Virus record (IMG/VR): IMGVR_UViG_3300045136_000892
DNA length: 64,000 nt
Direction: 5' to 3' (one strand)
Origin: a virus
The notes under the pieces are model-generated. The model ran no database searches, was not told where the DNA came from, and was given only the letters and a program-made list of their open reading frames with translations. The position numbers and the translations under genes were made by a program. Shown here in pieces: positions 1-64,000 of the stretch; position 1 is the stretch's first letter; every line of letters begins with the position of its first letter.

Positions 1-1149
1 ATGCCGAAGAAGCGGCCCGAGCCGTTCTGGCGAGAGCAGACGAAGTGCTTCTACGTCCAGATCGGCAAGAAGCAGCACCGCCTCGATCCCGACGAGGCGA
101 CCGCCTGGCGGCTCTATCATGAGCTGATGGCCAGGCCGCCGGAACAGCCCGCCATCATCCCCTCCTCGCTGGCCGCTGTCGAGGTGGTCGACCTCTTCCT
201 CGATTGGTGCCAGAAGAACCGCGACCGGCTCACCTACGAAGCCTACCGCCGCCGCCTCCAGAATCTCGCCGACGGCATCCCCCACACGCTCCCTTGCCAG
301 GACCTGAAGCCCTACCACCTGACCCGGATCATCGACTCCAAGGGGTGGAACTCGACCACGAAGAACGATTTCCTCGCCGCCGTCCAGCGGGCATTCAACT
401 GGGCACTGACGGAAGGCATCATCGCCCAGACCCCGCTGGCGAAGCTGAAGAAACCGGCCCGCGAGATCCGCGAGCTGGCCGTCACCCCGGCCGATTACGC
501 GGAGGTCATGGAGGCCGTCGAGGAGCCGAACTTCCGCGCCCTGCTCGATTTCGCGTGGGAAACCGGCGTCAGACCGCAGGAAGTGGTCAAGATCGAGGCC
601 CGGCACATCGCAGGAAACCGCATCGTGCTCCCGCCCAGGGAGGCCAAGGGGAAGAAGCGGCACCGGATCATCTACCTGACGGAAGCCGGCATGGCCTTGG
701 TGGCCCCCCTGGCAGAGCAGCGGCCGGCAGGCCCGTTGTTCCGCAATTCCGATGGGTCGCCGTGGAACAAGGACTCCATCAACTGCGCCATGCGCCGCCT
801 CCGGCTCCGGCTGGCCGAGCAGATGATGGATCGTGATGGCCACCCGCGACCGAAACGCGGCCGCATCCCGAGGGGGCTGACCAGCCAGGCCCGCGCCGAC
901 CGGCAGGACGCCCTGCAGCGATGGAAAGCGGAGCGAGCGCGGTACGTTCGCGAGAAGGTGCCGAAGTTCCACCTGGGGGCGTGGAGGAAGGGGTACACCA
1001 CGCAGGCGCTGAAGAACGGCGTCGAGCTGACGGCCCTCGCCTCGCTCCTTGGCCACCAGGATGGGCGGATGATCGCCACGACCTACGGCAAGGTCTATCA
1101 GGACCACCTTCACATGGAGGAGATGGCCAAGAAGGCGAGGAAGTCTTGA
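1..1149 (+). CDS. int: Tyrosine recombinase/integrase
   Basis: ETGVRPQE (catalytic R), AKGKK, AWRKGY, LLGH and TTYG motifs; short N-terminal arm-binding region. Confidence 0.92.
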   Translation: MPKKRPEPFWREQTKCFYVQIGKKQHRLDPDEATAWRLYHELMARPPEQPAIIPSSLAAVEVVDLFLDWCQKNRDRLTYEAYRRRLQNLADGIPHTLPCQDLKPYHLTRIIDSKGWNSTTKNDFLAAVQRAFNWALTEGIIAQTPLAKLKKPAREIRELAVTPADYAEVMEAVEEPNFRALLDFAWETGVRPQEVVKIEARHIAGNRIVLPPREAKGKKRHRIIYLTEAGMALVAPLAEQRPAGPLFRNSDGSPWNKDSINCAMRRLRLRLAEQMMDRDGHPRPKRGRIPRGLTSQARADRQDALQRWKAERARYVREKVPKFHLGAWRKGYTTQALKNGVELTALASLLGHQDGRMIATTYGKVYQDHLHMEEMAKKARKS

Positions 1150-1257
1150 TCCGCCAAACGGCCAGGTCCAGCACGACCCCGAGTACATGGCCTCGCTTTC
1201 GGAGCGGACGAAGCGGAAGCGGAAGGCCGCAGATGGCTGACCTTTGGCTGGGGCGGC

Positions 1258-1785
1258 TCAGAGGGCGGGCGCTGGGGCCTGGCGACCGGAGAAAGGCACC
1301 AGCTCGGCTCCCTTCGGCAGGTACAGCGGGTGCCGCGGATGGCCATCCCGCGTGAGGCCAAGAGCAAAAGGGCGGACGCCCAGAGCGTCGAGCCAGCCGA
1401 GGACGACGCCGTCCTGGCCAAGGTGTTCGCCGTGAACGCCCCAGGCGCACACCACCGGGCCATCGTGACCAGCCCGCAGCTTTCGGTCGAACCACGCCCG
1501 GTTCTCCGACCCGACGGGTTCCACCGCCCGTTTCAGATCGGCGGGGTCGGTCGCCCGGAAGGCGAACAGGTTGAGCACGGCCAGCCTTCCGCATCCCCAC
1601 TGCCGGGCGTACCCGATACAGCGCCTGATGGTCGGATCGTCCTTCGTGGCATCGGCCGTCGAGGGATTCAACATGATGAACGTGGCCGTGCGCAAGCCGG
1701 GGCCGACCTGGCGGGTCAGCAGGTAGCGGTACCGCCCGCAAGTGGAGATGACGGCGTTCTGTCCGACGGGAAGGTCGAGGAGCAT
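1258..1785 (-). CDS. DUF1643 family protein
   Basis: CGRYRYLLTR, FIMLNPSTAD, DDPTIRRC, NLFAFRAT and PRHPLY motifs; ATG overlaps the upstream stop. Confidence 0.85.
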   Translation of the reverse strand: MLLDLPVGQNAVISTCGRYRYLLTRQVGPGLRTATFIMLNPSTADATKDDPTIRRCIGYARQWGCGRLAVLNLFAFRATDPADLKRAVEPVGSENRAWFDRKLRAGHDGPVVCAWGVHGEHLGQDGVVLGWLDALGVRPFALGLTRDGHPRHPLYLPKGAELVPFSGRQAPAPAL

Positions 1786-3461
1786 CAGGCCGCCACCTTC
1801 TTCCGGTCCAGATACCGCTCGACAAGCTTCCGCAGATGGCTGGTGTCGTTCTCTTTGACCTCGACGCCGAGATACGGATCCACGATGTGCTGGGCCTCGG
1901 ACGCCTTGATCCCCAGGACGTCCATGATCGGCGGGTCGCTGCCGTCGTCCGTCACCAGGAAGAACGCGGTCACAGGATTCTGCTGGCCCTCCCGGTCCAG
2001 GCGCCAGATGCACTGCTGATGGATGCCGGGCGACCAGTCGAGCTCGCCGAAGATCCCGGTGCAACAACGGTGCTGGAGCCCGTCGACGCCGGCCCCGCTC
2101 CGGAGCGACATGATGAGGACGTCCGTCTCACCGTTCAGGAAGCGGGCCTTCGCCGCGTCCTTCTTCCCGGCGGTCTCGCTCCCCGTGTACATGGCGGGCT
2201 TCAGGTCGGCCAGCTCCCGGTTCCAGATGTCGTACACCTCGCGGTGCCAGCCCCAGAGGACCACGGCCTCGCCCGCCTCGACCATCATCCGGGCGAACGC
2301 GGCCACCGTCCTGGCCTTGGCCACGCCGGTCGTCTGCCGCATCATGATGTCCAGCTCGCGGGCGGCGCTCCCCCGCTCGACGAAGCTGGCCGTGGTCGCC
2401 TTGATGGCGAGGGCTCTGGCCAGATCCTCGACGGCCGAGACCGTCTTCTCGTCGTAGTCGATGTGCTCGACGATGCGGGAGACCTTCGGCAGTTGCTGGC
2501 CGACGTCCGACTTGAGCCGCCGGAGCATGACGTACTGCTCGCGGAGGTAGGTGCCGAGGGCCTTCGGGTCCTTGATCCGGTACTTGCCGTTGCCGATGGC
2601 GTCGCACCACTCCCGCTCGAACTCCGGCCACTGCCCGAGCGCGGTGTCGTCGATGAACTGCATGATGTGCCACATCTCGTCGCCGTAGTTGTAGATTGGC
2701 GTGGCGGTCAGGCCGAGATGGAAGGTGGTATGGGCCGAGAGCACCTTGCACGCAGAGCCCTTCGCGGTGCTCGCGCCCGTCCGGAGCGATTGTGGCTCGT
2801 CGTAGGTGACCGACTTGAAGTACCCCGTGGCGAAGATGTCCGACCATCCGGCCACCTGGCTGATCCGGTAGACGTAAACGTCTGCGGGCGGCAGCTCGTA
2901 GGGGCTGCCCTTCTTGATCAGATGGACCCGAAGGTGGGTGAACGCCTCGATCTTCTCCTTCCACTGGCGCTGCATGTGGGCGTCGCAGACCACGGCCGCA
3001 GGGAGCGCGGACGGCTCGGACACCATGAACCCTGCGGCGGTGTAGGTCTTGCCCAGGCCCCCCTCGTCGCCCAGAAGCAGGCGCCCGCGCCTCCGTAGCA
3101 CCTCGATGGCCTGCCACTGGTAGGGCCGGAGCTGCTGCCCCTCCCGCAGCTTGACGCTGCCGTCCGGGACGTAGTCCGGCATCAGGATCCGCTCCATCTC
3201 CGCCTGGCGTTGCAGGAACGACTCTCGGCCGCTCTCCAGGGACGCCCGGTCAGCCTCGGAGATGTCCAGCGGGTATCGCTGCATGAACCAGTCGAGGTCG
3301 GTGTCCGTCACGATGCTGTGCGGGAGATGGTAGGGCGGGATCGCTGCCTTCGGGATACTCGGAAAAAGCTGCTTGAGGCGGATCGAGACATGCGGCTCGG
3401 CGCGGCCGATGATCCACTGGGTCTTGTCGTGGGAGAGCGAGACGGCGCCGTAGGACCTCAT
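1785..3461 (-). CDS. SNF2-family helicase/ATPase
   Basis: LRPYQ, GDEGGLGKT, DEPQ, LTATPIYN, GAGVDGLQ and QCIWRLDR SF2 motifs. Confidence 0.88.
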   Translation of the reverse strand: MRSYGAVSLSHDKTQWIIGRAEPHVSIRLKQLFPSIPKAAIPPYHLPHSIVTDTDLDWFMQRYPLDISEADRASLESGRESFLQRQAEMERILMPDYVPDGSVKLREGQQLRPYQWQAIEVLRRRGRLLLGDEGGLGKTYTAAGFMVSEPSALPAAVVCDAHMQRQWKEKIEAFTHLRVHLIKKGSPYELPPADVYVYRISQVAGWSDIFATGYFKSVTYDEPQSLRTGASTAKGSACKVLSAHTTFHLGLTATPIYNYGDEMWHIMQFIDDTALGQWPEFEREWCDAIGNGKYRIKDPKALGTYLREQYVMLRRLKSDVGQQLPKVSRIVEHIDYDEKTVSAVEDLARALAIKATTASFVERGSAARELDIMMRQTTGVAKARTVAAFARMMVEAGEAVVLWGWHREVYDIWNRELADLKPAMYTGSETAGKKDAAKARFLNGETDVLIMSLRSGAGVDGLQHRCCTGIFGELDWSPGIHQQCIWRLDREGQQNPVTAFFLVTDDGSDPPIMDVLGIKASEAQHIVDPYLGVEVKENDTSHLRKLVERYLDRKKVAA

Positions 3462-3820
3462 AGCCACGCCTCGCCCAGCCTCACGAAATAGGCGTCCTTA
3501 CCCTCGATCTGGGCGGGAAGGCCCATGCTGAGGTTGGATGCCAGGATCAGGGAACCGACGCGGGGATGGTGGGCATAGCGGCAGAGTTGCCGGTAGACAT
3601 CCTTCTTGCGGGCGCCCTTGAGTTTCAGCTCGATCCCGACATCCCCGACCAGGAAGTCCACGATGTCCGATTCCGTCAGGGGGAACTCGCGATCAAACGC
3701 GATCCCGGCTTGCGTCATAACCTGCTCGACATCGGCCTGAGCCCGCTTCTCGCTGGACAGGTCGATCCTCGCGCTTCGGATGAGGCCGATGAGAGTCTCG
3801 ATACTCGAATTGCCGACCAT
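3458..3820 (-). CDS. PD-(D/E)XK nuclease-like protein
   Basis: E...IVDFLV..IELK and QLCRY motifs; coupled to the SNF2 gene. Confidence 0.6.
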   Translation of the reverse strand: MVGNSSIETLIGLIRSARIDLSSEKRAQADVEQVMTQAGIAFDREFPLTESDIVDFLVGDVGIELKLKGARKKDVYRQLCRYAHHPRVGSLILASNLSMGLPAQIEGKDAYFVRLGEAWL

Positions 3821-3822
3821 GG

Positions 3823-4188
3823 CTACCTCGCCCGCCCGTTTCCCTTCCCGAAAGACCGCTCGGCCAGCTTATCGACCTGGCTTACCTCCCGAAAGGGCGG
3901 CTGCAGCTCGCAGATCGGCACCTCGACGTAGCCCGAGCGGACCATCTGGCCGGTCGGCTTCACCACGCCGGCGGCGACAAGGGCGTCGAGCATGCCCTCG
4001 TTTTCGGAGTAGCTCTTGATGGCCACCTGATTCCTGCCCAGGGGAACGTCGGGAAGGTTCACCGTGGCCGCGGCAATGGGCGAGCCGTCTTCGGCGTCGA
4101 TCAGCTGCAGGGCCGGGCGGCCATTGTCGTACTGACGCTTGCAGACGATGCAATCCCAGGATTTGAAGCGGACGCGGACGGGGGTCAT
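3823..4188 (-). CDS. DUF4313-like protein with a basic C-terminal tail
   Basis: YDNGRPALQL, ATVNL and SGYVEVP pattern. Confidence 0.55.
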   Translation of the reverse strand: MTPVRVRFKSWDCIVCKRQYDNGRPALQLIDAEDGSPIAAATVNLPDVPLGRNQVAIKSYSENEGMLDALVAAGVVKPTGQMVRSGYVEVPICELQPPFREVSQVDKLAERSFGKGNGRAR

Positions 4189-4499
4189 AGGGCCTCGCGC
4201 TCGGAGACGGCGGGAGTACGCTCATCCTTGAAGGGATATGTCTTGAACTTCTGCGGGGGCCTGCCGAACATCTTCTCGAAGCTGCTGCTTTGGGCGATGA
4301 TGCAATATTCACGGCCATCCCCTCCCCTGACGATCTTGAAGCGGCCGTCGCCGTCTCGGCCCTTCAATACGACTTCGCCACCCTCCAGCTTCACAATTCG
4401 GGGCAGCATGAAGGGATAGTCCGCGTTCATGTGCATCCCGTCCGGCAGAGCGTGCGATGCCTCGGCGAATGTCTTCACGTACTTTCCGCAGACACTCAT
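4185..4499 (-). CDS. Hypothetical protein
   Basis: ATGA overlaps with both neighbours. Confidence 0.6.
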   Translation of the reverse strand: MSVCGKYVKTFAEASHALPDGMHMNADYPFMLPRIVKLEGGEVVLKGRDGDGRFKIVRGGDGREYCIIAQSSSFEKMFGRPPQKFKTYPFKDERTPAVSEREAL

Positions 4500-5197
4500 A
4501 CTCTCTCCTCCCACGCCGAGACACAGACCGGCACGATAGGCCGGATCAACTCGCGCATAGCGTCGGCATAGACACGGATCTCATACTGGGCATGGCCGTC
4601 GCAGCGGAGGGTCAGGAACTTGAGCAGGTTGAGCAGGTTCACCGTGGCGAACATGTGGCTGTAGGTTGCCACCGGCAGGACGGAGCGGGCAAGTTCGCGG
4701 GGCCAGCCTCCTTCAATGAGGCGGCGATACTGGGCGAAAGCCCCTTCCATCACTTCGCGCGCGTGCTCGACCTCTGCGCGGCGTTGCTCAAGCATGGCCG
4801 CGTCGGTATCCCCGATGTCCCTGGCCTGCTTGCTACTCGCCGACTGCTGGCCGATGAGAGCGGGGTCGGGGACGTAGAACTCCTCCGGCAGCTCCCGATA
4901 CCGGGCGGAAAGCTCGTTGTAGCTCCATGTCCGGTGGCGGTGCCACTGGCGGAAGACGAAGATCGGGGCTTTGATCTCGAAGGTGAAGCTAACCGCCTCA
5001 AACGGCGTCGTGTGGCGGTTCTTCCAGAGGTAGCGAATCAGCCGAGCGTCGCTGCCCTGATCCTCACCGGCACGCCAGGCAGCGTCATACGAGACACGGG
5101 CCGCACGGACCACCGACAAATCGGACCCCATCGAGTCAACCAGACGGACGAAGCCATGATCGAGAACGTCGATCCGCGCGTTCTCAGGCGGCTGCAT
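4496..5197 (-). CDS. thyX: FAD-dependent thymidylate synthase
   Basis: RHRTWSYNELSARY signature, HTTPFE, ELARSVLP, HAQYEIR. Confidence 0.95.
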   Translation of the reverse strand: MQPPENARIDVLDHGFVRLVDSMGSDLSVVRAARVSYDAAWRAGEDQGSDARLIRYLWKNRHTTPFEAVSFTFEIKAPIFVFRQWHRHRTWSYNELSARYRELPEEFYVPDPALIGQQSASSKQARDIGDTDAAMLEQRRAEVEHAREVMEGAFAQYRRLIEGGWPRELARSVLPVATYSHMFATVNLLNLLKFLTLRCDGHAQYEIRVYADAMRELIRPIVPVCVSAWEERV

Positions 5198-5420
5198 TCG
5201 ACGGGGCTTTCGCTGCGGTTTCTGCCTCCAGGCGCTGAATCTCGCGGTCGATGTACCAGCGGGCCTTCTTCAGGTCTTCCAAACCGTTCTTGTGGTCGGA
5301 GCGCCAGAGGTATTTCATGGCGTTTCCGACGTTGAAGTTCATGTGCTCCGTGACGGTGATGCACTCGACGCCCGAAGGGTGCGAATTGTAGTGCTTGGGA
5401 TGGTTGACGTTGTCTGACAC
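5184..5420 (-). CDS. DUF3310 (SaV-like) phage protein
   Basis: VNHPKHY...GNAMKYLWR...EDLKKARWY. Confidence 0.88.
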   Translation of the reverse strand: MSDNVNHPKHYNSHPSGVECITVTEHMNFNVGNAMKYLWRSDHKNGLEDLKKARWYIDREIQRLEAETAAKAPSNAAA

Positions 5421-5459
5421 TTCACCTCTCTTTCCGCCCGAGTCCCGGGCGATTGGTTG

Positions 5460-5639
5460 TTAATTCGCAGTAAGGTGCTGGCGATGGAGCTCGCGGATTC
5501 TGGCTTCCTCGGGACGGCCGATGCCTCGCGATCCGGCGAGCCAGTGCCCTACGGCACGTTCAGTCACGCCGACGAACTCGGCCACAACCTTTTTGCCCCC
5601 TACCGCGTCGCAGATTTCCCGGAATTCTTCCTTGGTCAT
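5460..5639 (-). CDS. Small Cro/XRE-like HTH protein
   Basis: VAEFVGVTERAVGHWLAG HTH; ATGA overlap with the DUF475 stop. Confidence 0.7.
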   Translation of the reverse strand: MTKEEFREICDAVGGKKVVAEFVGVTERAVGHWLAGSRGIGRPEEARIRELHRQHLTAN

Positions 5640-6538
5640 GCCAGCCTCCGGTTGTGCGAGACCGATGAGGCCAGCGACGCCAGGATGCAGCCCGCCCCGA
5701 CCAGCCCCGTGACCGCCTCGGGGACGTGCCAGCTCGTGCTGCCGAGCATCAGGACCGCCAGAGCTCCGATCCCCCAGTGCGCACCGTGTTCGAGATAGAC
5801 GAACTGGGCCAGCGTGCCGTTGCGGACCAGCCGGACGGTCATCGACCGGATCACGAGGGCCCCGATGCCGAGGCCAATCATGATGGCCACGATGTCGTTC
5901 GTGATGGCGAAAGCCCCGATCACCCCGTCCAGCGAAAAGCTGGCGTCGAGGATCTCGAGGTAGAGGAACCCGACCAGCCCCTGCCGGCCCGCGACGCAGG
6001 CGGCCGCTTCCTCGCCATCGCCGCAGAGCCCCATCGCGCCCTTGATGGCGATGTAGCAAAGCAGCCCCAGCAGTCCGGCGACGACCGACGCCCCGGGGAC
6101 GGCCAGGAGAACGGCGATAGCCAGGCCGATCTCCACGGCCTCCATGCGGCCGATCTGCACGAGCCGCCGCTCGACCCAGCCCAGCCAGTGGACGTCCTTG
6201 GCCTCGTCGCAGACGAACTGCAGGAAGACCATCAGCAGGAACATCCCGCCGAAGGACGCGATCGCGGTATGGGCCTCGGAGAGACGCCGGCCGTACTCCA
6301 CCGCGTCCGAGACGGCCAGGATTGCGACGTCGTCGATGCTTCCGCCCCCGGCGAGGGAGACGATCAGCACTGGGAGCACCAGGCGCATCCCGAAGACGGC
6401 GATGAGGATGCCCCAGGTGAGAAAGCGGCGCTGCCAGATCTGGGGCATGTTCTTCAGCACCGAGGCGTTAACGACGGCGTTGTCGAAGGACAGGGAGACT
6501 TCGAGGACAGCAAGGAGGAGGACGGTGAACAGGATCAT
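5636..6538 (-). CDS. DUF475 family (TerC-like) integral membrane protein
   Basis: LEVSLSFDNAVVNA, LEILDASFSLDGVIGAFA and YLEHGAHW motifs. Confidence 0.9.
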   Translation of the reverse strand: MILFTVLLLAVLEVSLSFDNAVVNASVLKNMPQIWQRRFLTWGILIAVFGMRLVLPVLIVSLAGGGSIDDVAILAVSDAVEYGRRLSEAHTAIASFGGMFLLMVFLQFVCDEAKDVHWLGWVERRLVQIGRMEAVEIGLAIAVLLAVPGASVVAGLLGLLCYIAIKGAMGLCGDGEEAAACVAGRQGLVGFLYLEILDASFSLDGVIGAFAITNDIVAIMIGLGIGALVIRSMTVRLVRNGTLAQFVYLEHGAHWGIGALAVLMLGSTSWHVPEAVTGLVGAGCILASLASSVSHNRRLA

Positions 6539-6615
6539 TTCGAGAACCAGCGGGAAATTTTCACAGTGACGTAGACGATGACACCGACGGCGAGGAACAG
6601 AAGCAGATTGATCAC
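6535..6615 (-). CDS. 26-aa single-TM micropeptide (MINLLLFLAVGVIVYVTVKISRWFSK), absent from the ORF track
   Basis: GTG overlaps the upstream TGA and its TGA overlaps the DUF475 ATG; hydrophobic core. Confidence 0.6.
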   Translation of the reverse strand: MINLLLFLAVGVIVYVTVKISRWFSK

Positions 6616-6839
6616 CGCTTGCACTCCCCGCCGACCTGGGCCAATGGGAGGCAGAACATCCCGCCTTCCTTGCCGTCGGCGTCGAGAAAGCACACGACCT
6701 CATAGCCATCCGGCTTGCAGATAGAGTAGATCCCGGTGATCGTGACCATCCGCTTGAAGCCGCCGTCGCCCATGACCGTCAGGATGCCGACCACTAAGGC
6801 CACACCGATCAGACCGGCGGCGAACATCAGCCGACTCAT
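6612..6839 (-). CDS. Small membrane-anchored Cys-rich protein
   Basis: N-terminal TM, four Cys; ATGA overlap. Confidence 0.65.
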   Translation of the reverse strand: MSRLMFAAGLIGVALVVGILTVMGDGGFKRMVTITGIYSICKPDGYEVVCFLDADGKEGGMFCLPLAQVGGECKR

Positions 6840-7039
6840 TTGGTCCATTCCTCGATCCTCGCCGTCAGCCAAGGCGCTCGGCGCGAGACCCATCCCTTGA
6901 GCGCTTCGTCGTCCGTGAGGATGAGCAACACGCCGAACACGACGATCGTGGAGCGAGATGCGAAGAACGCGCTCAGGATTATCAGGAGGCCAATCCAAGC
7001 CGATACTTGCGAAAGCTGAGCGAGAAGGTACTTTTTCAT
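6836..7039 (-). CDS. Small two-TM membrane protein
   Basis: Two hydrophobic segments; GGAG RBS. Confidence 0.65.
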   Translation of the reverse strand: MKKYLLAQLSQVSAWIGLLIILSAFFASRSTIVVFGVLLILTDDEALKGWVSRRAPWLTARIEEWTK

Positions 7040-7089
7040 TGCCGTCTCCCAAAATGAGTGGGCGGGGTCGAAGCCCCGCCCGGTTAGAG

Positions 7090-7668
7090 TTATGCTGCGA
7101 CCTGCAGGCCGAAGCGAGTAGCGAGAGAACCCAGTTCGCCGGCTTCCGCTTCACCGACTGCCACGAAGTTCCAGTCGGATCCGTCGCGCACCAGCTTGCC
7201 GAGCACGAACGTCGCGCCGGTGTAGTCGCCGGTGATCTTGTAGTTGGCGATCTCCTGCTGGTTCTCGGCGTTGACGATGCGGATGTGGGCGTTGTCGAGG
7301 TCTTTCAGGCTCTGCCCTTTCTGCGCAGCCTGATAGATCGAGGCCACGAAGAGGATTTCCTTGATGCCTTCGGGCACGGTCGTGAGGTTGACGTCGATCA
7401 CTTCGTCGTCGCCCTCTCCCTCGCCAGTCAGGTTGTCGCCGCGGCTGGCGACCGAGCCGCAGGCCGAGACTTTAGAGCCGAAATACACGAAGCCGCCCTT
7501 GCCCGGCAGCTTGCCGTTGGCATCGAGCAGGAATGCCGCGAGGTCGAGGTCCATGGTCTTGCCCTGCTTGGGGTCCCAACCGGCACCAGCGAAAACCTTC
7601 GTCAGGCCGGGAGCCTTCTTGGTCAGGGAGACGGTATCGCCTTTGGTCATTGAAACAATATCGTTCAT
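7090..7668 (-). CDS. terD: TerD family stress protein
   Basis: GAGWD, DLDLAAFLL, GDNLTGEGEGDDE and WNFVAVG motifs. Confidence 0.93.
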   Translation of the reverse strand: MNDIVSMTKGDTVSLTKKAPGLTKVFAGAGWDPKQGKTMDLDLAAFLLDANGKLPGKGGFVYFGSKVSACGSVASRGDNLTGEGEGDDEVIDVNLTTVPEGIKEILFVASIYQAAQKGQSLKDLDNAHIRIVNAENQQEIANYKITGDYTGATFVLGKLVRDGSDWNFVAVGEAEAGELGSLATRFGLQVAA

Positions 7669-7693
7669 AATGTAATATCCTTAATGTTAGATG

Positions 7694-7722
7694 AAAAAGC
7701 ACCGGCGTCACCCGGTGCTTTT
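7694..7722. terminator. Bidirectional intrinsic terminator-like hairpin
   Basis: AAAAAGCACCGG-CGTCAC-CCGGTGCTTTT. Confidence 0.7.
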
Positions 7723-7772
7723 ACGTTTAGAACAATGTTCGCGATAGTCAAGCGGTATTTGATGCATCCAGT

Positions 7773-8000
7773 TCACCGGTGCAGATGCTTCAGTTTCGCC
7801 CGCCGGACCGGTGCCGGGGGCGGACCTTGCACGATCACCGGCTCCGACGCCCTCAGATACTCCGCCAGGTGCTCCTCGGAGATGCGTATGCAGCCCCGGC
7901 CGAGACCGACGCGATGGCAGCGCAGCTTGCCGGAGGCTACCAGCGCATAGACCGTAGCCTGACTGACGTCGAGCCGCTGTGCTGCCTCCCGCACCCGCAT
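7773..8000 (-). CDS. xis: Excisionase-like HTH_17 DNA-binding protein
   Basis: VREAAQRLDVSQATVYALV..GKL...RI; encoded opposite the integrase. Confidence 0.8.
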   Translation of the reverse strand: MRVREAAQRLDVSQATVYALVASGKLRCHRVGLGRGCIRISEEHLAEYLRASEPVIVQGPPPAPVRRAKLKHLHR

Positions 8001-8019
8001 GTCCGGTCTCCTTGTCCTT

Positions 8020-8670
8020 TCAGCGTTCCCGTTCGTGTGCTTTCGCGTCCACCGGCTGCTCGACGCCCAGCCCCTTGCCGTCCAGGATGTCCTGGAGCCG
8101 CCCCTGGGGCGTCTGCCACTGCCGCTCGATCTCGGGCAGCACTCGGTCCAGCTCCTCAGCCGGGACCGGCTCCGGCAGCGGCTCAAGGTGCCGCACGTCG
8201 GCCGCACCTTCGGCCACCCGCTGCCCGTAGCTCGCTGCATCTGCATCGCCGTAATCGCGGACCCGCGCGGCGTGCTCGTCCGCGCGGATCTCGGCGGCCA
8301 GGGCCTTCGCCTCTTCCGGAGACGGGTATTCCTCCAACTCGGGGCCCAGGTCGTCCCAGGCCGTGCGGAACGTCACGAACCGGTAGGGGTTTTCGCCACG
8401 CTGCGCGATCTCCGTCAGCTTGTCGCCCTTCCCCATCGCCGCGTCCAATTCCTGCGGCGTGACCAATTCCTCCCGGATCGCGTATTGGAGCGCGCCGAGG
8501 TGGCTGGATGTCTTGATGCCGAAGTCAATGACGGTAGCCCTGCCAGGCCAGACGTCGAGCTGGCAGCACTCGATGAGTTGCTGGGTGAGCGGCCTGATGG
8601 ACCCCAGTTGGTCGCCATGTCCTCCCAGCGACTCGCGGCCCTCGTCGCGGAAATCTTCTTGGTCCGGCAT
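8020..8670 (-). CDS. Hypothetical protein ending LQDILD...HERER
   Basis: GAGG RBS; lies in the T4CP operon. Confidence 0.65.
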   Translation of the reverse strand: MPDQEDFRDEGRESLGGHGDQLGSIRPLTQQLIECCQLDVWPGRATVIDFGIKTSSHLGALQYAIREELVTPQELDAAMGKGDKLTEIAQRGENPYRFVTFRTAWDDLGPELEEYPSPEEAKALAAEIRADEHAARVRDYGDADAASYGQRVAEGAADVRHLEPLPEPVPAEELDRVLPEIERQWQTPQGRLQDILDGKGLGVEQPVDAKAHERER

Positions 8671-8672
8671 TG

Positions 8673-8858
8673 CTATACCTCCTCGCCCGCGCCCGGACGC
8701 TTCTCGAGTTCCTCCCGCGCAACTCGGTAGAACTCCCGCACCGCCTCGATCCGCTCCTCCTCGCGCAGCACGGCCTGGATGACCCACACGCACTTTCGCG
8801 CGATGCGGATGCAGAGGTCGTGGACAGCGGGGTCAGTTGACTGATGGCCTCGCAGCAT
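8673..8858 (-). CDS. Hypothetical protein
   Basis: Packed operon ORF. Confidence 0.55.
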   Translation of the reverse strand: MLRGHQSTDPAVHDLCIRIARKCVWVIQAVLREEERIEAVREFYRVAREELEKRPGAGEEV

Positions 8859-9048
8859 GGACAGGCTCCGATAGTCGCCGCCTCGCCTCCTTCACGGCTT
8901 CGAGGCACGCGCAGGTGATGAAGGAAACCAATTCGGGGGTCGTGGCGCCGGGGCTCGTCTGGATCATCTCGACGATGAGCAGGCCGGCGGCCAGGGCACA
9001 GTCGTACTCGATCGCTTCGGGGTCGTCGGGCATGGGCCACTCATTCAC
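8833..9048 (-). CDS. Hypothetical protein
   Basis: GTGA overlap with the upstream stop. Confidence 0.55.
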   Translation of the reverse strand: MNEWPMPDDPEAIEYDCALAAGLLIVEMIQTSPGATTPELVSFITCACLEAVKEARRRLSEPVHAARPSVN

Positions 9049-9377
9049 CGCTCCCTCCCGCCGCGCTCGCGGCTCCTGTCGATGGTGTTCCCCTCCTCCT
9101 GCGTTGCCATGCCGATCAGACGGTTTCGCTGGGCGTCGCTGATCTTGCCGGGGTCGATCTCGGACAGGAGGATGTGGCCCTGGTCGCGGTTCGAGACGCC
9201 CGACCAGTCGACCGCGTCCTGCAGGATCGCGAGCTTGCTGCGCTCCGGCATGTCCTGCCACGGCCGTTCCTCGATGCGGTAAGCCTGGTTCCGGCCCACA
9301 ACCGCCGGATAAGTGCCCTCCTTGATCCGCATGATGTGGTTGAAAACCTCGCTCAGGCGCTTCTCGTCGCTGGGCAT
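9045..9377 (-). CDS. Hypothetical protein ending DRSRERGGRER
   Basis: GGAG RBS; operon context. Confidence 0.7.
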   Translation of the reverse strand: MPSDEKRLSEVFNHIMRIKEGTYPAVVGRNQAYRIEERPWQDMPERSKLAILQDAVDWSGVSNRDQGHILLSEIDPGKISDAQRNRLIGMATQEEGNTIDRSRERGGRER

Positions 9378-9419
9378 GGCTCACTCCAATTGAGGGCGGG
9401 GCGTCCGTGCCCCGGCCGG

Positions 9420-9602
9420 TCATTTCAGCAGCCGCGTGATGACGCTGATGGCCTTGGTGGTGGCGGCCTTCTTGGTCGCACCGGCCACCGCGGGGCTGTT
9501 CTTCGACAGCCACTTCCAGGCGATGGCCCAGCCGACGACGCCGATGACGAAGGCCCGCCCGAAGGCGTCCGCGGAGAATGGGTTGGTCGGGAAGTCGAAC
9601 AT
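9420..9602 (-). CDS. Small single-TM protein
   Basis: AAGGAG RBS; hydrophobic segment. Confidence 0.6.
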   Translation of the reverse strand: MFDFPTNPFSADAFGRAFVIGVVGWAIAWKWLSKNSPAVAGATKKAATTKAISVITRLLK

Positions 9603-9729
9603 GAGTCGCGAATCTCCTTGTGAAATGGCGTGAAGCGATCTACTCTCCGGCTGTCAGCTCCGCGCCCGAGGCGCGTCGAGCCTCGGCGGCCGGGGCTTGA
9701 ACCTGGCGGTCGCAGCCCCGGCCGCCTCC

Positions 9730-10104
9730 TCACATCTCCCGCCCCATGTCCCGGTCCTGCTGCTGCGAGGGCGGGGTCGGCTGACTCGGGGCATCCAGGA
9801 TGTCCTGGAGACTGAACTCGCGGGCGCTGGGACCGATGTCCTTGAGGCCGCCCATCTCCTGCGTGACGATCTGGGGCGTCGGGTTACCCAGCACGCCCGG
9901 CTCCTCCATGGGCTTGATATTGCTGTCCGGAAAGGCGGCCAGGGCCTGCGTGATCTCGTGGGCGCCAAGACGCCCCATCGCTGCCAGGTGCCCCTCGCCG
10001 AGCTTCCGCCCGGCCTGCTCCTGCGGCTCGATGCCCCCGGCCGACTCCGCAGTGCGAGTGGGGCCCGGGTCGGACATGATCTGGTCAAACGCCTCTCTCG
10101 ACAT
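9730..10104 (-). CDS. Hypothetical protein ending LQDILD...DRDMGREM
   Basis: AGGAGG RBS; directly downstream of the T4CP gene. Confidence 0.7.
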   Translation of the reverse strand: MSREAFDQIMSDPGPTRTAESAGGIEPQEQAGRKLGEGHLAAMGRLGAHEITQALAAFPDSNIKPMEEPGVLGNPTPQIVTQEMGGLKDIGPSAREFSLQDILDAPSQPTPPSQQQDRDMGREM

Positions 10105-10151
10105 CTCGATGCCTCCTTCGGTTGGCCCGGCTCGCGCCGGAGATTGGGACT

Positions 10152-11891
10152 CTAAAACCCCGCCATCGCGATCCCCACCGCGCCCGCCAGCACGAGCATG
10201 AGGATCGCCGTCAGCCACACCTCCGCCGTCCGGAGGAGGTGGTTCCGTCGCCCGTTTCCCGGGCTCTGTTCCTCGTAGTAGCGCGTCAGAGTAGTGCGGA
10301 TCGGGGGCACGCCCGGGGTGAAGGTGATCGCCGTCCGGGCGGGCAGCGCCACGACCTCCTCCGGCTTGAGAAGCTTCCGGGCCTGCTGGGCCCAGTTCGA
10401 GTTGCTGCCCCAGGACTCGGAGAGGCTGGTGCTCGGCTCCGGGCTGCTGACCTGCCGCGAACTGCCGGTGTTCGTCCCGCCGGAATCCACGACGATGGTC
10501 GCTTCGCCCAGCCGGGCGCTCACGTACTCCGACGTCTGCTGGTCATTGACGCCGAAGAATACCTGCGTCGTGTTCGAAAGAAGCGTGGTGTCGCCGCCCT
10601 CGCCCCAGCACTCGCGGAGCTGGCCCATCGACTGGTAGTAGAACTGGAGGCGCACGCCGTACCCGCGATACTTGTCCACCGCATCGTCGAGGCAGTCCAT
10701 TCGCCCCAGGCTGGCGGCCTCGTCCAGGATGAAGTGGACCTTGTTCTGCTCCTGAAGCCCCCCGTCGACGACCGCCCGCAATGCCGCCCCGATCCAGAGC
10801 CGCAGCAGCCCGGCCTGGGTGGTGATCTGCTTGGGCGGCAGGACCAGGTAGACGGTCATCTTCCCCTTGCGCAGCTCGGACAGGTCGAAGCTGCTGGCCC
10901 TCGTGCTGGCAGCGACGGCGAGCGTGTCGAGGAAGTTCATGAACCGATTCGCCGTGCTCAGGACCGAACCGAGCTCCTTGTCCTTGTAGTTGGTGAGCTG
11001 GTTCCCGAGCCTCGCCACCATGCCCTCGTGCCCGGTCTCGTTTCGGAGGACCTCGATGATCGCCTCCCGCTTTGCCGGAATGGTCAGGAGCGTCCTCACG
11101 GACTGCAGCGATCGGTTCTCGTCCCGCCCGTAGAGCGCCACAGCTACGAGCATCGCGGTGATCCAGAGCTCGGCGCTGTCGTTCCAGTACGGGTCCTTCT
11201 CCTCGCCTGTCCTGATCACCATGGCGTTCGCGAGCGCCCGGCAATCGTCGATGAGCAGCGGCGACCTGGGGTCGATGGTGTCCAGGGGATTGAAGGTGTC
11301 CGGGGTTTTCGTCACCACGTTGAACGGATCGAGGACCACGGTCCTGTGGCCGAATTTCTCGCGGCGGTGCCTCGCGGTCAGCTGGTAGTTCTCGCCCTTG
11401 AAGTCCACGACGGCCATCGAATCGGGGCAGTTCAGCAGGTGCGGGATGACGCAGGACACGCCTTTCCCCACGCCGGTCGGGGCGAATACCGCGATGTGTA
11501 CGGCCTTGTTGAGCCTGACGGGCACGGTCTCGGCGGGCTGCCGCTGCAGCTTGCGCATCGACAGCATGAGCCGTTCGCAGGCCACGACCGGGGGGACCCG
11601 GCGATCGAACAAGGCCCGGATGGACTCGAAGAACCCCGGCCTGGGCAGCGTGACCTTGCCCACGATCAGGCCGGATTCGCCCTCGAGCATCCCCGCCCGG
11701 TCCAGGTCGTCGATGTCTGCCCAACGGGCGGTCCCAAAGGCGGTCAAAGTCCGGACACGCTTCCCGGCGGCCGCGAGCAGCACGGCCAGGCCGATGCCGA
11801 GGGCGAGGACGGGGATACCGGCGGCGATGGCCGCGAGCAGCAAGGCGAAGATGATGACCGCCAGGATCATGATTGCGCGGCAGTATCGCAT
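10152..11891 (-). CDS. virD4: Type IV coupling protein (VirD4/TraG family)
   Basis: N-terminal TMs, FGTARWA, APTGVGKG Walker A, DFKGEN, FNPLD, FILDEAASLG, QSMGQL. Confidence 0.92.
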   Translation of the reverse strand: MRYCRAIMILAVIIFALLLAAIAAGIPVLALGIGLAVLLAAAGKRVRTLTAFGTARWADIDDLDRAGMLEGESGLIVGKVTLPRPGFFESIRALFDRRVPPVVACERLMLSMRKLQRQPAETVPVRLNKAVHIAVFAPTGVGKGVSCVIPHLLNCPDSMAVVDFKGENYQLTARHRREKFGHRTVVLDPFNVVTKTPDTFNPLDTIDPRSPLLIDDCRALANAMVIRTGEEKDPYWNDSAELWITAMLVAVALYGRDENRSLQSVRTLLTIPAKREAIIEVLRNETGHEGMVARLGNQLTNYKDKELGSVLSTANRFMNFLDTLAVAASTRASSFDLSELRKGKMTVYLVLPPKQITTQAGLLRLWIGAALRAVVDGGLQEQNKVHFILDEAASLGRMDCLDDAVDKYRGYGVRLQFYYQSMGQLRECWGEGGDTTLLSNTTQVFFGVNDQQTSEYVSARLGEATIVVDSGGTNTGSSRQVSSPEPSTSLSESWGSNSNWAQQARKLLKPEEVVALPARTAITFTPGVPPIRTTLTRYYEEQSPGNGRRNHLLRTAEVWLTAILMLVLAGAVGIAMAGF

Positions 11892-12163
11892 GTCTCCTCC
11901 AGCGTCGTGGGCTGTGAATCGGTCGTCATGGAACTGAGTGCGGTTGTTTCCGTATCTCCGTCAGCAGGAGGGGCGCTCTGGTCAGGGTCTGAGTGCCGTT
12001 CCCTCTCCAGCTCGATCTGTAGCCTGAGCTTCCTCAGCTCGTGCTCGCGGAGGGTTGCTTGGTTTTCGAGCCGCAGGTAAGTGCCGAAGTGCCAGGCGCC
12101 CCGCAACATCACGGCGAAGGCTGCCATCATCGAATAAAAAAACACGTTCACGGCGAGAGACAT
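11867..12163 (-). CDS. Membrane-anchored coiled-coil protein
   Basis: N-terminal TM followed by a coiled coil; GGAGG RBS. Confidence 0.55.
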   Translation of the reverse strand: MSLAVNVFFYSMMAAFAVMLRGAWHFGTYLRLENQATLREHELRKLRLQIELERERHSDPDQSAPPADGDTETTALSSMTTDSQPTTLEETCDTAAQS

Positions 12164-12345
12164 CGCTGACCTCCCGGAAGGCGTGACAGTTCTGCCTGCG
12201 CCCGCATGATGTCCAGCTCCAGCTCTTGGAGCTTGGCGGTGCTCTCCGCTACCCATCGGGCGTGCTCCAGCAGGTCGCTGATCGCCAGCGTCCAGGCGAA
12301 CAGGGTTGCGCCGATGGCAAGCGCCATCTCCCACCAGTCGCTCAT
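12148..12345 (-). CDS. Membrane-anchored coiled-coil protein
   Basis: TM plus heptads; GGAGG RBS. Confidence 0.55.
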   Translation of the reverse strand: MSDWWEMALAIGATLFAWTLAISDLLEHARWVAESTAKLQELELDIMRAQAELSRLPGGQRCLSP

Positions 12346-12540
12346 GTGGCCTCCGAAGGTGGTTGACCGAATGGAATGGCTGTGGCAGGTTCGTGGTGCT
12401 GTGGGGCGAATCCCGTAAAGCGCGCAGAATACCTCCACGAGGGAAACGGCAGAATCACCCACAGCGCCTCGAAGTCCTCGTAAGAGGCCGCCGGGAGTCA
12501 TGACCCGGCGTAGTTTCCACCCATCGTGTGCGGTGGGTTC

Positions 12541-12568
12541 AAAGGCCCCTCCGGGGGCCTTTGCTTTT
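12541..12568. terminator. Terminator-like hairpin
   Basis: AAAGGCCCC-TCCG-GGGGCCTTTGCTTTT. Confidence 0.55.
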
Positions 12569-12799
12569 CCCCATCCTTCTCCAGCAGCGGCCTCTCCTCC
12601 GGCTTGAGGATCACCAGCGCCCGGCTCGTGGGTTTGCAGCTCTGGCAGCCGCAATACGGCTCGTGCTTGTCGTTCTTCCTCATTGCGATGCTCATGTGCG
12701 CGCACCTTCCACGACCAGGCGCAAGGGGTGCGCTGTGAATCGTAGAAAACGCTTTGAAACGTAGGAATTCTGCGGGGTTTACCCCGGCGCTGCGGCTGG

Positions 12800-13603
12800 C
12801 TAGTTAGCTGCCGCAATATCACGCCACACGTTCATCGCGGTCTTGGCGTTAAGCCCCTTCGCCACGGCCTGCTTCATCTGCTTGACCGCCTCGGTGGCCG
12901 CCTCGATGGCATCCTCCAGCGAGATCTCGTCCCCGGCCACGGTGACCACCTGGCCGGACACCAGGGGCACCTTGATCTTGCTGGCGCGAACGGCTGGCGC
13001 TGCGCTGGACCGCTTCCTGCGCCCATGACGTTCCAGCTCGTCCCGGGTGACGCCGCTGAGGGTCATCGCAAGCAAGCCACCTTGCTGATCGCTCGGCAGC
13101 TTCGCGATCGCGTAGGCCTTGGCGAAGCCGAACTTGCCGTCGAGGAACGCCTGCCTGGCCTCGGGGATCAGGTCGTCCGGGCACAGCCACCGGGTCACGG
13201 TGGACGGATCCTTCCCGAGGTGCGCCGCGAGATCCTTGCGGGCCCACTCCGGGTTGAGCTTCAGGAGCTCCGAGCAGGAGAGGTAGATCTCGGGTTCGGA
13301 GAGATCCACTCGCTGGACGTTCTCCGTGAGATTGATGACCTTGATCTGTGCGGGCGTGAGCGTGCTGGGGTAGATCGAGACAGCGGCCGAGTCGACCTTG
13401 GCCAGACGGAGCGCCGCGAGCCGGCGAAATCCGGCGATCAGCTGGTGATTGTCGAGGACGATGAGGGGCTGGAGCAGCCCGTTGGCGACGATCGAGTTGC
13501 AGAGCTCCCGGATCCCGTCGTCGATCTCAACCTTCCTCGCGTTCTGGCCCTCGATGATCTTGTCGAGCGGCCAGGTATCGTGCTTCGGCTTCGGAAGCGG
13601 CAT
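12800..13603 (-). CDS. parB: ParB/Spo0J family protein (no ParA in the window)
   Basis: SIVANGLLQPLIV, LIAGFRRLAA, ENVQR and an HTH. Confidence 0.88.
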   Translation of the reverse strand: MPLPKPKHDTWPLDKIIEGQNARKVEIDDGIRELCNSIVANGLLQPLIVLDNHQLIAGFRRLAALRLAKVDSAAVSIYPSTLTPAQIKVINLTENVQRVDLSEPEIYLSCSELLKLNPEWARKDLAAHLGKDPSTVTRWLCPDDLIPEARQAFLDGKFGFAKAYAIAKLPSDQQGGLLAMTLSGVTRDELERHGRRKRSSAAPAVRASKIKVPLVSGQVVTVAGDEISLEDAIEAATEAVKQMKQAVAKGLNAKTAMNVWRDIAAAN

Positions 13604-13846
13604 GTGGACCTCCCCGTCAAGAATCGCTGAGCGCGGACGACCACTGGTCGGTGGCCGAGAATGGCCACACGCGAGGTCGCCGGATGATCGCGGACCGAGT
13701 CCCGGACGCATCGCGTTGCGCCGGATGGCGGACCGCTCTTGCGCCGAGGCAACAAAGGCCCGCGTCGGGATCGCGGTCTTTACTGCGTCAGCGGACGCTT
13801 CAGGCGTCTGACTAAGAATACGCGCGAGCGGCCTGGCCTGAAAATT

Positions 13847-13875
13847 TGGGAAAAATGCGGCTCAGATTTTTCCCA
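13847..13875. promoter_or_regulatory. Perfect 10-bp inverted repeat, candidate operator
   Basis: TGGGAAAAAT-N9-ATTTTTCCCA upstream of the parB-virD4-xis block. Confidence 0.5.
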
Positions 13876-13888
13876 GATGGACGCGCGA

Positions 13889-14674
13889 TCAGGATAGGAG
13901 GTCGGGGCGGGAGGAGACCCAGTCGGCGAGGGCCTGACCGGCGGGGGTGAGCTCGGTGCGGGATCGGCCCGGGCCGGGGGCGAGGCGGGTGAGCTGGACG
14001 CCGAGGGATTCTCCGAGCTTGCGGACCTTGTACGCGGGGCCGCTATGATCTGGGTTGTCTGCCGCTTCGTCCGCCTGCCGCGCGACGTGCCGGAAGGACT
14101 TGTGGACGGTGAACGATCGGAAGACGGACAGCCGGTCCAGCGTCTTTGCCCGCGCCGCGCCATTCAGCAGGGCCGTCAGCTTGCTGGCCGCCTCGGGGTA
14201 CTCGATATGCAGCAACGAGGAGGACTTGTCCCCCGCCTTGTAGAAGGCGGAGAACTTTGCGACCGCGGCGGTATAGGCTTCGGCATTCCCCAGCGACGCT
14301 TCCATGTGGGCATCGAGAAAGGCAGCCAGTTGGCCCGACGCCAGCGAAGCGAAGGTAATCGCCATATTCGGGTTCGTGGCGGACCTGATGAAGATGCTGT
14401 ATTGCCTGTAGGCCGCATGAAGCTCCGCCTGGGTCATCAGTCCCTTCGATGCAAGGACGCCATCGATTTCATCGGCTGAGATGCCCGCGGAGTGGCACTC
14501 GCAGAGCGAGTCGTATGAATCGCAGATCCTGATAACATGCTCGATCTCCGACTTGTCATCGAGCAAGGGAACCGTCAGCCGAAGGCATTGCAGGGCGAGG
14601 CGCCTCAGGTCGGCAGCCCGAGCCTCGTCGTTTAGAGACTTGATCCGGTCCAGCCACTCTCTTGGGACCTGCAT
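13889..14674 (-). CDS. Regulator with a C-terminal LysR-type winged HTH
   Basis: C-terminus LSVFRSF...SFRHVA...VRKLGESLGVQL.R...LTPAG matches the LysR HTH pattern. Confidence 0.65.
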   Translation of the reverse strand: MQVPREWLDRIKSLNDEARAADLRRLALQCLRLTVPLLDDKSEIEHVIRICDSYDSLCECHSAGISADEIDGVLASKGLMTQAELHAAYRQYSIFIRSATNPNMAITFASLASGQLAAFLDAHMEASLGNAEAYTAAVAKFSAFYKAGDKSSSLLHIEYPEAASKLTALLNGAARAKTLDRLSVFRSFTVHKSFRHVARQADEAADNPDHSGPAYKVRKLGESLGVQLTRLAPGPGRSRTELTPAGQALADWVSSRPDLLS

Positions 14675-14783
14675 CGCCACCCCCCCTCCGAACGCAGCAA
14701 CCTCCTGAACAAAGCGCCATCCACCATGGTAGCGCCCGCCGTCTCGCCGGTCAATCCCGGCAGACGCCCGATTCATTGCCTCC

Positions 14784-14980
14784 CTCCTTTTTGTTACCGG
14801 CCCCGACCGACGCCTATTCCTGGCACTATGAACCCGCCGCCGGGATGCGCAAGCAGAGAATCGGTTCCCCCTGAAGGTCTCCCCCAATTCTCTGCTTGCC
14901 CACCGCCGAGGCTTCCCGTCCGAGGCGGGTTCTGGGGGCGTGCCGTAAGGCTCGGTGGTCGAGCCTGTAACTAGAAGGAG
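14784..14980. promoter_or_regulatory. About 200-nt nested hairpin (ssDNA promoter/sso-like)
   Basis: Nested arms CTCCTTTTTGTTAC/GTAACTAGAAGGAG, GAACCCGCC/GGCGGGTTC, GCAAGCAGAGAAT/ATTCTCTGCTTGC. Confidence 0.6.
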
Positions 14981-14986
14981 AATGTT

Positions 14987-15184
14987 ATGACTGATTCCAA
15001 ACCTATCGCCATCATCCGCCAGACGACGACCGTCTCGATCGCTTTCGCGGAGAAGCCCTCGGAAGAACGCCGCCGTCAGCTCCGTGACGCTGGCTACCGC
15101 TACGAGAACGGCAACTGGTTCCGCAGCGAGCCGCATAGCCAGATGGCTACCGAGGAACTAGTTGCGCAAGTCCTCGCGGCATAG
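14987..15184 (+). CDS. Small protein with an F.EKP..E.R..L...GYR....W motif
   Basis: AAGGAG RBS; motif resembles small domains of polyvalent mobile-element proteins. Confidence 0.65.
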   Translation: MTDSKPIAIIRQTTTVSIAFAEKPSEERRRQLRDAGYRYENGNWFRSEPHSQMATEELVAQVLAA

Positions 15185-15257
15185 TAACAACAAGGGAGCC
15201 AGACTCTACATCTGGCTCCCTCAACCCTCCAACCGAAAATCGAAAGGCATTACCCTT

Positions 15258-15836
15258 ATGGCAAAGAAAATCGCTCTTAGCAATACCCGTCGTGATGTAA
15301 TCCGCGAATACGGGCTGAAGCACATCAAGACCAGCATCGACCGCAGCAAGGAGCAGAAGCAGCTCGCCATCATGCTGAAAGAGGCCAACGCCGCCATCCG
15401 TAGCAAGTACCCGGAGGCGGAAATGGCCGTGCTGCGCAAGTATGACCTGGCTCGCGTAGACCGCTGCCTCAAGTTCCAGATGCCCAGCGGCCGGGTGGAC
15501 GGCTTTACCTTCAACGCGGACTGCGAGGTGGCGGACATCCCGTATAACCGCCACTGCAGCTACTACAACAGCACCGTGTTTCCGGTCTCCGAGGCGTTCG
15601 AGAAAGCCTTCGACGCCCACGCCAAGCACAAGGCCGAGGCCGACAAACTGCAGCAGGAGAAGATCGATCAGTTCACCAGCTTCCTGATCGCCTGCAAGAC
15701 GGTTGAGGATTTCATCGATGTCATCCCTCTGCCCGAGGACATCCGCAAACGGCTGGGGGCAGACTCGACGGCTCTCGTGGCCGTGACGCCGGAGACCGTG
15801 AAGTCGCTCAAAGCGACCTTCAAGAAAGCCGCCTAA
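15258..15836 (+). CDS. Hypothetical protein, possibly Nmad5-like
   Basis: Good codon usage; helical profile; precedes the methyltransferases. Confidence 0.55.
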   Translation: MAKKIALSNTRRDVIREYGLKHIKTSIDRSKEQKQLAIMLKEANAAIRSKYPEAEMAVLRKYDLARVDRCLKFQMPSGRVDGFTFNADCEVADIPYNRHCSYYNSTVFPVSEAFEKAFDAHAKHKAEADKLQQEKIDQFTSFLIACKTVEDFIDVIPLPEDIRKRLGADSTALVAVTPETVKSLKATFKKAA

Positions 15837-15843
15837 CGAAAAA

Positions 15844-15868
15844 GGGAGCGGCCTGCACAGCCGCTCCC
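15844..15868. terminator. Terminator-like hairpin
   Basis: GGGAGCGGC-CTGCACA-GCCGCTCCC preceded by an A-run. Confidence 0.5.
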
Positions 15869-15900
15869 GCCTTCTATAACCTCAAGGATGAGTTGAGATT

Positions 15901-17796
15901 ATGACACCTGCTTACAGCAATCCACCACCGCTTGCAATAGCCCCTGACGAACTGATCGTTGACAACTTCGCGGGTGGCGGCGGCGCATCGCTCGGCATAG
16001 GCATGGCCCTTGGCCGGTCGCCCGATATTGCCATTAATCACGATAAAGAAGCAATTGCGATGCATGCCGCGAACCACCCGGAGACCAAGCACTATTGTGA
16101 GGACGTCTGGCACGTCGACCCGATCGAGGCCTGCGCGGGTCGCCCGGTCGGGCTCGCATGGTTCAGCCCGGACTGCAAGCACTTCTCCAAGGCCAAGGGC
16201 GGCAAGCCTGTCAGCAAGAAGATCCGCGGCCTAGCTTGGGTCGTGATCCGCTGGGCGAAGGCCGTCAAACCCCGCGTCATCATCCTGGAGAACGTCGAGG
16301 AGTTTCAAGACTGGGGACCGGTTCTCCCAGATGGCCAGCCCTGCCCGTTGCGGAAGGGCCAGACCTTCCGCCGCTGGAAGTCACAGCTCGAAAACCTTGG
16401 CTACCGTGTCGAACCGAAAGAGCTTCGGGCCTCGGACTACGGAACGCCAACGATTCGCAAGCGACTCTTTATCGTCGCCCGTTGCGACGGACTGCCGATC
16501 CGATGGCCCGAGCCGACGCACGGAGACCCGAAGAAGATCCAGCAGGATCTATTCAGCATCAACCTGAAGCCTTGGCGGACGGCGGCCGAGTGCATCGACT
16601 GGTCGCTCCCGTGCCCGAGCATCTTCGAGCGGCAGCGACCGCTGGCCGAGAATACACTCCGCCGGATAGCCGCTGGCATCCGCCGCTTCGTCATCGAGGC
16701 GAAGGAGCCGTTCATCGTCAACCTGACCCACCACGGCGGAGACCGCGTCGAGCCGCTCGACGAGCCGTTTCGCACCGTCACCGGGGCGAATCGCGGCGAG
16801 AAGGCGCTCTGCACGCCGTTCATCGCGCGGACGGCGCACGGAGACGTCGACAAGAACGGCAAGCGACGGGGCAAAGGCCAGCATTCGGTCGGCGAGCCGC
16901 TTCATACGGTCACCGCGTCCGGCGACTATGCCATTTGCACGCCGTTCCTGGCTGGCGTCGGTGGCCGGGCCGGGCAGTCACCGGAGCGATCGCCAGACCA
17001 GCCCTACCAGACGATCACGGCCAAAGCCGACGCTGCAATCATCTGCCCGACCCTGATACAGACCGGGTACGGTGAGCGGGAGGGCCAAGCACCCCGAGTA
17101 CCGGGCCTCGATAAACCGCTGGGCACTGTGGTCGCCGGGGCGGCAAAGCACGCTCTGGTGACCCCTCTCCTCGTCGGCACCGGCGGCCCCGCGTATTCGG
17201 CGAAGCCTCGCCCCGCTGGACAGCCGATGAACACGATGACGACCGACTCGCGGGCCGCTCTGGTCTCCGCCTTCCTGGCCAAGCACTACACCGGCGTCGT
17301 CGGCAGCGACCTGCCTGAGCCGATGGGCACCGTTACGGCGACCGATCACCACAGCTTGGTCGCTTCTCACCTGCTCAAGCTGAAGGGGACGTGCAAACAC
17401 GGTCAGGCCGTGGACCAGCCGCTGGCCACAGTCCAGGCGGGCGGCCTTCACTACGCCGAGGTCAGGGCATTCCTGATCAAGTACTTCGGCACCGACCAGG
17501 ACCCCCGGCTTCAGGAGCCGCTGCATACCGTCACGAGCAAGGACCGCTTCGGCTTGGTCACCGTCCACGGCCAGGACTACGTGATCGTCGACATCGGCCT
17601 GCGGATGTTGACCCCGCCAGAGCTTTACCGGGCCCAAGGCTTCCCCGAGCACTACCTGATTAGCCCCGTCATCGACGGCAAGCCGCTCTCGAAGACCGCC
17701 CAGGTCCGCATGTGCGGCAACTCGGTCTGCCCGCCGATCGCGGCGGCGGTCGCCAGGGCGCAGTTTGAAACCGCTCCGGTGGCGAGGGCGGCATGA
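15901..17796 (+). CDS. C5-cytosine DNA methyltransferase with repeated TRD-like segments
   Basis: FAGGGG, SPDCKHFS, ENVEEF, TIRKRLF and GNSV motifs. Confidence 0.93.
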   Translation: MTPAYSNPPPLAIAPDELIVDNFAGGGGASLGIGMALGRSPDIAINHDKEAIAMHAANHPETKHYCEDVWHVDPIEACAGRPVGLAWFSPDCKHFSKAKGGKPVSKKIRGLAWVVIRWAKAVKPRVIILENVEEFQDWGPVLPDGQPCPLRKGQTFRRWKSQLENLGYRVEPKELRASDYGTPTIRKRLFIVARCDGLPIRWPEPTHGDPKKIQQDLFSINLKPWRTAAECIDWSLPCPSIFERQRPLAENTLRRIAAGIRRFVIEAKEPFIVNLTHHGGDRVEPLDEPFRTVTGANRGEKALCTPFIARTAHGDVDKNGKRRGKGQHSVGEPLHTVTASGDYAICTPFLAGVGGRAGQSPERSPDQPYQTITAKADAAIICPTLIQTGYGEREGQAPRVPGLDKPLGTVVAGAAKHALVTPLLVGTGGPAYSAKPRPAGQPMNTMTTDSRAALVSAFLAKHYTGVVGSDLPEPMGTVTATDHHSLVASHLLKLKGTCKHGQAVDQPLATVQAGGLHYAEVRAFLIKYFGTDQDPRLQEPLHTVTSKDRFGLVTVHGQDYVIVDIGLRMLTPPELYRAQGFPEHYLISPVIDGKPLSKTAQVRMCGNSVCPPIAAAVARAQFETAPVARAA

Positions 17797-18833
17797 CGAT
17801 CACCATCCTCACCGGCTGCTGTCTCTCGCTCCTGCAGGCCCTTCCCAGCCAGTCTGTTCATACCTGCGTGACCAGCCCGCCCTATTGGGGACTTCGTGAT
17901 TACGGAATCGCCGGACAGCTCGGCCTTGAGCGGTCTCCAGCCGAGTACGTCCAGCAAATCACCGCCGTTTTCCGCGAAGTTCGCCGGGTCCTCCGAGACG
18001 ACGGCACCCTCTGGCTGAACCTCGGGGACAGCTATGCAAGCCAAGGCGGCACAGGGCACCAGGGGAAGCACGGACAACGGCATGACCGCACCCACACGCA
18101 GCGACAACTGCTAGCGGCTGCTGGCATGTCAGACCTCAAGCCTAAAGACCTCGTCGGTATCCCGTGGCGGGTTGCCTTCGCCCTCCAAGAGGATGGCTGG
18201 TATCTCCGCAGCGACATCATCTGGTCGAAGCCGAACCCGATGCCGGAGAGCGTCACGGATCGGCCGACTAAGTCGCACGAGTATCTCTTCCTGCTGACCA
18301 AGAGCGAGCAGTACCACTACGACGCCAAGGCCATCGCTGAGCCGTGCAACTGGAACCCTGACGACACAAAGATGCCGGACGGATGGGACACTGGGCCCGG
18401 ATCGCATGGCAATTATCACCGGGCCGGACGAGAGCAAGGCGCTCGGGTCAAGCGAAGCGGGAACAATAAACGGAAGTCCGGCACGGAGCGTGGCTGCCCG
18501 GAAGGTTCGGGAGCAAACGTCTGCGGGTCGGTCCCGTGGGAGGGCACGACGAGGAACAAGCGAACCGTCTGGACCGTCGCCACCAAGCCGTTCTCCGAAG
18601 CCCACTTCGCCACCTACCCGCCTGAGTTAATTGAGCCGTGCATCCTCGCCGGTTCCCCACTGGGCGGCACCGTCCTCGATCCGTTCTTCGGCGCGGGGAC
18701 AACCGGGCTGGTCGCTGACCGGCACGGGCGGCACTGCATCGGGATTGAACTAAACCCAGAATACGTTGGCATCGCGGAGCGACGGTTGAGGAAGGATGCC
18801 GGGCTGTTCGCCGACATCGTGGTCGCTGCGTGA
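17793..18833 (+). CDS. N4-cytosine/N6-adenine DNA methyltransferase (beta class)
   Basis: TSPPY, HFATYP and DPFFGAGT motifs. Confidence 0.93.
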   Translation: MTITILTGCCLSLLQALPSQSVHTCVTSPPYWGLRDYGIAGQLGLERSPAEYVQQITAVFREVRRVLRDDGTLWLNLGDSYASQGGTGHQGKHGQRHDRTHTQRQLLAAAGMSDLKPKDLVGIPWRVAFALQEDGWYLRSDIIWSKPNPMPESVTDRPTKSHEYLFLLTKSEQYHYDAKAIAEPCNWNPDDTKMPDGWDTGPGSHGNYHRAGREQGARVKRSGNNKRKSGTERGCPEGSGANVCGSVPWEGTTRNKRTVWTVATKPFSEAHFATYPPELIEPCILAGSPLGGTVLDPFFGAGTTGLVADRHGRHCIGIELNPEYVGIAERRLRKDAGLFADIVVAA

Positions 18834-19861
18834 ACGGGCCCGTCCAAGGCACGCTCTTCGACGTTTCGCCAGACGAACCGCAAACCCACCAGCTCCTCCC
18901 GCTCGATCAGTACGATGTGATCGCCTTGGGGTACAGCGGCGGCAAGGACAGCCTCGCCGCGCTGCTGGACCTGCTCGAACGCGGCGTCCCGCCCTCGAAG
19001 ATCGAGCTTCACCACCACGACATCGACGGCCAGGGCGAGGCCCTGATGGACTGGCCCTGCACCCGGGCCTACGTACAGGCGACGGCCGAGGCCCTCGGCA
19101 TCCCGGTCGTCTTCTCCTGGCGCGAGGGCGGGTTCGTACGGGAGATGCTACGCGACAACGTACCGACCGCCCCGGTGGCCTACGAGCGAAGCGGCGAGCG
19201 TGTCAGCCTGCCGACAAAGCGGGAGACGGCCGGCACGCGGATGAAATTCCCCCAGGTCAGCGCCGACCTGAGCGTCCGCTGGTGTTCGGCCTACCTCAAG
19301 ATTGACGTGATGGCCCGAGTCCTGGCCAACGACCCGGCCTACCAGGGCAAGAAGGTGCTGGTCGTCACCGGCGAACGGCGGCAGGAGTCCTCGGCCAGGT
19401 CGAAATACGCCGAGGCCGAGCCGCACCGTACGAATACCAAGAGCCGGACGGTGCACCAATGGCGGAACGTCATCGACTGGAGCGAGGAACAGGTCTGGGA
19501 CATCATCCGGCGCTGGAACATCCGCCCGCACCCGGCCTATCAGCTCGGCTGGGGCAGAACGTCTTGCCTCGCTTGCATTTTCGGCGACAGCGACCAGTGG
19601 GCGAGCGTCAAGACCATCGCCCCCGAGCGGTTTAAGCGGATCGCTGGGCTCGAACGTGACTTCCGCAGCACGATCCGGAAGGGCCAGAGCGTAGAGGAGA
19701 TCGCCGCGCGAGGCAGGGAGTTCGTATCGGACAAGCCTTCGGAACTCCGGGCTCTGGCCATGTCGCCGGACGCCTTCACGAAGGATATGTTCTTCCTCGC
19801 TTACGGCGAGACGTGGATGCCGCCCGCTGGAGCTTACAAGCGGTGCGGCGGGCCGAGCTGA
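18830..19861 (+). CDS. PAPS-reductase family PP-loop protein
   Basis: YSGGKDS, RWCSAYLK, GERRQES, HPAY and SCLAC motifs. Confidence 0.85.
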   Translation: MNGPVQGTLFDVSPDEPQTHQLLPLDQYDVIALGYSGGKDSLAALLDLLERGVPPSKIELHHHDIDGQGEALMDWPCTRAYVQATAEALGIPVVFSWREGGFVREMLRDNVPTAPVAYERSGERVSLPTKRETAGTRMKFPQVSADLSVRWCSAYLKIDVMARVLANDPAYQGKKVLVVTGERRQESSARSKYAEAEPHRTNTKSRTVHQWRNVIDWSEEQVWDIIRRWNIRPHPAYQLGWGRTSCLACIFGDSDQWASVKTIAPERFKRIAGLERDFRSTIRKGQSVEEIAARGREFVSDKPSELRALAMSPDAFTKDMFFLAYGETWMPPAGAYKRCGGPS

Positions 19862-19865
19862 CGCC

Positions 19866-20345
19866 GTGCATTGGCGGCTCTCATACCGGGCCGATATCGC
19901 CGCCCTGCCTCTGGCGAATCGGCACTACAGCCGCCAACGCCCCGCATCCGGCCAGTTCGTGGCCCCCGGCCGCTGCGTGGTCCTGACGGGCCTGCGAGCC
20001 GACGCCCTGTGGGTGAGCCTCTGGCAGAAGCACGTCGACCACGCCTGGAAGGACGCCTGGGTTTGCTCCCTCTTCCGCAACGAGTCGGCCGAGCTGTCCT
20101 CCGAGCTGATCCGTCAGGCGGTGGCCGCCTCCCGCTTCGTCTGGCCAAGCGTCCCCTCGCAGGGCATCGTCACCTTCGTGGACCCTGACAGGGTACGCCG
20201 GAAGCGCGATCCGGGCCGGTGTTTCGTCCGAGCCGGGTTTCGGCCCTGCGGCACGACCCAGGGCGGCCTGCTGGCGTTCCAGATGACGCCGGATGCCATG
20301 CCGGAGGCCGAGGCTCCGGTGTGGTGCCAGTTCAGACTGCTCTGA
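19866..20345 (+). CDS. Mom-like GNAT-fold protein
   Basis: RHYS; SSELI...IVTFVDP...PGRCF.RAGF..CG.T resembles the Mom/GNAT C-terminal half. Confidence 0.55.
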   Translation: MHWRLSYRADIAALPLANRHYSRQRPASGQFVAPGRCVVLTGLRADALWVSLWQKHVDHAWKDAWVCSLFRNESAELSSELIRQAVAASRFVWPSVPSQGIVTFVDPDRVRRKRDPGRCFVRAGFRPCGTTQGGLLAFQMTPDAMPEAEAPVWCQFRLL

Positions 20346-20388
20346 GCGGGCGGCTTGCGGCTGGTCGGGCCAATCTCCTTTGCCCCGA

Positions 20389-20539
20389 TTTCAGCCCGCC
20401 ACTTGGCCTTTGATCGGGAAAGCTGAAGCCGCAGTCGCCCAGTTCAACCTGCAGCGGGACCCTACCCCCTTCGGTGTGAACTGGTCGCCTCTGGCGGCTT
20501 CGGATCGCTCCCCGGAAGGCCCGATGGGCGGGCCGGAAA
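20389..20539. promoter_or_regulatory. About 150-nt nested hairpin (ssDNA promoter/sso-like)
   Basis: Arms GCCCGCC/GGCGGGC, GGCCTT/AAGGCC, GAAGCCGC/GCGGCTTC, CCAGTTCA/TGAACTGG. Confidence 0.6.
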
Positions 20540-20560
20540 CCGAAGAGAAGGAGAATCGAG

Positions 20561-20830
20561 ATGTCCCAACCAGCACACAAGCTCCGCGACGGCTGCCTGC
20601 AGGCCGTGATCTGGCGCAACACCAGCACCAGCGGCCAGACCTACTACACGGTCAACCCCCAGCGTTCCTACAAGAACGGCGACGACACCTGGCGGGAGAC
20701 CGACAGCCTCAACGCCGACGACCTGCTGGCCATGGCCGAGCTGCTCCGCGAGGCATACGCATGGATCAAGACGCAGAAGCGTGCCGACGCCAAGGGGCTG
20801 CGGGAGCGCGACGGCGTGACGGCGAAATAG
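20561..20830 (+). CDS. PC4/whirly-like putative ssDNA-binding protein
   Basis: AVIWRN...Y.V..RSYK....W.ETDSL...DL pattern; AAGGAG RBS. Confidence 0.6.
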   Translation: MSQPAHKLRDGCLQAVIWRNTSTSGQTYYTVNPQRSYKNGDDTWRETDSLNADDLLAMAELLREAYAWIKTQKRADAKGLRERDGVTAK

Positions 20831-20838
20831 CCGGGCTG

Positions 20839-20867
20839 GGGCGGCCTCCGGGCCGCCCTTTCCTTTT
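20839..20867 (+). terminator. Intrinsic terminator
   Basis: GGGCGGCC-TCCG-GGCCGCCC-TTTCCTTTT. Confidence 0.75.
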
Positions 20868-20894
20868 GACATCGTCGCGAAACCGCGCTACTGT
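20866..20894 (+). promoter_or_regulatory. Sigma70-type promoter
   Basis: TTGACA-N17-TACTGT. Confidence 0.6.
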
Positions 20895-21006
20895 CCCCGA
20901 GCTGCGGCGGCGCGAGAGCGTGACGACCACGGTTCCGGGAGGCTTCGTCTACCAAGTCGGTGGTTAATCAGCCCGGCCCGCAGAGACCCGAACCGCAAGG
21001 AGGCCT

Positions 21007-21540
21007 ATGCCGCGTAAGTCCCGCCGTAAATCCGTCGAATCACCCGCCACCGAGCCCACGCCCGTCGCAGCGGTCCTTGAGCAGTCTCCCATTGCCCAGA
21101 TAATCGCCTCCCGCGAGGCCAAGGCAGAGACCGAACCCGAGCGGCCCATGCCTGAGCCGAGCGAGGCGGATGCCGTCGCCGCGTTCCAGCGGCAGCGTGA
21201 GCAAGAGCAGGCCGTGACCGAGCCTCCCAAGGCCGAAGAGCCGGCCAGGCGTCAGAAGACGTGGGGCGAGACCGTCAGGCCCTGGACGACCCATGCCCGG
21301 GACACCGGCGTCCATCACGTCACGACCACCAGCCCGGACATGGTGGGTATCCGCTTCGACAAGGGCAAGGAGCGCAAGGCTGAGGAGAAGCGAGAGATGG
21401 AGGCGATCGGCCTCCGCTTCTTCACCGAGGCCCAGGCGTGGCTCAAGACCAACCGCGACGGAGCCTTCGATGAAACCCAGGACTTGGCCCGAAAGTTCGC
21501 CGAGCGACGCCGCCAGGCCGAGGCGGAGATCTCCCGGTGA
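21007..21540 (+). CDS. Hypothetical protein ending KFAERRRQAEAEISR
   Basis: AAGGAGG RBS. Confidence 0.7.
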   Translation: MPRKSRRKSVESPATEPTPVAAVLEQSPIAQIIASREAKAETEPERPMPEPSEADAVAAFQRQREQEQAVTEPPKAEEPARRQKTWGETVRPWTTHARDTGVHHVTTTSPDMVGIRFDKGKERKAEEKREMEAIGLRFFTEAQAWLKTNRDGAFDETQDLARKFAERRRQAEAEISR

Positions 21541-21857
21541 GCGGCAAACCGCTGGACTGCGTCGGGGTTGATCCGGCGAGCAGCGAGGTCGGCAAGCACG
21601 ACTTCCGGCCCAGCCCGACCGAGCCGATCCTCTTCGGTCCGGGGAGCATCCCGGAAGCCCGCGAACGCCTCCTCTTCGAGAAGGTCACCGAACTGGCCTT
21701 TTCCCAGAACGAGACCTGCCGAGTCACCCGCGAGCGGAACGCCTTGGCGAAGGCCCTGCAGCTCATTGCCGCCGGGCGGGGTGGAAGCCCCCAGAGATTC
21801 GCCGCTGAGACCCTCGCCAGGCTCGAATCCGGCGAGCTAAGGAAGCCCGCCGCATGA
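21537..21857 (+). CDS. Hypothetical protein
   Basis: GTGA/ATGA coupling. Confidence 0.55.
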   Translation: MSGKPLDCVGVDPASSEVGKHDFRPSPTEPILFGPGSIPEARERLLFEKVTELAFSQNETCRVTRERNALAKALQLIAAGRGGSPQRFAAETLARLESGELRKPAA

Positions 21858-22093
21858 ACTTGCAGGACCGCATCAACGACGTCCAGGTCGGCGATACCGT
21901 TCGTTTTTCGCGTCGGTGGCTGCGGGAGCACAACCGCACCGGAACCGATCTGGCGAAGGCCAAGGGCGTCGTCACCGCGATCGGCGAGGAGGACGGCAGG
22001 CAGCAGGCGAACGTCGAATGGGACCGGGAGGGGATGCCCGATCTGGTGAACGTCCTGAACCTGAGCAAGGTCAGGCAGCGCGAGATCGAATAG
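21854..22093 (+). CDS. Small SH3-like beta protein
   Basis: VGDTVRF...GVVT...VEW pattern. Confidence 0.55.
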   Translation: MNLQDRINDVQVGDTVRFSRRWLREHNRTGTDLAKAKGVVTAIGEEDGRQQANVEWDREGMPDLVNVLNLSKVRQREIE

Positions 22094-22102
22094 CCCCGCC
22101 GG

Positions 22103-22450
22103 ATGCCCCAGGATCATCGCAGCGCAGGGAGCAAGGGCGGAGCCGAGACGTTTCGACGCTACGGGCCGAAGCACATGGCCGAGATTGGCCGCAAGGGCTT
22201 CCAGGCGCTCGTGAACCGCTACTTCAACGGAGATGCCCAGTCCGCGAAGGACTGGCTCCATCTGCAGGCCGCGGAGCGGAAGATCGATGCCTTGGTGTCC
22301 GAGAAGCTGGAAAGCGGCGAGGAGACCTGTGTCGAAATGCCCGTCCTGCTGAGCCCTGACGACGACCCGACATTCGTCGAGCCCGCGAATTGGTGCGACC
22401 GGGTTAAGGCGTCGCGGCAGTTGGCGGAAGAGTTAGACTTGCCGTTCTAA
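22103..22450 (+). CDS. KGG/GsiB-like stress-motif protein
   Basis: AGSKGG...YG..HMAEIGRKG; ends LDLPF. Confidence 0.6.
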   Translation: MPQDHRSAGSKGGAETFRRYGPKHMAEIGRKGFQALVNRYFNGDAQSAKDWLHLQAAERKIDALVSEKLESGEETCVEMPVLLSPDDDPTFVEPANWCDRVKASRQLAEELDLPF

Positions 22451-22480
22451 AATGGGGATCGACCCCGCCCAAGTGGCACC

Positions 22481-23176
22481 CTACACCAGCCCAGCCAGTT
22501 CGGCCTGAATCGGGTGATCCCGCCTCTCCCACCGGCTCGGCGACTGGTGAGCCTCGATCCTCTCCCTCATCAACCAGGCCCGAGCCTCCTTGTTCGGCGG
22601 CGTGTACGGCCCGCGCCACTTCGCCTCGATTCCGATGTTGCGGGCGATGTTCGTGGAATCGGCCGAGGCGAGCGGCAGGCGGGTGAATACCCTCGGGTCG
22701 AGCATCCGCAGGCCGTGCAGCCTGCAGAACGTGCGTCCCTCCCTGTCGCAGGCAACGTCCATCGCCTCGGCCATGCGGCCCCACCAGGCAGCCGTGCCGA
22801 CCGTGGCAAACCGCCCCGAACTGCCAAGGCAGACACGGGGCCAGACCTGGACGAGACGTGACAGGCGGTCCACTGATTCGTGCATGTGCCAGACGGGAGC
22901 CCCGGCCCAGCGGGGGAAGGGCCAGGCGTCGAGAAGGGCGTCGTTCTCGGCCTCCGAGCCGTCGATGACGTCGGGGATGACGGCGAAGTCGAAGGCCGGG
23001 CAGCGGGCCAGCCCCTCGACCCAGGCGTAATAGCCGGACCAGTCCGTGACGGCCTCCCCGGCCATCCAGGCGGAGAAGGCCCCGTTGTCCACGGCGAAGC
23101 TCTGGCAGGCCTCGATGGCGAGCGAGAGCTGTTCCGGGTGGCGGAAGGACACGAAGGCATGGCCGCCGGCTATCAC
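22481..23176 (-). CDS. TGT/DpdA-like TIM-barrel protein, inverted relative to its neighbours and possibly 5-prime truncated
   Basis: DNGAFS, PDVI, PVWH, LHGL and SADST motifs. Confidence 0.55.
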   Translation of the reverse strand: MIAGGHAFVSFRHPEQLSLAIEACQSFAVDNGAFSAWMAGEAVTDWSGYYAWVEGLARCPAFDFAVIPDVIDGSEAENDALLDAWPFPRWAGAPVWHMHESVDRLSRLVQVWPRVCLGSSGRFATVGTAAWWGRMAEAMDVACDREGRTFCRLHGLRMLDPRVFTRLPLASADSTNIARNIGIEAKWRGPYTPPNKEARAWLMRERIEAHQSPSRWERRDHPIQAELAGLV

Positions 23177-23215
23177 CCTGACGGCGGCCGTGGCCGGGGC
23201 GATCGGGAGGGCGGC

Positions 23216-23731
23216 ATGAGCACCGCTCCGACCACTCTCCCGCCCGGCCCGTACCGCTTCGAGCCCGGCGAGTCCGCCGACACTTACCTCATCTTCGCCG
23301 CAGGCGACGACAAGCCGATGGTGGAGATGATCTACGTCGGCGGGGAGGAGGACTTCGCGTCCACGGCCAGAGCTCTAGCCCTACTGTTCACAGCTGCCCA
23401 TAGGCTTCGTTCCGCACTGCGGGCCTCCTCCGATCGCCTGCTCGCCTTGATCGAGGAAGGCCGAGACCTGGAGGAAGACATGGAGGCCTATCAAGAGGCG
23501 TGCGAAGCTTTGGATGCGGCGGCATCCTGCGAGCCCTCCCCGAATTCGCGCGAGGCCCTACTCGTTGCTGCCCTGCGGGCGGTGCTTCCCTACGCGGAGG
23601 CCGAGCTGGCTTCGCTCCAGGAGGCCCAGAAGCGTGACGGTGGCTTGGAAGCCGAAGTCACCGCCTGCGATGCCAAGATTGAGCAGGCCAGCCAGCTTCT
23701 GTCGCAGATCGAAGCGGGGAGGGCGGCATGA
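23216..23731 (+). CDS. Phage hypothetical protein
   Basis: GGAGG RBS; PGPY...LFTAA pattern. Confidence 0.6.
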   Translation: MSTAPTTLPPGPYRFEPGESADTYLIFAAGDDKPMVEMIYVGGEEDFASTARALALLFTAAHRLRSALRASSDRLLALIEEGRDLEEDMEAYQEACEALDAAASCEPSPNSREALLVAALRAVLPYAEAELASLQEAQKRDGGLEAEVTACDAKIEQASQLLSQIEAGRAA

Positions 23732-24054
23732 CCCACGACGATTCCGCCCCTCGTTTCACGACCCTTGGCTCTGAGCAGACCGACACCCACCTCCTGACTC
23801 ACGCGAACTGGTGCCCAGCACCCTACTTGTCCAGCAGAGGCAGTAACGAGACCGGCGTCCGCAGCGTGGTCAACGGCCAGGTTCAGGACGACTTTTTCCT
23901 GATCCAGCATGGCTGGTATGACTGGCAGAAGGCCGCCGAGGTCATCAAGCGTCTGCTGTCGAAGGGCCGGTCCCCCCGCCAGGTCGCTGACGTCATGGGC
24001 TTTATGCGGGAACGCGGCTGGGTCAACCGACCGCCTCGGGCCACGATAGGCTGA
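23728..24054 (+). CDS. Hypothetical protein
   Basis: ATGA overlap; GGAGG RBS. Confidence 0.55.
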   Translation: MTHDDSAPRFTTLGSEQTDTHLLTHANWCPAPYLSSRGSNETGVRSVVNGQVQDDFFLIQHGWYDWQKAAEVIKRLLSKGRSPRQVADVMGFMRERGWVNRPPRATIG

Positions 24055-24059
24055 ATAAC

Positions 24060-24524
24060 CTACCCCACCTCCCGCTCGATCTCCTTGATCTGGATGCTCG
24101 TGATCAGCGCCTCGCCATCCGCCCCGGCGGCGAATCCCCGGTCGCTCAGCCTGATCCAGGACGTGACGTGCCGGTGGATGCCGTCGTAGAGCTTCCAGAG
24201 GTTCAGCCCGCCGATCGTGACCTCCCAGATCTTCGAGCCCACGAACCGCAGCTTGATGATCTGGCCCTCCTTCTCGGCCCTGAACTCGCTGTGGCTGTCG
24301 AGCTGGACGTACTGCAAACTCACCACGCCCTTCGCCCCCAGCAGGCAGTGGAGGGTATAGAGCGGCTTGTTCGCCGCTCTCGCGTGGGCCTGGTACGGGG
24401 CATCGAGGGCGGGCAGTTCGGGCTCGTCGCCCACGCTGGTGGACGCCGATCCTGGTGCCGCCGCGTTCGGCTTGGGGGTCAGCCCGTTCGGCCCTGCGTT
24501 CAGGATGTCATCTAGACCTTGCAT
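24060..24524 (-). CDS. Relaxase-associated hypothetical protein
   Basis: Overlaps the relaxase 3-prime end; GGAG RBS. Confidence 0.65.
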   Translation of the reverse strand: MQGLDDILNAGPNGLTPKPNAAAPGSASTSVGDEPELPALDAPYQAHARAANKPLYTLHCLLGAKGVVSLQYVQLDSHSEFRAEKEGQIIKLRFVGSKIWEVTIGGLNLWKLYDGIHRHVTSWIRLSDRGFAAGADGEALITSIQIKEIEREVG

Positions 24525-27294
24525 AGCTCCGCTCCTTCTCCCTCGCCACCGGCATAGCACTGGCCGCCTTCTCGCGCAACTGCTGGAACGCCAGTCGCAT
24601 ACGCTCCGCGAGCGTCTTCACCCGCCGCCTCGGCCGCACTGGAACCGGCACCGGCCGGAGTAGCTCCGTCGCAGACTTGCGGGAATCGGCCCTCTGGATG
24701 GCCTCGCGCAGCTCGGCCGGCGTCAGGTCGCTGTAGATCGTCGCCTGCTCCCGGCCGCGCGACACCGAGACGTAGAACTGCTCCGCGCCCATCGCCGGGC
24801 GGGATTCGCTCCCCATGGCGATCAGCACGCGGTCGACGGTCTTGCCCTGGCTCGCGTGCGAGGTGGTCACGTAGCCGTGGGCCAGGTGGCCGAAGTCCTT
24901 GCCCACGACCCAGCCGTTCTCCAGGACGATGTCGTCGTCCTTCGTGAAGCCCTTGACCCGGTAGGTCGCCCCGTTGTTCAGCTTGTGCTCGCCGTCCTTC
25001 GTCTTGCCGTTGGCAGTGATGCGGACCTGATCCCCGGCCGCAACCTCAATCGTTAACGGCGTGTACACCGAGAAGTGCGACGCCTTGGCGAATCGGTCGC
25101 CCGGCTTCCAGTCGAGCACACGGACGCGGTCCCCGGCCCGGAATGTGCCCGAGTTCCGGTGGAACTGGAGCACCTCGCCGCCCTCGTATCGCTCAAGGTC
25201 GCCCCGCTCGGCCTCCGTCCAGCCAAGGGGAACGAGGACGCCAATCTGTTTGCCCTCGCTGGCGATACGCCCCCGCTTTTTGAGCCGGGCCCGAATCTCG
25301 GCCGTGATCTCGCCGCCCTCGACATGGGTCGGGGCGACGACCAGGACGGACTTCCGGGCATCGAGCGCTGCCAGGTAGTCCTCGACCAGCGGGGCGTTGT
25401 CCTGGGCCTCCCTGACCCAGCCCAGGGCCTCGAGCTGGTCGTACCCGCTCAGAAGGTCGCCTTTGGCCAGGGACGCCACCGCTTGTTTGTAGCGGCCCTG
25501 CTGGCGGCGGATATCCTTCAACTCCGCCACGGGCAGCCCGGCGAACTCCTCGAGTACCCGCAGAGTCGCCCCGCGCTCCACCGAGCCGTGCTGCTTCCGG
25601 TCGCCCTGCAGGACGACGCGGGCCCCCAGCCGCTCGGCGGCGTCGAAGACCTCCCGCACCTGGCGGATGCCCAGCAGCCCGGCCTCGTCCACCCAGATCA
25701 CGCCGCCCCGGGCCTTCTCCTGGAACTTCTCGTCGATCAGGAACCGGGCCACGGTGTCGGCCTCGGAGAAGCCTTCCTTGCGGAGCACGCCCCGGCTGGC
25801 CTCGGCGGAGGGGGCCAGGACGACCACCGGGCGGTCGATGCCCGCGATGGTCGCCTTCATCGTGTGGGTCTTGCCGGTGCCTGCGGCCCCGCGGATCAGG
25901 ATGACCCGGTCGGGGGAGGTCCAGACGTGGCGGGCGATGGCGGCCTGATCGGGGGAGAGTTCAGATTTCGGTTGCGCCACCGTCGCAGATGTGGCACCAT
26001 GGCCTCCTACGATTTGAGCGTCTTCGTTGAACCCGAAACCGTCGAGGCCGTTATGAAGCTCTAACCCCGATACGCCATTTTCTTTTGAGATCAAAGGCCG
26101 CTCATTCGAATCCGGGCGGCCTTTTTCGTTGCCCATCGGCCTGCACGTCCCCCGCCCATCCCTGGCGAACCCGATCACCCGCTGCTCCTCCGCGTGCACC
26201 AGCCGAGTCGTGGCCTCCCCGTCCTTCGTGAGCAGGCCCTGCCGCTTCGCCTCCTCCTGGACGAGCTCCGGCGTCACGGCCCCGATGCCGTGGCGGATCG
26301 CCGTCTCGTAGACCCGCTTCTCGTCCACCACGCTCTTGCGCTCGAACAGGTGGCCGATGGCGAACTCGACGGCCGCCTTTACGTCCCCCTCGTACCCGGC
26401 CTTGCCGATCAGCCCGGTAAGCTGTTGGCGCTCCACGTCAGTCAGGCGGCTGACCCAGTAGCGGTTGAGGTCGTCCGCACGTTCCTTGACCTTGCCCAGC
26501 CGGGTCGTTGCCCCAAGCGTGTTCCGGCCCTCGGGGCTGGTGATGCCCAGCTTCTCCGCCACCTGGTCGATGTAGGCCCGGCGGCGGCTGAACTTCCGGA
26601 CCAGCTCGTCGGAGATGCCCTCGATCTCGAAAGCCTTGTCCTTCTTCCGAACGCCGTAGCCGAGTTGCCGAAGGTTCGACGCCAGTCGGTTGTGGTAGAT
26701 GGCTTCGTAGTACGGGGCGTCGTGCTTGATCTGCCCGATCTCGGCGGCCTTCCACTTGCCCTCGAACTTATCCTCGGTGGCATTGAAGACGACCACATGG
26801 TCGTGAAGGCTCATGTCGGGCAAACCATCCTGGCCGCTGACCCGGGTATCCCGGTGCGTCACCCGGAAGGCGACCATGTTACCCGTGACCCGGTCCTCGT
26901 TCTTGCCCCCGGCCCGGACGCGGGCCCGCATGTCGGCCTCGACATAACCCATCGCATAGGCCACGGCCTCGCGGTGCGCCCACTCGATCCGATCGTCGCC
27001 CCGGTTGTCCGGCCCCGCCAGCTCGCGCGCGATGCCCACCGACTTCGTGCTGTTGAAGTTCAGGTCGATGCCGACCCGCCTGCCGTCGCGGGTATAGGTC
27101 GTGAGCGGCTGGCCGGTGAGCGGGTTCAGATTGTCGCAGAGCAGCTCGAAGTCCTCTTTCCGAGCTTGCCCCACCAGCCCGAGGGCCTCGGCGCCCTTGC
27201 CGAGCCAGTCGCCCTGCGCCTGCGCGTAATAGTCCGATGCCTGATAGTAGGCCTTCGCAGCAGCAGCATCGGTAATCCAGTGTGTACGCAGCAC
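24508..27294 (-). CDS. MOBF (TrwC-like) relaxase-helicase
   Basis: YY...DYY, DLNFNSTKSV, HRDTR and LHDH HUH motif; GAAGTGKT, VDEAG, HASQGKT and FYVSVSR helicase motifs. Confidence 0.93.
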   Translation of the reverse strand: MLRTHWITDAAAAKAYYQASDYYAQAQGDWLGKGAEALGLVGQARKEDFELLCDNLNPLTGQPLTTYTRDGRRVGIDLNFNSTKSVGIARELAGPDNRGDDRIEWAHREAVAYAMGYVEADMRARVRAGGKNEDRVTGNMVAFRVTHRDTRVSGQDGLPDMSLHDHVVVFNATEDKFEGKWKAAEIGQIKHDAPYYEAIYHNRLASNLRQLGYGVRKKDKAFEIEGISDELVRKFSRRRAYIDQVAEKLGITSPEGRNTLGATTRLGKVKERADDLNRYWVSRLTDVERQQLTGLIGKAGYEGDVKAAVEFAIGHLFERKSVVDEKRVYETAIRHGIGAVTPELVQEEAKRQGLLTKDGEATTRLVHAEEQRVIGFARDGRGTCRPMGNEKGRPDSNERPLISKENGVSGLELHNGLDGFGFNEDAQIVGGHGATSATVAQPKSELSPDQAAIARHVWTSPDRVILIRGAAGTGKTHTMKATIAGIDRPVVVLAPSAEASRGVLRKEGFSEADTVARFLIDEKFQEKARGGVIWVDEAGLLGIRQVREVFDAAERLGARVVLQGDRKQHGSVERGATLRVLEEFAGLPVAELKDIRRQQGRYKQAVASLAKGDLLSGYDQLEALGWVREAQDNAPLVEDYLAALDARKSVLVVAPTHVEGGEITAEIRARLKKRGRIASEGKQIGVLVPLGWTEAERGDLERYEGGEVLQFHRNSGTFRAGDRVRVLDWKPGDRFAKASHFSVYTPLTIEVAAGDQVRITANGKTKDGEHKLNNGATYRVKGFTKDDDIVLENGWVVGKDFGHLAHGYVTTSHASQGKTVDRVLIAMGSESRPAMGAEQFYVSVSRGREQATIYSDLTPAELREAIQRADSRKSATELLRPVPVPVRPRRRVKTLAERMRLAFQQLREKAASAMPVAREKERSYARSR

Positions 27295-27300
27295 ACCAGA

Positions 27301-27328
27301 ATAATAGGGATGGTCAGATGCTTGTCAA
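27301..27328 (-). promoter_or_regulatory. Relaxase promoter, probably giving a leaderless mRNA
   Basis: TTGACA-N16-TATTAT ending 6 nt before the GTG start. Confidence 0.55.
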
Positions 27329-27607
27329 ACAGCAGTATGGGCGATTCGGCAAGCCGACCGGGCTGCTATGGGGTGCGCTTGCGCTCCCGTCGCAAGCGAC
27401 CGGCTTGCGCCGCCCACCGCATCCCTATCGCGGCAGAGGACGGGTGGAAGCCCGCGGGGGCCTGTATAGCCACAGCCCGGCCCTAATGCGGTCAAGGGTT
27501 ACACGAGCGGCTTCGCCGCCCTTGACCGCAGTCCGGGCCGCGGCGAAGGGGCATCCATTCGGTAGTAGGACGAGGCATCGAGCAAGCTCTTGCCTGTCCT
27601 ACTACCT
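27304..27607. other. Candidate oriT with three stem-loops
   Basis: Upstream of the relaxase; inverted repeats; TGTATAGC at 27463-27470. Confidence 0.5.
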
Positions 27608-27635
27608 CAACCATTCACAGAAAGGAAATCACACC

Positions 27636-27959
27636 ATGTTCCATCGCGGAGCCTACGCTTTCGTGCAGCTGAAGCGGACCGCCGCCCAGATCTCAGAAAA
27701 ATGCGACCTCATCACCTCGAAGGTCTACATCGGAGATATCCGAGAGCACGTTCTGAAGGCCAAGGCGATTCATACCGCCCTCGAGCTCATTTCTAACACG
27801 CCCAACGCCTCGGTTAGCCGCTCGGCTCTGGAGGCATGGGGCAAGCAGATCGATGAAGCCAAGGAGGCTATCCAGAAATGGGCCAAGGGACTTTTCACAC
27901 CAGAGGGGGAATCGACCCGCGAATCCGACTTCCCCTCGGATGAGGAGATACCCTACTGA
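27636..27959 (+). CDS. Hypothetical protein with an SSB-like acidic tail (SDEEIPY)
   Basis: AAGGA RBS; followed by a hairpin near 27968-27991. Confidence 0.65.
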   Translation: MFHRGAYAFVQLKRTAAQISEKCDLITSKVYIGDIREHVLKAKAIHTALELISNTPNASVSRSALEAWGKQIDEAKEAIQKWAKGLFTPEGESTRESDFPSDEEIPY

Positions 27960-28112
27960 CGGGGCACGGGGCCGGGCGAAAAACCGGCCCCTCTCCTGAG
28001 TCGGTCAACTGAGCGGGGCGGGCGAGCCGCGGTGGAATCCCGTGCAATCCGGCCTCACACATCTCTCCTGTGGCGTGCCTGCAGGACATGGAACCGTTCC
28101 AGCCGCCGGCGA

Positions 28113-28256
28113 TCACCGCAAATTGAGCCATTCCAAATCGCCGTCCTTCACGGGCACGATGCCGTCCGGGTAAAGTCCGGGCATGGGCTGACGGAGCGAC
28201 CAGACGAAGCCGAGGAGGAGCAGGAGGCCCACGACGAAGACCAGGACCTTGATCAT
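28113..28256 (-). CDS. Small membrane protein
   Basis: Hydrophobic N-terminus. Confidence 0.5.
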   Translation of the reverse strand: MIKVLVFVVGLLLLLGFVWSLRQPMPGLYPDGIVPVKDGDLEWLNLR

Positions 28257-28316
28257 TCGAGGTCTGCCAGCCTCAACCATAAGCGCACCGTGCCAACTGT
28301 TCGGGAGCAAACTCGG

Positions 28317-28544
28317 TCATACTGCTCTTTTCTCCTTGACAGCCCCGCATGCGCAGTAGCCGTTCTGCAGATATTGACCCTCTAGCAGAGCAGCCTTTGC
28401 GTCTGCTCGCTGGCAATGGTTGATCCAGTTCAGAACATCCCTGTCCCGCTTCTTGAGTTGCTCGGTCAGATCAGCGACCTGCTTCCGGAGCGCAGCGTTC
28501 TCCGTAAGCGCCTCCTGGAGTATCTGCGGAAGAACTACGTGCAT
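28317..28544 (-). CDS. Phage coiled-coil hypothetical protein
   Basis: GAGG RBS; early-left operon. Confidence 0.55.
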   Translation of the reverse strand: MHVVLPQILQEALTENAALRKQVADLTEQLKKRDRDVLNWINHCQRADAKAALLEGQYLQNGYCACGAVKEKRAV

Positions 28545-28549
28545 CGCCG

Positions 28550-28798
28550 TCACGCCTCGTCCAGGATGTGCATCGGCCTGGCCTCCCGCCGCTCGTAGGC
28601 CAGGTACGGCCTGGCAACCGGCCGCACCCTGTCGTGGTGGATGCCGCAGACCCGCTGGGACAGGCTGGACTCGCCCCGGGGTTGGACGTCGTATTGCCAG
28701 GGGTTGCACCGATGCACGCCCATGATCGTGCCTCGGAACTGTTTGCCGTTGTGGTCATACGCGATGACCTCCTGGCCGTGGGTGAAGGCTTCGGTCAT
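28550..28798 (-). CDS. Phage hypothetical protein (SH3-like)
   Basis: ATGA overlap; GGAGG RBS. Confidence 0.6.
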   Translation of the reverse strand: MTEAFTHGQEVIAYDHNGKQFRGTIMGVHRCNPWQYDVQPRGESSLSQRVCGIHHDRVRPVARPYLAYERREARPMHILDEA

Positions 28799-29049
28799 AA
28801 CCCGACCCTCCACCGCACGCTCTCGCACGGGCCGAACAGGCAAACGACCGCGAGCATGGCCAGCACCAAAAGCGCGAGCGGTGCCAGGACCAGGCATGCG
28901 ATCAACACTCCGGTCCGCCGGAGCCAATCACGCAAGCCTCTCGTACTCGGTGAATCTGTCGCACCCAGCCACGTCGCCAGGGCCAGGCTCAACCAGATGA
29001 CTAGCTGATACGCGAATCCATCGGGATCGCTTGGCAGATGGTCGCTCAT
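28795..29049 (-). CDS. Two-TM membrane protein
   Basis: Hydrophobic segments; ATGA overlaps. Confidence 0.55.
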   Translation of the reverse strand: MSDHLPSDPDGFAYQLVIWLSLALATWLGATDSPSTRGLRDWLRRTGVLIACLVLAPLALLVLAMLAVVCLFGPCESVRWRVGL

Positions 29050-29234
29050 TCCGGCTCTCCCAGCAGAAAGACCAGGATGCCGTCGGCGGCAGTGGACCGT
29101 CCCGTGATGGCTACTGCCATCGCGGCCACGAACAGGCCGCTGAGCAAGAAGCAGCCTATAAGGAACAGACCAGCGAACGCCGCCGGGGCCACGAGCGGAA
29201 TCATGACCCGCTTGGGGAGAGACACGTCCTTCAT
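29046..29234 (-). CDS. Membrane protein
   Basis: Hydrophobic; ATGA overlaps. Confidence 0.55.
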   Translation of the reverse strand: MKDVSLPKRVMIPLVAPAAFAGLFLIGCFLLSGLFVAAMAVAITGRSTAADGILVFLLGEPE

Positions 29235-29494
29235 TTCAGCCCCCACCGCTTGTAGCTGTCCTCGTTCTCCGGCGTGATGTTCCACACCGCCGCGATCACG
29301 GCGGCGCGGGCGTGGCTGTCGTAGACGACGTAGCCCTTCGGCCTGGACGTGCCGGCCACCAGGTCGGCGAGCGCCTGCCGGGAGTCGGCGGAGTAGTCCA
29401 GTTCCTCTGGCTCGGGCCTGGCAGTCACCGCCACCAGCAGGCAGCAGACCGCGATGTGCCACAGGGTCAGGGCGGGGCGATGCAGCTTATTCAT
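29231..29494 (-). CDS. Exported/membrane hypothetical protein
   Basis: Signal-like N-terminus; AAGGA RBS. Confidence 0.55.
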   Translation of the reverse strand: MNKLHRPALTLWHIAVCCLLVAVTARPEPEELDYSADSRQALADLVAGTSRPKGYVVYDSHARAAVIAAVWNITPENEDSYKRWGLK

Positions 29495-29900
29495 GGGCAA
29501 ATCCTTTCGTTGCGGGGTTTGTCGGGACGGGGCGCAGGGCGTCACGCAGCAGCCCGGCGGAGTCGATAGGCTTCGGGCGAAAGGCGTCAAGCAGCCGCTC
29601 GGCTTCCTCGGCGATGAGCTTCTCGCTATCCGCAGGCGAGGCGCCGTGCGTGTAGGTCGGGTACTGCTCGTCCAGCTCCGAAATGGCGCTGTCGAACTCG
29701 TGGGCCAGATTCTCTCCGACCCGCTCCATGATGACCTCGATGTCGTCCTTCCCGTACATCACCCTGTCCTTGATGGCCAAGTCCACCAGGGCCTTCAGGA
29801 CGTTGCGGTAGTGCCGATGGGCGCGGTCGAGCTGTTTCTCGGCCTCCTCGGCGCGGTGCTCGGCGGTGTAGTGGACGTTATCTTCGCAGCGTAGTGACAT
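29487..29900 (-). CDS. Phage hypothetical protein, first gene of the leftward early operon
   Basis: AAGGAGG RBS. Confidence 0.65.
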   Translation of the reverse strand: MSLRCEDNVHYTAEHRAEEAEKQLDRAHRHYRNVLKALVDLAIKDRVMYGKDDIEVIMERVGENLAHEFDSAISELDEQYPTYTHGASPADSEKLIAEEAERLLDAFRPKPIDSAGLLRDALRPVPTNPATKGFAHE

Positions 29901-29975
29901 ATGCAAGTCCTCCTTGACTGTTCGGCAGAATTGTGGTCACCATAATCTAGATTTGAAACCAGCGCAAGCAGAAAA

Positions 29976-30182
29976 GTGAAACAGTTGTCCACCGTGATTA
30001 CAGACCGTGAATTGCTCGGAATCGCCCTTCGGAAAGCAGGAAACTACAGCCGGTTAGCCGCTAGTTCAGGGGTAGGTCGCACCAGCCTCTGGCGGCTCGC
30101 GAGCGGAAAGCTGACCCGTAAATCTCGAAACAGCACTATAGAAAAGCTGACTGCCTATATTCTGGACGAAACCATTTCTTAA
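29976..30182 (+). CDS. Cro-like XRE HTH regulator
   Basis: SRLAASSGVGRTSLWRLASG...TIEKL; sits at a divergent AT-rich switch. Confidence 0.75.
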   Translation: MKQLSTVITDRELLGIALRKAGNYSRLAASSGVGRTSLWRLASGKLTRKSRNSTIEKLTAYILDETIS

Positions 30183-30203
30183 ACAAGGACAGAGGGGGAA
30201 ACA

Positions 30204-30377
30204 ATGAAGTTTGAAATCATTCAATTCGGCAAGAACGACTGGCGCTTCTGCATAGTCGCCGGCAACGGCAAGATCCTTGCTCAAAGCGATTCCTACACCC
30301 GCAAGCGCAACGCCGTCGAGGCGGTCGCCCTCATCAAGGCTGGGGCTCCGTTCGCCCGGACCGTCGAGGTCGAATGA
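30204..30377 (+). CDS. YegP/DUF1508 family protein (57 aa, absent from the ORF track)
   Basis: MKFEI...WRF...NGKILAQSDSY.RKRNA..A...IK. Confidence 0.8.
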   Translation: MKFEIIQFGKNDWRFCIVAGNGKILAQSDSYTRKRNAVEAVALIKAGAPFARTVEVE

Positions 30378-30562
30378 GGCCCGATCTGCTCACCCTAACC
30401 CGGCAGGAGTACGCCAAGCGGCACCCCGACCGGGACACCCGGGCGATGCCGATAGACGATACGCTGCTGGCGATGGCGGCAGCGATCGAGGGCGAGTTGG
30501 ACCGCTACGGGAAGCGACTGGCCCGGCTGGAGGCAAAGCTGACAGCGAGCGACGCCGAATGA
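30374..30562 (+). CDS. Hypothetical protein
   Basis: ATGA-coupled at both ends. Confidence 0.55.
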   Translation: MRPDLLTLTRQEYAKRHPDRDTRAMPIDDTLLAMAAAIEGELDRYGKRLARLEAKLTASDAE

Positions 30563-31221
30563 GCCCGCTCAACCAAGCGTATCTGCTCAAGGGCTGGCTT
30601 CTCGACAAGAACCCGCCCACCGAGGTGATAGAAGCATTGGAGGCGGTGATCGCCGAGCTGGGCCGCGTCCCGCAACCTGTGGTGACTATTGCGGGACCGG
30701 CGATATCCAGCCTCAGGCTGCCCCCATTGCGCGAGCCGGAGCCCCGAGCGGAAGGTTCCCCCGAGAGCCGTGGCGATCTGCCAGATCAGAACGCGCCTGG
30801 CGCCGACTGTGTGGACGACCACGGCTCTGAACCGACCGCACCGCCGAAGAAGAAGCGGAAGTATCCGGAATTGACCGCTGAGCAGAAGGCCGCGGTCGCG
30901 CAGCGGTTGAAAGCGGGCCGGGAGGCTAAGAAGCGGGCCTCTGCCGAGGATGAGCCCACGCCGGACTTCACCAAGGAAGAACTGCGGATCAAGGTCCCTG
31001 TGCATCGGCGTACGTCGAAACTGACCGACGCCGACTGGTCCGAGATCAAGGAGATGCTGGCCGCCGGTCGGACGCTCAACCAGATCGCCAGCGACTACGA
31101 CGAGGAGCCGGAAGACCTCGATGTTTTCATTGAAAGGCGTCGGGGCCAGGAGGCACAATCGCCGGGGGAAGCCCAGGCGTCGCCGTCCAAGGTGGCGAGC
31201 GACGCAGCGAGGCAGACATGA
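30559..31221 (+). CDS. Hypothetical protein, possible C-terminal HTH
   Basis: ATGA overlap; GRTLNQIASDY. Confidence 0.55.
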   Translation: MSPLNQAYLLKGWLLDKNPPTEVIEALEAVIAELGRVPQPVVTIAGPAISSLRLPPLREPEPRAEGSPESRGDLPDQNAPGADCVDDHGSEPTAPPKKKRKYPELTAEQKAAVAQRLKAGREAKKRASAEDEPTPDFTKEELRIKVPVHRRTSKLTDADWSEIKEMLAAGRTLNQIASDYDEEPEDLDVFIERRRGQEAQSPGEAQASPSKVASDAARQT

Positions 31222-31658
31222 TCGAGGCGTTTATTCGCGAGCGAGGTGTCACCCAATGCCCTCCTCGCATTGTAGACGGGAACTCCCGCTCTTCCGCGAG
31301 AGGGCAGGAAACGCCGAATTGCTTCCTGTTCCGCGAAGTCACCGAGGCGCGAACGCCGGAGCAAAAGCTGGCGGTGGCGAAGATACTCCAGATGTTGCAG
31401 GACTTGGCTGGCAAGTCGCATGTCGCTCGCAACGAAGAGGGAGTGATTCGCTGGCGTGCCGAGAACTGGTTTTTCGGCCCATCCGATCTTGCTCAGTGGT
31501 GCGAGATGGCGGGGTACCGACCAGAAGTCGTGCGTCAGAAGGCTCGCGACATCCTGCAGAACGGCTGGCCGCAGTGGAGAGCTGCGGCCGGCACTGGCGC
31601 TCGGTACGAGGAACGGAAGGCCTTCCGCGCCCGCAGTAGGCAGCGAGGCTTTCAGTGA
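31218..31658 (+). CDS. Phage hypothetical protein
   Basis: IEAFIRERGVTQCP N-terminus; coupled. Confidence 0.6.
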   Translation: MIEAFIRERGVTQCPPRIVDGNSRSSARGQETPNCFLFREVTEARTPEQKLAVAKILQMLQDLAGKSHVARNEEGVIRWRAENWFFGPSDLAQWCEMAGYRPEVVRQKARDILQNGWPQWRAAAGTGARYEERKAFRARSRQRGFQ

Positions 31659-31936
31659 CCAAGCCTCCCTTCCAGGTCGTCCACCGGCGGATCCGAACCC
31701 CGACCAAGCCCGAGAAATCCCCGGTCGAACGTAGCACCTACGTCCCGCCGCCGAAGCCCAGCCCGCTGACCTTCGCTCAGCACTGGCTCGGCTCCCGGCT
31801 GGAGGAGCGGGGCGAGCGAGGGGCATACCTGGATGGCCGCCCGGCAAAGCTCGACGCTCTGATGCGGGAGGCCAACCGCGTGGCCTTTGTGGCGGGGGCC
31901 GATATGCTGCTCTACAAGCCCGAGTGGCGGCCGTGA
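31655..31936 (+). CDS. Phage hypothetical protein
   Basis: GTGA overlap. Confidence 0.55.
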   Translation: MTKPPFQVVHRRIRTPTKPEKSPVERSTYVPPPKPSPLTFAQHWLGSRLEERGERGAYLDGRPAKLDALMREANRVAFVAGADMLLYKPEWRP

Positions 31937-32121
31937 TAATCAGTCCTGGCTTCGAGATCCTTTATAACCGGGTGTACGCCCTCCGCCAGGAATACCATCT
32001 CGCTCGCAGAGAGTACGACGAGGCTTTCGACCTCCCATACGACGATCCCGACCGCCTCGATCGCTTTCGGGCCGCGCGGGAGAGGGTTGCCCAGGCCAGA
32101 AAGCTCCTCGCCCGTGCGTAG
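31933..32121 (+). CDS. Hypothetical protein
   Basis: GTGA overlap. Confidence 0.5.
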   Translation: MIISPGFEILYNRVYALRQEYHLARREYDEAFDLPYDDPDRLDRFRAARERVAQARKLLARA

Positions 32122-32279
32122 CAAAGTGGAATCCCAGGCCGAAGACACGGCACCGACCGGTTTGCCGCTCCAGCCAGTCGACACCTACACCGACGAGCAG
32201 GGCCGGACGATCGCGATCTACCCCGCCAGGTACGCCGAGGGCGGGGGCAAGCAGCCGTTCACGGCCAAGCCGAGGCGTC

Positions 32280-32639
32280 GTGAGTAGCGAGTCGGTCATC
32301 GTCACCCAGTGCCTCGAGTGGCTTGCCCTCCGGCGAGTCTTCGCATGGCGGAACAATACTGGGGCCTGCAAGCTGGACGGACGATGGATCCGGTACGGGC
32401 ACCCGGGTAGCGGGGACATCCTCGGCATTCTTCCAAGCGGCCTTTTCCTGTCCGTGGAGTGCAAGGCGCCTGCTGGCAGGCAATCCAAGCAGCAGAAGCT
32501 ATTCCAGAAAATGATAGAGCGGAATGGCGGCGTGTATATCCTCGCCCGCAGTGCCGGCGAGCTAGAACGGCACCTCGTCGAACACCCACGATTCGCAGCC
32601 TTCGGCTTGGACCTCGGGCGGAGGGACGGCCTGAGCTAG
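32280..32639 (+). CDS. VRR-NUC nuclease (resolvase-like)
   Basis: WRNNTG, PGSGDI, VECK..GRQS..Q and GG.Y motifs. Confidence 0.85.
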   Translation: MSSESVIVTQCLEWLALRRVFAWRNNTGACKLDGRWIRYGHPGSGDILGILPSGLFLSVECKAPAGRQSKQQKLFQKMIERNGGVYILARSAGELERHLVEHPRFAAFGLDLGRRDGLS

Positions 32640-32762
32640 GCTGCAGAGCCCCCCTTGCCAGTGCCGGCACGTCCCGCATGACTTCTGCGTCTCAATACGT
32701 TCGAGAAAAGTCGATAAACTCTTCAGCGCTTGCAGCAGTTCCTGCTTCAGCTTCGGGTCCAT
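32562..32762 (-). CDS. Small Cys-rich phage protein ending DEVPF
   Basis: CGTC...C...C; downstream of the helicase. Confidence 0.65.
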   Translation of the reverse strand: MDPKLKQELLQALKSLSTFLERIETQKSCGTCRHWQGGLCSLAQAVPPPEVQAEGCESWVFDEVPF

Positions 32763-34377
32763 TAACCGTGAATCCCGTGAGGTCATAGCCTGTAATCTCC
32801 CAATACTTATCCTGTTGCTTCACCCGGATGCTGAACGGCTTTCGGAGCACGTCCGAATAGTACAAGGCCGTCTCGATCCGGTCCGGCGGCTCGACGCCGG
32901 ATCGACGCTTCCACCAGCCGATCGCCTTCGCCCTCGCGAAGCCAGGAGGGTGCTGGAGGCAGATCCACTCGCGGTAGGTCTGGAGACCGCATCGATACTC
33001 GACCCTGAGGCTCGGGATCTTCCCTTCCTTCGAATGCTTGTGGTAAGTAACTGAATCCACGCGCACCCACTCCCCGAGCTCGGTCGGCGGCAGTTCGCCC
33101 AGCGACATCACCTCGGCCGAACTGGCGGTAGTGTCGTGCTTGATCCGCTCCGGAGGCGTGAACAGCTTGCCGCAGTCTGCGCATTCCAGCGAGCCGAGCG
33201 GCGAGGCCATGCGGCAATCCGGGCAAATCAGGCAGGTTTTCTCGTGGGTCTCCCGCTTCCCCCGTGTCCCGGCCGTTCGGGGCGGTTTCACGTGGGTAAT
33301 AGGGCCGTGACGTTCGATGTTTCCCGCGTAGTCCAGCACCAGGCAGTTGGCCTTGCCCGGGTGCAGACGCATCCCCCTCCCGAGGATCTGCGTGTAGAGC
33401 CCCGGTGACGTCGTCGGGCGGAGCAGGACCAGCAGGTCGATGTTCGGGGCGTCGAAGCCGGTAGTGAGCACGTTGGCGTTGGTGACGGCCCGCAGCGTCC
33501 CGGCCTTGAACGCCTTGAGGATGGCGTCCCGATCGGCCGGCGGAGTGTCGCCGGTGACGGTGGCGGCCTCCACTCCTCGCAGGCAGAGGGCCTCGGCGAC
33601 GTGTTCCGCGTGATTGACGCCCGAACAGAAGAACAGCCAAGACTTTCGATCACTAGCGAGGGCGAATACCTCGTCCAGAGCGGCGGCGGTCAGGGCCTCC
33701 TTGTCCATGGCCTCTTCGGTCTGTCTTCGGTCGAATTCGCCGCCAACCAAGTCGACCTTGGACAGGTCGGCCTGTATCTCTGAGGGCCGGGTCCTCAGCG
33801 GGCAGATGTGACCGGCCTCCAGCAACTCTGCCAGGCTGATTTCCACGGCGATGTCCGTGAAAAGCCGCTTCTCCCCCTCGTGCAGCAACCCAGTCCTGAG
33901 CCGATAGGCCGTCGCCGTCAGCCCGACGACCTTAAGGCGGCGGTTCGTCTCCTTCAGCCCGTCGATGAACGCCCGGTACATCGAATCGGAATCAGGCGAG
34001 AGCAGGTGGCATTCGTCGATCAGCACCAGATCGCGCCAGCCGAAGACGTGCGGCTTGCGGTACACCGACTGGATGCTGGCGACGGTGATCGGGTCGCGGG
34101 AGGACTTCTTGCCGAGACCGGCGCAGTACAGCCCGGCGGGTGCCTGGGGCCAGAACGAAACGATCTTGCCGAAGTTCTGCTCCAGAAGCTCCTTGACGTG
34201 GCTGAGGACCATGATCCGCTGGTCGGGCCAGGATTCGAGGATCAGCTTGCAGAGCGCCCCGATGATGACGCTCTTGCCGCTGCCAGTCGGGGCGATGATG
34301 AGCGGGTTGCCGGAGTTATGCTCGAAATACTGGAACAGGCCGTCTATGGCGCGCTGCTGATAGTCCCTGAGCTGCAT
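32692..34377 (-). CDS. SF2 DEAD/H helicase (RadD/YejH-like) with a Zn finger
   Basis: LRDYQ, PTGSGKS, DECH, LTAT, TTGFDAP, GRGMR and two CxxC. Confidence 0.9.
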   Translation of the reverse strand: MQLRDYQQRAIDGLFQYFEHNSGNPLIIAPTGSGKSVIIGALCKLILESWPDQRIMVLSHVKELLEQNFGKIVSFWPQAPAGLYCAGLGKKSSRDPITVASIQSVYRKPHVFGWRDLVLIDECHLLSPDSDSMYRAFIDGLKETNRRLKVVGLTATAYRLRTGLLHEGEKRLFTDIAVEISLAELLEAGHICPLRTRPSEIQADLSKVDLVGGEFDRRQTEEAMDKEALTAAALDEVFALASDRKSWLFFCSGVNHAEHVAEALCLRGVEAATVTGDTPPADRDAILKAFKAGTLRAVTNANVLTTGFDAPNIDLLVLLRPTTSPGLYTQILGRGMRLHPGKANCLVLDYAGNIERHGPITHVKPPRTAGTRGKRETHEKTCLICPDCRMASPLGSLECADCGKLFTPPERIKHDTTASSAEVMSLGELPPTELGEWVRVDSVTYHKHSKEGKIPSLRVEYRCGLQTYREWICLQHPPGFARAKAIGWWKRRSGVEPPDRIETALYYSDVLRKPFSIRVKQQDKYWEITGYDLTGFTVNGPEAEAGTAASAEEFIDFSRTY

Positions 34378-34378
34378 A

Positions 34379-34615
34379 CTACATGGATTCGCGAAGCTGG
34401 ATGGTTACCGTATACTGCTTGCCGTTTTCCTTGTTGCGGAACGACTTCTCCCACTGCATTGAATCGGCCGTTGCGAGCTGAGCATAGGCGTTGATCATTT
34501 GCAGCATGAACAGTTTGATGTCCGGCTTGTCCGTGGTCGTCGGCTTGACCGGAGCCGCAGCCTTCTCGTCCAAGCCGAAGAGCTTGTCGAAGAACTCCTG
34601 TGTCCTCCTATCCAT
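34379..34615 (-). CDS. Hypothetical protein
   Basis: GGAGG RBS; packed operon. Confidence 0.5.
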   Translation of the reverse strand: MDRRTQEFFDKLFGLDEKAAAPVKPTTTDKPDIKLFMLQMINAYAQLATADSMQWEKSFRNKENGKQYTVTIQLRESM

Positions 34616-35336
34616 GGCATACCTCCCTGAAATCACACATCTTGCATTTATAGTGTTCGGGCTTCTCCGACATGCGAGCTGGGGCCTCGCTGGCGGATAG
34701 AATCCGCTTGGCCTTGGCTAGCAGGGCCTTGGCCATGGTCGGGTTCGCCTCCGTCCGACAGGCGTCGTGGTCCCGGCCGCCCGGCGTGCAAACGGTCAGG
34801 TAGTGGCGTGTCAGGTCGAGCAGTTCCATGTACACGACTGCCTGGGCGTAATAGACCGGGTCCCAGGCCTGGAGCGTGAGCTTCTCGCCGAGCGAGGCCT
34901 TTAGCTTGCGGAATTCGTCGTACTTCTTCTGACCGACCTGCTTGTGCTCCCAGACATGCGGCGTCTGCGGGGCCTGAAGCAACCCGAGGATGACCCCGTC
35001 CACGTGCCAGCCGAACCGGTCGTCGTACAGCGTGCCGCCGATCTGGCCGCCGGTCGCGTCGTCCACCGTCCACAGCTCGACGCCCGGCACCATCCGCAGC
35101 CGCTCGGCCATGAGCGCCTCGCCACGGTGGCCATCCTCGAAACGCTTGAGGCTGGCGGAGTCGAAGGGCTTGCGGGGAATATCCGGCCTGATCGAGTACC
35201 AGAGCTTCCGCTCGCAGGCATCGCCGATGGCCGAGGCCCCGAGGTAGGAGCGGCGCGGTTCCAGTGCCGCACGCCGCTCCAACTCTCGGTCGATCGCCGC
35301 GAGCGTGGGGTCAACCACTTCGGGGATCAGGGCCAC
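34608..35336 (-). CDS. Cas4-like PD-(D/E)XK exonuclease
   Basis: GASAIG.ACERKLWY, HVDG, WEHK, Q..VYM and CKMC...C. Confidence 0.85.
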   Translation of the reverse strand: MALIPEVVDPTLAAIDRELERRAALEPRRSYLGASAIGDACERKLWYSIRPDIPRKPFDSASLKRFEDGHRGEALMAERLRMVPGVELWTVDDATGGQIGGTLYDDRFGWHVDGVILGLLQAPQTPHVWEHKQVGQKKYDEFRKLKASLGEKLTLQAWDPVYYAQAVVYMELLDLTRHYLTVCTPGGRDHDACRTEANPTMAKALLAKAKRILSASEAPARMSEKPEHYKCKMCDFREVCHG

Positions 35337-35339
35337 AGG

Positions 35340-35855
35340 CTATTTCCGCGCCCAGGCGGGTGCCGCCTTCGCGGCCGCCGGTGCGGCAGACCCAGTCGCT
35401 GAGACAGCACCCGACGAGGATTCCCCGCCCACAGCCTCAAAGCCCTTGATGACGTTGCGGGGGTTGTAGCCCTCCTTCCGCTCCACATCGACCTTGATCA
35501 TCAGCGGCTTGTTGTGCAACTCACTGGAGTCCTTGACTTTCAGCTTGCCGACCGCGTGGCAGACCGCCGAAAGCTCACGCTGGCCGATCTCCTGGGCCTG
35601 CGGGTTCGTGTTGACGATGTTGAGGTTCGCGAAGATCAGGGCGTCCTTGTGGTCACCCTCGATGACTCGGAAGCTGAGGGTAAGAAGGCGGTCGTGGGCC
35701 TCCGGACCGTTGTATTGAATCGCCTCCTGAGCCTTCTTCGTCGGTTTCACGTCGCTGGCCTCGATGATAGCCTTGTACCAGCCGGGGGGGACCACTTCGC
35801 GGGGTTTGGAGGGTTCTACCTGAGAAGCGTCAAATTCAGCACCTAAGTAAGCCAT
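35340..35855 (-). CDS. DUF669 family putative ssDNA-binding protein
   Basis: FDASQVEP, PPGWY, CHAVG and LHNKP motifs; ends PAWARK. Confidence 0.85.
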   Translation of the reverse strand: MAYLGAEFDASQVEPSKPREVVPPGWYKAIIEASDVKPTKKAQEAIQYNGPEAHDRLLTLSFRVIEGDHKDALIFANLNIVNTNPQAQEIGQRELSAVCHAVGKLKVKDSSELHNKPLMIKVDVERKEGYNPRNVIKGFEAVGGESSSGAVSATGSAAPAAAKAAPAWARK

Positions 35856-35939
35856 AAGTTCTTCCTTTCGTAAGTTGATCGATGGGTTGTTGGCTGTAGC
35901 GGGGAGCCACCCCAATGGTCGCGGTCAGGCGGCCATGTC

Positions 35940-36725
35940 TTAAGCGGCCTCCACGCCTGCCTCGGACGTTTGAGGCTCAGAGAGGGCGCCGGTTAACGCC
36001 TCGTTGAACGCAGCCCACGAGAACGGCAGCTCCGGCGGGAGGCCGTAGCGGTTGCCGGCCATGAAGGCGGGGCTCTCGACGGTATGCAGCACCCGGTCGC
36101 CCGCGCGGCCCTTCGTGACCTTCTTCTTGAAGCCCACGTCCTTCGCGTCGATGTAGACGTCCTGATTGGCGAACAGGAGGCAGTCCGACCACTCGGTGAG
36201 GATCGCGGCCGACTTCGCGTGCAGCTTCAGCATGTGCCGATCGTAGGAGTCGGTGAGTGGGTTGTCGTAGCGCTTCACCTGGTCGTGAGCGATCAGCAGC
36301 ACGGCCATGCCCTTGTCGTTCCGCAGGGCCGTCAGTCCGTCGAAGAGCTGCTTCCAGAGATTCACGGCAGCCACATACCCCGCCCCGTAGCCGATGTCCT
36401 CGATGGACTTCTTCCCGGCCTCGGCGGCCACCTGCTGGAAGATCAGGGCCTCGAGCCAGTCGGCCGAGTCGATGACGACTGTGGAGAACGGGTGGTCTTG
36501 TGTGTAGAGGGCCTCGACTGCAGCAATCACATCGCCGTAGGACGTCAGTTTGTCCTTCTGTACGCGGGCCACGTTGAGCGCCCCGGAGCCACCCTCGATG
36601 TCGAGGATGATGGCGCCTTCGATGTCGGCGGCGAAGGTCGTCTTGCCAATCTTCGGAGGCCCATACAGCACAAGCCGGGGCGGCAGAATAACGCGGGAAG
36701 GTTTAATTTCGGAGAGGTTTAGCAT
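35940..36725 (-). CDS. AAA_24/Sak4-like ATPase recombinase
   Basis: YGPPKIGKT, IDSADWLE, GYGAGY, LIAH and GNRYGLP. Confidence 0.88.
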   Translation of the reverse strand: MLNLSEIKPSRVILPPRLVLYGPPKIGKTTFAADIEGAIILDIEGGSGALNVARVQKDKLTSYGDVIAAVEALYTQDHPFSTVVIDSADWLEALIFQQVAAEAGKKSIEDIGYGAGYVAAVNLWKQLFDGLTALRNDKGMAVLLIAHDQVKRYDNPLTDSYDRHMLKLHAKSAAILTEWSDCLLFANQDVYIDAKDVGFKKKVTKGRAGDRVLHTVESPAFMAGNRYGLPPELPFSWAAFNEALTGALSEPQTSEAGVEAA

Positions 36726-36753
36726 TTCGGTTGTCCTTTCATATTCCTGGGAG

Positions 36754-37149
36754 TTAAGCCGCATCTTTCACACTGAAGGCAGGCTTCTTCGGCTTCAGCG
36801 TAAGGGCGGGCTGGATCTTCTTGTAAGCCTCCGGCAAATTGTCGCGCAGATAGCTGATGGCCTTGCCGTCGGGCTTCCAGACGCCGGTGAACGGGAACGG
36901 CACCGAGGCGTCCCAGTCCTGATAAGCGGCGTTGAGTTGCTCCTGCGACCATTCCTCGCTGAACCCCGTGGCGATCTTCATGCCGGAAGGTAGCGTGTGC
37001 GTGCCTTTCTCGGGCAGCTCTGCCTCAACCAGTTCATAGATTTGGGATTCGATAGCGATACGGCGGGCATTGGCTTCGGCTTCTTGCTGCTTTGCCTCTT
37101 TCCATGCCTGAGTGAGGAGTGCTAACTTCTGGTTGGCGTCTTGGTGCAT
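36754..37149 (-). CDS. Phage hypothetical protein of the recombination module
   Basis: W.EAK..E..A...R coiled coil; KP.KP C-terminus. Confidence 0.65.
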   Translation of the reverse strand: MHQDANQKLALLTQAWKEAKQQEAEANARRIAIESQIYELVEAELPEKGTHTLPSGMKIATGFSEEWSQEQLNAAYQDWDASVPFPFTGVWKPDGKAISYLRDNLPEAYKKIQPALTLKPKKPAFSVKDAA

Positions 37150-37250
37150 AATGGCTCCGTAAGTTCGTTGTTGCATAATTTGGTAATTCGTAGTAAGCAG
37201 GACATTAAATGCGATGTTTTGCAATGTCAAGCGATATTATGCGAGGTGCT

Positions 37251-37460
37251 ATGGAGCTATGGAACGCTAAGCAGACAGCCAAGTTTCTCGGACTGACCTA
37301 CTCACAGCTATGGAGAATCATTGCTGAGGGGCTGCCCCATCCGCCCTATATCGTGGTTGGCGCGCGCAAGCGCTTCGTCCGCTCCGAAGTTGAGCGATGG
37401 GTGCTTGAGAACCAGGTCACCAGCCCTGCGTCCAACTCCGACGGCGGTACCGCAGCATGA
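37251..37460 (+). CDS. AlpA/excisionase-like HTH regulator
   Basis: AKFLGLT...PP...GARKRF..SEV..W; coupled to the primase. Confidence 0.75.
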   Translation: MELWNAKQTAKFLGLTYSQLWRIIAEGLPHPPYIVVGARKRFVRSEVERWVLENQVTSPASNSDGGTAA

Positions 37461-39634
37461 CCCGTAGCCCCTTTCAGGCCGCAGCACCCGGGCTACGCGC
37501 GCAGGGCTATTCCGTCATCCCTCTGGCGCCGACACAGAAATATCCGACGATCGAGCGTTGGAGCGAGTACTGCTCTCGCCTACCGACCGACGAGGAGCAC
37601 GTCCGCTGGATGGGCTGGGTGGCCTCGAACATAGGCCTTTGCCTGGGAGCGGCTTCCGGCGTCATGGCCCTCGACTTCGACGACGACGTCGACGGGCTGC
37701 ATGCCTCGATTCTGACGGTGATCCCCGATTCGCCGGTCAAGAAGCGCGGGGCCAAGGGCTTCACTGCGTTCTACCGCTACTCCGGCCAGCGGAGCCAGGG
37801 CTACAGCGTCCGCGGCACCCGCGTGCTTGACGTGCTCTCCGACGGGAGGCAGACCGTGCTCCCGCCTTCCCTGCATCCCTCCGGAGGGGCCTACGAGTGG
37901 GTGACGCCCGTGAACCTGAGCATGGTCCGGCCCGACTACCTGCCCGAGATCTCCGCCAGCACCATGCAGATCATCTCCTCGCTGTTCCGACCGGAGCCGG
38001 CACGGGCTGCCCCACGCCAGACCTTCCACGACCCGTATCGCGAGACCGAACTGGCGGACATCGCCGAAGCCCTTCGCTGCATCCCGGCCGACGATTATGA
38101 CGTCTGGATCCGGATGGGCATGGCCCTCCGGCAGCATCTGGGGGACCGCGGCATGGCCCTGTGGGACCAGTGGTCGGCGACAAGCCCGAAATACGACGCC
38201 CGCGAGATCCCGAAGCGGTGGCGGAGCTTCAACCGCTCGGACATCACGATCGCCAGCCTGTTCTACACGGCGATGGACCACGGTTACATCCCCCCGAGGC
38301 GGGGCCACGATCGTCCGGCCGCCCCGTCGGTCACCATTGAGGAGGGCGGCAACCTCCGCCCTTTCGCCATCGGCCGCGTGAGCTATACCCCCGATCACGC
38401 GGCCATTCTGAACCCTCCGGGCCTGGTCGGTAAGATTGCCCGCTGGATCAACGAGACGAGTATCTATCCGCAGCCGATGCTGGCCGTGGCGGCGGCGATC
38501 ACCGCCGCCGGGGCGGTCATGAGCCACAAGGTCCAGTCTCCGACGCGCTTACGGACAAATTTCTACACGATGGGGCTGGCGCCCAGCGGTGCGGGCAAGG
38601 ACCACGCCCGAGACTGCGTGACGACTCTCCTGTGCCGGGCAGGCCTTGAGGGGCTGATCGGCGGCACCCCGGCGAGCGGGGCCGGTCTTCTGACGGCGCT
38701 CCGGGAGGGGGGCGGGAGGTGCCTGGTGCTCTGGGACGAGTTCGGGCGCGTGCTGAAGAACCTGACCCACAAGAACGCCGGCAGCCACCAGCGGGACATC
38801 CTGACTTACCTGATCGAGCTGTTCAGCTCCTCGAAGAGCATGTACGCCGGGGTCCAGTACGCCAACCACGACGGCAAGATGAAGCGCACGCCCATCGACC
38901 AGCCCTGCCTGTCGGTCTACGCGACGACCGTTCCCGAGCGGTTCTTCCAGACGCTGACCTCGGACGACGCTATCGACGGCTTCCTGGCCCGCTGGCTCGT
39001 CCTGGAGAGCAAGGAGTACACCCTCAAGCCGGCCAGGCCCACGGGCGACGTCAACGACCCACCGGAGGAGGTCCTGGCCGAACTGCGGCGATGGAAGGAC
39101 GCCCCGAGCAACTACGACCCGCGTGGCAATGTGGACGGGGTGCTCCGGATAAGCCCGATGGTGGTCAGCTACTCGGAGGAGGCCGAGAAGATCATTGGTT
39201 CCTACAGCGAGGCCATGCGGCGCCGGGCCGCCGAGGAGTCGGCGGCGCGCAGCGGCCTGTCGGCCATCTACGCCCGCTCGGCCGAGCACGCCATCAAGCT
39301 GGCCCTGGTCGCCCACGAGGGCGACACGATCGAGGCGGTGGCCATGAGCTGGGGGATCGCCCTGGCCGACCACTGCGCGGCCTACATGGCCGAAGCGGTG
39401 AAGACCAACGTGGCGGAGAGCGACCACGAGCGAAACCTGAACAGGGTCCTGCAGGTCATCCGGGACGGAAAGGGCAACTGGGTGGACAACCGCACGCTGC
39501 TCCTGCGGACCCGCAACCTCAAGTTCAGGGAACGCAACGAGATCATCGCCGACCTGGTCGAGTCGGGTGACGTCGAGCGGGAGGAGGTCGACGGCAAGAC
39601 CAAGCACTCCTACCGCTACCGGGCATTGCGGTAG
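37457..39634 (+). CDS. Primase-polymerase (Prim-Pol + PriCT-2 + DUF3987-type P-loop)
   Basis: NIGL...ALDFD, QTVLPPSLHP, YDVWIRMGMAL...WSATSPKY, APSGAGKD and DEFG. Confidence 0.9.
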   Translation: MTRSPFQAAAPGLRAQGYSVIPLAPTQKYPTIERWSEYCSRLPTDEEHVRWMGWVASNIGLCLGAASGVMALDFDDDVDGLHASILTVIPDSPVKKRGAKGFTAFYRYSGQRSQGYSVRGTRVLDVLSDGRQTVLPPSLHPSGGAYEWVTPVNLSMVRPDYLPEISASTMQIISSLFRPEPARAAPRQTFHDPYRETELADIAEALRCIPADDYDVWIRMGMALRQHLGDRGMALWDQWSATSPKYDAREIPKRWRSFNRSDITIASLFYTAMDHGYIPPRRGHDRPAAPSVTIEEGGNLRPFAIGRVSYTPDHAAILNPPGLVGKIARWINETSIYPQPMLAVAAAITAAGAVMSHKVQSPTRLRTNFYTMGLAPSGAGKDHARDCVTTLLCRAGLEGLIGGTPASGAGLLTALREGGGRCLVLWDEFGRVLKNLTHKNAGSHQRDILTYLIELFSSSKSMYAGVQYANHDGKMKRTPIDQPCLSVYATTVPERFFQTLTSDDAIDGFLARWLVLESKEYTLKPARPTGDVNDPPEEVLAELRRWKDAPSNYDPRGNVDGVLRISPMVVSYSEEAEKIIGSYSEAMRRRAAEESAARSGLSAIYARSAEHAIKLALVAHEGDTIEAVAMSWGIALADHCAAYMAEAVKTNVAESDHERNLNRVLQVIRDGKGNWVDNRTLLLRTRNLKFRERNEIIADLVESGDVEREEVDGKTKHSYRYRALR

Positions 39635-39637
39635 CGA

Positions 39638-40027
39638 CTACGGCTCGTCCTCGCCCATCTGCCGGAGCGTCTCCCTCAACCTTTGTATGGCTCGCCACAA
39701 CAGACTCCTCACCGACTGTTCGTGTCGACCGAGATATTGTGCGATGTCTTGAATCGAACGACCTTCCCAGTACCGCAAAAAGATGACGCGCTGTGTTTCG
39801 GAGCGAAGAGGGGGGCTCATCTGCGCGAACGCAGTCTCGAAGAGGTGGGTCAGCGCCTCCCGCTCCCACCATGGCAGCCTCTCCTCGCCCGCCGGCCTCT
39901 TCATCGTCAAGATGAGCCGGGTCCTGGGCGGCAGGGGCCGGAGCCCGAAGGTGATCGAGGCCAGCATCGTCGAGGTCCGAACCAAGCCGCGTGCGGAGGA
40001 CGAATCCGAGGTCTCCCCGGCCGTCAA
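39638..40027 (-). CDS. Sigma70 region-4 domain protein (start uncertain)
   Basis: QRVIFLRYWEGRSIQDIAQYLGR...VRSLLWRAIQRLR. Confidence 0.65.
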   Translation of the reverse strand: MTAGETSDSSSARGLVRTSTMLASITFGLRPLPPRTRLILTMKRPAGEERLPWWEREALTHLFETAFAQMSPPLRSETQRVIFLRYWEGRSIQDIAQYLGRHEQSVRSLLWRAIQRLRETLRQMGEDEP

Positions 40028-40083
40028 TCGGTCTGGCCGGTCAAGGGCCTGACGAGAGCCGGACGATCAGCGAGGCAGAACGG

Positions 40084-40115
40084 GGCCGCCCTTCGTGGGC
40101 GGCCTTGTTCTTTTT
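40084..40115 (+). terminator. Intrinsic terminator
   Basis: GGCCGCCC-TTCGT-GGGCGGCC-TTGTTCTTTTT. Confidence 0.7.
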
Positions 40116-40138
40116 GAGCCCGATCTCGTCCTGCGAGG

Positions 40139-40423
40139 ATAAATCGCAAATGTTGCAATTAATCGCACCCTGTTCTGCGATTTATTGGACAGGGCCGACC
40201 CTCTGAATTTTCTCAATATCATTATTATGTTTAATATATAAAATAAATAAATCACATAAATCACATTCCTGCTTCGGTTCCATATTAACCATTAGGGTGG
40301 TATTAGGGGGAAGCAATTGCGATTTATTCGGCCTTCGGAGCCGGCTGTGCATCATTCCCCTTCTGTTTCAATGACATACAGGCAGCAGATAAATCGCAGC
40401 GACTTATTTGGGATGCGATTTAT
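40139..40423. repeat. Iteron-like ATAAATCGCA repeats around an AT-rich core (candidate ori)
   Basis: About nine copies or variants in both orientations. Confidence 0.65.
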
Positions 40424-40535
40424 TCAGATGGGGCCCTTCGGTGCGGGCATGTACCGCCATAAATCCTCCGTAAAGAACGGCTTGCGCCCCACCACATCCT
40501 GTGGCAGACTGCCCAAAACCAGCTAGGGGTGGGGT

Positions 40536-41102
40536 ATGCAGGAGCCGGACATCGAGCAGGACGTCGTCACCGATCAGTGGCTCGCGCAGCATGGCATCCG
40601 CATCCCCCGTGCGGCCGGCGTCTTCCAGTCCGAATCCGCCTGGGTGAAGGTGAGCTCGGCGGGTAAGATCATCGCCGCGGGCGAGCGCGACCAGACGGTC
40701 CTCGCCTGGCTGGTGGAAAACGAGACGCTCAGCAGCGCCGACGTCGACTACGGCATCGCCTACGTCACCTGCCGGTCCGCCGAGCGGGCCTACCGGCGGC
40801 AGATGGGCTACAAGTCCAGCCTCGACCTCTCCGTCCTGGCAGGCGGCTCGGGGCTCTCCTGCGAGCAGGCCGCCAAGGTCTTCTGCCTCACCCGCAACGC
40901 CATCGGCCGGGAGAACGTCGCCATCATCGAGTACGCCTGCGACACGATCCGAAGCCCGGACATGCCCGCCAATCACAAGCCCAACTATCGCCGGGCGTTC
41001 TCAGCGCTCGCGAGGGCCTTCGACCAGGCAGTGAAGGACGTGCAGGAGGATCGCGTGAGCGACGAGCCGCAGATTCCGCTTGCAGACAGGATCAACATGT
41101 GA
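40536..41102 (+). CDS. Hypothetical protein, putative late regulator
   Basis: Lies just before the late promoter/terminator and terS. Confidence 0.55.
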   Translation: MQEPDIEQDVVTDQWLAQHGIRIPRAAGVFQSESAWVKVSSAGKIIAAGERDQTVLAWLVENETLSSADVDYGIAYVTCRSAERAYRRQMGYKSSLDLSVLAGGSGLSCEQAAKVFCLTRNAIGRENVAIIEYACDTIRSPDMPANHKPNYRRAFSALARAFDQAVKDVQEDRVSDEPQIPLADRINM

Positions 41103-41146
41103 TATTCGTAGAATTAGAAAGGCCACCAGTGTGTCCAGATTTTACC

Positions 41147-41174
41147 GCCCGCGCATAGCGGGCTTTTTAGTTTT
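41147..41174 (+). terminator. Terminator in the late leader
   Basis: GCCCGC-GCATA-GCGGGC-TTTTTAGTTTT. Confidence 0.6.
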
Positions 41175-41621
41175 ATGGCCCGGAAATCCAGCTACAGCAC
41201 CAAGATTGCTCAGGAAATCTGCGATCAGATCGCGGGCGGCAAGAGCCTTGTCCGTGTCTGCAAGCAGAAGAAGCTGACCTACAGCACGGTGATGCGATGG
41301 CTAGAGCAATACGAGGATTTCCGCGAGAAGTACGCGCAGGCGCGGGAACTCCAGGCCGATTACCTCGCGGACGAACTGGTCGATATCGCCGATAACGAGA
41401 AGCTTCACCCGGAAGCCCGGCGCATCCGCGTGGACGCCCGCAAGTGGAAGGCGGCCAAGCTCCGGCCGAAGAAATACGGCGACAAGATTCAGCAGGAACT
41501 CACGGGCCCGGACGGCAAGCCGCTTCCTGCGGCCCAGCAGAACACCGTCATCCTGGCCGACCTTCAGGGCAAGTCGCTCGACGAGCTGACCATGCTGTTC
41601 ACCGAGAAGATGAAGGGCTAG
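41175..41621 (+). CDS. terS: Terminase small subunit
   Basis: IC..IA.GKSL, TV.RWL, YAQARE and DARKW.AAKL.PKKYG. Confidence 0.9.
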   Translation: MARKSSYSTKIAQEICDQIAGGKSLVRVCKQKKLTYSTVMRWLEQYEDFREKYAQARELQADYLADELVDIADNEKLHPEARRIRVDARKWKAAKLRPKKYGDKIQQELTGPDGKPLPAAQQNTVILADLQGKSLDELTMLFTEKMKG

Positions 41622-41794
41622 CGCCCGAAGATCTCAATCGCTGCCGTGATCGTTCCGGAAGCCATGACCCACCCAAACCAAAGGAGGATGGCGGCGGGGA
41701 AAAGCAATAGGCAGCCGACGGAGAATTGCACGACGCCAAGTCCGAGGGTGAATACGAAGTTTACTCCTTCGGCGAGTCTGCTTGACTTCGGCAT
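41618..41794 (-). CDS. 58-aa membrane protein (absent from the ORF track)
   Basis: MPKSSRLAEGVNFVFTLGLGVVQFSVGCLLLFPAAILLWFGWVMASG...; AAGGA RBS. Confidence 0.6.
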   Translation of the reverse strand: MPKSSRLAEGVNFVFTLGLGVVQFSVGCLLLFPAAILLWFGWVMASGTITAAIEIFGR

Positions 41795-41797
41795 AGT

Positions 41798-41977
41798 CTA
41801 TTCCTTTCTGTTGCGTTCGGCATCCAGCATCAGTAGCAGGGCTGCTACAGCCGGATGAATCGGGTTTTCCTTGCCCCACGCCGCGATAGTGCGACGCGGG
41901 GTTTTCAGTTGGCGCGCGGCCTCGGTCTGGGAGCCGAACAGCCTGTTGAGCAGTGCGACGAGTTGTTTGCGGGTCAT
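41798..41977 (-). CDS. 59-aa Cro-like HTH protein (absent from the ORF track)
   Basis: FGSQTEAARQLKTPRRTIAAWG; ATGA overlap. Confidence 0.7.
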   Translation of the reverse strand: MTRKQLVALLNRLFGSQTEAARQLKTPRRTIAAWGKENPIHPAVAALLLMLDAERNRKE

Positions 41978-42153
41978 GCCGCGAGGCTCTGCTGTTCGAC
42001 TTCAACCGAGTAGCCGAGCTTGCGAATGTAGTTCAGGTCACGCTGGGTAAGAGTCTTCTGACCAATCATGGCAGCGAAGTTCTGGGCCGCTTCACACACG
42101 GGGTAGATGGCTTCGTTGCCGTATACCTGGCGGATTTTGACGGTGATCTTCAT
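41974..42153 (-). CDS. Small phage early-type protein
   Basis: VYGNEAIYPVCE.A..FA...G.KTLT...LGY; GAGG RBS. Confidence 0.7.
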   Translation of the reverse strand: MKITVKIRQVYGNEAIYPVCEAAQNFAAMIGQKTLTQRDLNYIRKLGYSVEVEQQSLAA

Positions 42154-42209
42154 GGTTCGATTCCTCTCTGTTTCCGGCGGCATCATCGCCGCTCATGAAC
42201 CTGACCATT

Positions 42210-42254
42210 GTGCAGCGGCTGCACTTGCGCAAGCAGAAAGTGCATGGAATGCAC
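42210..42254. promoter_or_regulatory. Two GTGCA-N5-TGCAC palindromic operators
   Basis: GTGCAGCGGCTGCAC at 42210-42224 and GTGCATGGAATGCAC at 42240-42254. Confidence 0.6.
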
Positions 42255-42294
42255 AACAAAATAAAATAATCACGATGACCCAATAGCTTGTAGC

Positions 42295-43854
42295 ATGGCC
42301 TTCGGCACGGATGAACTGAAGCAGAGCCTCATCCGGCGCCTGGAGATCATCGACAAGCTCGACCGGGACCCCGAACTGCAGGCCATCGCCATGGCGCGGG
42401 CGGCCAAGGACCCGGTGTGGTGGTTCAACACCTTCGCCTGGACCTACGACCCGCGCGGCGCGGCCAAGGGCCTGCCCGCTTACCTGCCCTTCGACCTGTT
42501 CCCCCGCCAGGAGGAGCTGATCCGCTGGCTGGATGACCGCGTGGCCGCCTCCCAGGAGGGCTTGGTCGAGAAATCCCGCGACGTGGGCTGGACCTGGGTG
42601 GCGGCGGGCTACGCCCTGCACAAGTGGCTCTTCGCACCCGGCTTCAAGACGACGTTCGGCAGCCGCAAGGAGGTCTACGTCGACCGCATCGGCGACCCGG
42701 ACAGCATCTTCGGCAAGATCCGCCTGATGCTGGACCGCCTGCCGCACTGGATGCTGCCGGCGGGCCTGAACCGGGCCGAGCACGACAACTTTATGCGCCT
42801 GATCAACCCGGCCAACGGGAACGCCATCACCGGCGAGGCGGGCGACAACATGGGCCGCGGCGGGCGCTCGACGCTCTACGTCGTGGACGAGGGCGCGTTC
42901 ATCGAGCACGCCGAGAAGGTCGACGCCGCCATCGTGGCGAACGCAAACACAAGGATCTGGGCGTCTTCGGTCAACGGCACCGGCAACGTCTTCTTCCGCA
43001 AGCGGCACTCCGGCCACATCCCGGTCTTCCGTTTCCACTGGTCCGACGACCCCCGCAAGGACGCGGCCTGGGCCGAGGCCAAGCAGCGGGAGCTCTCCTC
43101 GACTCCGGCCACCTGGGCGGCCGAGTACGACATCGACTACGCGGCCTCGGTCGAGGGCATCTGCATCCCGGCAAAGTGGGTGGAATCCTCCTTGAAGCTG
43201 GCCAGGGCGCTCAAACGGCAGCCGCAAGGGCCGGGTACGGCGGGGCTCGACGTCGGCGCCGGTAGGGCCAAGTCCGTGCTGGTCCCCAAGTTCGGGCCGG
43301 TCGTGGTCATGCCGACTTTCTGGCAGACCGTGGACAACATCCACGTCACCCACGACGCCCTGGACGTGGCCCGGAGCCTCGGCGTCCGGCAGGTCAACTA
43401 TGACTCCGCCGGCGTCGGCAACACGGTCACCAGCACGCTGGTGCATGCGAACACCGAAGGCGTCACCGTCAGCCCGATCAACGTGGGCGTGCCGCCGACC
43501 GAGACCCTGATGCCCGACGGCCGCATGGCCTCAGAGTGGTTCGGCAACCTCAAGGCCCAGCTCTGGTGGGCGATGCGCGACGCCTTCAAGGCCACGCACG
43601 AGCACGTCCGCTACCTGGAGGGCTACGAGGACGGCGTGCCGCACTCGGAGGACGAATGGATCCTGCTGCCCGACTGTAACGAGCTGATCGGCCAGGTCTC
43701 GCTCCCGAAGTGGTTCAGGAACGAGGGGGGCAAGATCGTCATCGAGACCAAGAAACAACTCGCGATGCGGGGCGTGCCCTCGCCGGACTACGCCGAGGCC
43801 CTCGTGCTCAACTATGCCCAGGGAGGTTCCGGCTTCCACTTCGCGTCGATTTAG
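42295..43854 (+). CDS. terL: Terminase large subunit
   Basis: EKSRDVGWTW Walker A, GRGGR, VDEGA, GLDVG and SPDYAEAL. Confidence 0.92.
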   Translation: MAFGTDELKQSLIRRLEIIDKLDRDPELQAIAMARAAKDPVWWFNTFAWTYDPRGAAKGLPAYLPFDLFPRQEELIRWLDDRVAASQEGLVEKSRDVGWTWVAAGYALHKWLFAPGFKTTFGSRKEVYVDRIGDPDSIFGKIRLMLDRLPHWMLPAGLNRAEHDNFMRLINPANGNAITGEAGDNMGRGGRSTLYVVDEGAFIEHAEKVDAAIVANANTRIWASSVNGTGNVFFRKRHSGHIPVFRFHWSDDPRKDAAWAEAKQRELSSTPATWAAEYDIDYAASVEGICIPAKWVESSLKLARALKRQPQGPGTAGLDVGAGRAKSVLVPKFGPVVVMPTFWQTVDNIHVTHDALDVARSLGVRQVNYDSAGVGNTVTSTLVHANTEGVTVSPINVGVPPTETLMPDGRMASEWFGNLKAQLWWAMRDAFKATHEHVRYLEGYEDGVPHSEDEWILLPDCNELIGQVSLPKWFRNEGGKIVIETKKQLAMRGVPSPDYAEALVLNYAQGGSGFHFASI

Positions 43855-43869
43855 GAAAGACCGGACCGG

Positions 43870-45192
43870 ATGGGATTGTTCACGAGCTTCAAGCAGCGAC
43901 TGGGCCGCAGGCGGAATGAGCCGCAGCGCGACACCGAGGTCTACCCCCGGCTGATGCAGATCATGTCGGGGCAGCGGGTCGCGCACAACACGCCCGTCTT
44001 CAAGCCGACGCCCTGGAATCTCCGGGCGTTCTCGACGACGCCCTACGCCCGCCGGGCGATCAACACGATCAAGAACCCCATCGCCCAGCTCGAATGGGAG
44101 GTGGTGCCCAAGAAGGGCGTCACGGACAACTCCGAGATCCGCCGCCAGTGCCAACTGGTGACCACCTGCCTCCGCAGCCCGAACAACGAGGACAGCTGGC
44201 GGTCGCTGGTCGAGAAGGTCATCACCGACCTCATGCTCGGGGCCGGGGCCATCGAGATGCAGCTCGGCGGCGACGCGAGCCGCCCGCTCTGGCTCTACCC
44301 GGTGGATGCCCTCTCCGTGCAGATCTACGCGGGCTGGACCGGCGACCGGCGCGAGGCGAAATACTGCCAGGTGCCGGGCTACGGGATGCTGACCGCGGGT
44401 AACGGCATCGACCTGCTGGCGGACGAGCTGATCTACATCGCGCCGAACCCGTCGACGGCCCACCCCTTCGGGTGCGGGCCGCTGGAGATTGCCTTCACGA
44501 CCGTCTCCCGCCTGCTGGGCGTGGGCGAGTACGCGGGCAACGTGGCGACGAACGCCCGGCCCACGACCCTGCTCAACCTTGGCAAGGCCACACCCGAGCA
44601 ACTTGCGACCTTCCGGACCTACTGGACCAACGAGATCGAAGGCCAGGGCAAGATGCCCATCCTGAGCGGCGACGGCATCGAGCCCGTCAAGCTCACCGCC
44701 GACGGCGACGAGGCCCTATACCTGAAGTGGCAGGAGTTCCTGAAGACCGAGATCGCCACCGCATTCGACATCTCGCCGCAGAACCTCGGCGTCGAGCGGG
44801 ACGTGAACCGCAACACCGCCGAGGTGGCCGAGTCCCGCGACTGGGACCACGCGATCAAGCCGTGGGCCGGTCTGCTGGCCAGCCATATCAACCGGGACGC
44901 CATCGAGGGGCGGCTCGGGTTCAGCCAGGTCGAGTTCCGCTTTCTGGGCCTCGACCGCGAGGACGAGAAGCGCGAGGCGGAGATCCACCAGATTTACATC
45001 AAGAACAACGTCTACACCCCCAACGAGGTGCGCAACCGGCTGGGCGAGCCGCCCGCGGAGCACAAATGGGGCGATATGACCTTCGCCGACATCCAGATCG
45101 CCACCGCCGCCGCGGCGAAGGAGCGGAAACAAGACGGCCCCGCCGAGGACGGCGCGGGCGACGAACCGAAACCGAGCAAGAAAGGAACCTGA
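43870..45192 (+). CDS. Portal protein
   Basis: Follows terL; LYPVDA, FGCGPLE, IATAFDISP and TPNEVR..LG. Confidence 0.9.
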   Translation: MGLFTSFKQRLGRRRNEPQRDTEVYPRLMQIMSGQRVAHNTPVFKPTPWNLRAFSTTPYARRAINTIKNPIAQLEWEVVPKKGVTDNSEIRRQCQLVTTCLRSPNNEDSWRSLVEKVITDLMLGAGAIEMQLGGDASRPLWLYPVDALSVQIYAGWTGDRREAKYCQVPGYGMLTAGNGIDLLADELIYIAPNPSTAHPFGCGPLEIAFTTVSRLLGVGEYAGNVATNARPTTLLNLGKATPEQLATFRTYWTNEIEGQGKMPILSGDGIEPVKLTADGDEALYLKWQEFLKTEIATAFDISPQNLGVERDVNRNTAEVAESRDWDHAIKPWAGLLASHINRDAIEGRLGFSQVEFRFLGLDREDEKREAEIHQIYIKNNVYTPNEVRNRLGEPPAEHKWGDMTFADIQIATAAAAKERKQDGPAEDGAGDEPKPSKKGT

Positions 45193-45195
45193 TCC

Positions 45196-45966
45196 ATGTT
45201 CGCACTCCACACCATCGGCCTCCTGTCCGGCAGCAAGCAGCCCGCATTCGGCGATCGCCTGCTGATGGGCGTCGCAAACAACGTTGCCTTCCCGGCCTCC
45301 GCCAACGCGGTCACCGTGCTCGGCTCGATCACCGCCGGCACCGGCTTCACCAACATCAGCACCGTCACCCTGGCGCCCAGCGGCGGCACGGGCAGCGGCC
45401 TGAAGGCCGTGCCCACCTCCCTGAAGGCGGTCTCGGCTACCGTCGTCAACGGCGGCACCAGCGGCTACGCGGTGAACGACACCATCACACTGACCAACGG
45501 CGTCGTGCTGACCGTCGCAAGCGTGAGCAGCGGCGTGGTCGCCACCGTGACCGTCACCACGGCGGGTGCCTTCACAGGCCAGGTGGTCACCAACCCGGTC
45601 GCGCAGGCCTCGACCAGCGGCTCGGGCGTCGGCACCCCGACCTTCAACCTGTCCTACGGCCTCGGCACCGCGGCCATCGTCGACAGCGGCAACTACACCG
45701 TCGCCCCCTCGATGACGGTCACGGACAGCGCCGGCGGCACTGGCGCCTCCATCGGCACCTGCACCCTGGGCGGAAACGGCAACGCGATCTTCAAGTTCGT
45801 GCCCTTCCAGGCCGCCCCTCCTTACAACGTGCTGGTCGAACCCGGCCTCGACTGCCGCCACTACGTCCCCTCCTCGCTGAAGACCAGCACGGGGTTCACC
45901 GTCGCCCTGGTGCCGCCGAGCACCACGCTGGCCGCCGGCACGTTCGACGCAACGCTAATCGCTTAA
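45196..45966 (+). CDS. Beta-rich virion protein (head fibre/decoration-like)
   Basis: G/T/S/V-rich; shares a domain with the tail sheath. Confidence 0.6.
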   Translation: MFALHTIGLLSGSKQPAFGDRLLMGVANNVAFPASANAVTVLGSITAGTGFTNISTVTLAPSGGTGSGLKAVPTSLKAVSATVVNGGTSGYAVNDTITLTNGVVLTVASVSSGVVATVTVTTAGAFTGQVVTNPVAQASTSGSGVGTPTFNLSYGLGTAAIVDSGNYTVAPSMTVTDSAGGTGASIGTCTLGGNGNAIFKFVPFQAAPPYNVLVEPGLDCRHYVPSSLKTSTGFTVALVPPSTTLAAGTFDATLIA

Positions 45967-45984
45967 CGGAAAGGAGTTCCGACC

Positions 45985-46485
45985 ATGTCGAAGAAAAGCA
46001 CCCAGAAGCCCACCGAAACCAAGGCCGAGAAGTCCCAGGCGGTAGAGGGCACGGTCGAGACCACCGCCCAGGAAGCACCCGCTCTGGAACAGGTGGAGGC
46101 CTCCAATGAGCAACCGGGGGACAACGCGGTGAATGAACCCGCCGAACAGAATCCGGAAGACGCGAAGGCTGAGGAATCGGACGACGAAACCGCAGCCGCG
46201 CCTGCGCTCGCTACCGAGCCCGCAGCTGCGAAGGCATCCGATGAGGCGGAATCGACCCCGCTCCCGTCGGCCCCCGTCATCCCCCCGGCGCCCACCGACC
46301 TCGCCAACCGCCTCACTCTTGCCGTCCGTGCCATCGTCGCCACCGGCGCTCCCGAGGCGGTGCACGCCCTGCACAAGGCCGAGCTGATCCTGGGCGACCT
46401 CAGGAACGCCCTCCCGGCGGCCATCGCCTCGGCCGGTGACGAGCAGCTCAAGGCCGACCTGACGAGCCTGCTCGCGGTCCTGTAG
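45985..46485 (+). CDS. Acidic, partly disordered hypothetical protein
   Basis: AAGGAG RBS. Confidence 0.65.
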   Translation: MSKKSTQKPTETKAEKSQAVEGTVETTAQEAPALEQVEASNEQPGDNAVNEPAEQNPEDAKAEESDDETAAAPALATEPAAAKASDEAESTPLPSAPVIPPAPTDLANRLTLAVRAIVATGAPEAVHALHKAELILGDLRNALPAAIASAGDEQLKADLTSLLAVL

Positions 46486-46490
46486 GTCCC

Positions 46491-48005
46491 ATGTCCGAGC
46501 AGGGACTGTACGTCCGCCGTAACCTGACCCCCGATTCGGCGGCCGCTTTCGCCGCCTGGGCGAAGTCGCAGGGCTTCACAAACCTCGTTCCCGAGCACGA
46601 GCTCCACGCGACCATCGTCTACAGCCGGGCCCCGGTCTGGTTCCGCCCCCAGGGCGGAAACATGGCCGCGAGCACCGGCGGGCGATTCGTCACGCCGCTC
46701 GGGGCCAAGGGCGCCATCGTCTTGCACTTCGTCTGCCCCGAACTGGAGGCCCGCTGGAAGGAAGCCCGCCAGATGGGTGCGTCGTGGGATCACGGCGACA
46801 GCTACTCCCCCCACGTCACCATCACCTACGACGCCGGAGACGTGGACCTTTCGAAGGTTGTCCCCTTCGATGGCGACCTGGTGTTCGGCCCCGAGATCCA
46901 CGAGCCGCTTAACGAGCACTGGGCCGAGGAGAAGGGCTTCGTGAAGCTGGAGGCCGCATCCCTCGAAGTCGTGGACCGCATCGAGGCGATGGCACTCATC
47001 CTGCCCCACACGCCCGGCCACCCGAACAAGCATCCCTTCAAGGGCATCCTGACCCGCATCGACCAGCCGAGCGACCGGCCGCCCGAGGGCAGCAAGAACC
47101 GCCGCGTCATCCTGACGCGGGCGGCTGCCGAACGCGCGTTGCCCACGCTCCTGGGGATGCCCGTGGACCTCGCCTCCGACCTGGCGGGCCACGACGTCAA
47201 GCGCAAGATCGGGACCATCACGGCGGCCACCATCGAGGGGGACGCCATCCACATCGAAGGATTCCTATACGCGGCCGACTTTCCCGATGAAGTCGCCCGC
47301 GTGCGGTCCGAACGTAGCCTGCTCGGCTTCTCCTACGAGATGCGGAACATCTACGTGAAGGACACCACCGCGGCTTCGTGGGAGATCACGGACTGCGTCT
47401 TCACCGGGGCTGCGATCCTCTACAAGGACAAGGCCGCATACTCAACCACATCACTGGCCGCGCAGGCCGAGGAGAACACCATGGACATCAATGAACTGAA
47501 GGAACTGCTCAAGGCCCAGGCCGAATCCCAGGAAAAGGCGATGAAGGACGCCCTGGATGCGGGCTTCGCCACCGTGAACAAGCGCATCGACGCCATCGAG
47601 GCCGCCGCGGCGGAGGAGAAGCAGAAGGCCGAGGAGGCTCGCGCCGCTGCCGCCGCCGAGAAGAAAGCCGCGGACGAGAAGGCCGCTGCCGACATTAAGG
47701 CCGCCGCCGAGAAGGAGGCCAGCGACAAGAAGGTGAAGGAGCTGGAGGACAAGCTCGCGGCCCAGGAGACGCAGATCGCCGACCTGAAGGCCGCGGCGGC
47801 GAAGAACGCCCAGCCCGCCGAGCGCAAGACGCTGACGCCCCATGTGACCGCCCTGCTGGCGCGCAGCGGCCTCACCCTGCCTGGCGAGAACGCCAAGCTC
47901 TCCCTCGGCGAAGTCGACAAGGCGTTCGCCTCCGCCAACCTGGAGCCGGTCCAGCGCATCGAGCTGAAGAACGCCCTCTCCAAGGCCGGCCTGCTCGCCG
48001 TCTAA
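46491..48005 (+). CDS. Acb1-like 2H phosphodiesterase / prohead protease / scaffold fusion
   Basis: HATIVYS and PHVTITY HxT motifs; AGHD and GFSYE protease motifs; coiled-coil scaffold with an internal GAGGAG-ATG at 47481. Confidence 0.8.
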   Translation: MSEQGLYVRRNLTPDSAAAFAAWAKSQGFTNLVPEHELHATIVYSRAPVWFRPQGGNMAASTGGRFVTPLGAKGAIVLHFVCPELEARWKEARQMGASWDHGDSYSPHVTITYDAGDVDLSKVVPFDGDLVFGPEIHEPLNEHWAEEKGFVKLEAASLEVVDRIEAMALILPHTPGHPNKHPFKGILTRIDQPSDRPPEGSKNRRVILTRAAAERALPTLLGMPVDLASDLAGHDVKRKIGTITAATIEGDAIHIEGFLYAADFPDEVARVRSERSLLGFSYEMRNIYVKDTTAASWEITDCVFTGAAILYKDKAAYSTTSLAAQAEENTMDINELKELLKAQAESQEKAMKDALDAGFATVNKRIDAIEAAAAEEKQKAEEARAAAAAEKKAADEKAAADIKAAAEKEASDKKVKELEDKLAAQETQIADLKAAAAKNAQPAERKTLTPHVTALLARSGLTLPGENAKLSLGEVDKAFASANLEPVQRIELKNALSKAGLLAV

Positions 48006-48036
48006 CGCAACCCATCACATCAGGAGTACCACACCC

Positions 48037-49044
48037 ATGACCATCAAACCCGAACACGGCGCGCAGTTCGTCGATTCCATGCAGGCCGCCGCCGACTTCC
48101 TCGGCAACGGCGCCATCGAAGTCAACATGTACGAGACCGAGATCTTCGACCTCGTACGCCGCTCCTCTCCGATCATGGAGCGCATCAAGGCCGAGCCCGC
48201 CAATGGCCACCCGCACCGCTTCTTCGAGCAGTCGGCGATCGCCCAGGGCGCGTTCACCGATCCCCGTAGCATCAGCTACTCTGCCGGCGGCCCGACCCGC
48301 ACCGAGAAGGTGATCTACATCAAGGGCATGGTGAACGGGTCCAACTTCGGCCTGTTCGACGTGCAGGTGACCCAGCAGCAGGGCCAGTTCAGCTACGTCG
48401 AGGCCAAGGACGTCAACGACATCATCAACGGCATCCAGGTCGTCCGCTGCCAGAAGATCTGGCAGGGCGCCGACACGTCCTACGCCTCGCCCACCAGCAT
48501 CGAGTACTACGGCCTGCTGAACCAGATCACCCGCCAGGCGACCATCGCCCCCGGCGCGTCGATCATCGACGGCATCAAGGCCGAGGTGGCCGCGATGGTG
48601 GCGAACACCAGCTACGTCGTCCGCCCGACCGCCGTCTACGTGAACCCCATAGTCGGTGACCTCATCGACCGCGAGGCGAAGGCGGCGAGCATCAAGCTGA
48701 GCGAGGTGGTCGTGGCCGGCGTGACGGTGAACGCGATCCAGACCCAGGCGGGCCTGCTTCCGATCATCTCGAACGACCCGTTCCTGCCCAGCGCCACGGG
48801 CTCGGCCTACGGGTTCTCGGCTCCCCCGGCCGGGTACAAGAACTACTTCTGCGCCATCCTGAGCGAGTCGCTTGTCACCCGCCCGTACATCGACGGCGGC
48901 AAGCACAACGGCGGCATCCCGCAGTTGTACCAGCTCGGCCTGGTCGGCGACCTCCAGAAGAAGTTCGTCGCCGTGCTGTTCGACGCGGTTCTCGCGAAGG
49001 GCAGTTCCTATGCCCACTCGATCGTGGCCGTGCAGCGTCCGTAA
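48037..49044 (+). CDS. Major capsid protein
   Basis: 335 aa, follows the scaffold; AGGAG RBS; strongly biased codons. Confidence 0.8.
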   Translation: MTIKPEHGAQFVDSMQAAADFLGNGAIEVNMYETEIFDLVRRSSPIMERIKAEPANGHPHRFFEQSAIAQGAFTDPRSISYSAGGPTRTEKVIYIKGMVNGSNFGLFDVQVTQQQGQFSYVEAKDVNDIINGIQVVRCQKIWQGADTSYASPTSIEYYGLLNQITRQATIAPGASIIDGIKAEVAAMVANTSYVVRPTAVYVNPIVGDLIDREAKAASIKLSEVVVAGVTVNAIQTQAGLLPIISNDPFLPSATGSAYGFSAPPAGYKNYFCAILSESLVTRPYIDGGKHNGGIPQLYQLGLVGDLQKKFVAVLFDAVLAKGSSYAHSIVAVQRP

Positions 49045-49127
49045 CGGTTGCGCGAACGGCCCGAGAGGGCTATAGCTGAAGGATAGGCCGCGCCATACCG
49101 GCGCGGCCGCCTTTCAGGGAGGAACCC

Positions 49128-49367
49128 ATGTTCGTTTATCTGCCGCACAAGAAGTCCACGCACACGATGCACATCAGCCCCGCCGCCGACCCGCGGATCA
49201 AGGGCGAGGTGCCTGCTGACTGGGTGGACGACAAGAACAACCCCCGCACCTTCCAGATCGAATTCCGCCACGGCAAGGCCGAGGTGGACGACCAGATCGG
49301 AAAATACCTGGTCGACAACGGCCTCGCACGCAAGACCAAGCTCATCATGCCGGAGGACGACGAGTAA
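49128..49367 (+). CDS. Small virion-associated protein
   Basis: GGAGG RBS; position in the head module. Confidence 0.6.
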   Translation: MFVYLPHKKSTHTMHISPAADPRIKGEVPADWVDDKNNPRTFQIEFRHGKAEVDDQIGKYLVDNGLARKTKLIMPEDDE

Positions 49368-49412
49368 GCCATGACTCGTGCAGGTTCCCTCCGGCCTGGC
49401 GTCTGACGCCCG

Positions 49413-50321
49413 ATGGCCTTCGTTCCATACCTGGCCTCGGATGAATACGCGGCGTACGGGGTGCCCGACGCAACCCTGCAGCAGGTCGAATCGGCCTGCC
49501 GGGTCGTCAACACACACCTCGCCCGCCCCGAGGGGCTGATGTGGTCGCCGGACGCCACTGGCGCGCCGGCCTACATGACCAACCTCGCCCCGAGCCGGAC
49601 GCTGAACATCCCGGCGCCGATCGCACCGGGCCAGAACGTCGTGATCCCGATGCCCGGCCAGGCCATCGGGCAGCAGCATGTCGGCGAGGTCGTCATCCTC
49701 GACCGGGCGGATCCGGCCAAGGCCGAGGCCTGCGTCATCACGGCAGCCAGCGGCTCGGCGTTGACGCTCGAATCCGTTCGGTTTTCCCATTCCGCCCAGG
49801 CCCCCATGGACTTCGGGCTGACGATCTACCAGGAGCTGCCCGTCCCGCCCCGCCGCTCCACCGTCCGCCTGTCGCGCACGCCGGTGGTGCGGATCCTCTC
49901 CGGCTTCGGCCGCTATGCCGTCGGCAGGAGGTCCCAGCAGTTCGAAGGCCTCGACATCAACACCAACCTCCTCGCGATCACCGCGGCATTCGGCGGCCCC
50001 CCTGCGTGGACCCCGTTCCCCGCCGACCAGGCCGACGTCAACGTCCAGACCGGCGAGGTGTGGATACCGCCAGGGCTCCTGCTGGCTCATTTCTCCGACG
50101 TGCGGCTCCGCTACGTCGCGGGGTGGCCCAGGCAGAACATCCCGAGCGAGATCAAGCAGGCCGTCGCGGGCATCGTCCGCGCCGCCATCGACTCGCCGTT
50201 CGGCGGAAACATCAAGGTCATGAAGGCCGGGGACGCGACGCTGGAGCGGTTCAGCGCCAGCTCGCTCGACGCCGACACGAGGGCTCTGCTCGAGCCCTAC
50301 AAGGCCCTGCTGATGGCCTGA
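49413..50321 (+). CDS. Head-tail adaptor protein
   Basis: YVAGW...IPSEIKQAV...LLEPYK C-terminus. Confidence 0.7.
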   Translation: MAFVPYLASDEYAAYGVPDATLQQVESACRVVNTHLARPEGLMWSPDATGAPAYMTNLAPSRTLNIPAPIAPGQNVVIPMPGQAIGQQHVGEVVILDRADPAKAEACVITAASGSALTLESVRFSHSAQAPMDFGLTIYQELPVPPRRSTVRLSRTPVVRILSGFGRYAVGRRSQQFEGLDINTNLLAITAAFGGPPAWTPFPADQADVNVQTGEVWIPPGLLLAHFSDVRLRYVAGWPRQNIPSEIKQAVAGIVRAAIDSPFGGNIKVMKAGDATLERFSASSLDADTRALLEPYKALLMA

Positions 50322-50325
50322 GCCG

Positions 50326-50667
50326 ATGAGCTTCCTGTACCCCCGGACCATCTCCATCCGCCGCCCGAACCAGGACCCGACGCTGGGCGCACAGCCCTAC
50401 AGCGGCCTGCGGGCCGACAGCGAGACGGAGATCGCCAGCGGCATCGCGGCCCATATCCAGATCGACAGGCAGAACCCGACCAGCCCATCGAGGCTGCCGT
50501 CGGATGCTGTCTCTCTCCCGGTCTACAAGATCATCGTCAAGGTCGCTCGCGGCCTCGTGAAGCGGGGCGATGTCATCACCGACGATATCGGCAACCGCTA
50601 CCAGGTCATCTCGCCCGACTGGGGCCCGATGGTCACGACCTGCCGCGCCCAGTTGCTGGAGACCTGA
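50326..50667 (+). CDS. Head closure protein
   Basis: Size, position and GDVITDD.GNRYQV. Confidence 0.65.
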   Translation: MSFLYPRTISIRRPNQDPTLGAQPYSGLRADSETEIASGIAAHIQIDRQNPTSPSRLPSDAVSLPVYKIIVKVARGLVKRGDVITDDIGNRYQVISPDWGPMVTTCRAQLLET

Positions 50668-50671
50668 CCGC

Positions 50672-51499
50672 ATGCCCGACCTGAGCGAAGTCGAGAACGT
50701 GCTTGTCTCGCTGCTGACGCAGATCGTCTACCCGAACGGCACCGCGGCGGATTCGGCAACCGGCGACAGGGTCAAGGTCTTCCGGGGCTGGCCCATCCAG
50801 GGCAATCTGGACGCCGACCTGAAGGCCGGCATCGTCAACCTCTCCGTCTTCCCGAAGGATTCGGAGAAGAACGCCACCCGGGCCACCGGGCGAGAGTGGG
50901 AGGAAGTGCCCTCGCCGCCCGTCACACTGACCATGACGGTCTCGGGCAACGCCATCACCGTCGGCGGCACGCCCTGCTGCCCGTTGAACGTCGCCGTCCT
51001 CGTGGACGGCAAGCCCTTCGTGTATCCGCTCCAGGCCACCGACACACCCACGTCCATCGCCACGGCCCTTGCGTCGCTGATCAACACCTCGACCCTGGCC
51101 ACCAGCAACGGGCCGGTCGTGACTGTGCCGGGGGCTACCCGCCTCGTGGCGCGCGTCGGGGCGGTCGGGAGCATCGTGAAGGAGGTGAAGCGCCAGGAGA
51201 AGGGATTCTGCATCACCGCCTGGTGCAGCAGCCCGGAGGTGCGCGACGCGATCGCGGGCGTGCTCGATTCGGCCCTCGCCGACCTCACGTTCATCTCGCT
51301 GAGCGACGGGACCTCGGGGAGGATCCGCTACGAGCGCACGCACACCATCGATTCGCAACAGAAGTTCGGTCTTTACCGAAGGGATTTCCACTACGCGGTG
51401 GAGTACGCCACGACCGTCGTGCGCAAGGCCGCCGAGATGGTGGCCGACATCGTCAACGCGACCGGCGATACCGGCGCGTTATCAACCACTAATGAATGA
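50672..51499 (+). CDS. Neck/tail terminator protein
   Basis: Precedes the sheath; FRGWP and YRRD..Y.VEY. Confidence 0.6.
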   Translation: MPDLSEVENVLVSLLTQIVYPNGTAADSATGDRVKVFRGWPIQGNLDADLKAGIVNLSVFPKDSEKNATRATGREWEEVPSPPVTLTMTVSGNAITVGGTPCCPLNVAVLVDGKPFVYPLQATDTPTSIATALASLINTSTLATSNGPVVTVPGATRLVARVGAVGSIVKEVKRQEKGFCITAWCSSPEVRDAIAGVLDSALADLTFISLSDGTSGRIRYERTHTIDSQQKFGLYRRDFHYAVEYATTVVRKAAEMVADIVNATGDTGALSTTNE

Positions 51500-51689
51500 G
51501 GCAAGCATGAAGGCCCTGGTAGTCAAGGAACCGTTCGGGGGGTACGAGCGCGGTAATACCATCACCGACCCGCGGCGGATCGAGGAGATCCTGGCGGGCG
51601 AGCACGCCCGGCACGTCTCCCCGACCGAGCTGGAGGAGCCGCCCGCCGAGGCCTCCCCGGCCGAGCCGGCGAAGAAGAAGAGCAAGTAA
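51492..51689 (+). CDS. Small pre-sheath protein
   Basis: LVVKEPFGGY.RG..I; position. Confidence 0.6.
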   Translation: MNEASMKALVVKEPFGGYERGNTITDPRRIEEILAGEHARHVSPTELEEPPAEASPAEPAKKKSK

Positions 51690-51713
51690 CCCGCAGAAAA
51701 ATAGGAGCCGCCC

Positions 51714-53480
51714 ATGTCCGGTCTGATCGTCCAGCAAGGCCAGGTGAACACGAACGCCATCGTCGTCCCCAATCTCATCATCCAGATCGTCCCACCCTCG
51801 TTCACGCTGCTCAACGGAGTTCCCACCAACGTTGTGGGCATCGTCGGCACCGCAACCTGGGGCCCGGTGAACAGCCCGGTGATCGCCTCGGGCATCTCCG
51901 ACGCCACCCGCCTGTTTGGCCCGATGCAGCCGCGCAAGCACGACCTGAACACCGCCGTCTTCGCCGCGGCCCTCCAGGGCGGCGCGGCCAACCTGCGCCT
52001 GGTGCGCGTCACCGACGGCACGGACGCCGCCGCCTCGGCGGCCGTCCGCCAGGTGGGCGTCTCCGCCGCCTCCGTCGCTGCGGGCGGCTCCGGCTACGCG
52101 GTGGGCAACACCATCACCCTGACCGGCGGCGCCGTGCTGACCGTGTCCTCGGTCTCCTCGGGCGCGGTAACCGGCGTCACCGTCACCACCCCGGGCTCGT
52201 ACTCCGCGATCCCGGCCAACCCCGTGGTCCAGACCGCGACCAGCGGCAGCGGCAGCGGCGCGACGTTCAACCTGACGTTCGCCACCGGCCTGACACTCAC
52301 CGCGATGTACACCGGCAGCAACGGCAACAACCTGACCTACGCGATCGGCGCCGGCTCGAACAGCACGCCGGGCGCGCCGACCTACAAGCTGACCTTCCAG
52401 CTCCCCGGCCAGCTCCCCGAGGTGTTCGACAACATCGGCGGAACCGGCAACGCCCTGTACCAGAACATGGCCAGCGCCATCAACCTCGGCCAGAGCGGGC
52501 TGCGCGGCCCGTCCGAGCTGGTGGTCGCCACCGCCGGGGCCGCCACCCTCGCCCCGATCACGGGAACGGGCACGCTCTCGGGCGGCACGGACGGCACGGG
52601 CACCATCAACTCGGCCACCCTCGTCGGCCAGGACACCGTCCCCCGCAAGGGCATGTACGCCCTGCGGGACACCGGGGTGAGCGTCGCCATGCTGGCGGAC
52701 GCCGACGACTCGGCCCAGTGGACCTACCAGAACGCCTTCGGCCTGTCCGAGGGGGCATACATGATCGGCGTCAGCCCGGCGGGCGACACCATCACCAATT
52801 TCGCCACCACGGTCGCCAGCGCGGGCATCGACAGCTACGCGATGAAGATCCTCTTCGGCGACTGGTGCTACATCTCCGACCCTGTGAACAACCAGGTCCG
52901 CCTGATCTCGCCCCAGGGCTTCATCGCCGGGCTGCTCGGCAACCTCACGCCCTCGAACTCGACCCTGAACAAGCCGATCCAGGGCATCGTGGGCACCCAG
53001 AAGACCCGCCTGAACCAGCAGTACAGCCAGGCCGAACTGCAGGCCATCGCGCTCGCCCGCGGCGACCTGATCACCAACCCGGCCCCCGGCGGCAGCTACT
53101 TCGCTGCCCGGTTCGGCCGCAACACTTCCAGCAATGCGGTGATCCACGGCGACAACTACACCCGGATGACCAACTTCATCGCCGCGACGCTGAACGCGGG
53201 CATGGGCCTCTACGTCGGCCGCAAGATCAGCCCGACGCTGATGAACCAGGCCTACGCCACGCTGGACGCTTTCCTGTCGAACCTGGAGCAGCAGGGCGAG
53301 AGCCAGGACCACCAGATCGTCCTGGACGCCTCCAACAACCCGTTCAGCCGCACAGCGCTGGGCTACCTGCAGGCCGACGTGAAGGTGCGGTACTTCAGCA
53401 TCACGGAGGTCCTGTTAGTGAATCTGGAAGGCGGCCAGAGCGTAAGAATTGATCGCGTGAGCACCAATCCTGCTGTATGA
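51714..53480 (+). CDS. Contractile tail sheath protein
   Basis: GIVGTATWGPVN, LVRVTDG, LSGGTDG and YTRMTNFIA. Confidence 0.88.
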   Translation: MSGLIVQQGQVNTNAIVVPNLIIQIVPPSFTLLNGVPTNVVGIVGTATWGPVNSPVIASGISDATRLFGPMQPRKHDLNTAVFAAALQGGAANLRLVRVTDGTDAAASAAVRQVGVSAASVAAGGSGYAVGNTITLTGGAVLTVSSVSSGAVTGVTVTTPGSYSAIPANPVVQTATSGSGSGATFNLTFATGLTLTAMYTGSNGNNLTYAIGAGSNSTPGAPTYKLTFQLPGQLPEVFDNIGGTGNALYQNMASAINLGQSGLRGPSELVVATAGAATLAPITGTGTLSGGTDGTGTINSATLVGQDTVPRKGMYALRDTGVSVAMLADADDSAQWTYQNAFGLSEGAYMIGVSPAGDTITNFATTVASAGIDSYAMKILFGDWCYISDPVNNQVRLISPQGFIAGLLGNLTPSNSTLNKPIQGIVGTQKTRLNQQYSQAELQAIALARGDLITNPAPGGSYFAARFGRNTSSNAVIHGDNYTRMTNFIAATLNAGMGLYVGRKISPTLMNQAYATLDAFLSNLEQQGESQDHQIVLDASNNPFSRTALGYLQADVKVRYFSITEVLLVNLEGGQSVRIDRVSTNPAV

Positions 53481-53492
53481 TCATTCTTGAGT

Positions 53493-54296
53493 ATGGAAAA
53501 ACGCAACAGGCATAGCGCAAAACGAAACGCGAGTCGCTCTGATTCGGAAATACAGTATCCGGCCGAGAAATGCTGTTCGGTTTGCAAAGAGACAAAGCTA
53601 GCGGCAGCATTTTCCAGGGCGCGGCGAGAGAAGGATGGCCTGAAATCCAATTGCAAGGGATGCGCCAAGGCGCAAAGACGCAGCTGGTACGTTCGGAATG
53701 CGGAACGTGAGAAGCAAAAGGCCGAGGAATGGCAGCGCGCCAATCCTGAGAAGAAGAAACTGATTGCCAAAAAGACCTACTACAAGAACCACGCCTCTCG
53801 CAAAGCACGTCTAATCGCTGCATACCGGGTCAACAAAGGGAAAATCAGCAGGCAGCAGCGTGAGCGTTACAACTCAGACCCTGAATTTCGCCAGAACAAG
53901 ATGGCGCGGGCAAAGCAGTACTACAAGAGAAGCAAGCCCAAAATTGCTGAATACAAAAAGAAACTGCAGAGGGAGCAACCCGAAAAGCTCCAGGCATGGG
54001 CCAATTCTGCTCGAATCAAGCGGGCTGCCGCATCGGGGAAATGCACTGCCGACGAGTGGCAGGAGATCCTCGAGTACTTCAATTACCACTGTGCCTACTG
54101 CCTCCAGCACGAAAGCATGGTTGGCAGGTTGTCAATGGACCACATGACACCGATTACACGAGGCGGGGATAACAGCCCAGATAACATTGTCCCGGCCTGC
54201 AAGCCGTGCAATTCCTCGAAGTACAACCTGACCGTACTTGAGTATCTTGGATCTATGAATATTCCTCGCAAAGATCGAACAATCATCGCCGTCTAA
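53493..54296 (+). CDS. Free-standing HNH homing endonuclease
   Basis: N-terminal CxxC pairs; CAYC...DHMTP..RGG.N...NIVPAC..CN..K; low GC. Confidence 0.9.
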   Translation: MEKRNRHSAKRNASRSDSEIQYPAEKCCSVCKETKLAAAFSRARREKDGLKSNCKGCAKAQRRSWYVRNAEREKQKAEEWQRANPEKKKLIAKKTYYKNHASRKARLIAAYRVNKGKISRQQRERYNSDPEFRQNKMARAKQYYKRSKPKIAEYKKKLQREQPEKLQAWANSARIKRAAASGKCTADEWQEILEYFNYHCAYCLQHESMVGRLSMDHMTPITRGGDNSPDNIVPACKPCNSSKYNLTVLEYLGSMNIPRKDRTIIAV

Positions 54297-54307
54297 GGAG
54301 CCGCCGC

Positions 54308-54745
54308 ATGACCGTCAACAACTTCACCACCGGGCGCGACGTCAGCGTCCAGATCAACACCGCCAACGGGCCGCTGCTCATCCCGGCCTCGGCCATCCTG
54401 AGCTTCAAGGCGAACCCCGAGGTGACCAAGCTCCGGTCGAAGGGCCTGGACGGCATCACCCGGAACGCCGTCATCCCCGACTCCTGGCAGGGCTCGATCA
54501 CCATCGACCGCCTCGACCAGACGGTGGACAACTGGTGGGCCCAGGTGGAGGCCGACTACTTCGCCAACCGCGCCACGGCCCCCGCCACGATCATCGAGCG
54601 GATCCAGGAGCAGGACGGCACGGTCAGCACCTGGCGCTACGAGGGCGTGTGCCTGACCCTGGACGAGGCGGGCGACTACGCCGCCGACAAGAAGGTCGAG
54701 CAGACCCTCTCCTTCGAGGCCGCGCGCAGGGTGAGGGTGTCGTAG
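54308..54745 (+). CDS. Tail tube protein
   Basis: 145 aa, follows the sheath; AAGGAG RBS. Confidence 0.8.
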   Translation: MTVNNFTTGRDVSVQINTANGPLLIPASAILSFKANPEVTKLRSKGLDGITRNAVIPDSWQGSITIDRLDQTVDNWWAQVEADYFANRATAPATIIERIQEQDGTVSTWRYEGVCLTLDEAGDYAADKKVEQTLSFEAARRVRVS

Positions 54746-54746
54746 C

Positions 54747-55142
54747 ATGAGCAAGGTCAAAGTGCATGACGGGGCCGAAACGCCGTCCCAGAAGGTGGTC
54801 GCCGACGCTAACCGCATCGTGGAGGTGACAGACTCCCGCGGGCGGAAGCTCAAGCTCCGCCAGCCGCAGTTCGCAGACGAGTTCCGCATCGTGGCCGTCG
54901 TCGGCGCCGAGCTGGCCGCCAACCAAGTCTACATGGGGATGCTCAACCCGCTGCTGTTCATCACCGAGATCGACGGCATCGTGCAGCCGTTCCCGACCTC
55001 GAAGATCGCCGTGGACTCGCTCATCAACACGGCCGGACGCGAGGGCTTCATCGCCGCAGTCCAGGGCATCACGGAGCACTTCGGCGGCGACGCCGGCGAC
55101 CTGGAGGCCCAGATAAAAAACGGGGAAGGCACCCCGGGCTGA
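54747..55142 (+). CDS. Tail assembly chaperone (G)
   Basis: Between tube and tape measure; slippery A AAA AAC at 55115-55121. Confidence 0.75.
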   Translation: MSKVKVHDGAETPSQKVVADANRIVEVTDSRGRKLKLRQPQFADEFRIVAVVGAELAANQVYMGMLNPLLFITEIDGIVQPFPTSKIAVDSLINTAGREGFIAAVQGITEHFGGDAGDLEAQIKNGEGTPG

Positions 55143-55294
55143 GGAACCGGCTCTGGCTCGTGAAGAACGGGGTGCCTTATGACGTCGCCTTCTCCCTGCC
55201 CGAGGCCGACGTGGCCGCCTACGGCATCATCTTCGGCGAGTTCGAGGGCAACGAGTTCTCTTGGGCCACAATGAGCTGGAAAGAGCGTAAATGA
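55122..55294 (+). CDS. -1 frameshift extension (GT) of the tail chaperone
   Basis: Open -1 frame RGRHPGLRNRLWLVKNGVPYDVAF...KERK whose stop overlaps the next ATG. Confidence 0.7.
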
Positions 55295-55773
55295 AGGAAT
55301 TCGGCCACATGGCGGCCTTCGCCGCCCACCTGACGACCATGGCGGTCGCCGTGAAAAAGTCCGAGCACCGGATCCTCGATCGCATCGGGAAGCAGGTCAA
55401 GAAGCGGGCAAAGGCCAAGATCGGTGAGTACCAGGAGGCGGCCCCACCGTTCGCTGGCTGGGCTGAGCTGGCCGATTCGACCAAGGCCGACCGCGCCAGG
55501 CAGGGCTACCCGGAAGACGAACCGCTGCTCCGCTCCGGCGCGATGCGCGACAGCATCGGCCACAAGGTCCACGGCACCGAGGTGACCATCGGTTCGGATA
55601 GCGATATCGCCGTCTACCAGGAACTCGGCACCGAGCACATCCCTCCCCGCTCGTTCCTCGGCGGAGCGATGGCGGAGGAACTGCCCCGCCTGAAGGAGAT
55701 CCTGGGCGAGGAGATCGTCGCCGCGCTCGTTGGCAAAGACGTATTTCAGGGCAAGCTGCCCATCGGAGAGTAG
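55291..55773 (+). CDS. HK97 gp10-like/virion morphogenesis protein
   Basis: PLLRSGAMRDSI and YQELGT..IPPRSFLG. Confidence 0.75.
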   Translation: MKEFGHMAAFAAHLTTMAVAVKKSEHRILDRIGKQVKKRAKAKIGEYQEAAPPFAGWAELADSTKADRARQGYPEDEPLLRSGAMRDSIGHKVHGTEVTIGSDSDIAVYQELGTEHIPPRSFLGGAMAEELPRLKEILGEEIVAALVGKDVFQGKLPIGE

Positions 55774-57513
55774 ATGTTCGAGGCTTACAAGGTCGGAGTC
55801 ACGCTGGCGCTGCACAGCAACGTAAGCGCCGCGCTGGGCCTGATCGCCCGCGACTTCGTCAAGACCGACCTCGAGGCCAAGAAGCTCCAGAAGACCCTCA
55901 AGGAGATCAAGCTGCTCGGGCTGACCGGGGCCATCGTCGGCGGGGCCGGATTCATGGGGCTGGGCCTGATCAAGTCCGCCGTCAAGCCCGCCAGCGAGTA
56001 CGTCCACCAGCTCGAACTGGCCAAGGCCGCCGGGATGAAGCAGCAGGAGATCGCCGAAGCCACCGCCGCCGCCTGGAAGACCGCCGGCGAGGTGATGACC
56101 AGCAGCCCGACCGAGAATCTCAAGGCCATCCGCGAGCTGCGCATGGTCTTCGGCGACACGATGGAGGCCATCCACTTCCTGCCCCAGATGCAGCGCATCC
56201 AGGCCGTGCTCGACGCCACCCTGCACGGGACCGGAGGAATCGGCGCCAGGGACGTGGCGTTCGCCGCCGCCAAGGCCCTCGAACTCCGCGGCGCGTCGAT
56301 GAGCCCGCAGACCTTCCAGGAGCAGGCCGACTACATGACCAGGGCGGTCATCGCCTCCGGCGGCAAGGTCACGCCCCAGATGCTGCTCCAGATGCAGAAA
56401 TACGCGGGCATCGGCGGCACGAGCTACAGCAACGACTTCCTCTACGGCATCGCCCCCACGCTGGTGCAGGAACTGGGCGGGTCCCAGACCGGCAACTCGC
56501 TGACCAGCATGTACCGAGCCATCGTGGGCGGCCGGATCGACAAGAAGGCCCTGGCCGTCTGGCAGCAGATGGGCCTGCTCCAGAGCGTCAAGGGGATCAC
56601 CGGCGAGAGCGCGATGATCCAGGCGAAGAACGCGGGGCTCTTCCAGGATAACCCGTTCCTTTACATGCAGTTCCTGCAGGGCGAGTTGGCCAAGCGGGGC
56701 ATCACCGACCCGAAGGCCCAGCAGGAGGTCATCGAGCGGCTCTTCTCGAACCGCGTGGCGGGCCGCATGGCCAATATCCTCATGATGCAGGGGCCCCGGC
56801 TCCAGAAGGATTTCGAGCTGATCAAGGGGGCCGGAGACTCCAGCGCCTATTACGACCTGATCAAGCGCGACCCGCCCACCGTCTACAGGGCGCTCGATGC
56901 CCAATGGGACGCCCTGAAAACCGCCCTCGGCATGACCGTGGTCCCGGTCATCATCCCCATGCTGCGGGGCCTCACGAACGCCCTAAACTCGCTCGCCACA
57001 TTCGCGGCCGACCATCCAACGCTGACCCAGGGGCTGATGCTGACGTTCGGCGGCCTGTCGGCTCTCGCCACGCTGGGCGGCACCCTGATGATCGCCGGGG
57101 CGGGCCTCAAGGTCATCGGCCTGGTCCTGACCACGCTCACCGGCCTGCCGCTGGCCGTCGCCGCCACCGGCCTTGGCACGCTGACCGCCGCCGTGGCGGA
57201 AGTGGTCGGGCTGGGCATGGCCGTCGCCAATGCGGACACGATCGGCGGCTGGAAGTACAACCCCATCAACATGATCGAGCAGGGCGGCGAGGCCGTCGGC
57301 GGCTGGCTCAAGGGAAAGATGGCCCCCAGCTACGGCCCGCCGATGCGGGAGAACTCGCGCGAGATCCACACCACCGTCAACATCGACGGCCGGAAGGTCG
57401 CGCACGCCGTGAACAAGCACAACGAGCGGGCCGCGTCCCGCCCCTCCGGCTCCGGCGGAGCGCCCGATTACCGTGCGATCCCACGTCACTCGGGATCGGG
57501 CGGGGGCCGGTAG
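55774..57513 (+). CDS. Tape measure protein
   Basis: 579 aa, helical, Ala/Gly-rich with C-terminal TMs; ends VNIDGRKVA. Confidence 0.8.
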   Translation: MFEAYKVGVTLALHSNVSAALGLIARDFVKTDLEAKKLQKTLKEIKLLGLTGAIVGGAGFMGLGLIKSAVKPASEYVHQLELAKAAGMKQQEIAEATAAAWKTAGEVMTSSPTENLKAIRELRMVFGDTMEAIHFLPQMQRIQAVLDATLHGTGGIGARDVAFAAAKALELRGASMSPQTFQEQADYMTRAVIASGGKVTPQMLLQMQKYAGIGGTSYSNDFLYGIAPTLVQELGGSQTGNSLTSMYRAIVGGRIDKKALAVWQQMGLLQSVKGITGESAMIQAKNAGLFQDNPFLYMQFLQGELAKRGITDPKAQQEVIERLFSNRVAGRMANILMMQGPRLQKDFELIKGAGDSSAYYDLIKRDPPTVYRALDAQWDALKTALGMTVVPVIIPMLRGLTNALNSLATFAADHPTLTQGLMLTFGGLSALATLGGTLMIAGAGLKVIGLVLTTLTGLPLAVAATGLGTLTAAVAEVVGLGMAVANADTIGGWKYNPINMIEQGGEAVGGWLKGKMAPSYGPPMRENSREIHTTVNIDGRKVAHAVNKHNERAASRPSGSGGAPDYRAIPRHSGSGGGR

Positions 57514-57516
57514 CGC

Positions 57517-58308
57517 ATGACCGTCACCCTCACCCTCGGCGGGGTCGTCTTCACCGGCTTCGAGATCCCCGAGACCATCAACTTCGGCGGCGAGCAGAAG
57601 CTGGCCATCCACAAGCTGCCGGGCGGGGGCCGCGTCATCGACGCGATGGGCCCGAACGACGCCGACATCCGCTGGTCCGGGCGGCTCCGGGGGCCGAGCA
57701 GCGAGCAGCGGGGTATCCTGCTGGATTTCATGCGGCGGCGCGGCAGAAAAATCCTGCTGGCCTGGGGCCTGCACCGGTTCCAGGTCGTCATCCGCTCGTT
57801 CGAGGCCAACTACCAGAGCCCGCACGAAATCCCCTATAGCATCGTTTGCACCGTGGTCCTGGACGAGGCTCAGGCCATTGCGTCTTTCGCCGCCGGCCTG
57901 GCCGAGTCGCTGGCTTCAGACCTGGTGGAAGCCGCCGGGCTGAGCGACCTGATTGGGAGCGAGGAGATCAGCGCCGCCGTGGACGGCGTGGCCGCCGGCT
58001 TCAGCAACTTCCAGGCGGGCGTGCCGTGGTCCACCAACCTCATCACCGCCGCCATCGCGCCGACGGAAGGGGCGATCCTGGGCGGAATGCTCACCTCGGC
58101 CGCCGGGGCCCAGGCTCTGGTGGGCAAGGCCATCTCGAACATCAACCTCGGGCTGGGCACCTTGCTGCCGGCCGCGGGCGGGGCGGTCTCCGACATGGCC
58201 GCCGGCCTGGTGGAGCAGGCATCCGACTTTGCCCAGCTGAACAATCTCCACCGCCTGTCCGACTCGCTCGGGCGCATGACGCTGAACATCAGCAATTTTG
58301 GGAGCTGA
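57517..58308 (+). CDS. Tail tube initiator/baseplate protein
   Basis: LTLGGV.F..FEIPE.I.FGG.Q; follows the tape measure. Confidence 0.65.
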   Translation: MTVTLTLGGVVFTGFEIPETINFGGEQKLAIHKLPGGGRVIDAMGPNDADIRWSGRLRGPSSEQRGILLDFMRRRGRKILLAWGLHRFQVVIRSFEANYQSPHEIPYSIVCTVVLDEAQAIASFAAGLAESLASDLVEAAGLSDLIGSEEISAAVDGVAAGFSNFQAGVPWSTNLITAAIAPTEGAILGGMLTSAAGAQALVGKAISNINLGLGTLLPAAGGAVSDMAAGLVEQASDFAQLNNLHRLSDSLGRMTLNISNFGS

Positions 58309-58311
58309 GAA

Positions 58312-58503
58312 ATGAAAACCGTGACCGTCGCCGGCGGCAACCTGTTCGTGCTGGCCCTTGAGCATCTCGGGGACGCCACGCAGTGGAACCGGATTGCCCA
58401 GGCCAACGGGCTGCTCGATCCGTTCCTCACCGGCACGGCGGTACTGCGCATCCCGGCGGCGGACCGGAACGCGGGCGGAGGCGTCTTTGTTCCTGCTCGG
58501 TGA
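58312..58503 (+). CDS. LysM-like tail protein (P2 gpX-like)
   Basis: NLF.LA..HLGDATQW.RIAQANGL.DP...LRIP. Confidence 0.75.
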   Translation: MKTVTVAGGNLFVLALEHLGDATQWNRIAQANGLLDPFLTGTAVLRIPAADRNAGGGVFVPAR

Positions 58504-59584
58504 CCTGAACCCCGTCGTCCTGAGCGACGTCCGCCGGCCGGTCGTCGAGCTCACCGTCAACGGCATCCCCATCCCGGGCCTGATCGAGGCCGAGGTGACG
58601 AACAACACGCACTTCGCCTCGGACACCTTCCATGCAGTCCTGGCGCTCTCCGAGTTGCCCGCCGCCTACGGCCCCGATTACTGGGCGAATTCCGTGTACG
58701 ACCGGATCGGCATCGCCGCCGGGTTCGCGGGCGAGCGGCTGATGCCGCTGATCCTGGGGCAGGTGGACGAGATCGACTACGACCCGGTGCGCCGGACCAT
58801 CACCCTGAGCGGGCGGGACCTGTCGGCCCCGCTGATCGACGCCAAGACCGCCGAGAAGTTCGTCAACCAGACCGCCAGCCAGATCGCCGAGACGCTGGCC
58901 GACCGCCACGGCCTCCTCTCGAAAGTCCAGGCCACGAGCACCAAGGCGGGCACCTACTACAGCCACGAGCACGTCGTGCTGACCCAGGAGCAATCCGAGT
59001 GGGACCTGCTCGTCTACCTCGCCGAGCAGGAAGGGTTCGACGTCTGGGTGACCGGCGACCGGCTGCACTTCGAGCCGTCCCCGCTGCCCACCAACCCGGC
59101 TTACAAGATCGCCTGGGACGAGGCGGCGCTGGCCTCCAACGCCCTCGACATCCGCCTGAGCCGGTCGCAGACGCTGGCCAGGGACGTGATCGTCATCGTG
59201 CGGAGCTGGAACCAGAAGCTGCAGCGGGCCTTCAAGGTCGAATTTCGGGTCGCGCGGCTGGCGAACGGCGAGAGGGAAGCGGGGCGCAGGGCGTTCCAGA
59301 CCTATAGCTTCAACGTCCCGAACCTGACCCGGGACCAGTGCCTTGCCCTGGCGAAGGCGAAGGCCGAGGAGATCACCCGGCACGAGCGCGTGCTGACCGC
59401 GAGCCTCCCCGGCGACAGCAAGCTCACCACGCGGGCGATGATCCATCTGGTCGGGGCCGGCAACGGCTGGGACCAGCTCTATTACCCGGATTCGGTCACC
59501 CGCCGCATCTCGTTCGAGGAGGGATACCGCATGGACCTGCGCGCCAAGAACCACGGCACCCAGAGCACGGTGGTGATCGGCTGA
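58487..59584 (+). CDS. Baseplate hub (P2 gpD/Mu gp44-like)
   Basis: TTG start after GGAGG; LSGRDL and SEWDLL..LA..EG. Confidence 0.78.
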   Translation: MFLLGDLNPVVLSDVRRPVVELTVNGIPIPGLIEAEVTNNTHFASDTFHAVLALSELPAAYGPDYWANSVYDRIGIAAGFAGERLMPLILGQVDEIDYDPVRRTITLSGRDLSAPLIDAKTAEKFVNQTASQIAETLADRHGLLSKVQATSTKAGTYYSHEHVVLTQEQSEWDLLVYLAEQEGFDVWVTGDRLHFEPSPLPTNPAYKIAWDEAALASNALDIRLSRSQTLARDVIVIVRSWNQKLQRAFKVEFRVARLANGEREAGRRAFQTYSFNVPNLTRDQCLALAKAKAEEITRHERVLTASLPGDSKLTTRAMIHLVGAGNGWDQLYYPDSVTRRISFEEGYRMDLRAKNHGTQSTVVIG

Positions 59585-60234
59585 TGGACGGCTTGACCAA
59601 CATGATGCGCCGGGAGGCGGCACGGGCGATGACCCAGCTCTCCCTCACCCGCATCGGCGTCGTGAGCAACTACGACCCGGCCACCTACTCGGCCAAGGTT
59701 CGCATCCAGCCCGAGGACGTGGAGACCGGGTGGCTGCCCGTCGCCAGCCTCTGGGTCGGCAACGGCTGGGGCCTCTTCGCGCCGCCAAAGGTCGGGGACG
59801 TGGTCGAGGTGCGGTTCCAGGAGGGCGGCAAGGAGGCTGGCATCGTCGGCCTGCGCCACTACGGGGACGCCCTGAGACCGCTCGCGGTGCCATCCGGCGA
59901 ATTCTGGCTCCAGCACGCCTCGGGCAGCTTCCTGAAGTTCAGGAACGACGGCTCGGTGGAACTGCACACCGCGGGCGACCTGAACGCCACGGTGGCGGGC
60001 CAGGCCAACCTGACGGTGACGGGCAACGTGGTGGCCTCGGCCTCGCAGTTCAACCTGACCGGCGACGTGAATATCACCGGTGATGTGACGGTGGACGGGG
60101 AAATATTCGCCACCGGCGACATCACGGACCTGAACGGCACCGATGGCACCGTGGGGCACATCAGAGACGTGTACAACACGCACACCCACCCGACCCCGAG
60201 CGGGACCAGCGGCGTGCCCAATGAGCAACTGTAG
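59584..60234 (+). CDS. Baseplate spike (gpV-like)
   Basis: ETGWLP...P.VGD.V.V; C-terminal HTH metal-binding tip. Confidence 0.85.
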   Translation: MDGLTNMMRREAARAMTQLSLTRIGVVSNYDPATYSAKVRIQPEDVETGWLPVASLWVGNGWGLFAPPKVGDVVEVRFQEGGKEAGIVGLRHYGDALRPLAVPSGEFWLQHASGSFLKFRNDGSVELHTAGDLNATVAGQANLTVTGNVVASASQFNLTGDVNITGDVTVDGEIFATGDITDLNGTDGTVGHIRDVYNTHTHPTPSGTSGVPNEQL

Positions 60235-60240
60235 GGCGAC

Positions 60241-60606
60241 ATGGCAGACATCGGACACTACTTCTCAGGCGACCTCGGCCTGGGGGCGACCGGCGGGCTG
60301 CAGGCGGCCGAGGGCTCCCTCCTCAGCCGGCAGCGCATCCTGCGCCGCCTGCTGACAAACCCCGGCGATTACATCTGGGAACCGGACTACGGGGCGGGGC
60401 TTCCCAGGTTCATCGGCCAGAAGCTCGACCTGACGGCGCTCACGGCCCTGATCCGCTCGCAGATGTACCTGGAAGGCAGCGTCCAGCAGCAGCCGGAGCC
60501 GCAGATCGAACTCACGCCCATCCTGAACGGCGTCTTCGTGCGCATCGTCTACGTCGAGGCGCAGACCGGCAGGACCGAGACTCTGGCCTTCGAAGTAACC
60601 GCGTAA
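60241..60606 (+). CDS. Baseplate wedge (gpW/gp25-like)
   Basis: QRILRRLLTNPG.Y...PDYGAG. Confidence 0.75.
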   Translation: MADIGHYFSGDLGLGATGGLQAAEGSLLSRQRILRRLLTNPGDYIWEPDYGAGLPRFIGQKLDLTALTALIRSQMYLEGSVQQQPEPQIELTPILNGVFVRIVYVEAQTGRTETLAFEVTA

Positions 60607-60615
60607 GGACACCGA

Positions 60616-61737
60616 ATGGCTCTTCAGACCTACACCTTCAACCAGATCGTCTCCGGGATCGCCACCGCTACCCAGGCCGCCGCGTCCTCCCTGATCGAAT
60701 TCGGCGTCGGCTCCATCCTGCGGGCACTCGCCCAGGCCGTGGCCGGGCAGCTCCTCTGGCTCCAGGCCATCGTCCTGCAGGTTCTCACGCTCACCCGCGC
60801 GGCCACGAGCGTCGGGGCCGACCTCGACTCCTGGTGCGCCGACTTCGGCTTCGCCCGGCTCCCGGCCCGGGCCGCCACCGGCCAGGTGATGTTCTCCCGG
60901 TTCACGTCGACGCAACAGGCCGTGGTCCCGGTCGGCGCCACGGTCCAGACCGCTGACGGCAGCCAGACCTTCGCCGTCACGGTCGATACCAGCAACAGCG
61001 CGTATAACGCCGGTCTCGGCGGCTATGTCATCCTGGCGAACACCGCCAGCGTGAACGTGCCCGTGCAGGCCGTCGTTGGGGGCAGCGGCGGGAACGTCCA
61101 GGCGGGGGCCATCTCCGTCATCACCTCGCCGATCGCTGGCGTGGACACGGTGACCAACTCCGCCGGATTCCTGAACGGGGCGGACGCCGAGCCCGACGCC
61201 GACTTCCGCGCCCGGTTCGTGCTCTTCCTGGCCTCGCTTTCCAGGGCCACCAAATCGGCCATCGGCTCTGCCATCCTCGGCGTGCAGCAGGGCCTGAACT
61301 ACACGATCACCGAGAACCAGAACTACAACGGCACGGCCAACCAGGGGTACTTCTACGTGGTGGTCGATGACGGGACCGGGCAGGCGTCCGCCGACCTGCT
61401 GAACAAGGTGAACGCGGCGATCGACGGGGTCCGCCCCTTCACCAGCAGCTTCGGCGTGTTCGCGCCCGCCATCGTCACGGCGAACGTGGCCATGACGGTC
61501 ACCTCCGCGCCCGGCTACAACCACCCGACCGTCGTCGGCAACGTCGGGGTGGCGCTCACGAACTTCCTGAACAGCCTCAAGCTCGGCGTGTCGGTGCCCT
61601 ACACACAGATCGCCAGCGTCGCCTACGGGGTGCCGGGCGTGCAGAACGTGACCGGGGTCGAACTCAACGGCGGCACGGCAGACCTGGCCGCCAACCAAAA
61701 ACAACGAATTGTTGCAGGAGTCATGACCATCGGCTAG
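60616..61737 (+). CDS. Baseplate J protein
   Basis: AATGQV.F, GNVQAG.I and NGADAE.DADFRAR. Confidence 0.9.
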   Translation: MALQTYTFNQIVSGIATATQAAASSLIEFGVGSILRALAQAVAGQLLWLQAIVLQVLTLTRAATSVGADLDSWCADFGFARLPARAATGQVMFSRFTSTQQAVVPVGATVQTADGSQTFAVTVDTSNSAYNAGLGGYVILANTASVNVPVQAVVGGSGGNVQAGAISVITSPIAGVDTVTNSAGFLNGADAEPDADFRARFVLFLASLSRATKSAIGSAILGVQQGLNYTITENQNYNGTANQGYFYVVVDDGTGQASADLLNKVNAAIDGVRPFTSSFGVFAPAIVTANVAMTVTSAPGYNHPTVVGNVGVALTNFLNSLKLGVSVPYTQIASVAYGVPGVQNVTGVELNGGTADLAANQKQRIVAGVMTIG

Positions 61738-61746
61738 CACTGGGAT

Positions 61747-62496
61747 ATGAGGGTTACTCGAATATATGTGCTTTGCGATCCTGATACCGGCGAAGTTCGC
61801 TATGTAGGTAAAACCGCAATGCGCCTTTGCAATCGACTTGCAAAGCACATGGAGGCCAATCCGAAGGTGTATTCCGGTCGGTGGATAGGGAAGCTAAAAG
61901 CTGAAGGGAAGCGACCAATAATCCGTTGCATCGAGGAAGTCGGCGATAATTGGGCCGAGCGAGAGTGTTATTGGATCGCATATTACCGAAGCCAAGGATG
62001 CCAGCTCACAAACGTGAGTCCTGGCGGCGACGGACATAACGGACATGTTACGGCAATAAGCACTCGCAGAAAGCTGTCAAATGCCCGAAAAGGCAAGAAG
62101 CTGCCGCCAGACGTCATCCGAAAAATATCGGAATCACAAAAAGGGAAAGTCATCACGCAAGAGCAGCGCGCCAAGATCAGCGCCTCACTCAAGGGACGGA
62201 AGCGTCCCAGAGAAATCGCCGAGAAGGTAGCAGCTATCATGCGTGGCAAGAAGAAGCGACCGATGACGCCGGAGCAGAAGGCTCTCATCAGCGCCAGAAA
62301 CAAGGGCAGGAAACCTACTGCCGAGGAACGCGCTAAAATGTCTGCTGCAAATCGCGGCAAGCCTAAATCTGAGGAACATCGTCGTAAGTTGTCAGAGGCA
62401 GCAATGAACCGGGTGCTATCTCCTGAGAGGAAGAAGGCTCTGTCAGAAGCGGCAACGTTGCGAAACATTCGTAGGAAGATGAATGGCCACTGGTGA
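61747..62496 (+). CDS. Free-standing GIY-YIG endonuclease with NUMOD3-like repeats
   Basis: IYVL.DP...VRYVGKT...RL..H, E.YWI and LTN; repeated E.R.KIS...KG; low GC. Confidence 0.88.
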   Translation: MRVTRIYVLCDPDTGEVRYVGKTAMRLCNRLAKHMEANPKVYSGRWIGKLKAEGKRPIIRCIEEVGDNWAERECYWIAYYRSQGCQLTNVSPGGDGHNGHVTAISTRRKLSNARKGKKLPPDVIRKISESQKGKVITQEQRAKISASLKGRKRPREIAEKVAAIMRGKKKRPMTPEQKALISARNKGRKPTAEERAKMSAANRGKPKSEEHRRKLSEAAMNRVLSPERKKALSEAATLRNIRRKMNGHW

Positions 62497-63148
62497 TCGA
62501 TCCGATTTCTCCTCGCGAATCAAGGCCGTCCTCCCGGGCGGCTGGTTCCGCGACGAGACCCCCATCCTCGACGGCGTGCTGGCCGGCATCGGCTGGGCGC
62601 TGGCCGCAGCCTACGGGCTGGCCGACTACGCCCGGAGGCAGTGCCGCATCGGCACGGCCACCGACGGCTTCCTCGACCTGATCGCCTTCGATTTCTTCGG
62701 CTCCGGGCTGCCCCGCAAGCGGCAGGAGACCGACGACGCGTATCGCACGCGTATCCTCGCCGCCCTGTTCCCCGAGAAGGGCACCCGCAGGGGCCTGATC
62801 CGGACGCTGGAGATCCTCACCGGCCGCACCCCGTGGGTGTTCGAGCCGAGCAGGCCCGACGATACGGGCGGCTACGGCGTGGGCGGCGTGGGCTACGGCG
62901 TGGGCGGCGGCTACGGCTCGTTGGAGATGCCCCACCAGGCCTTCGTGGTCGCCTACCGGCCGCTCGGGCAAGGCATCCCCAACATCGCCGGGTACGGCGT
63001 CCCGAGTGGCGGCTACGGCCAGGCAAGCCAGGCGATGTACGCAAGCCTCGCGCTCGTCCAGGGCGCCGTGACGGATGCGGACATCTACGCCGCTGTCGAC
63101 GCGGTGAAGCCTGCCGCGACCACGGTGTGGACCCAGATTCAAAGCTAA
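62483..63148 (+). CDS. Baseplate wedge (gpI-like)
   Basis: TATDGFLDLIA.DFFG and ETDDAYR.RI; follows baseplate J. Confidence 0.75.
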   Translation: MATGDRSDFSSRIKAVLPGGWFRDETPILDGVLAGIGWALAAAYGLADYARRQCRIGTATDGFLDLIAFDFFGSGLPRKRQETDDAYRTRILAALFPEKGTRRGLIRTLEILTGRTPWVFEPSRPDDTGGYGVGGVGYGVGGGYGSLEMPHQAFVVAYRPLGQGIPNIAGYGVPSGGYGQASQAMYASLALVQGAVTDADIYAAVDAVKPAATTVWTQIQS

Positions 63149-63163
63149 CAACCAGGAGACCTT

Positions 63164-64000
63164 ATGGATCGTGAGATCGTGTACCAGGGCCAGATCCCGC
63201 TCGAAACCGACCTGCTGCTCACCAACAAGAACACGATGGTGGCACTCGGCTTCCTCATGCGCGCGGTGCTCGGCACGAGCCTGTCGGTCGACGGCCTCGC
63301 CTGCACACCGAACAGCCCCGCGGATATGACCGTGCTGATTGGCCCCGGCTCGATCCACAGCCTGCAGAACGTCGACGGCACGGCCTACGGCACGATCCCG
63401 GCGGATACCACCAACCAGATCGTCAAGCAGGGCATCTCGCTCACCGCTCAGTCGTTCAACTGCCCGGCCCCGGCCACGACGGGGCACTCCATCGTCTACC
63501 TGATCCAGGCGGCCTATCAGGATCTCGACGCGGGGGCGACGGTGCTGCCGTACTACAACGCCTCCGACCCGACCCAGGCCTGGAGCGGCCCGAACAACTC
63601 GGGCGTGTCGCAGAACACGGTCCGCAAGGGGGTCTGCCTCCTGGGCGTGAAGGCGGGCACCTCCGCCACCACCGGCACGCAGGCGACGCCGGCCCCCGAC
63701 GCGGGCTACGTCGGCCTCTACGCCGTCACGGTGGCCAACGGCCAGACGACCATCACGAGCCCCGATATCGTGAGGTTGGCGACCGCCCCTTTCATCGACG
63801 CAAAGCTGCCCGCGATGCTCTCCACGATCCAGAGCGGGGCCGTGACGTTCGCACAGGACACGAGCGGGGCGGCGAACCAGATCAACATCGCCCTGAACCC
63901 GGCCCCGGCCGCGCTGACGAACGGGATGCGGGTCGCGGTCAAGGTGGCGAACTCGGTCACCGGGGCGACGGTCATGAACACGAACGGCCTCGGCAACGTC
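63164..64000 (+). CDS. Tail fibre protein, truncated by the window edge
   Basis: AGGAG RBS; MDREIVYQGQIPLETDLL... open to the end of the window. Confidence 0.75.
   Translation, partial: MDREIVYQGQIPLETDLLLTNKNTMVALGFLMRAVLGTSLSVDGLACTPNSPADMTVLIGPGSIHSLQNVDGTAYGTIPADTTNQIVKQGISLTAQSFNCPAPATTGHSIVYLIQAAYQDLDAGATVLPYYNASDPTQAWSGPNNSGVSQNTVRKGVCLLGVKAGTSATTGTQATPAPDAGYVGLYAVTVANGQTTITSPDIVRLATAPFIDAKLPAMLSTIQSGAVTFAQDTSGAANQINIALNPAPAALTNGMRVAVKVANSVTGATVMNTNGLGNV

Follow-up and report, generated by a model that had tools for sequence, protein, structure and literature searches.

A survey of Planctomycetes chromosomes has reported 29 MOBF relaxases in 21 of them, often accompanied by a coupling protein (T4CP) and without any complete mating-pair-formation (MPF) system; conjugation among planctomycetes is without report and, as far as the available part of the text goes, no link is drawn from the relaxase loci to prophages (bioRxiv 10.1101/2024.01.22.576637). 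Phage-ICE tandems of other phyla move phage and conjugation functions together in a single excisable unit; they consist of two elements accreted at one att site, each with its own integrase, and their authors do not consider them to be hybrids (Sci Adv 2026, PMC13651849). Prophages mobilised by ICEs are a related case. The locus presented here has the gene pair of the survey in the same phylum, and the link to phage portals is now made. It shares with the tandems an accretion at one att site (elements A and B below), but here the phage genome itself houses relaxase and T4CP, placed after the integrase and ahead of the replication module; there is one integrase and, in the relatives with mapped ends, one att pair, and the conjugation partner has no MPF system. 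Its likeness to IMEs comprises a tyrosine integrase at a tRNA site, an excisionase-like gene, a MOBF relaxase and a VirD4-type T4CP in an element devoid of VirB4/MPF genes; in contrast with IMEs, the family of element A also has a complete tailed-phage set for replication, packaging, head, tail and lysis, spans 98–120 kb, and has no helper T4SS in the samples of its host family or phylum. With the TrwC/TrwB pair of R388 it has in common the relaxase fold family, the catalytic residues, the C-terminal SF1B helicase and the N-terminal membrane anchor of the T4CP, whereas R388 brings its own MPF-T T4SS and the T4CP here is of VirD4/TraG (PF02534) type. Large temperate tailed phages with plasmid-type genes are also known among the P1-like phage-plasmids, and the giant helicase-type protein of our element may be comparable with P1 DarB; the difference is that integration at tRNA or tmRNA genes replaces maintenance as a plasmid.

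The window, by which we mean the whole 64-kb stretch of DNA analysed, covers the left two-thirds of a tailed prophage of about 98 kb (~97.8 kb), called element A, the host of which is a planctomycete of the family Isosphaeraceae. It belongs to a 143-kb IMG/VR provirus record that is trimmed exactly at the start codon of the integrase int1, so that attL falls outside the record and the left end of the element is placed by analogy; in other Isosphaeraceae genomes, DNA relatives of int1 (66–70% identity) follow tRNA-Pro(CGG) or tRNA-Ala(CGC) at a downstream distance of 85–180 bp. On the right, element A continues to extended coordinate ~97.7 kb, where a truncated tRNA-Ala(CGC), reduced to 51 nt of its 3' part (extended 97651–97701), marks the end; this fragment is present in single copy in the record and located 85 bp ahead of another integrase gene, int2; no att-like tRNA fragment was found near 28 kb or at 64–72 kb. 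An earlier, sequence-only reading of the window had described a contiguous element with one integrase, and had recommended looking for attL and attR. The contiguity stands, although the window does not cover the whole element. The single integrase holds within the window, beyond which there are two further tyrosine recombinases, int2 (extended 97786–98982) and a third one (extended 141063–142049); of the att sites, the right one is marked by the tRNA-Ala fragment. That reading would have been overturned by a second integrase with an att pair past 64 kb excising only the right part; int2 does exist, but it would not excise the right part of element A, since it belongs to element B. This virion-less neighbour follows in tandem directly after the truncated tRNA-Ala and has, besides int2, its own HTH_17 gene, T4CP and TrwC-domain relaxase. 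The G+C content is even along element A (0.652, 0.647 and 0.636 in three parts) as compared with 0.69 in element B.

All the parts that had been listed from the sequence, namely integrase, excisionase-like gene, VirD4, MOBF relaxase, phage cargo and a terminase-to-baseplate set, were recovered in their places. They are given below with coordinates and strand, together with their conservation in relatives from Tundrisphaera lichenicola, Aquisphaera giovannonii and genomes denoted by G numbers.

1–1149, plus strand: tyrosine integrase int1 (PF00589), left end of the element
1258–1785, minus: DUF1643 protein (PF07799, E=6.6e-41); the integrase-then-DUF1643 order is also present in G019
1785–3467, minus: SNF2/ResIII helicase, 560 aa
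3823–4188, minus: small conserved backbone gene (73% identity in Tundrisphaera, 67% in Aquisphaera), near the integrase end in both relatives with mapped ends
4496–5197, minus: thymidylate synthase ThyX (PF02511, E=1.8e-56), 96.5% identical in the Aquisphaera element
5184–5420, minus: DUF3310 protein (PF11753, E=1.4e-16)
5636–6709, minus: TerC/DUF475 membrane protein, cargo
7090–7668, minus: TerD, cargo
about 7773–8000, minus: HTH_17 excisionase-family DNA-binding protein (PF12728, E=1.4e-13), candidate recombination directionality factor
8673–9377, minus: two small conserved genes beside the T4CP (61 and 110 aa), both shared with G001, Tundrisphaera and Aquisphaera and the 61-aa one also with the virion-less G081 element
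10152–11891, minus: VirD4/TraG-type T4CP (PF02534, E=2.7e-79; PF10412, TrwB_AAD_bind; PF12696, TraG-D_C)
12800–13711, minus: ParB_N-domain protein, kept in relatives
15901–19861, plus: C5 cytosine methyltransferase and N6/N4 methyltransferase (these two at 15901–18833), then a PAPS-reductase-like protein
24060–24560, minus: conserved 166-aa protein, candidate relaxosome accessory, overlapping the 3' end of the relaxase gene
24508–27294, minus: MOBF (TrwC/TraI) relaxase-helicase, 928 aa (PF08751, AAA_30, UvrD_C_2)
27561–27606: long hairpin, ~270–310 bp upstream of the relaxase gene
28113–32639, both strands: early/regulatory region of small genes (DUF1508, VRR-NUC-like, others), collinear in G001, Tundrisphaera and Aquisphaera
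32692–39634: phage-type replication/recombination module (SF2 helicase, DUF669, AAA_24 ATPase, PrimPol-PriCT2-DUF3987 primase-helicase), 78–95% identity in G001 and Tundrisphaera
39638–40027, minus: sigma-70 region 4 protein (ECF-like)
41175–45192, plus: TerS, TerL and portal (PF20901, PF04860; phrog_5989, phrog_2), 81–87% identity in Aquisphaera and G082
46491–48005, plus: Acb1-like domain fused to a protease/scaffold-sized protein (PF23474)
48037–49044, plus: major capsid protein candidate, by language-model neighbours (SU10/HK97 major capsid clusters, score 0.98–0.99) and gene position
49413–57513, plus: block of head-tail adaptor, small tail proteins, sheath and tape measure (PHROG matches)
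51714–53480, plus: tail sheath (PHROG)
55774–57513, plus: tape measure (PHROG)
57517–64000, plus: baseplate block, including downstream baseplate/fibre genes that leave the window, 55–72% identity in Aquisphaera and G082
58358–59584, plus: gpD-like hub
60616–61737, plus: baseplate J

Domain matches bear out the phage-type cargo (SNF2, ThyX, DUF3310, methyltransferases) that had been placed among integrase, excisionase and relaxase. With an endolysin-like gene and small transmembrane proteins coming after the fibre genes, the Caudoviricetes set of terminase, portal, capsid (identified by language-model neighbours only), tail and lysis is present; genes for lysogeny, replication or integration are absent from the virion module itself. 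The transfer genes are equally full length, with intact catalytic motifs. The T4CP has everything expected of a VirD4/TraG protein: ATPase domains, a Walker A motif (FAPTGVGKG) and a membrane anchor formed by two N-terminal transmembrane helices within residues 1–38. In the relaxase, the PF08751 domain (E=8.4e-62, residues 11–286) aligns with the TrwC structure 1OMH (E=2.5e-27) and in this alignment keeps the equivalents of Y18/Y19, Y26/Y27, D85, H150, H161 and H163, while the C-terminal part is an SF1B helicase (AAA_30, E=3e-41; TraI_hel_assoc_N; UvrD_C_2) with the Walker A motif GAAGTGKT. G001, Tundrisphaera, Aquisphaera and G081 all conserve the 166-aa protein alongside the relaxase. Purifying selection acts across species on both halves of the element, since dN/dS is 0.22 for the T4CP (against G001), 0.16 for the relaxase and 0.15–0.33 for terminase, portal and capsid, the virion genes being all full length. 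The hairpin upstream of the relaxase has perfect outer arms of 11 bp in a block kept in G001 and Tundrisphaera and with no assignable nic motif; it may be an oriT or, instead, lie in the 5' leader of a divergent gene starting at ~27637.

Both ends are mapped in relatives from two complete genomes. In T. lichenicola a collinear element of 117 kb lies between 22-bp direct repeats, the left of which resembles by eye the 3' end of ssrA (ARAGORN called no tmRNA), and no internal copy of this repeat occurs at up to 4 mismatches. In A. giovannonii a collinear element of 119.6 kb lies between 64-bp repeats of tRNA-Leu(CAG), again with no internal att-like repeat. Each has a single pair of direct repeats and exactly one PF00589 integrase, adjoining the tRNA/tmRNA end. 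Att sites enclose the whole genome in these two relatives, and the tRNA-Ala 3' fragment marks the right end here. The virion module has backbone genes to its left and right in G000, G001, Tundrisphaera, Aquisphaera and G082, among them a giant SNF2 protein (67–86% identity) and RtcB (80–83%). The suspicion of a misassembly near 28 kb is dispelled by the relaxase-to-replication junction, collinear in three independent assemblies. The myovirus-type virion module is common to Aquisphaera (TerL 84%, capsid 87%), where it accompanies a different replication module; conversely, the replication module is common to G001 and Tundrisphaera, where it accompanies an HK97/siphovirus-type virion module. One backbone hence pairs with either of two virion modules and either of two replication modules, a pattern typical of mosaic phages, and its members occupy three integration sites with three integrase types. 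Further members with relaxase and portal at most 22 kb apart were found in G070, G075, G329 and G330; altogether, at least eight loci have a relaxase 11–22 kb from a phage portal, two of them being att-mapped.

An ICE is rejected for element A, which has no VirB4-containing MPF system of its own; a phage-ICE tandem is rejected for the phage-plus-relaxase unit, given one integrase and one att pair in relatives and the sole tRNA fragment at 97.65 kb; a phage-plasmid is rejected because relatives reside in chromosomes at ssrA and tRNA-Leu, with only a ParB_N-domain protein and no ParA or Rep seen. Integrase and relaxase without MPF genes on the element agree with an IME, but the helper conjugative T4SS expected in hosts did not emerge: VirB4 (PF03135) was found in none of 3 records, 80 Isosphaeraceae and 201 Planctomycetota genomes (281 genomes in all), and AAA_10 in essentially none (1 of 80 Isosphaeraceae), two models that divergent VirB4 types could both escape. 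The absence of VirB/MPF genes claimed earlier is matched by a lack of VirB4 across the 143-kb record, while the idea that the element borrows another T4SS is not borne out by the genome counts, which leave the transfer half without a known channel. Membrane proteins of the backbone are very few, and in the same family sample TrwC occurs in 34 and T4CP in 25 of the 80 genomes. On these searches, neither the element nor its host nor the sampled relatives would provide a VirB4-type T4SS as the predicted exit conduit.

In functional terms, this sharpens a puzzle: MOBF relaxases and T4CPs are numerous in planctomycetes, yet a mating channel is not recognisable there and conjugation is not known among them. 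The explanation that we consider probable is that the window is part of one integrative, temperate, contractile-tailed phage-like element with a constant backbone in a mosaic family. It builds on the anatomy of the family, the single att pair and integrase of two complete relatives, the catalytic motifs and the purifying selection, and the constancy of the backbone argues that the relaxase/T4CP pair is integral to the phage genome and under selection there, and not a neighbouring island. A composite island, in which a prophage and a distinct IME with integrase, T4CP and relaxase accreted at one tRNA site and move independently or only as a tandem, has precedents in element B after its truncated tRNA-Ala, in the virion-less relaxase/T4CP elements common in the family and in the tandems of other phyla (PMC13651849). 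It is nevertheless very improbable, for the att-bounded relatives have neither a second integrase nor an internal repeat, the record has its only tRNA fragment at 97.65 kb, the virion module without lysogeny, replication or integration genes is embedded in a backbone conserved on both sides, and G+C is uniform; on the same grounds of att pair, integrase, backbone and composition, the claim that mobilisation and virion genes form one element is upheld.

Unlikely, too, is that relaxase and T4CP work for the phage itself, for example in rolling-circle processing of its genome, membrane DNA handling or exclusion of other elements, instead of in cell-to-cell transfer. The missing VirB4-type channel in family and phylum would fit, as would the lack of reports of conjugation among planctomycetes (bioRxiv 10.1101/2024.01.22.576637) and the four prophage-like loci of G053, where short TrwC-domain-only proteins without T4CP, 14–17 kb from a portal, suggest a role of relaxases inside phages. 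But a full primase-helicase module for replication is present in any case, the T4CP retains the complete conjugative domain set with membrane anchor and Walker A, the relaxase both catalytic tyrosine pairs and a TraI-type helicase, and virion-less elements such as that of G081 contain this gene pair together with its small accessory genes. We regard as decidedly unlikely that the element is a cryptic or domesticated island, with a virion module that has ceased to give infectious particles containing the whole element and is defective or gene-transfer-agent-like. This would accord with 98–120 kb as against the 64–67 kb of relaxase-less phages having distant tail and terminase versions of the myovirus-type module, with the large share of defence cargo, and with the IMG/VR relatives being all proviruses or fragments, none of those found being a free virus contig, circular or with terminal repeats, that joins relaxase and virion genes. 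It is opposed by full-length virion genes under purifying selection across species, by whole virion and replication modules swapped between members as in active temperate phages, by the three integration sites with three integrase types, and by the array of 20 tRNAs in the Aquisphaera member; such arrays are typical of large phages.

Returning to a single phage-like element, its family backbone runs from the integrase through ThyX, DUF3310 and early genes, the HTH_17 gene, the VirD4 T4CP, the ParB-like protein and methyltransferases to the accessory protein and MOBF relaxase-helicase, then to the regulatory/replication module, the virion module and lysis genes, and finally to the giant SNF2 protein, RtcB with Ro60/Y RNAs or a tRNA array, defence cargo and attR. 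Integrase and HTH_17 protein would excise a circle of ~98 kb from a tRNA-Ala site, which could be replicated via the PrimPol/helicase module and packaged by TerS/TerL. Alternatively, the relaxase, which is not needed as replication initiator because of that separate module, may nick an oriT upstream of its own gene (candidate hairpin 27561–27606), and the membrane T4CP would pass the relaxase-ssDNA complex to an exit channel. Several points count against this explanation: an element of 98–120 kb may exceed the capacity of the capsid, no free virus contig was found among relatives, no VirB4 turned up in the sampled genomes, and many relaxase/T4CP loci of the family have no portal close by, so that the module also exists apart from phages.

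A family of large prophages hence has an intact relaxase and coupling protein of its own that remain under selection in several species and with several virion types. If both halves work, one element could be passed on both virally and through cell contact, and this would change reasoning on the host range and defence escape of such elements; as A. giovannonii and T. lichenicola are cultured isolates with att-mapped members, the question is directly testable. More speculatively, and with little probability in our estimate, the relaxase/T4CP module of the phage might work without a classical mating pore, coupled to its own particle or tail machinery or to an undescribed planctomycete channel, in which case large phages could be the missing helpers of virion-less relaxase/T4CP islands, such as element B, behaving as satellites. 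The int2 integrase of element B has 48% identity with int1.

The window occupies the minus strand of positions 78955-142954 in an IMG/VR provirus record of 142,954 bp (G000), each terminus of which lies exactly on the start codon of an inward-pointing gene, with no host flanks; the record was therefore trimmed at gene borders by the provirus caller. Genes were called with GC3 guidance and annotated by Pfam and PHROG scans, which recovered every component listed in the sequence-only reading, namely integrase, excisionase-like gene, VirD4, MOBF relaxase and a terminase-to-baseplate set, as well as the phage-type cargo (SNF2, ThyX, DUF3310 and methyltransferases, in the 1785-18833 region) that it had placed between integrase and relaxase.

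Genes of the window
1-1149, tyrosine integrase (int1)
1258-1785, DUF1643
1785-3467, SNF2
4496-5197, ThyX
5184-5420, DUF3310
5636-7668, TerC and TerD
about 7773-8000, minus strand, HTH_17 excisionase-like gene
10152-11891, VirD4-type coupling protein (T4CP)
12800-13711, ParB_N protein
15901-19861, C5 methyltransferase, N6/N4 methyltransferase and PAPS-reductase-like gene
24508-27294, TrwC relaxase-helicase, 928 aa
32692-39634, phage replication module: SF2 helicase, DUF669, AAA_24, PrimPol-DUF3987
41175-61737, TerS, TerL, portal, Acb1-protease/scaffold fusion, capsid candidate, adaptor, sheath, tape measure, gpD-like hub, baseplate J

A GC3-based call at 7999-8730(+) was rejected, the true gene there appearing to be HTH_17 on the minus strand. 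Three ARAGORN predictions that Rfam did not confirm were also set aside, among them a 93-nt tRNA-Arg in the sheath gene (53174-53266) as probably spurious and a tRNA-Leu within the giant SNF2 gene as apparently so. The tellurite-resistance-type pair TerC/DUF475 and TerD, in the prophage early region (5636-7668), is missing in three relatives.

Where does this prophage, henceforth element A, end? Integrases related to int1 at the DNA level lie 85-180 bp downstream of tRNAs in other genomes, tRNA-Pro(CGG) in G019 and G037 and tRNA-Ala(CGC) in G021. Exact and short-word repeat searches for att pairs around int1 and a second integrase, int2, in the 143-kb record gave nothing convincing, and the right end was located by searching the record with the tRNA targets of int1-like integrases from other genomes. 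A 51-nt fragment at ext 97651-97701 (ext denoting window numbering continued past 64,000) matches the 3' two-thirds of tRNA-Ala(CGC) with 98% identity and lacks the first 24 nt, at the 5' side. Beginning 85 bp after it, int2 (ext 97786-98982) is 48% identical to int1 and has the spacer motifs found in G021. The fragment and int2 together appear to be the mark left by two elements that inserted one behind the other at a single tRNA-Ala. Element A would then span about 97.8 kb, from an attL lying off the record immediately before int1 as far as ext 97,701. The 143-kb record contains no second copy of the fragment and hence no att-like site near 28 kb, in keeping with the earlier claim, or at 64-72 kb. 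The G+C of the three parts of element A is 0.652, 0.647 and 0.636, as against 0.69 in element B, the tandem neighbour. A second integrase with an att site beyond 64 kb, excising only the right part, had been named as a finding that would speak against a single element; such an integrase does exist, but we reject this reading of int2 because it sits behind a truncated tRNA-Ala as in G021 and heads a T4CP/relaxase element of its own.

Element A beyond the window
first beyond the window, fibre-like genes
ext 69985-71743, endolysin-like Hydrolase_2 gene and small membrane proteins
ext 72424-72499, tRNA-Gly(UCC), Rfam 50.3 bits, between lysis genes and giant SNF2 gene
ext 72711-78065, giant SNF2 protein, 1,784 aa
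ext 78848-85558, HD-domain protein, RtcB and Ro60-like TROVE/vWA protein
after Ro60, SNase-domain protein, then, a few kb from the RtcB-Ro60 genes, a 91-nt tRNA (anticodon GTC)
upstream of the right-end defence cargo, IS1595 transposase
ext 88682-97327, defence-type cargo: MmeI-family enzyme, PD-(D/E)XK nuclease, UvrD helicase, DUF6884/TGT-like (DpdA-like) protein

Element B, which has no virion genes
ext 97651-142954, int2, HTH_17 gene, TrwB-type T4CP and 548-aa TrwC-domain relaxase, with cargo of two AbiE pairs, ThiF, a dCTP-deaminase-like protein, a giant SNF2 paralogue, NERD/NACHT proteins and Ser/Thr kinases
ext 141063-142049, third recombinase, XerC-like

The host is a planctomycete of the family Isosphaeraceae. 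The nearest relaxase homologues (70% identity) are those of Aquisphaera giovannonii, Tundrisphaera lichenicola and Isosphaeraceae MAGs, with remoter ones in Gemmata, Zavarzinella and Limnoglobus, and the top DNA identity to any of 120 family genomes is 79-80%. Plasmid and phage sequences queried by megablast with 25-kb pieces yielded trivial matches or none, and the relaxase as a single-protein query against genome contigs returned no match; related virus records are all proviruses or fragments.

Two relatives have mapped ends. In the complete chromosome of T. lichenicola a collinear element of ~117 kb lies between 22-bp direct repeats, of which no third copy was found with up to 4 mismatches; on inspection by eye the left copy resembles an ssrA 3' end, with no tmRNA called there by ARAGORN, and the only tyrosine integrase lies beside this ssrA-like end. 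The element carries T4CP, relaxase and replication module as in the window, then virion genes with an HK97-type portal and capsid and tail genes, a 1,798-aa SNF2 protein, an RtcB-Ro60 pair between tRNA-like genes and, up to attR, defence cargo. In the 10.37-Mb chromosome of A. giovannonii an element of 119.6 kb, with one integrase and a G+C below that of its flanks, lies between 64-bp tRNA-Leu(CAG) repeats. It shares with the window not only backbone genes (ThyX 96.5%, relaxase 70%, T4CP 50%) but also the contractile-tail virion module (TerL 84%, portal 81%, capsid 87%, sheath 65%, baseplate J 65%), and with element A the giant SNF2 protein (79%) and RtcB (83%), while the replication module differs. 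Where element A has Ro60, this relative has an array of 20 tRNAs.

The search proposed earlier, for other genomes linking this relaxase and T4CP to the TerL and capsid of the window, has one such case in Aquisphaera, and the claim of one element joining mobilisation and virion genes gains from the single repeat pair and single integrase seen in both chromosomes. Among provirus relatives, G001, whose coordinates match those of contig 1 of genome G078 and which most likely represents it, has the window-type backbone and replication module (relaxase 87%, T4CP 83%, PrimPol 89%) with a siphovirus-like virion module of Tundrisphaera type, and G082, cut at both ends, has the window-type virion module and giant SNF2 gene. 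Virion genes are flanked on both sides by backbone genes in all members compared. Judging from the comparisons with Tundrisphaera, Aquisphaera, G001 and G082, the T4CP/relaxase backbone is constant, with virion and replication modules swapped as in mosaic temperate phages. Further TrwC genes lie 11-22 kb from a PF04860 portal in four genomes or records (G070, G075, G329 and G330). That mobilisation and virion genes form a single hybrid element is, we consider, well supported and quite probable. Relatives of TerL in IMG/VR are G082, cut by the provirus caller, and two distant phages without relaxase (G083 and G084); phages of 64-67 kb, again without relaxase, have tail and terminase genes of distant kinship. 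At 98-120 kb, the element family may be too large for a capsid of this type.

Both gene sets look intact. The relaxase aligns to R388 TrwC (1OMH; E=2.5e-27), keeps both catalytic tyrosine pairs, Asp85 and the three histidines, and retains the SF1B helicase with its Walker A motif; in the T4CP, two transmembrane helices lie at the N-terminus and the Walker A motif, FAPTGVGKG, is of VirD4 type. In full-length alignments, relaxase and T4CP show a pairwise dN/dS of 0.16-0.22 when compared with G001, and TerL, portal, capsid and protease-scaffold one of 0.15-0.33 when compared with Aquisphaera and G082. A long hairpin at 27561-27606, upstream of the relaxase gene and conserved in G001 and Tundrisphaera, is a candidate oriT, though a leader belonging to a divergent gene is just as likely.

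How such DNA would be transferred is a different matter. VirB/MPF genes had been said to be absent, and VirB4 (PF03135) was indeed not found in the whole record, nor in G001 or the complete Tundrisphaera genome. The same search found none in 80 Isosphaeraceae genomes, with one marginal AAA_10 match, or in 201 Planctomycetota genomes; it employed two Pfam models, both of which a very divergent VirB4 could escape. TrwC is present in 34 and T4CP in 25 of the same 80 genomes. The proposed borrowing of another T4SS, at least in its simple form, hence appears doubtful, since no VirB4 helper is visible in the genomes sampled. A preprint on the planctomycete plasmidome (10.1101/2024.01.22.576637) independently describes 29 MOBF relaxases in 21 chromosomes, the chromosomal MOBF loci frequently having T4CPs and none a complete MPF system, and states that conjugation has not been reported within the phylum. 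Could the relaxase serve the phage itself? A role as mere replication initiator is unlikely because element A carries its own primase-helicase module. The Isosphaeraceae genome G053, however, has four prophage-like loci (C1:1177164, C2:1832327, C2:3189396 and C2:3321452) encoding TrwC-domain-only proteins of ~350 aa, 14-17 kb from a portal and without T4CP, and relaxase domains may therefore have a phage-internal role.

Element A resembles IMEs in its bona fide MOBF relaxase and VirD4-type T4CP, but here a temperate phage with a tail carries them. A 2026 paper on phage-ICE tandems presents these as two accreted elements and explicitly not as hybrids (PMC13651849), and streptococcal Phi1207.3, termed a conjugative prophage, encodes no relaxase (PMC4260502). 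From these comparisons, the family of element A looks like a phage that carries, within its own genome, a module of IME type for DNA processing and coupling, in a lineage where no mating pore can be recognised.

Some proteins deserve separate mention. A 504-aa protein (46491-48005), encoded between portal and capsid genes in the position expected of a protease/scaffold, has at its N-terminus an Acb1-like domain of the anti-CBASS phosphodiesterase kind (PF23474, E=2e-43); the fusion is kept in Aquisphaera and G082 with 72-77% identity. The giant SNF2 protein, with no Pfam match in its ~880 N-terminal residues, is conserved near the right end in every family member examined, and the paralogues of elements A (1,784 aa) and B (1,823 aa, ext 123719-129190) are 62% identical. 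The 256-aa post-portal protein (45196-45966) and the tail sheath (51714-53480) have a common stretch of 79 residues with 59% identity.
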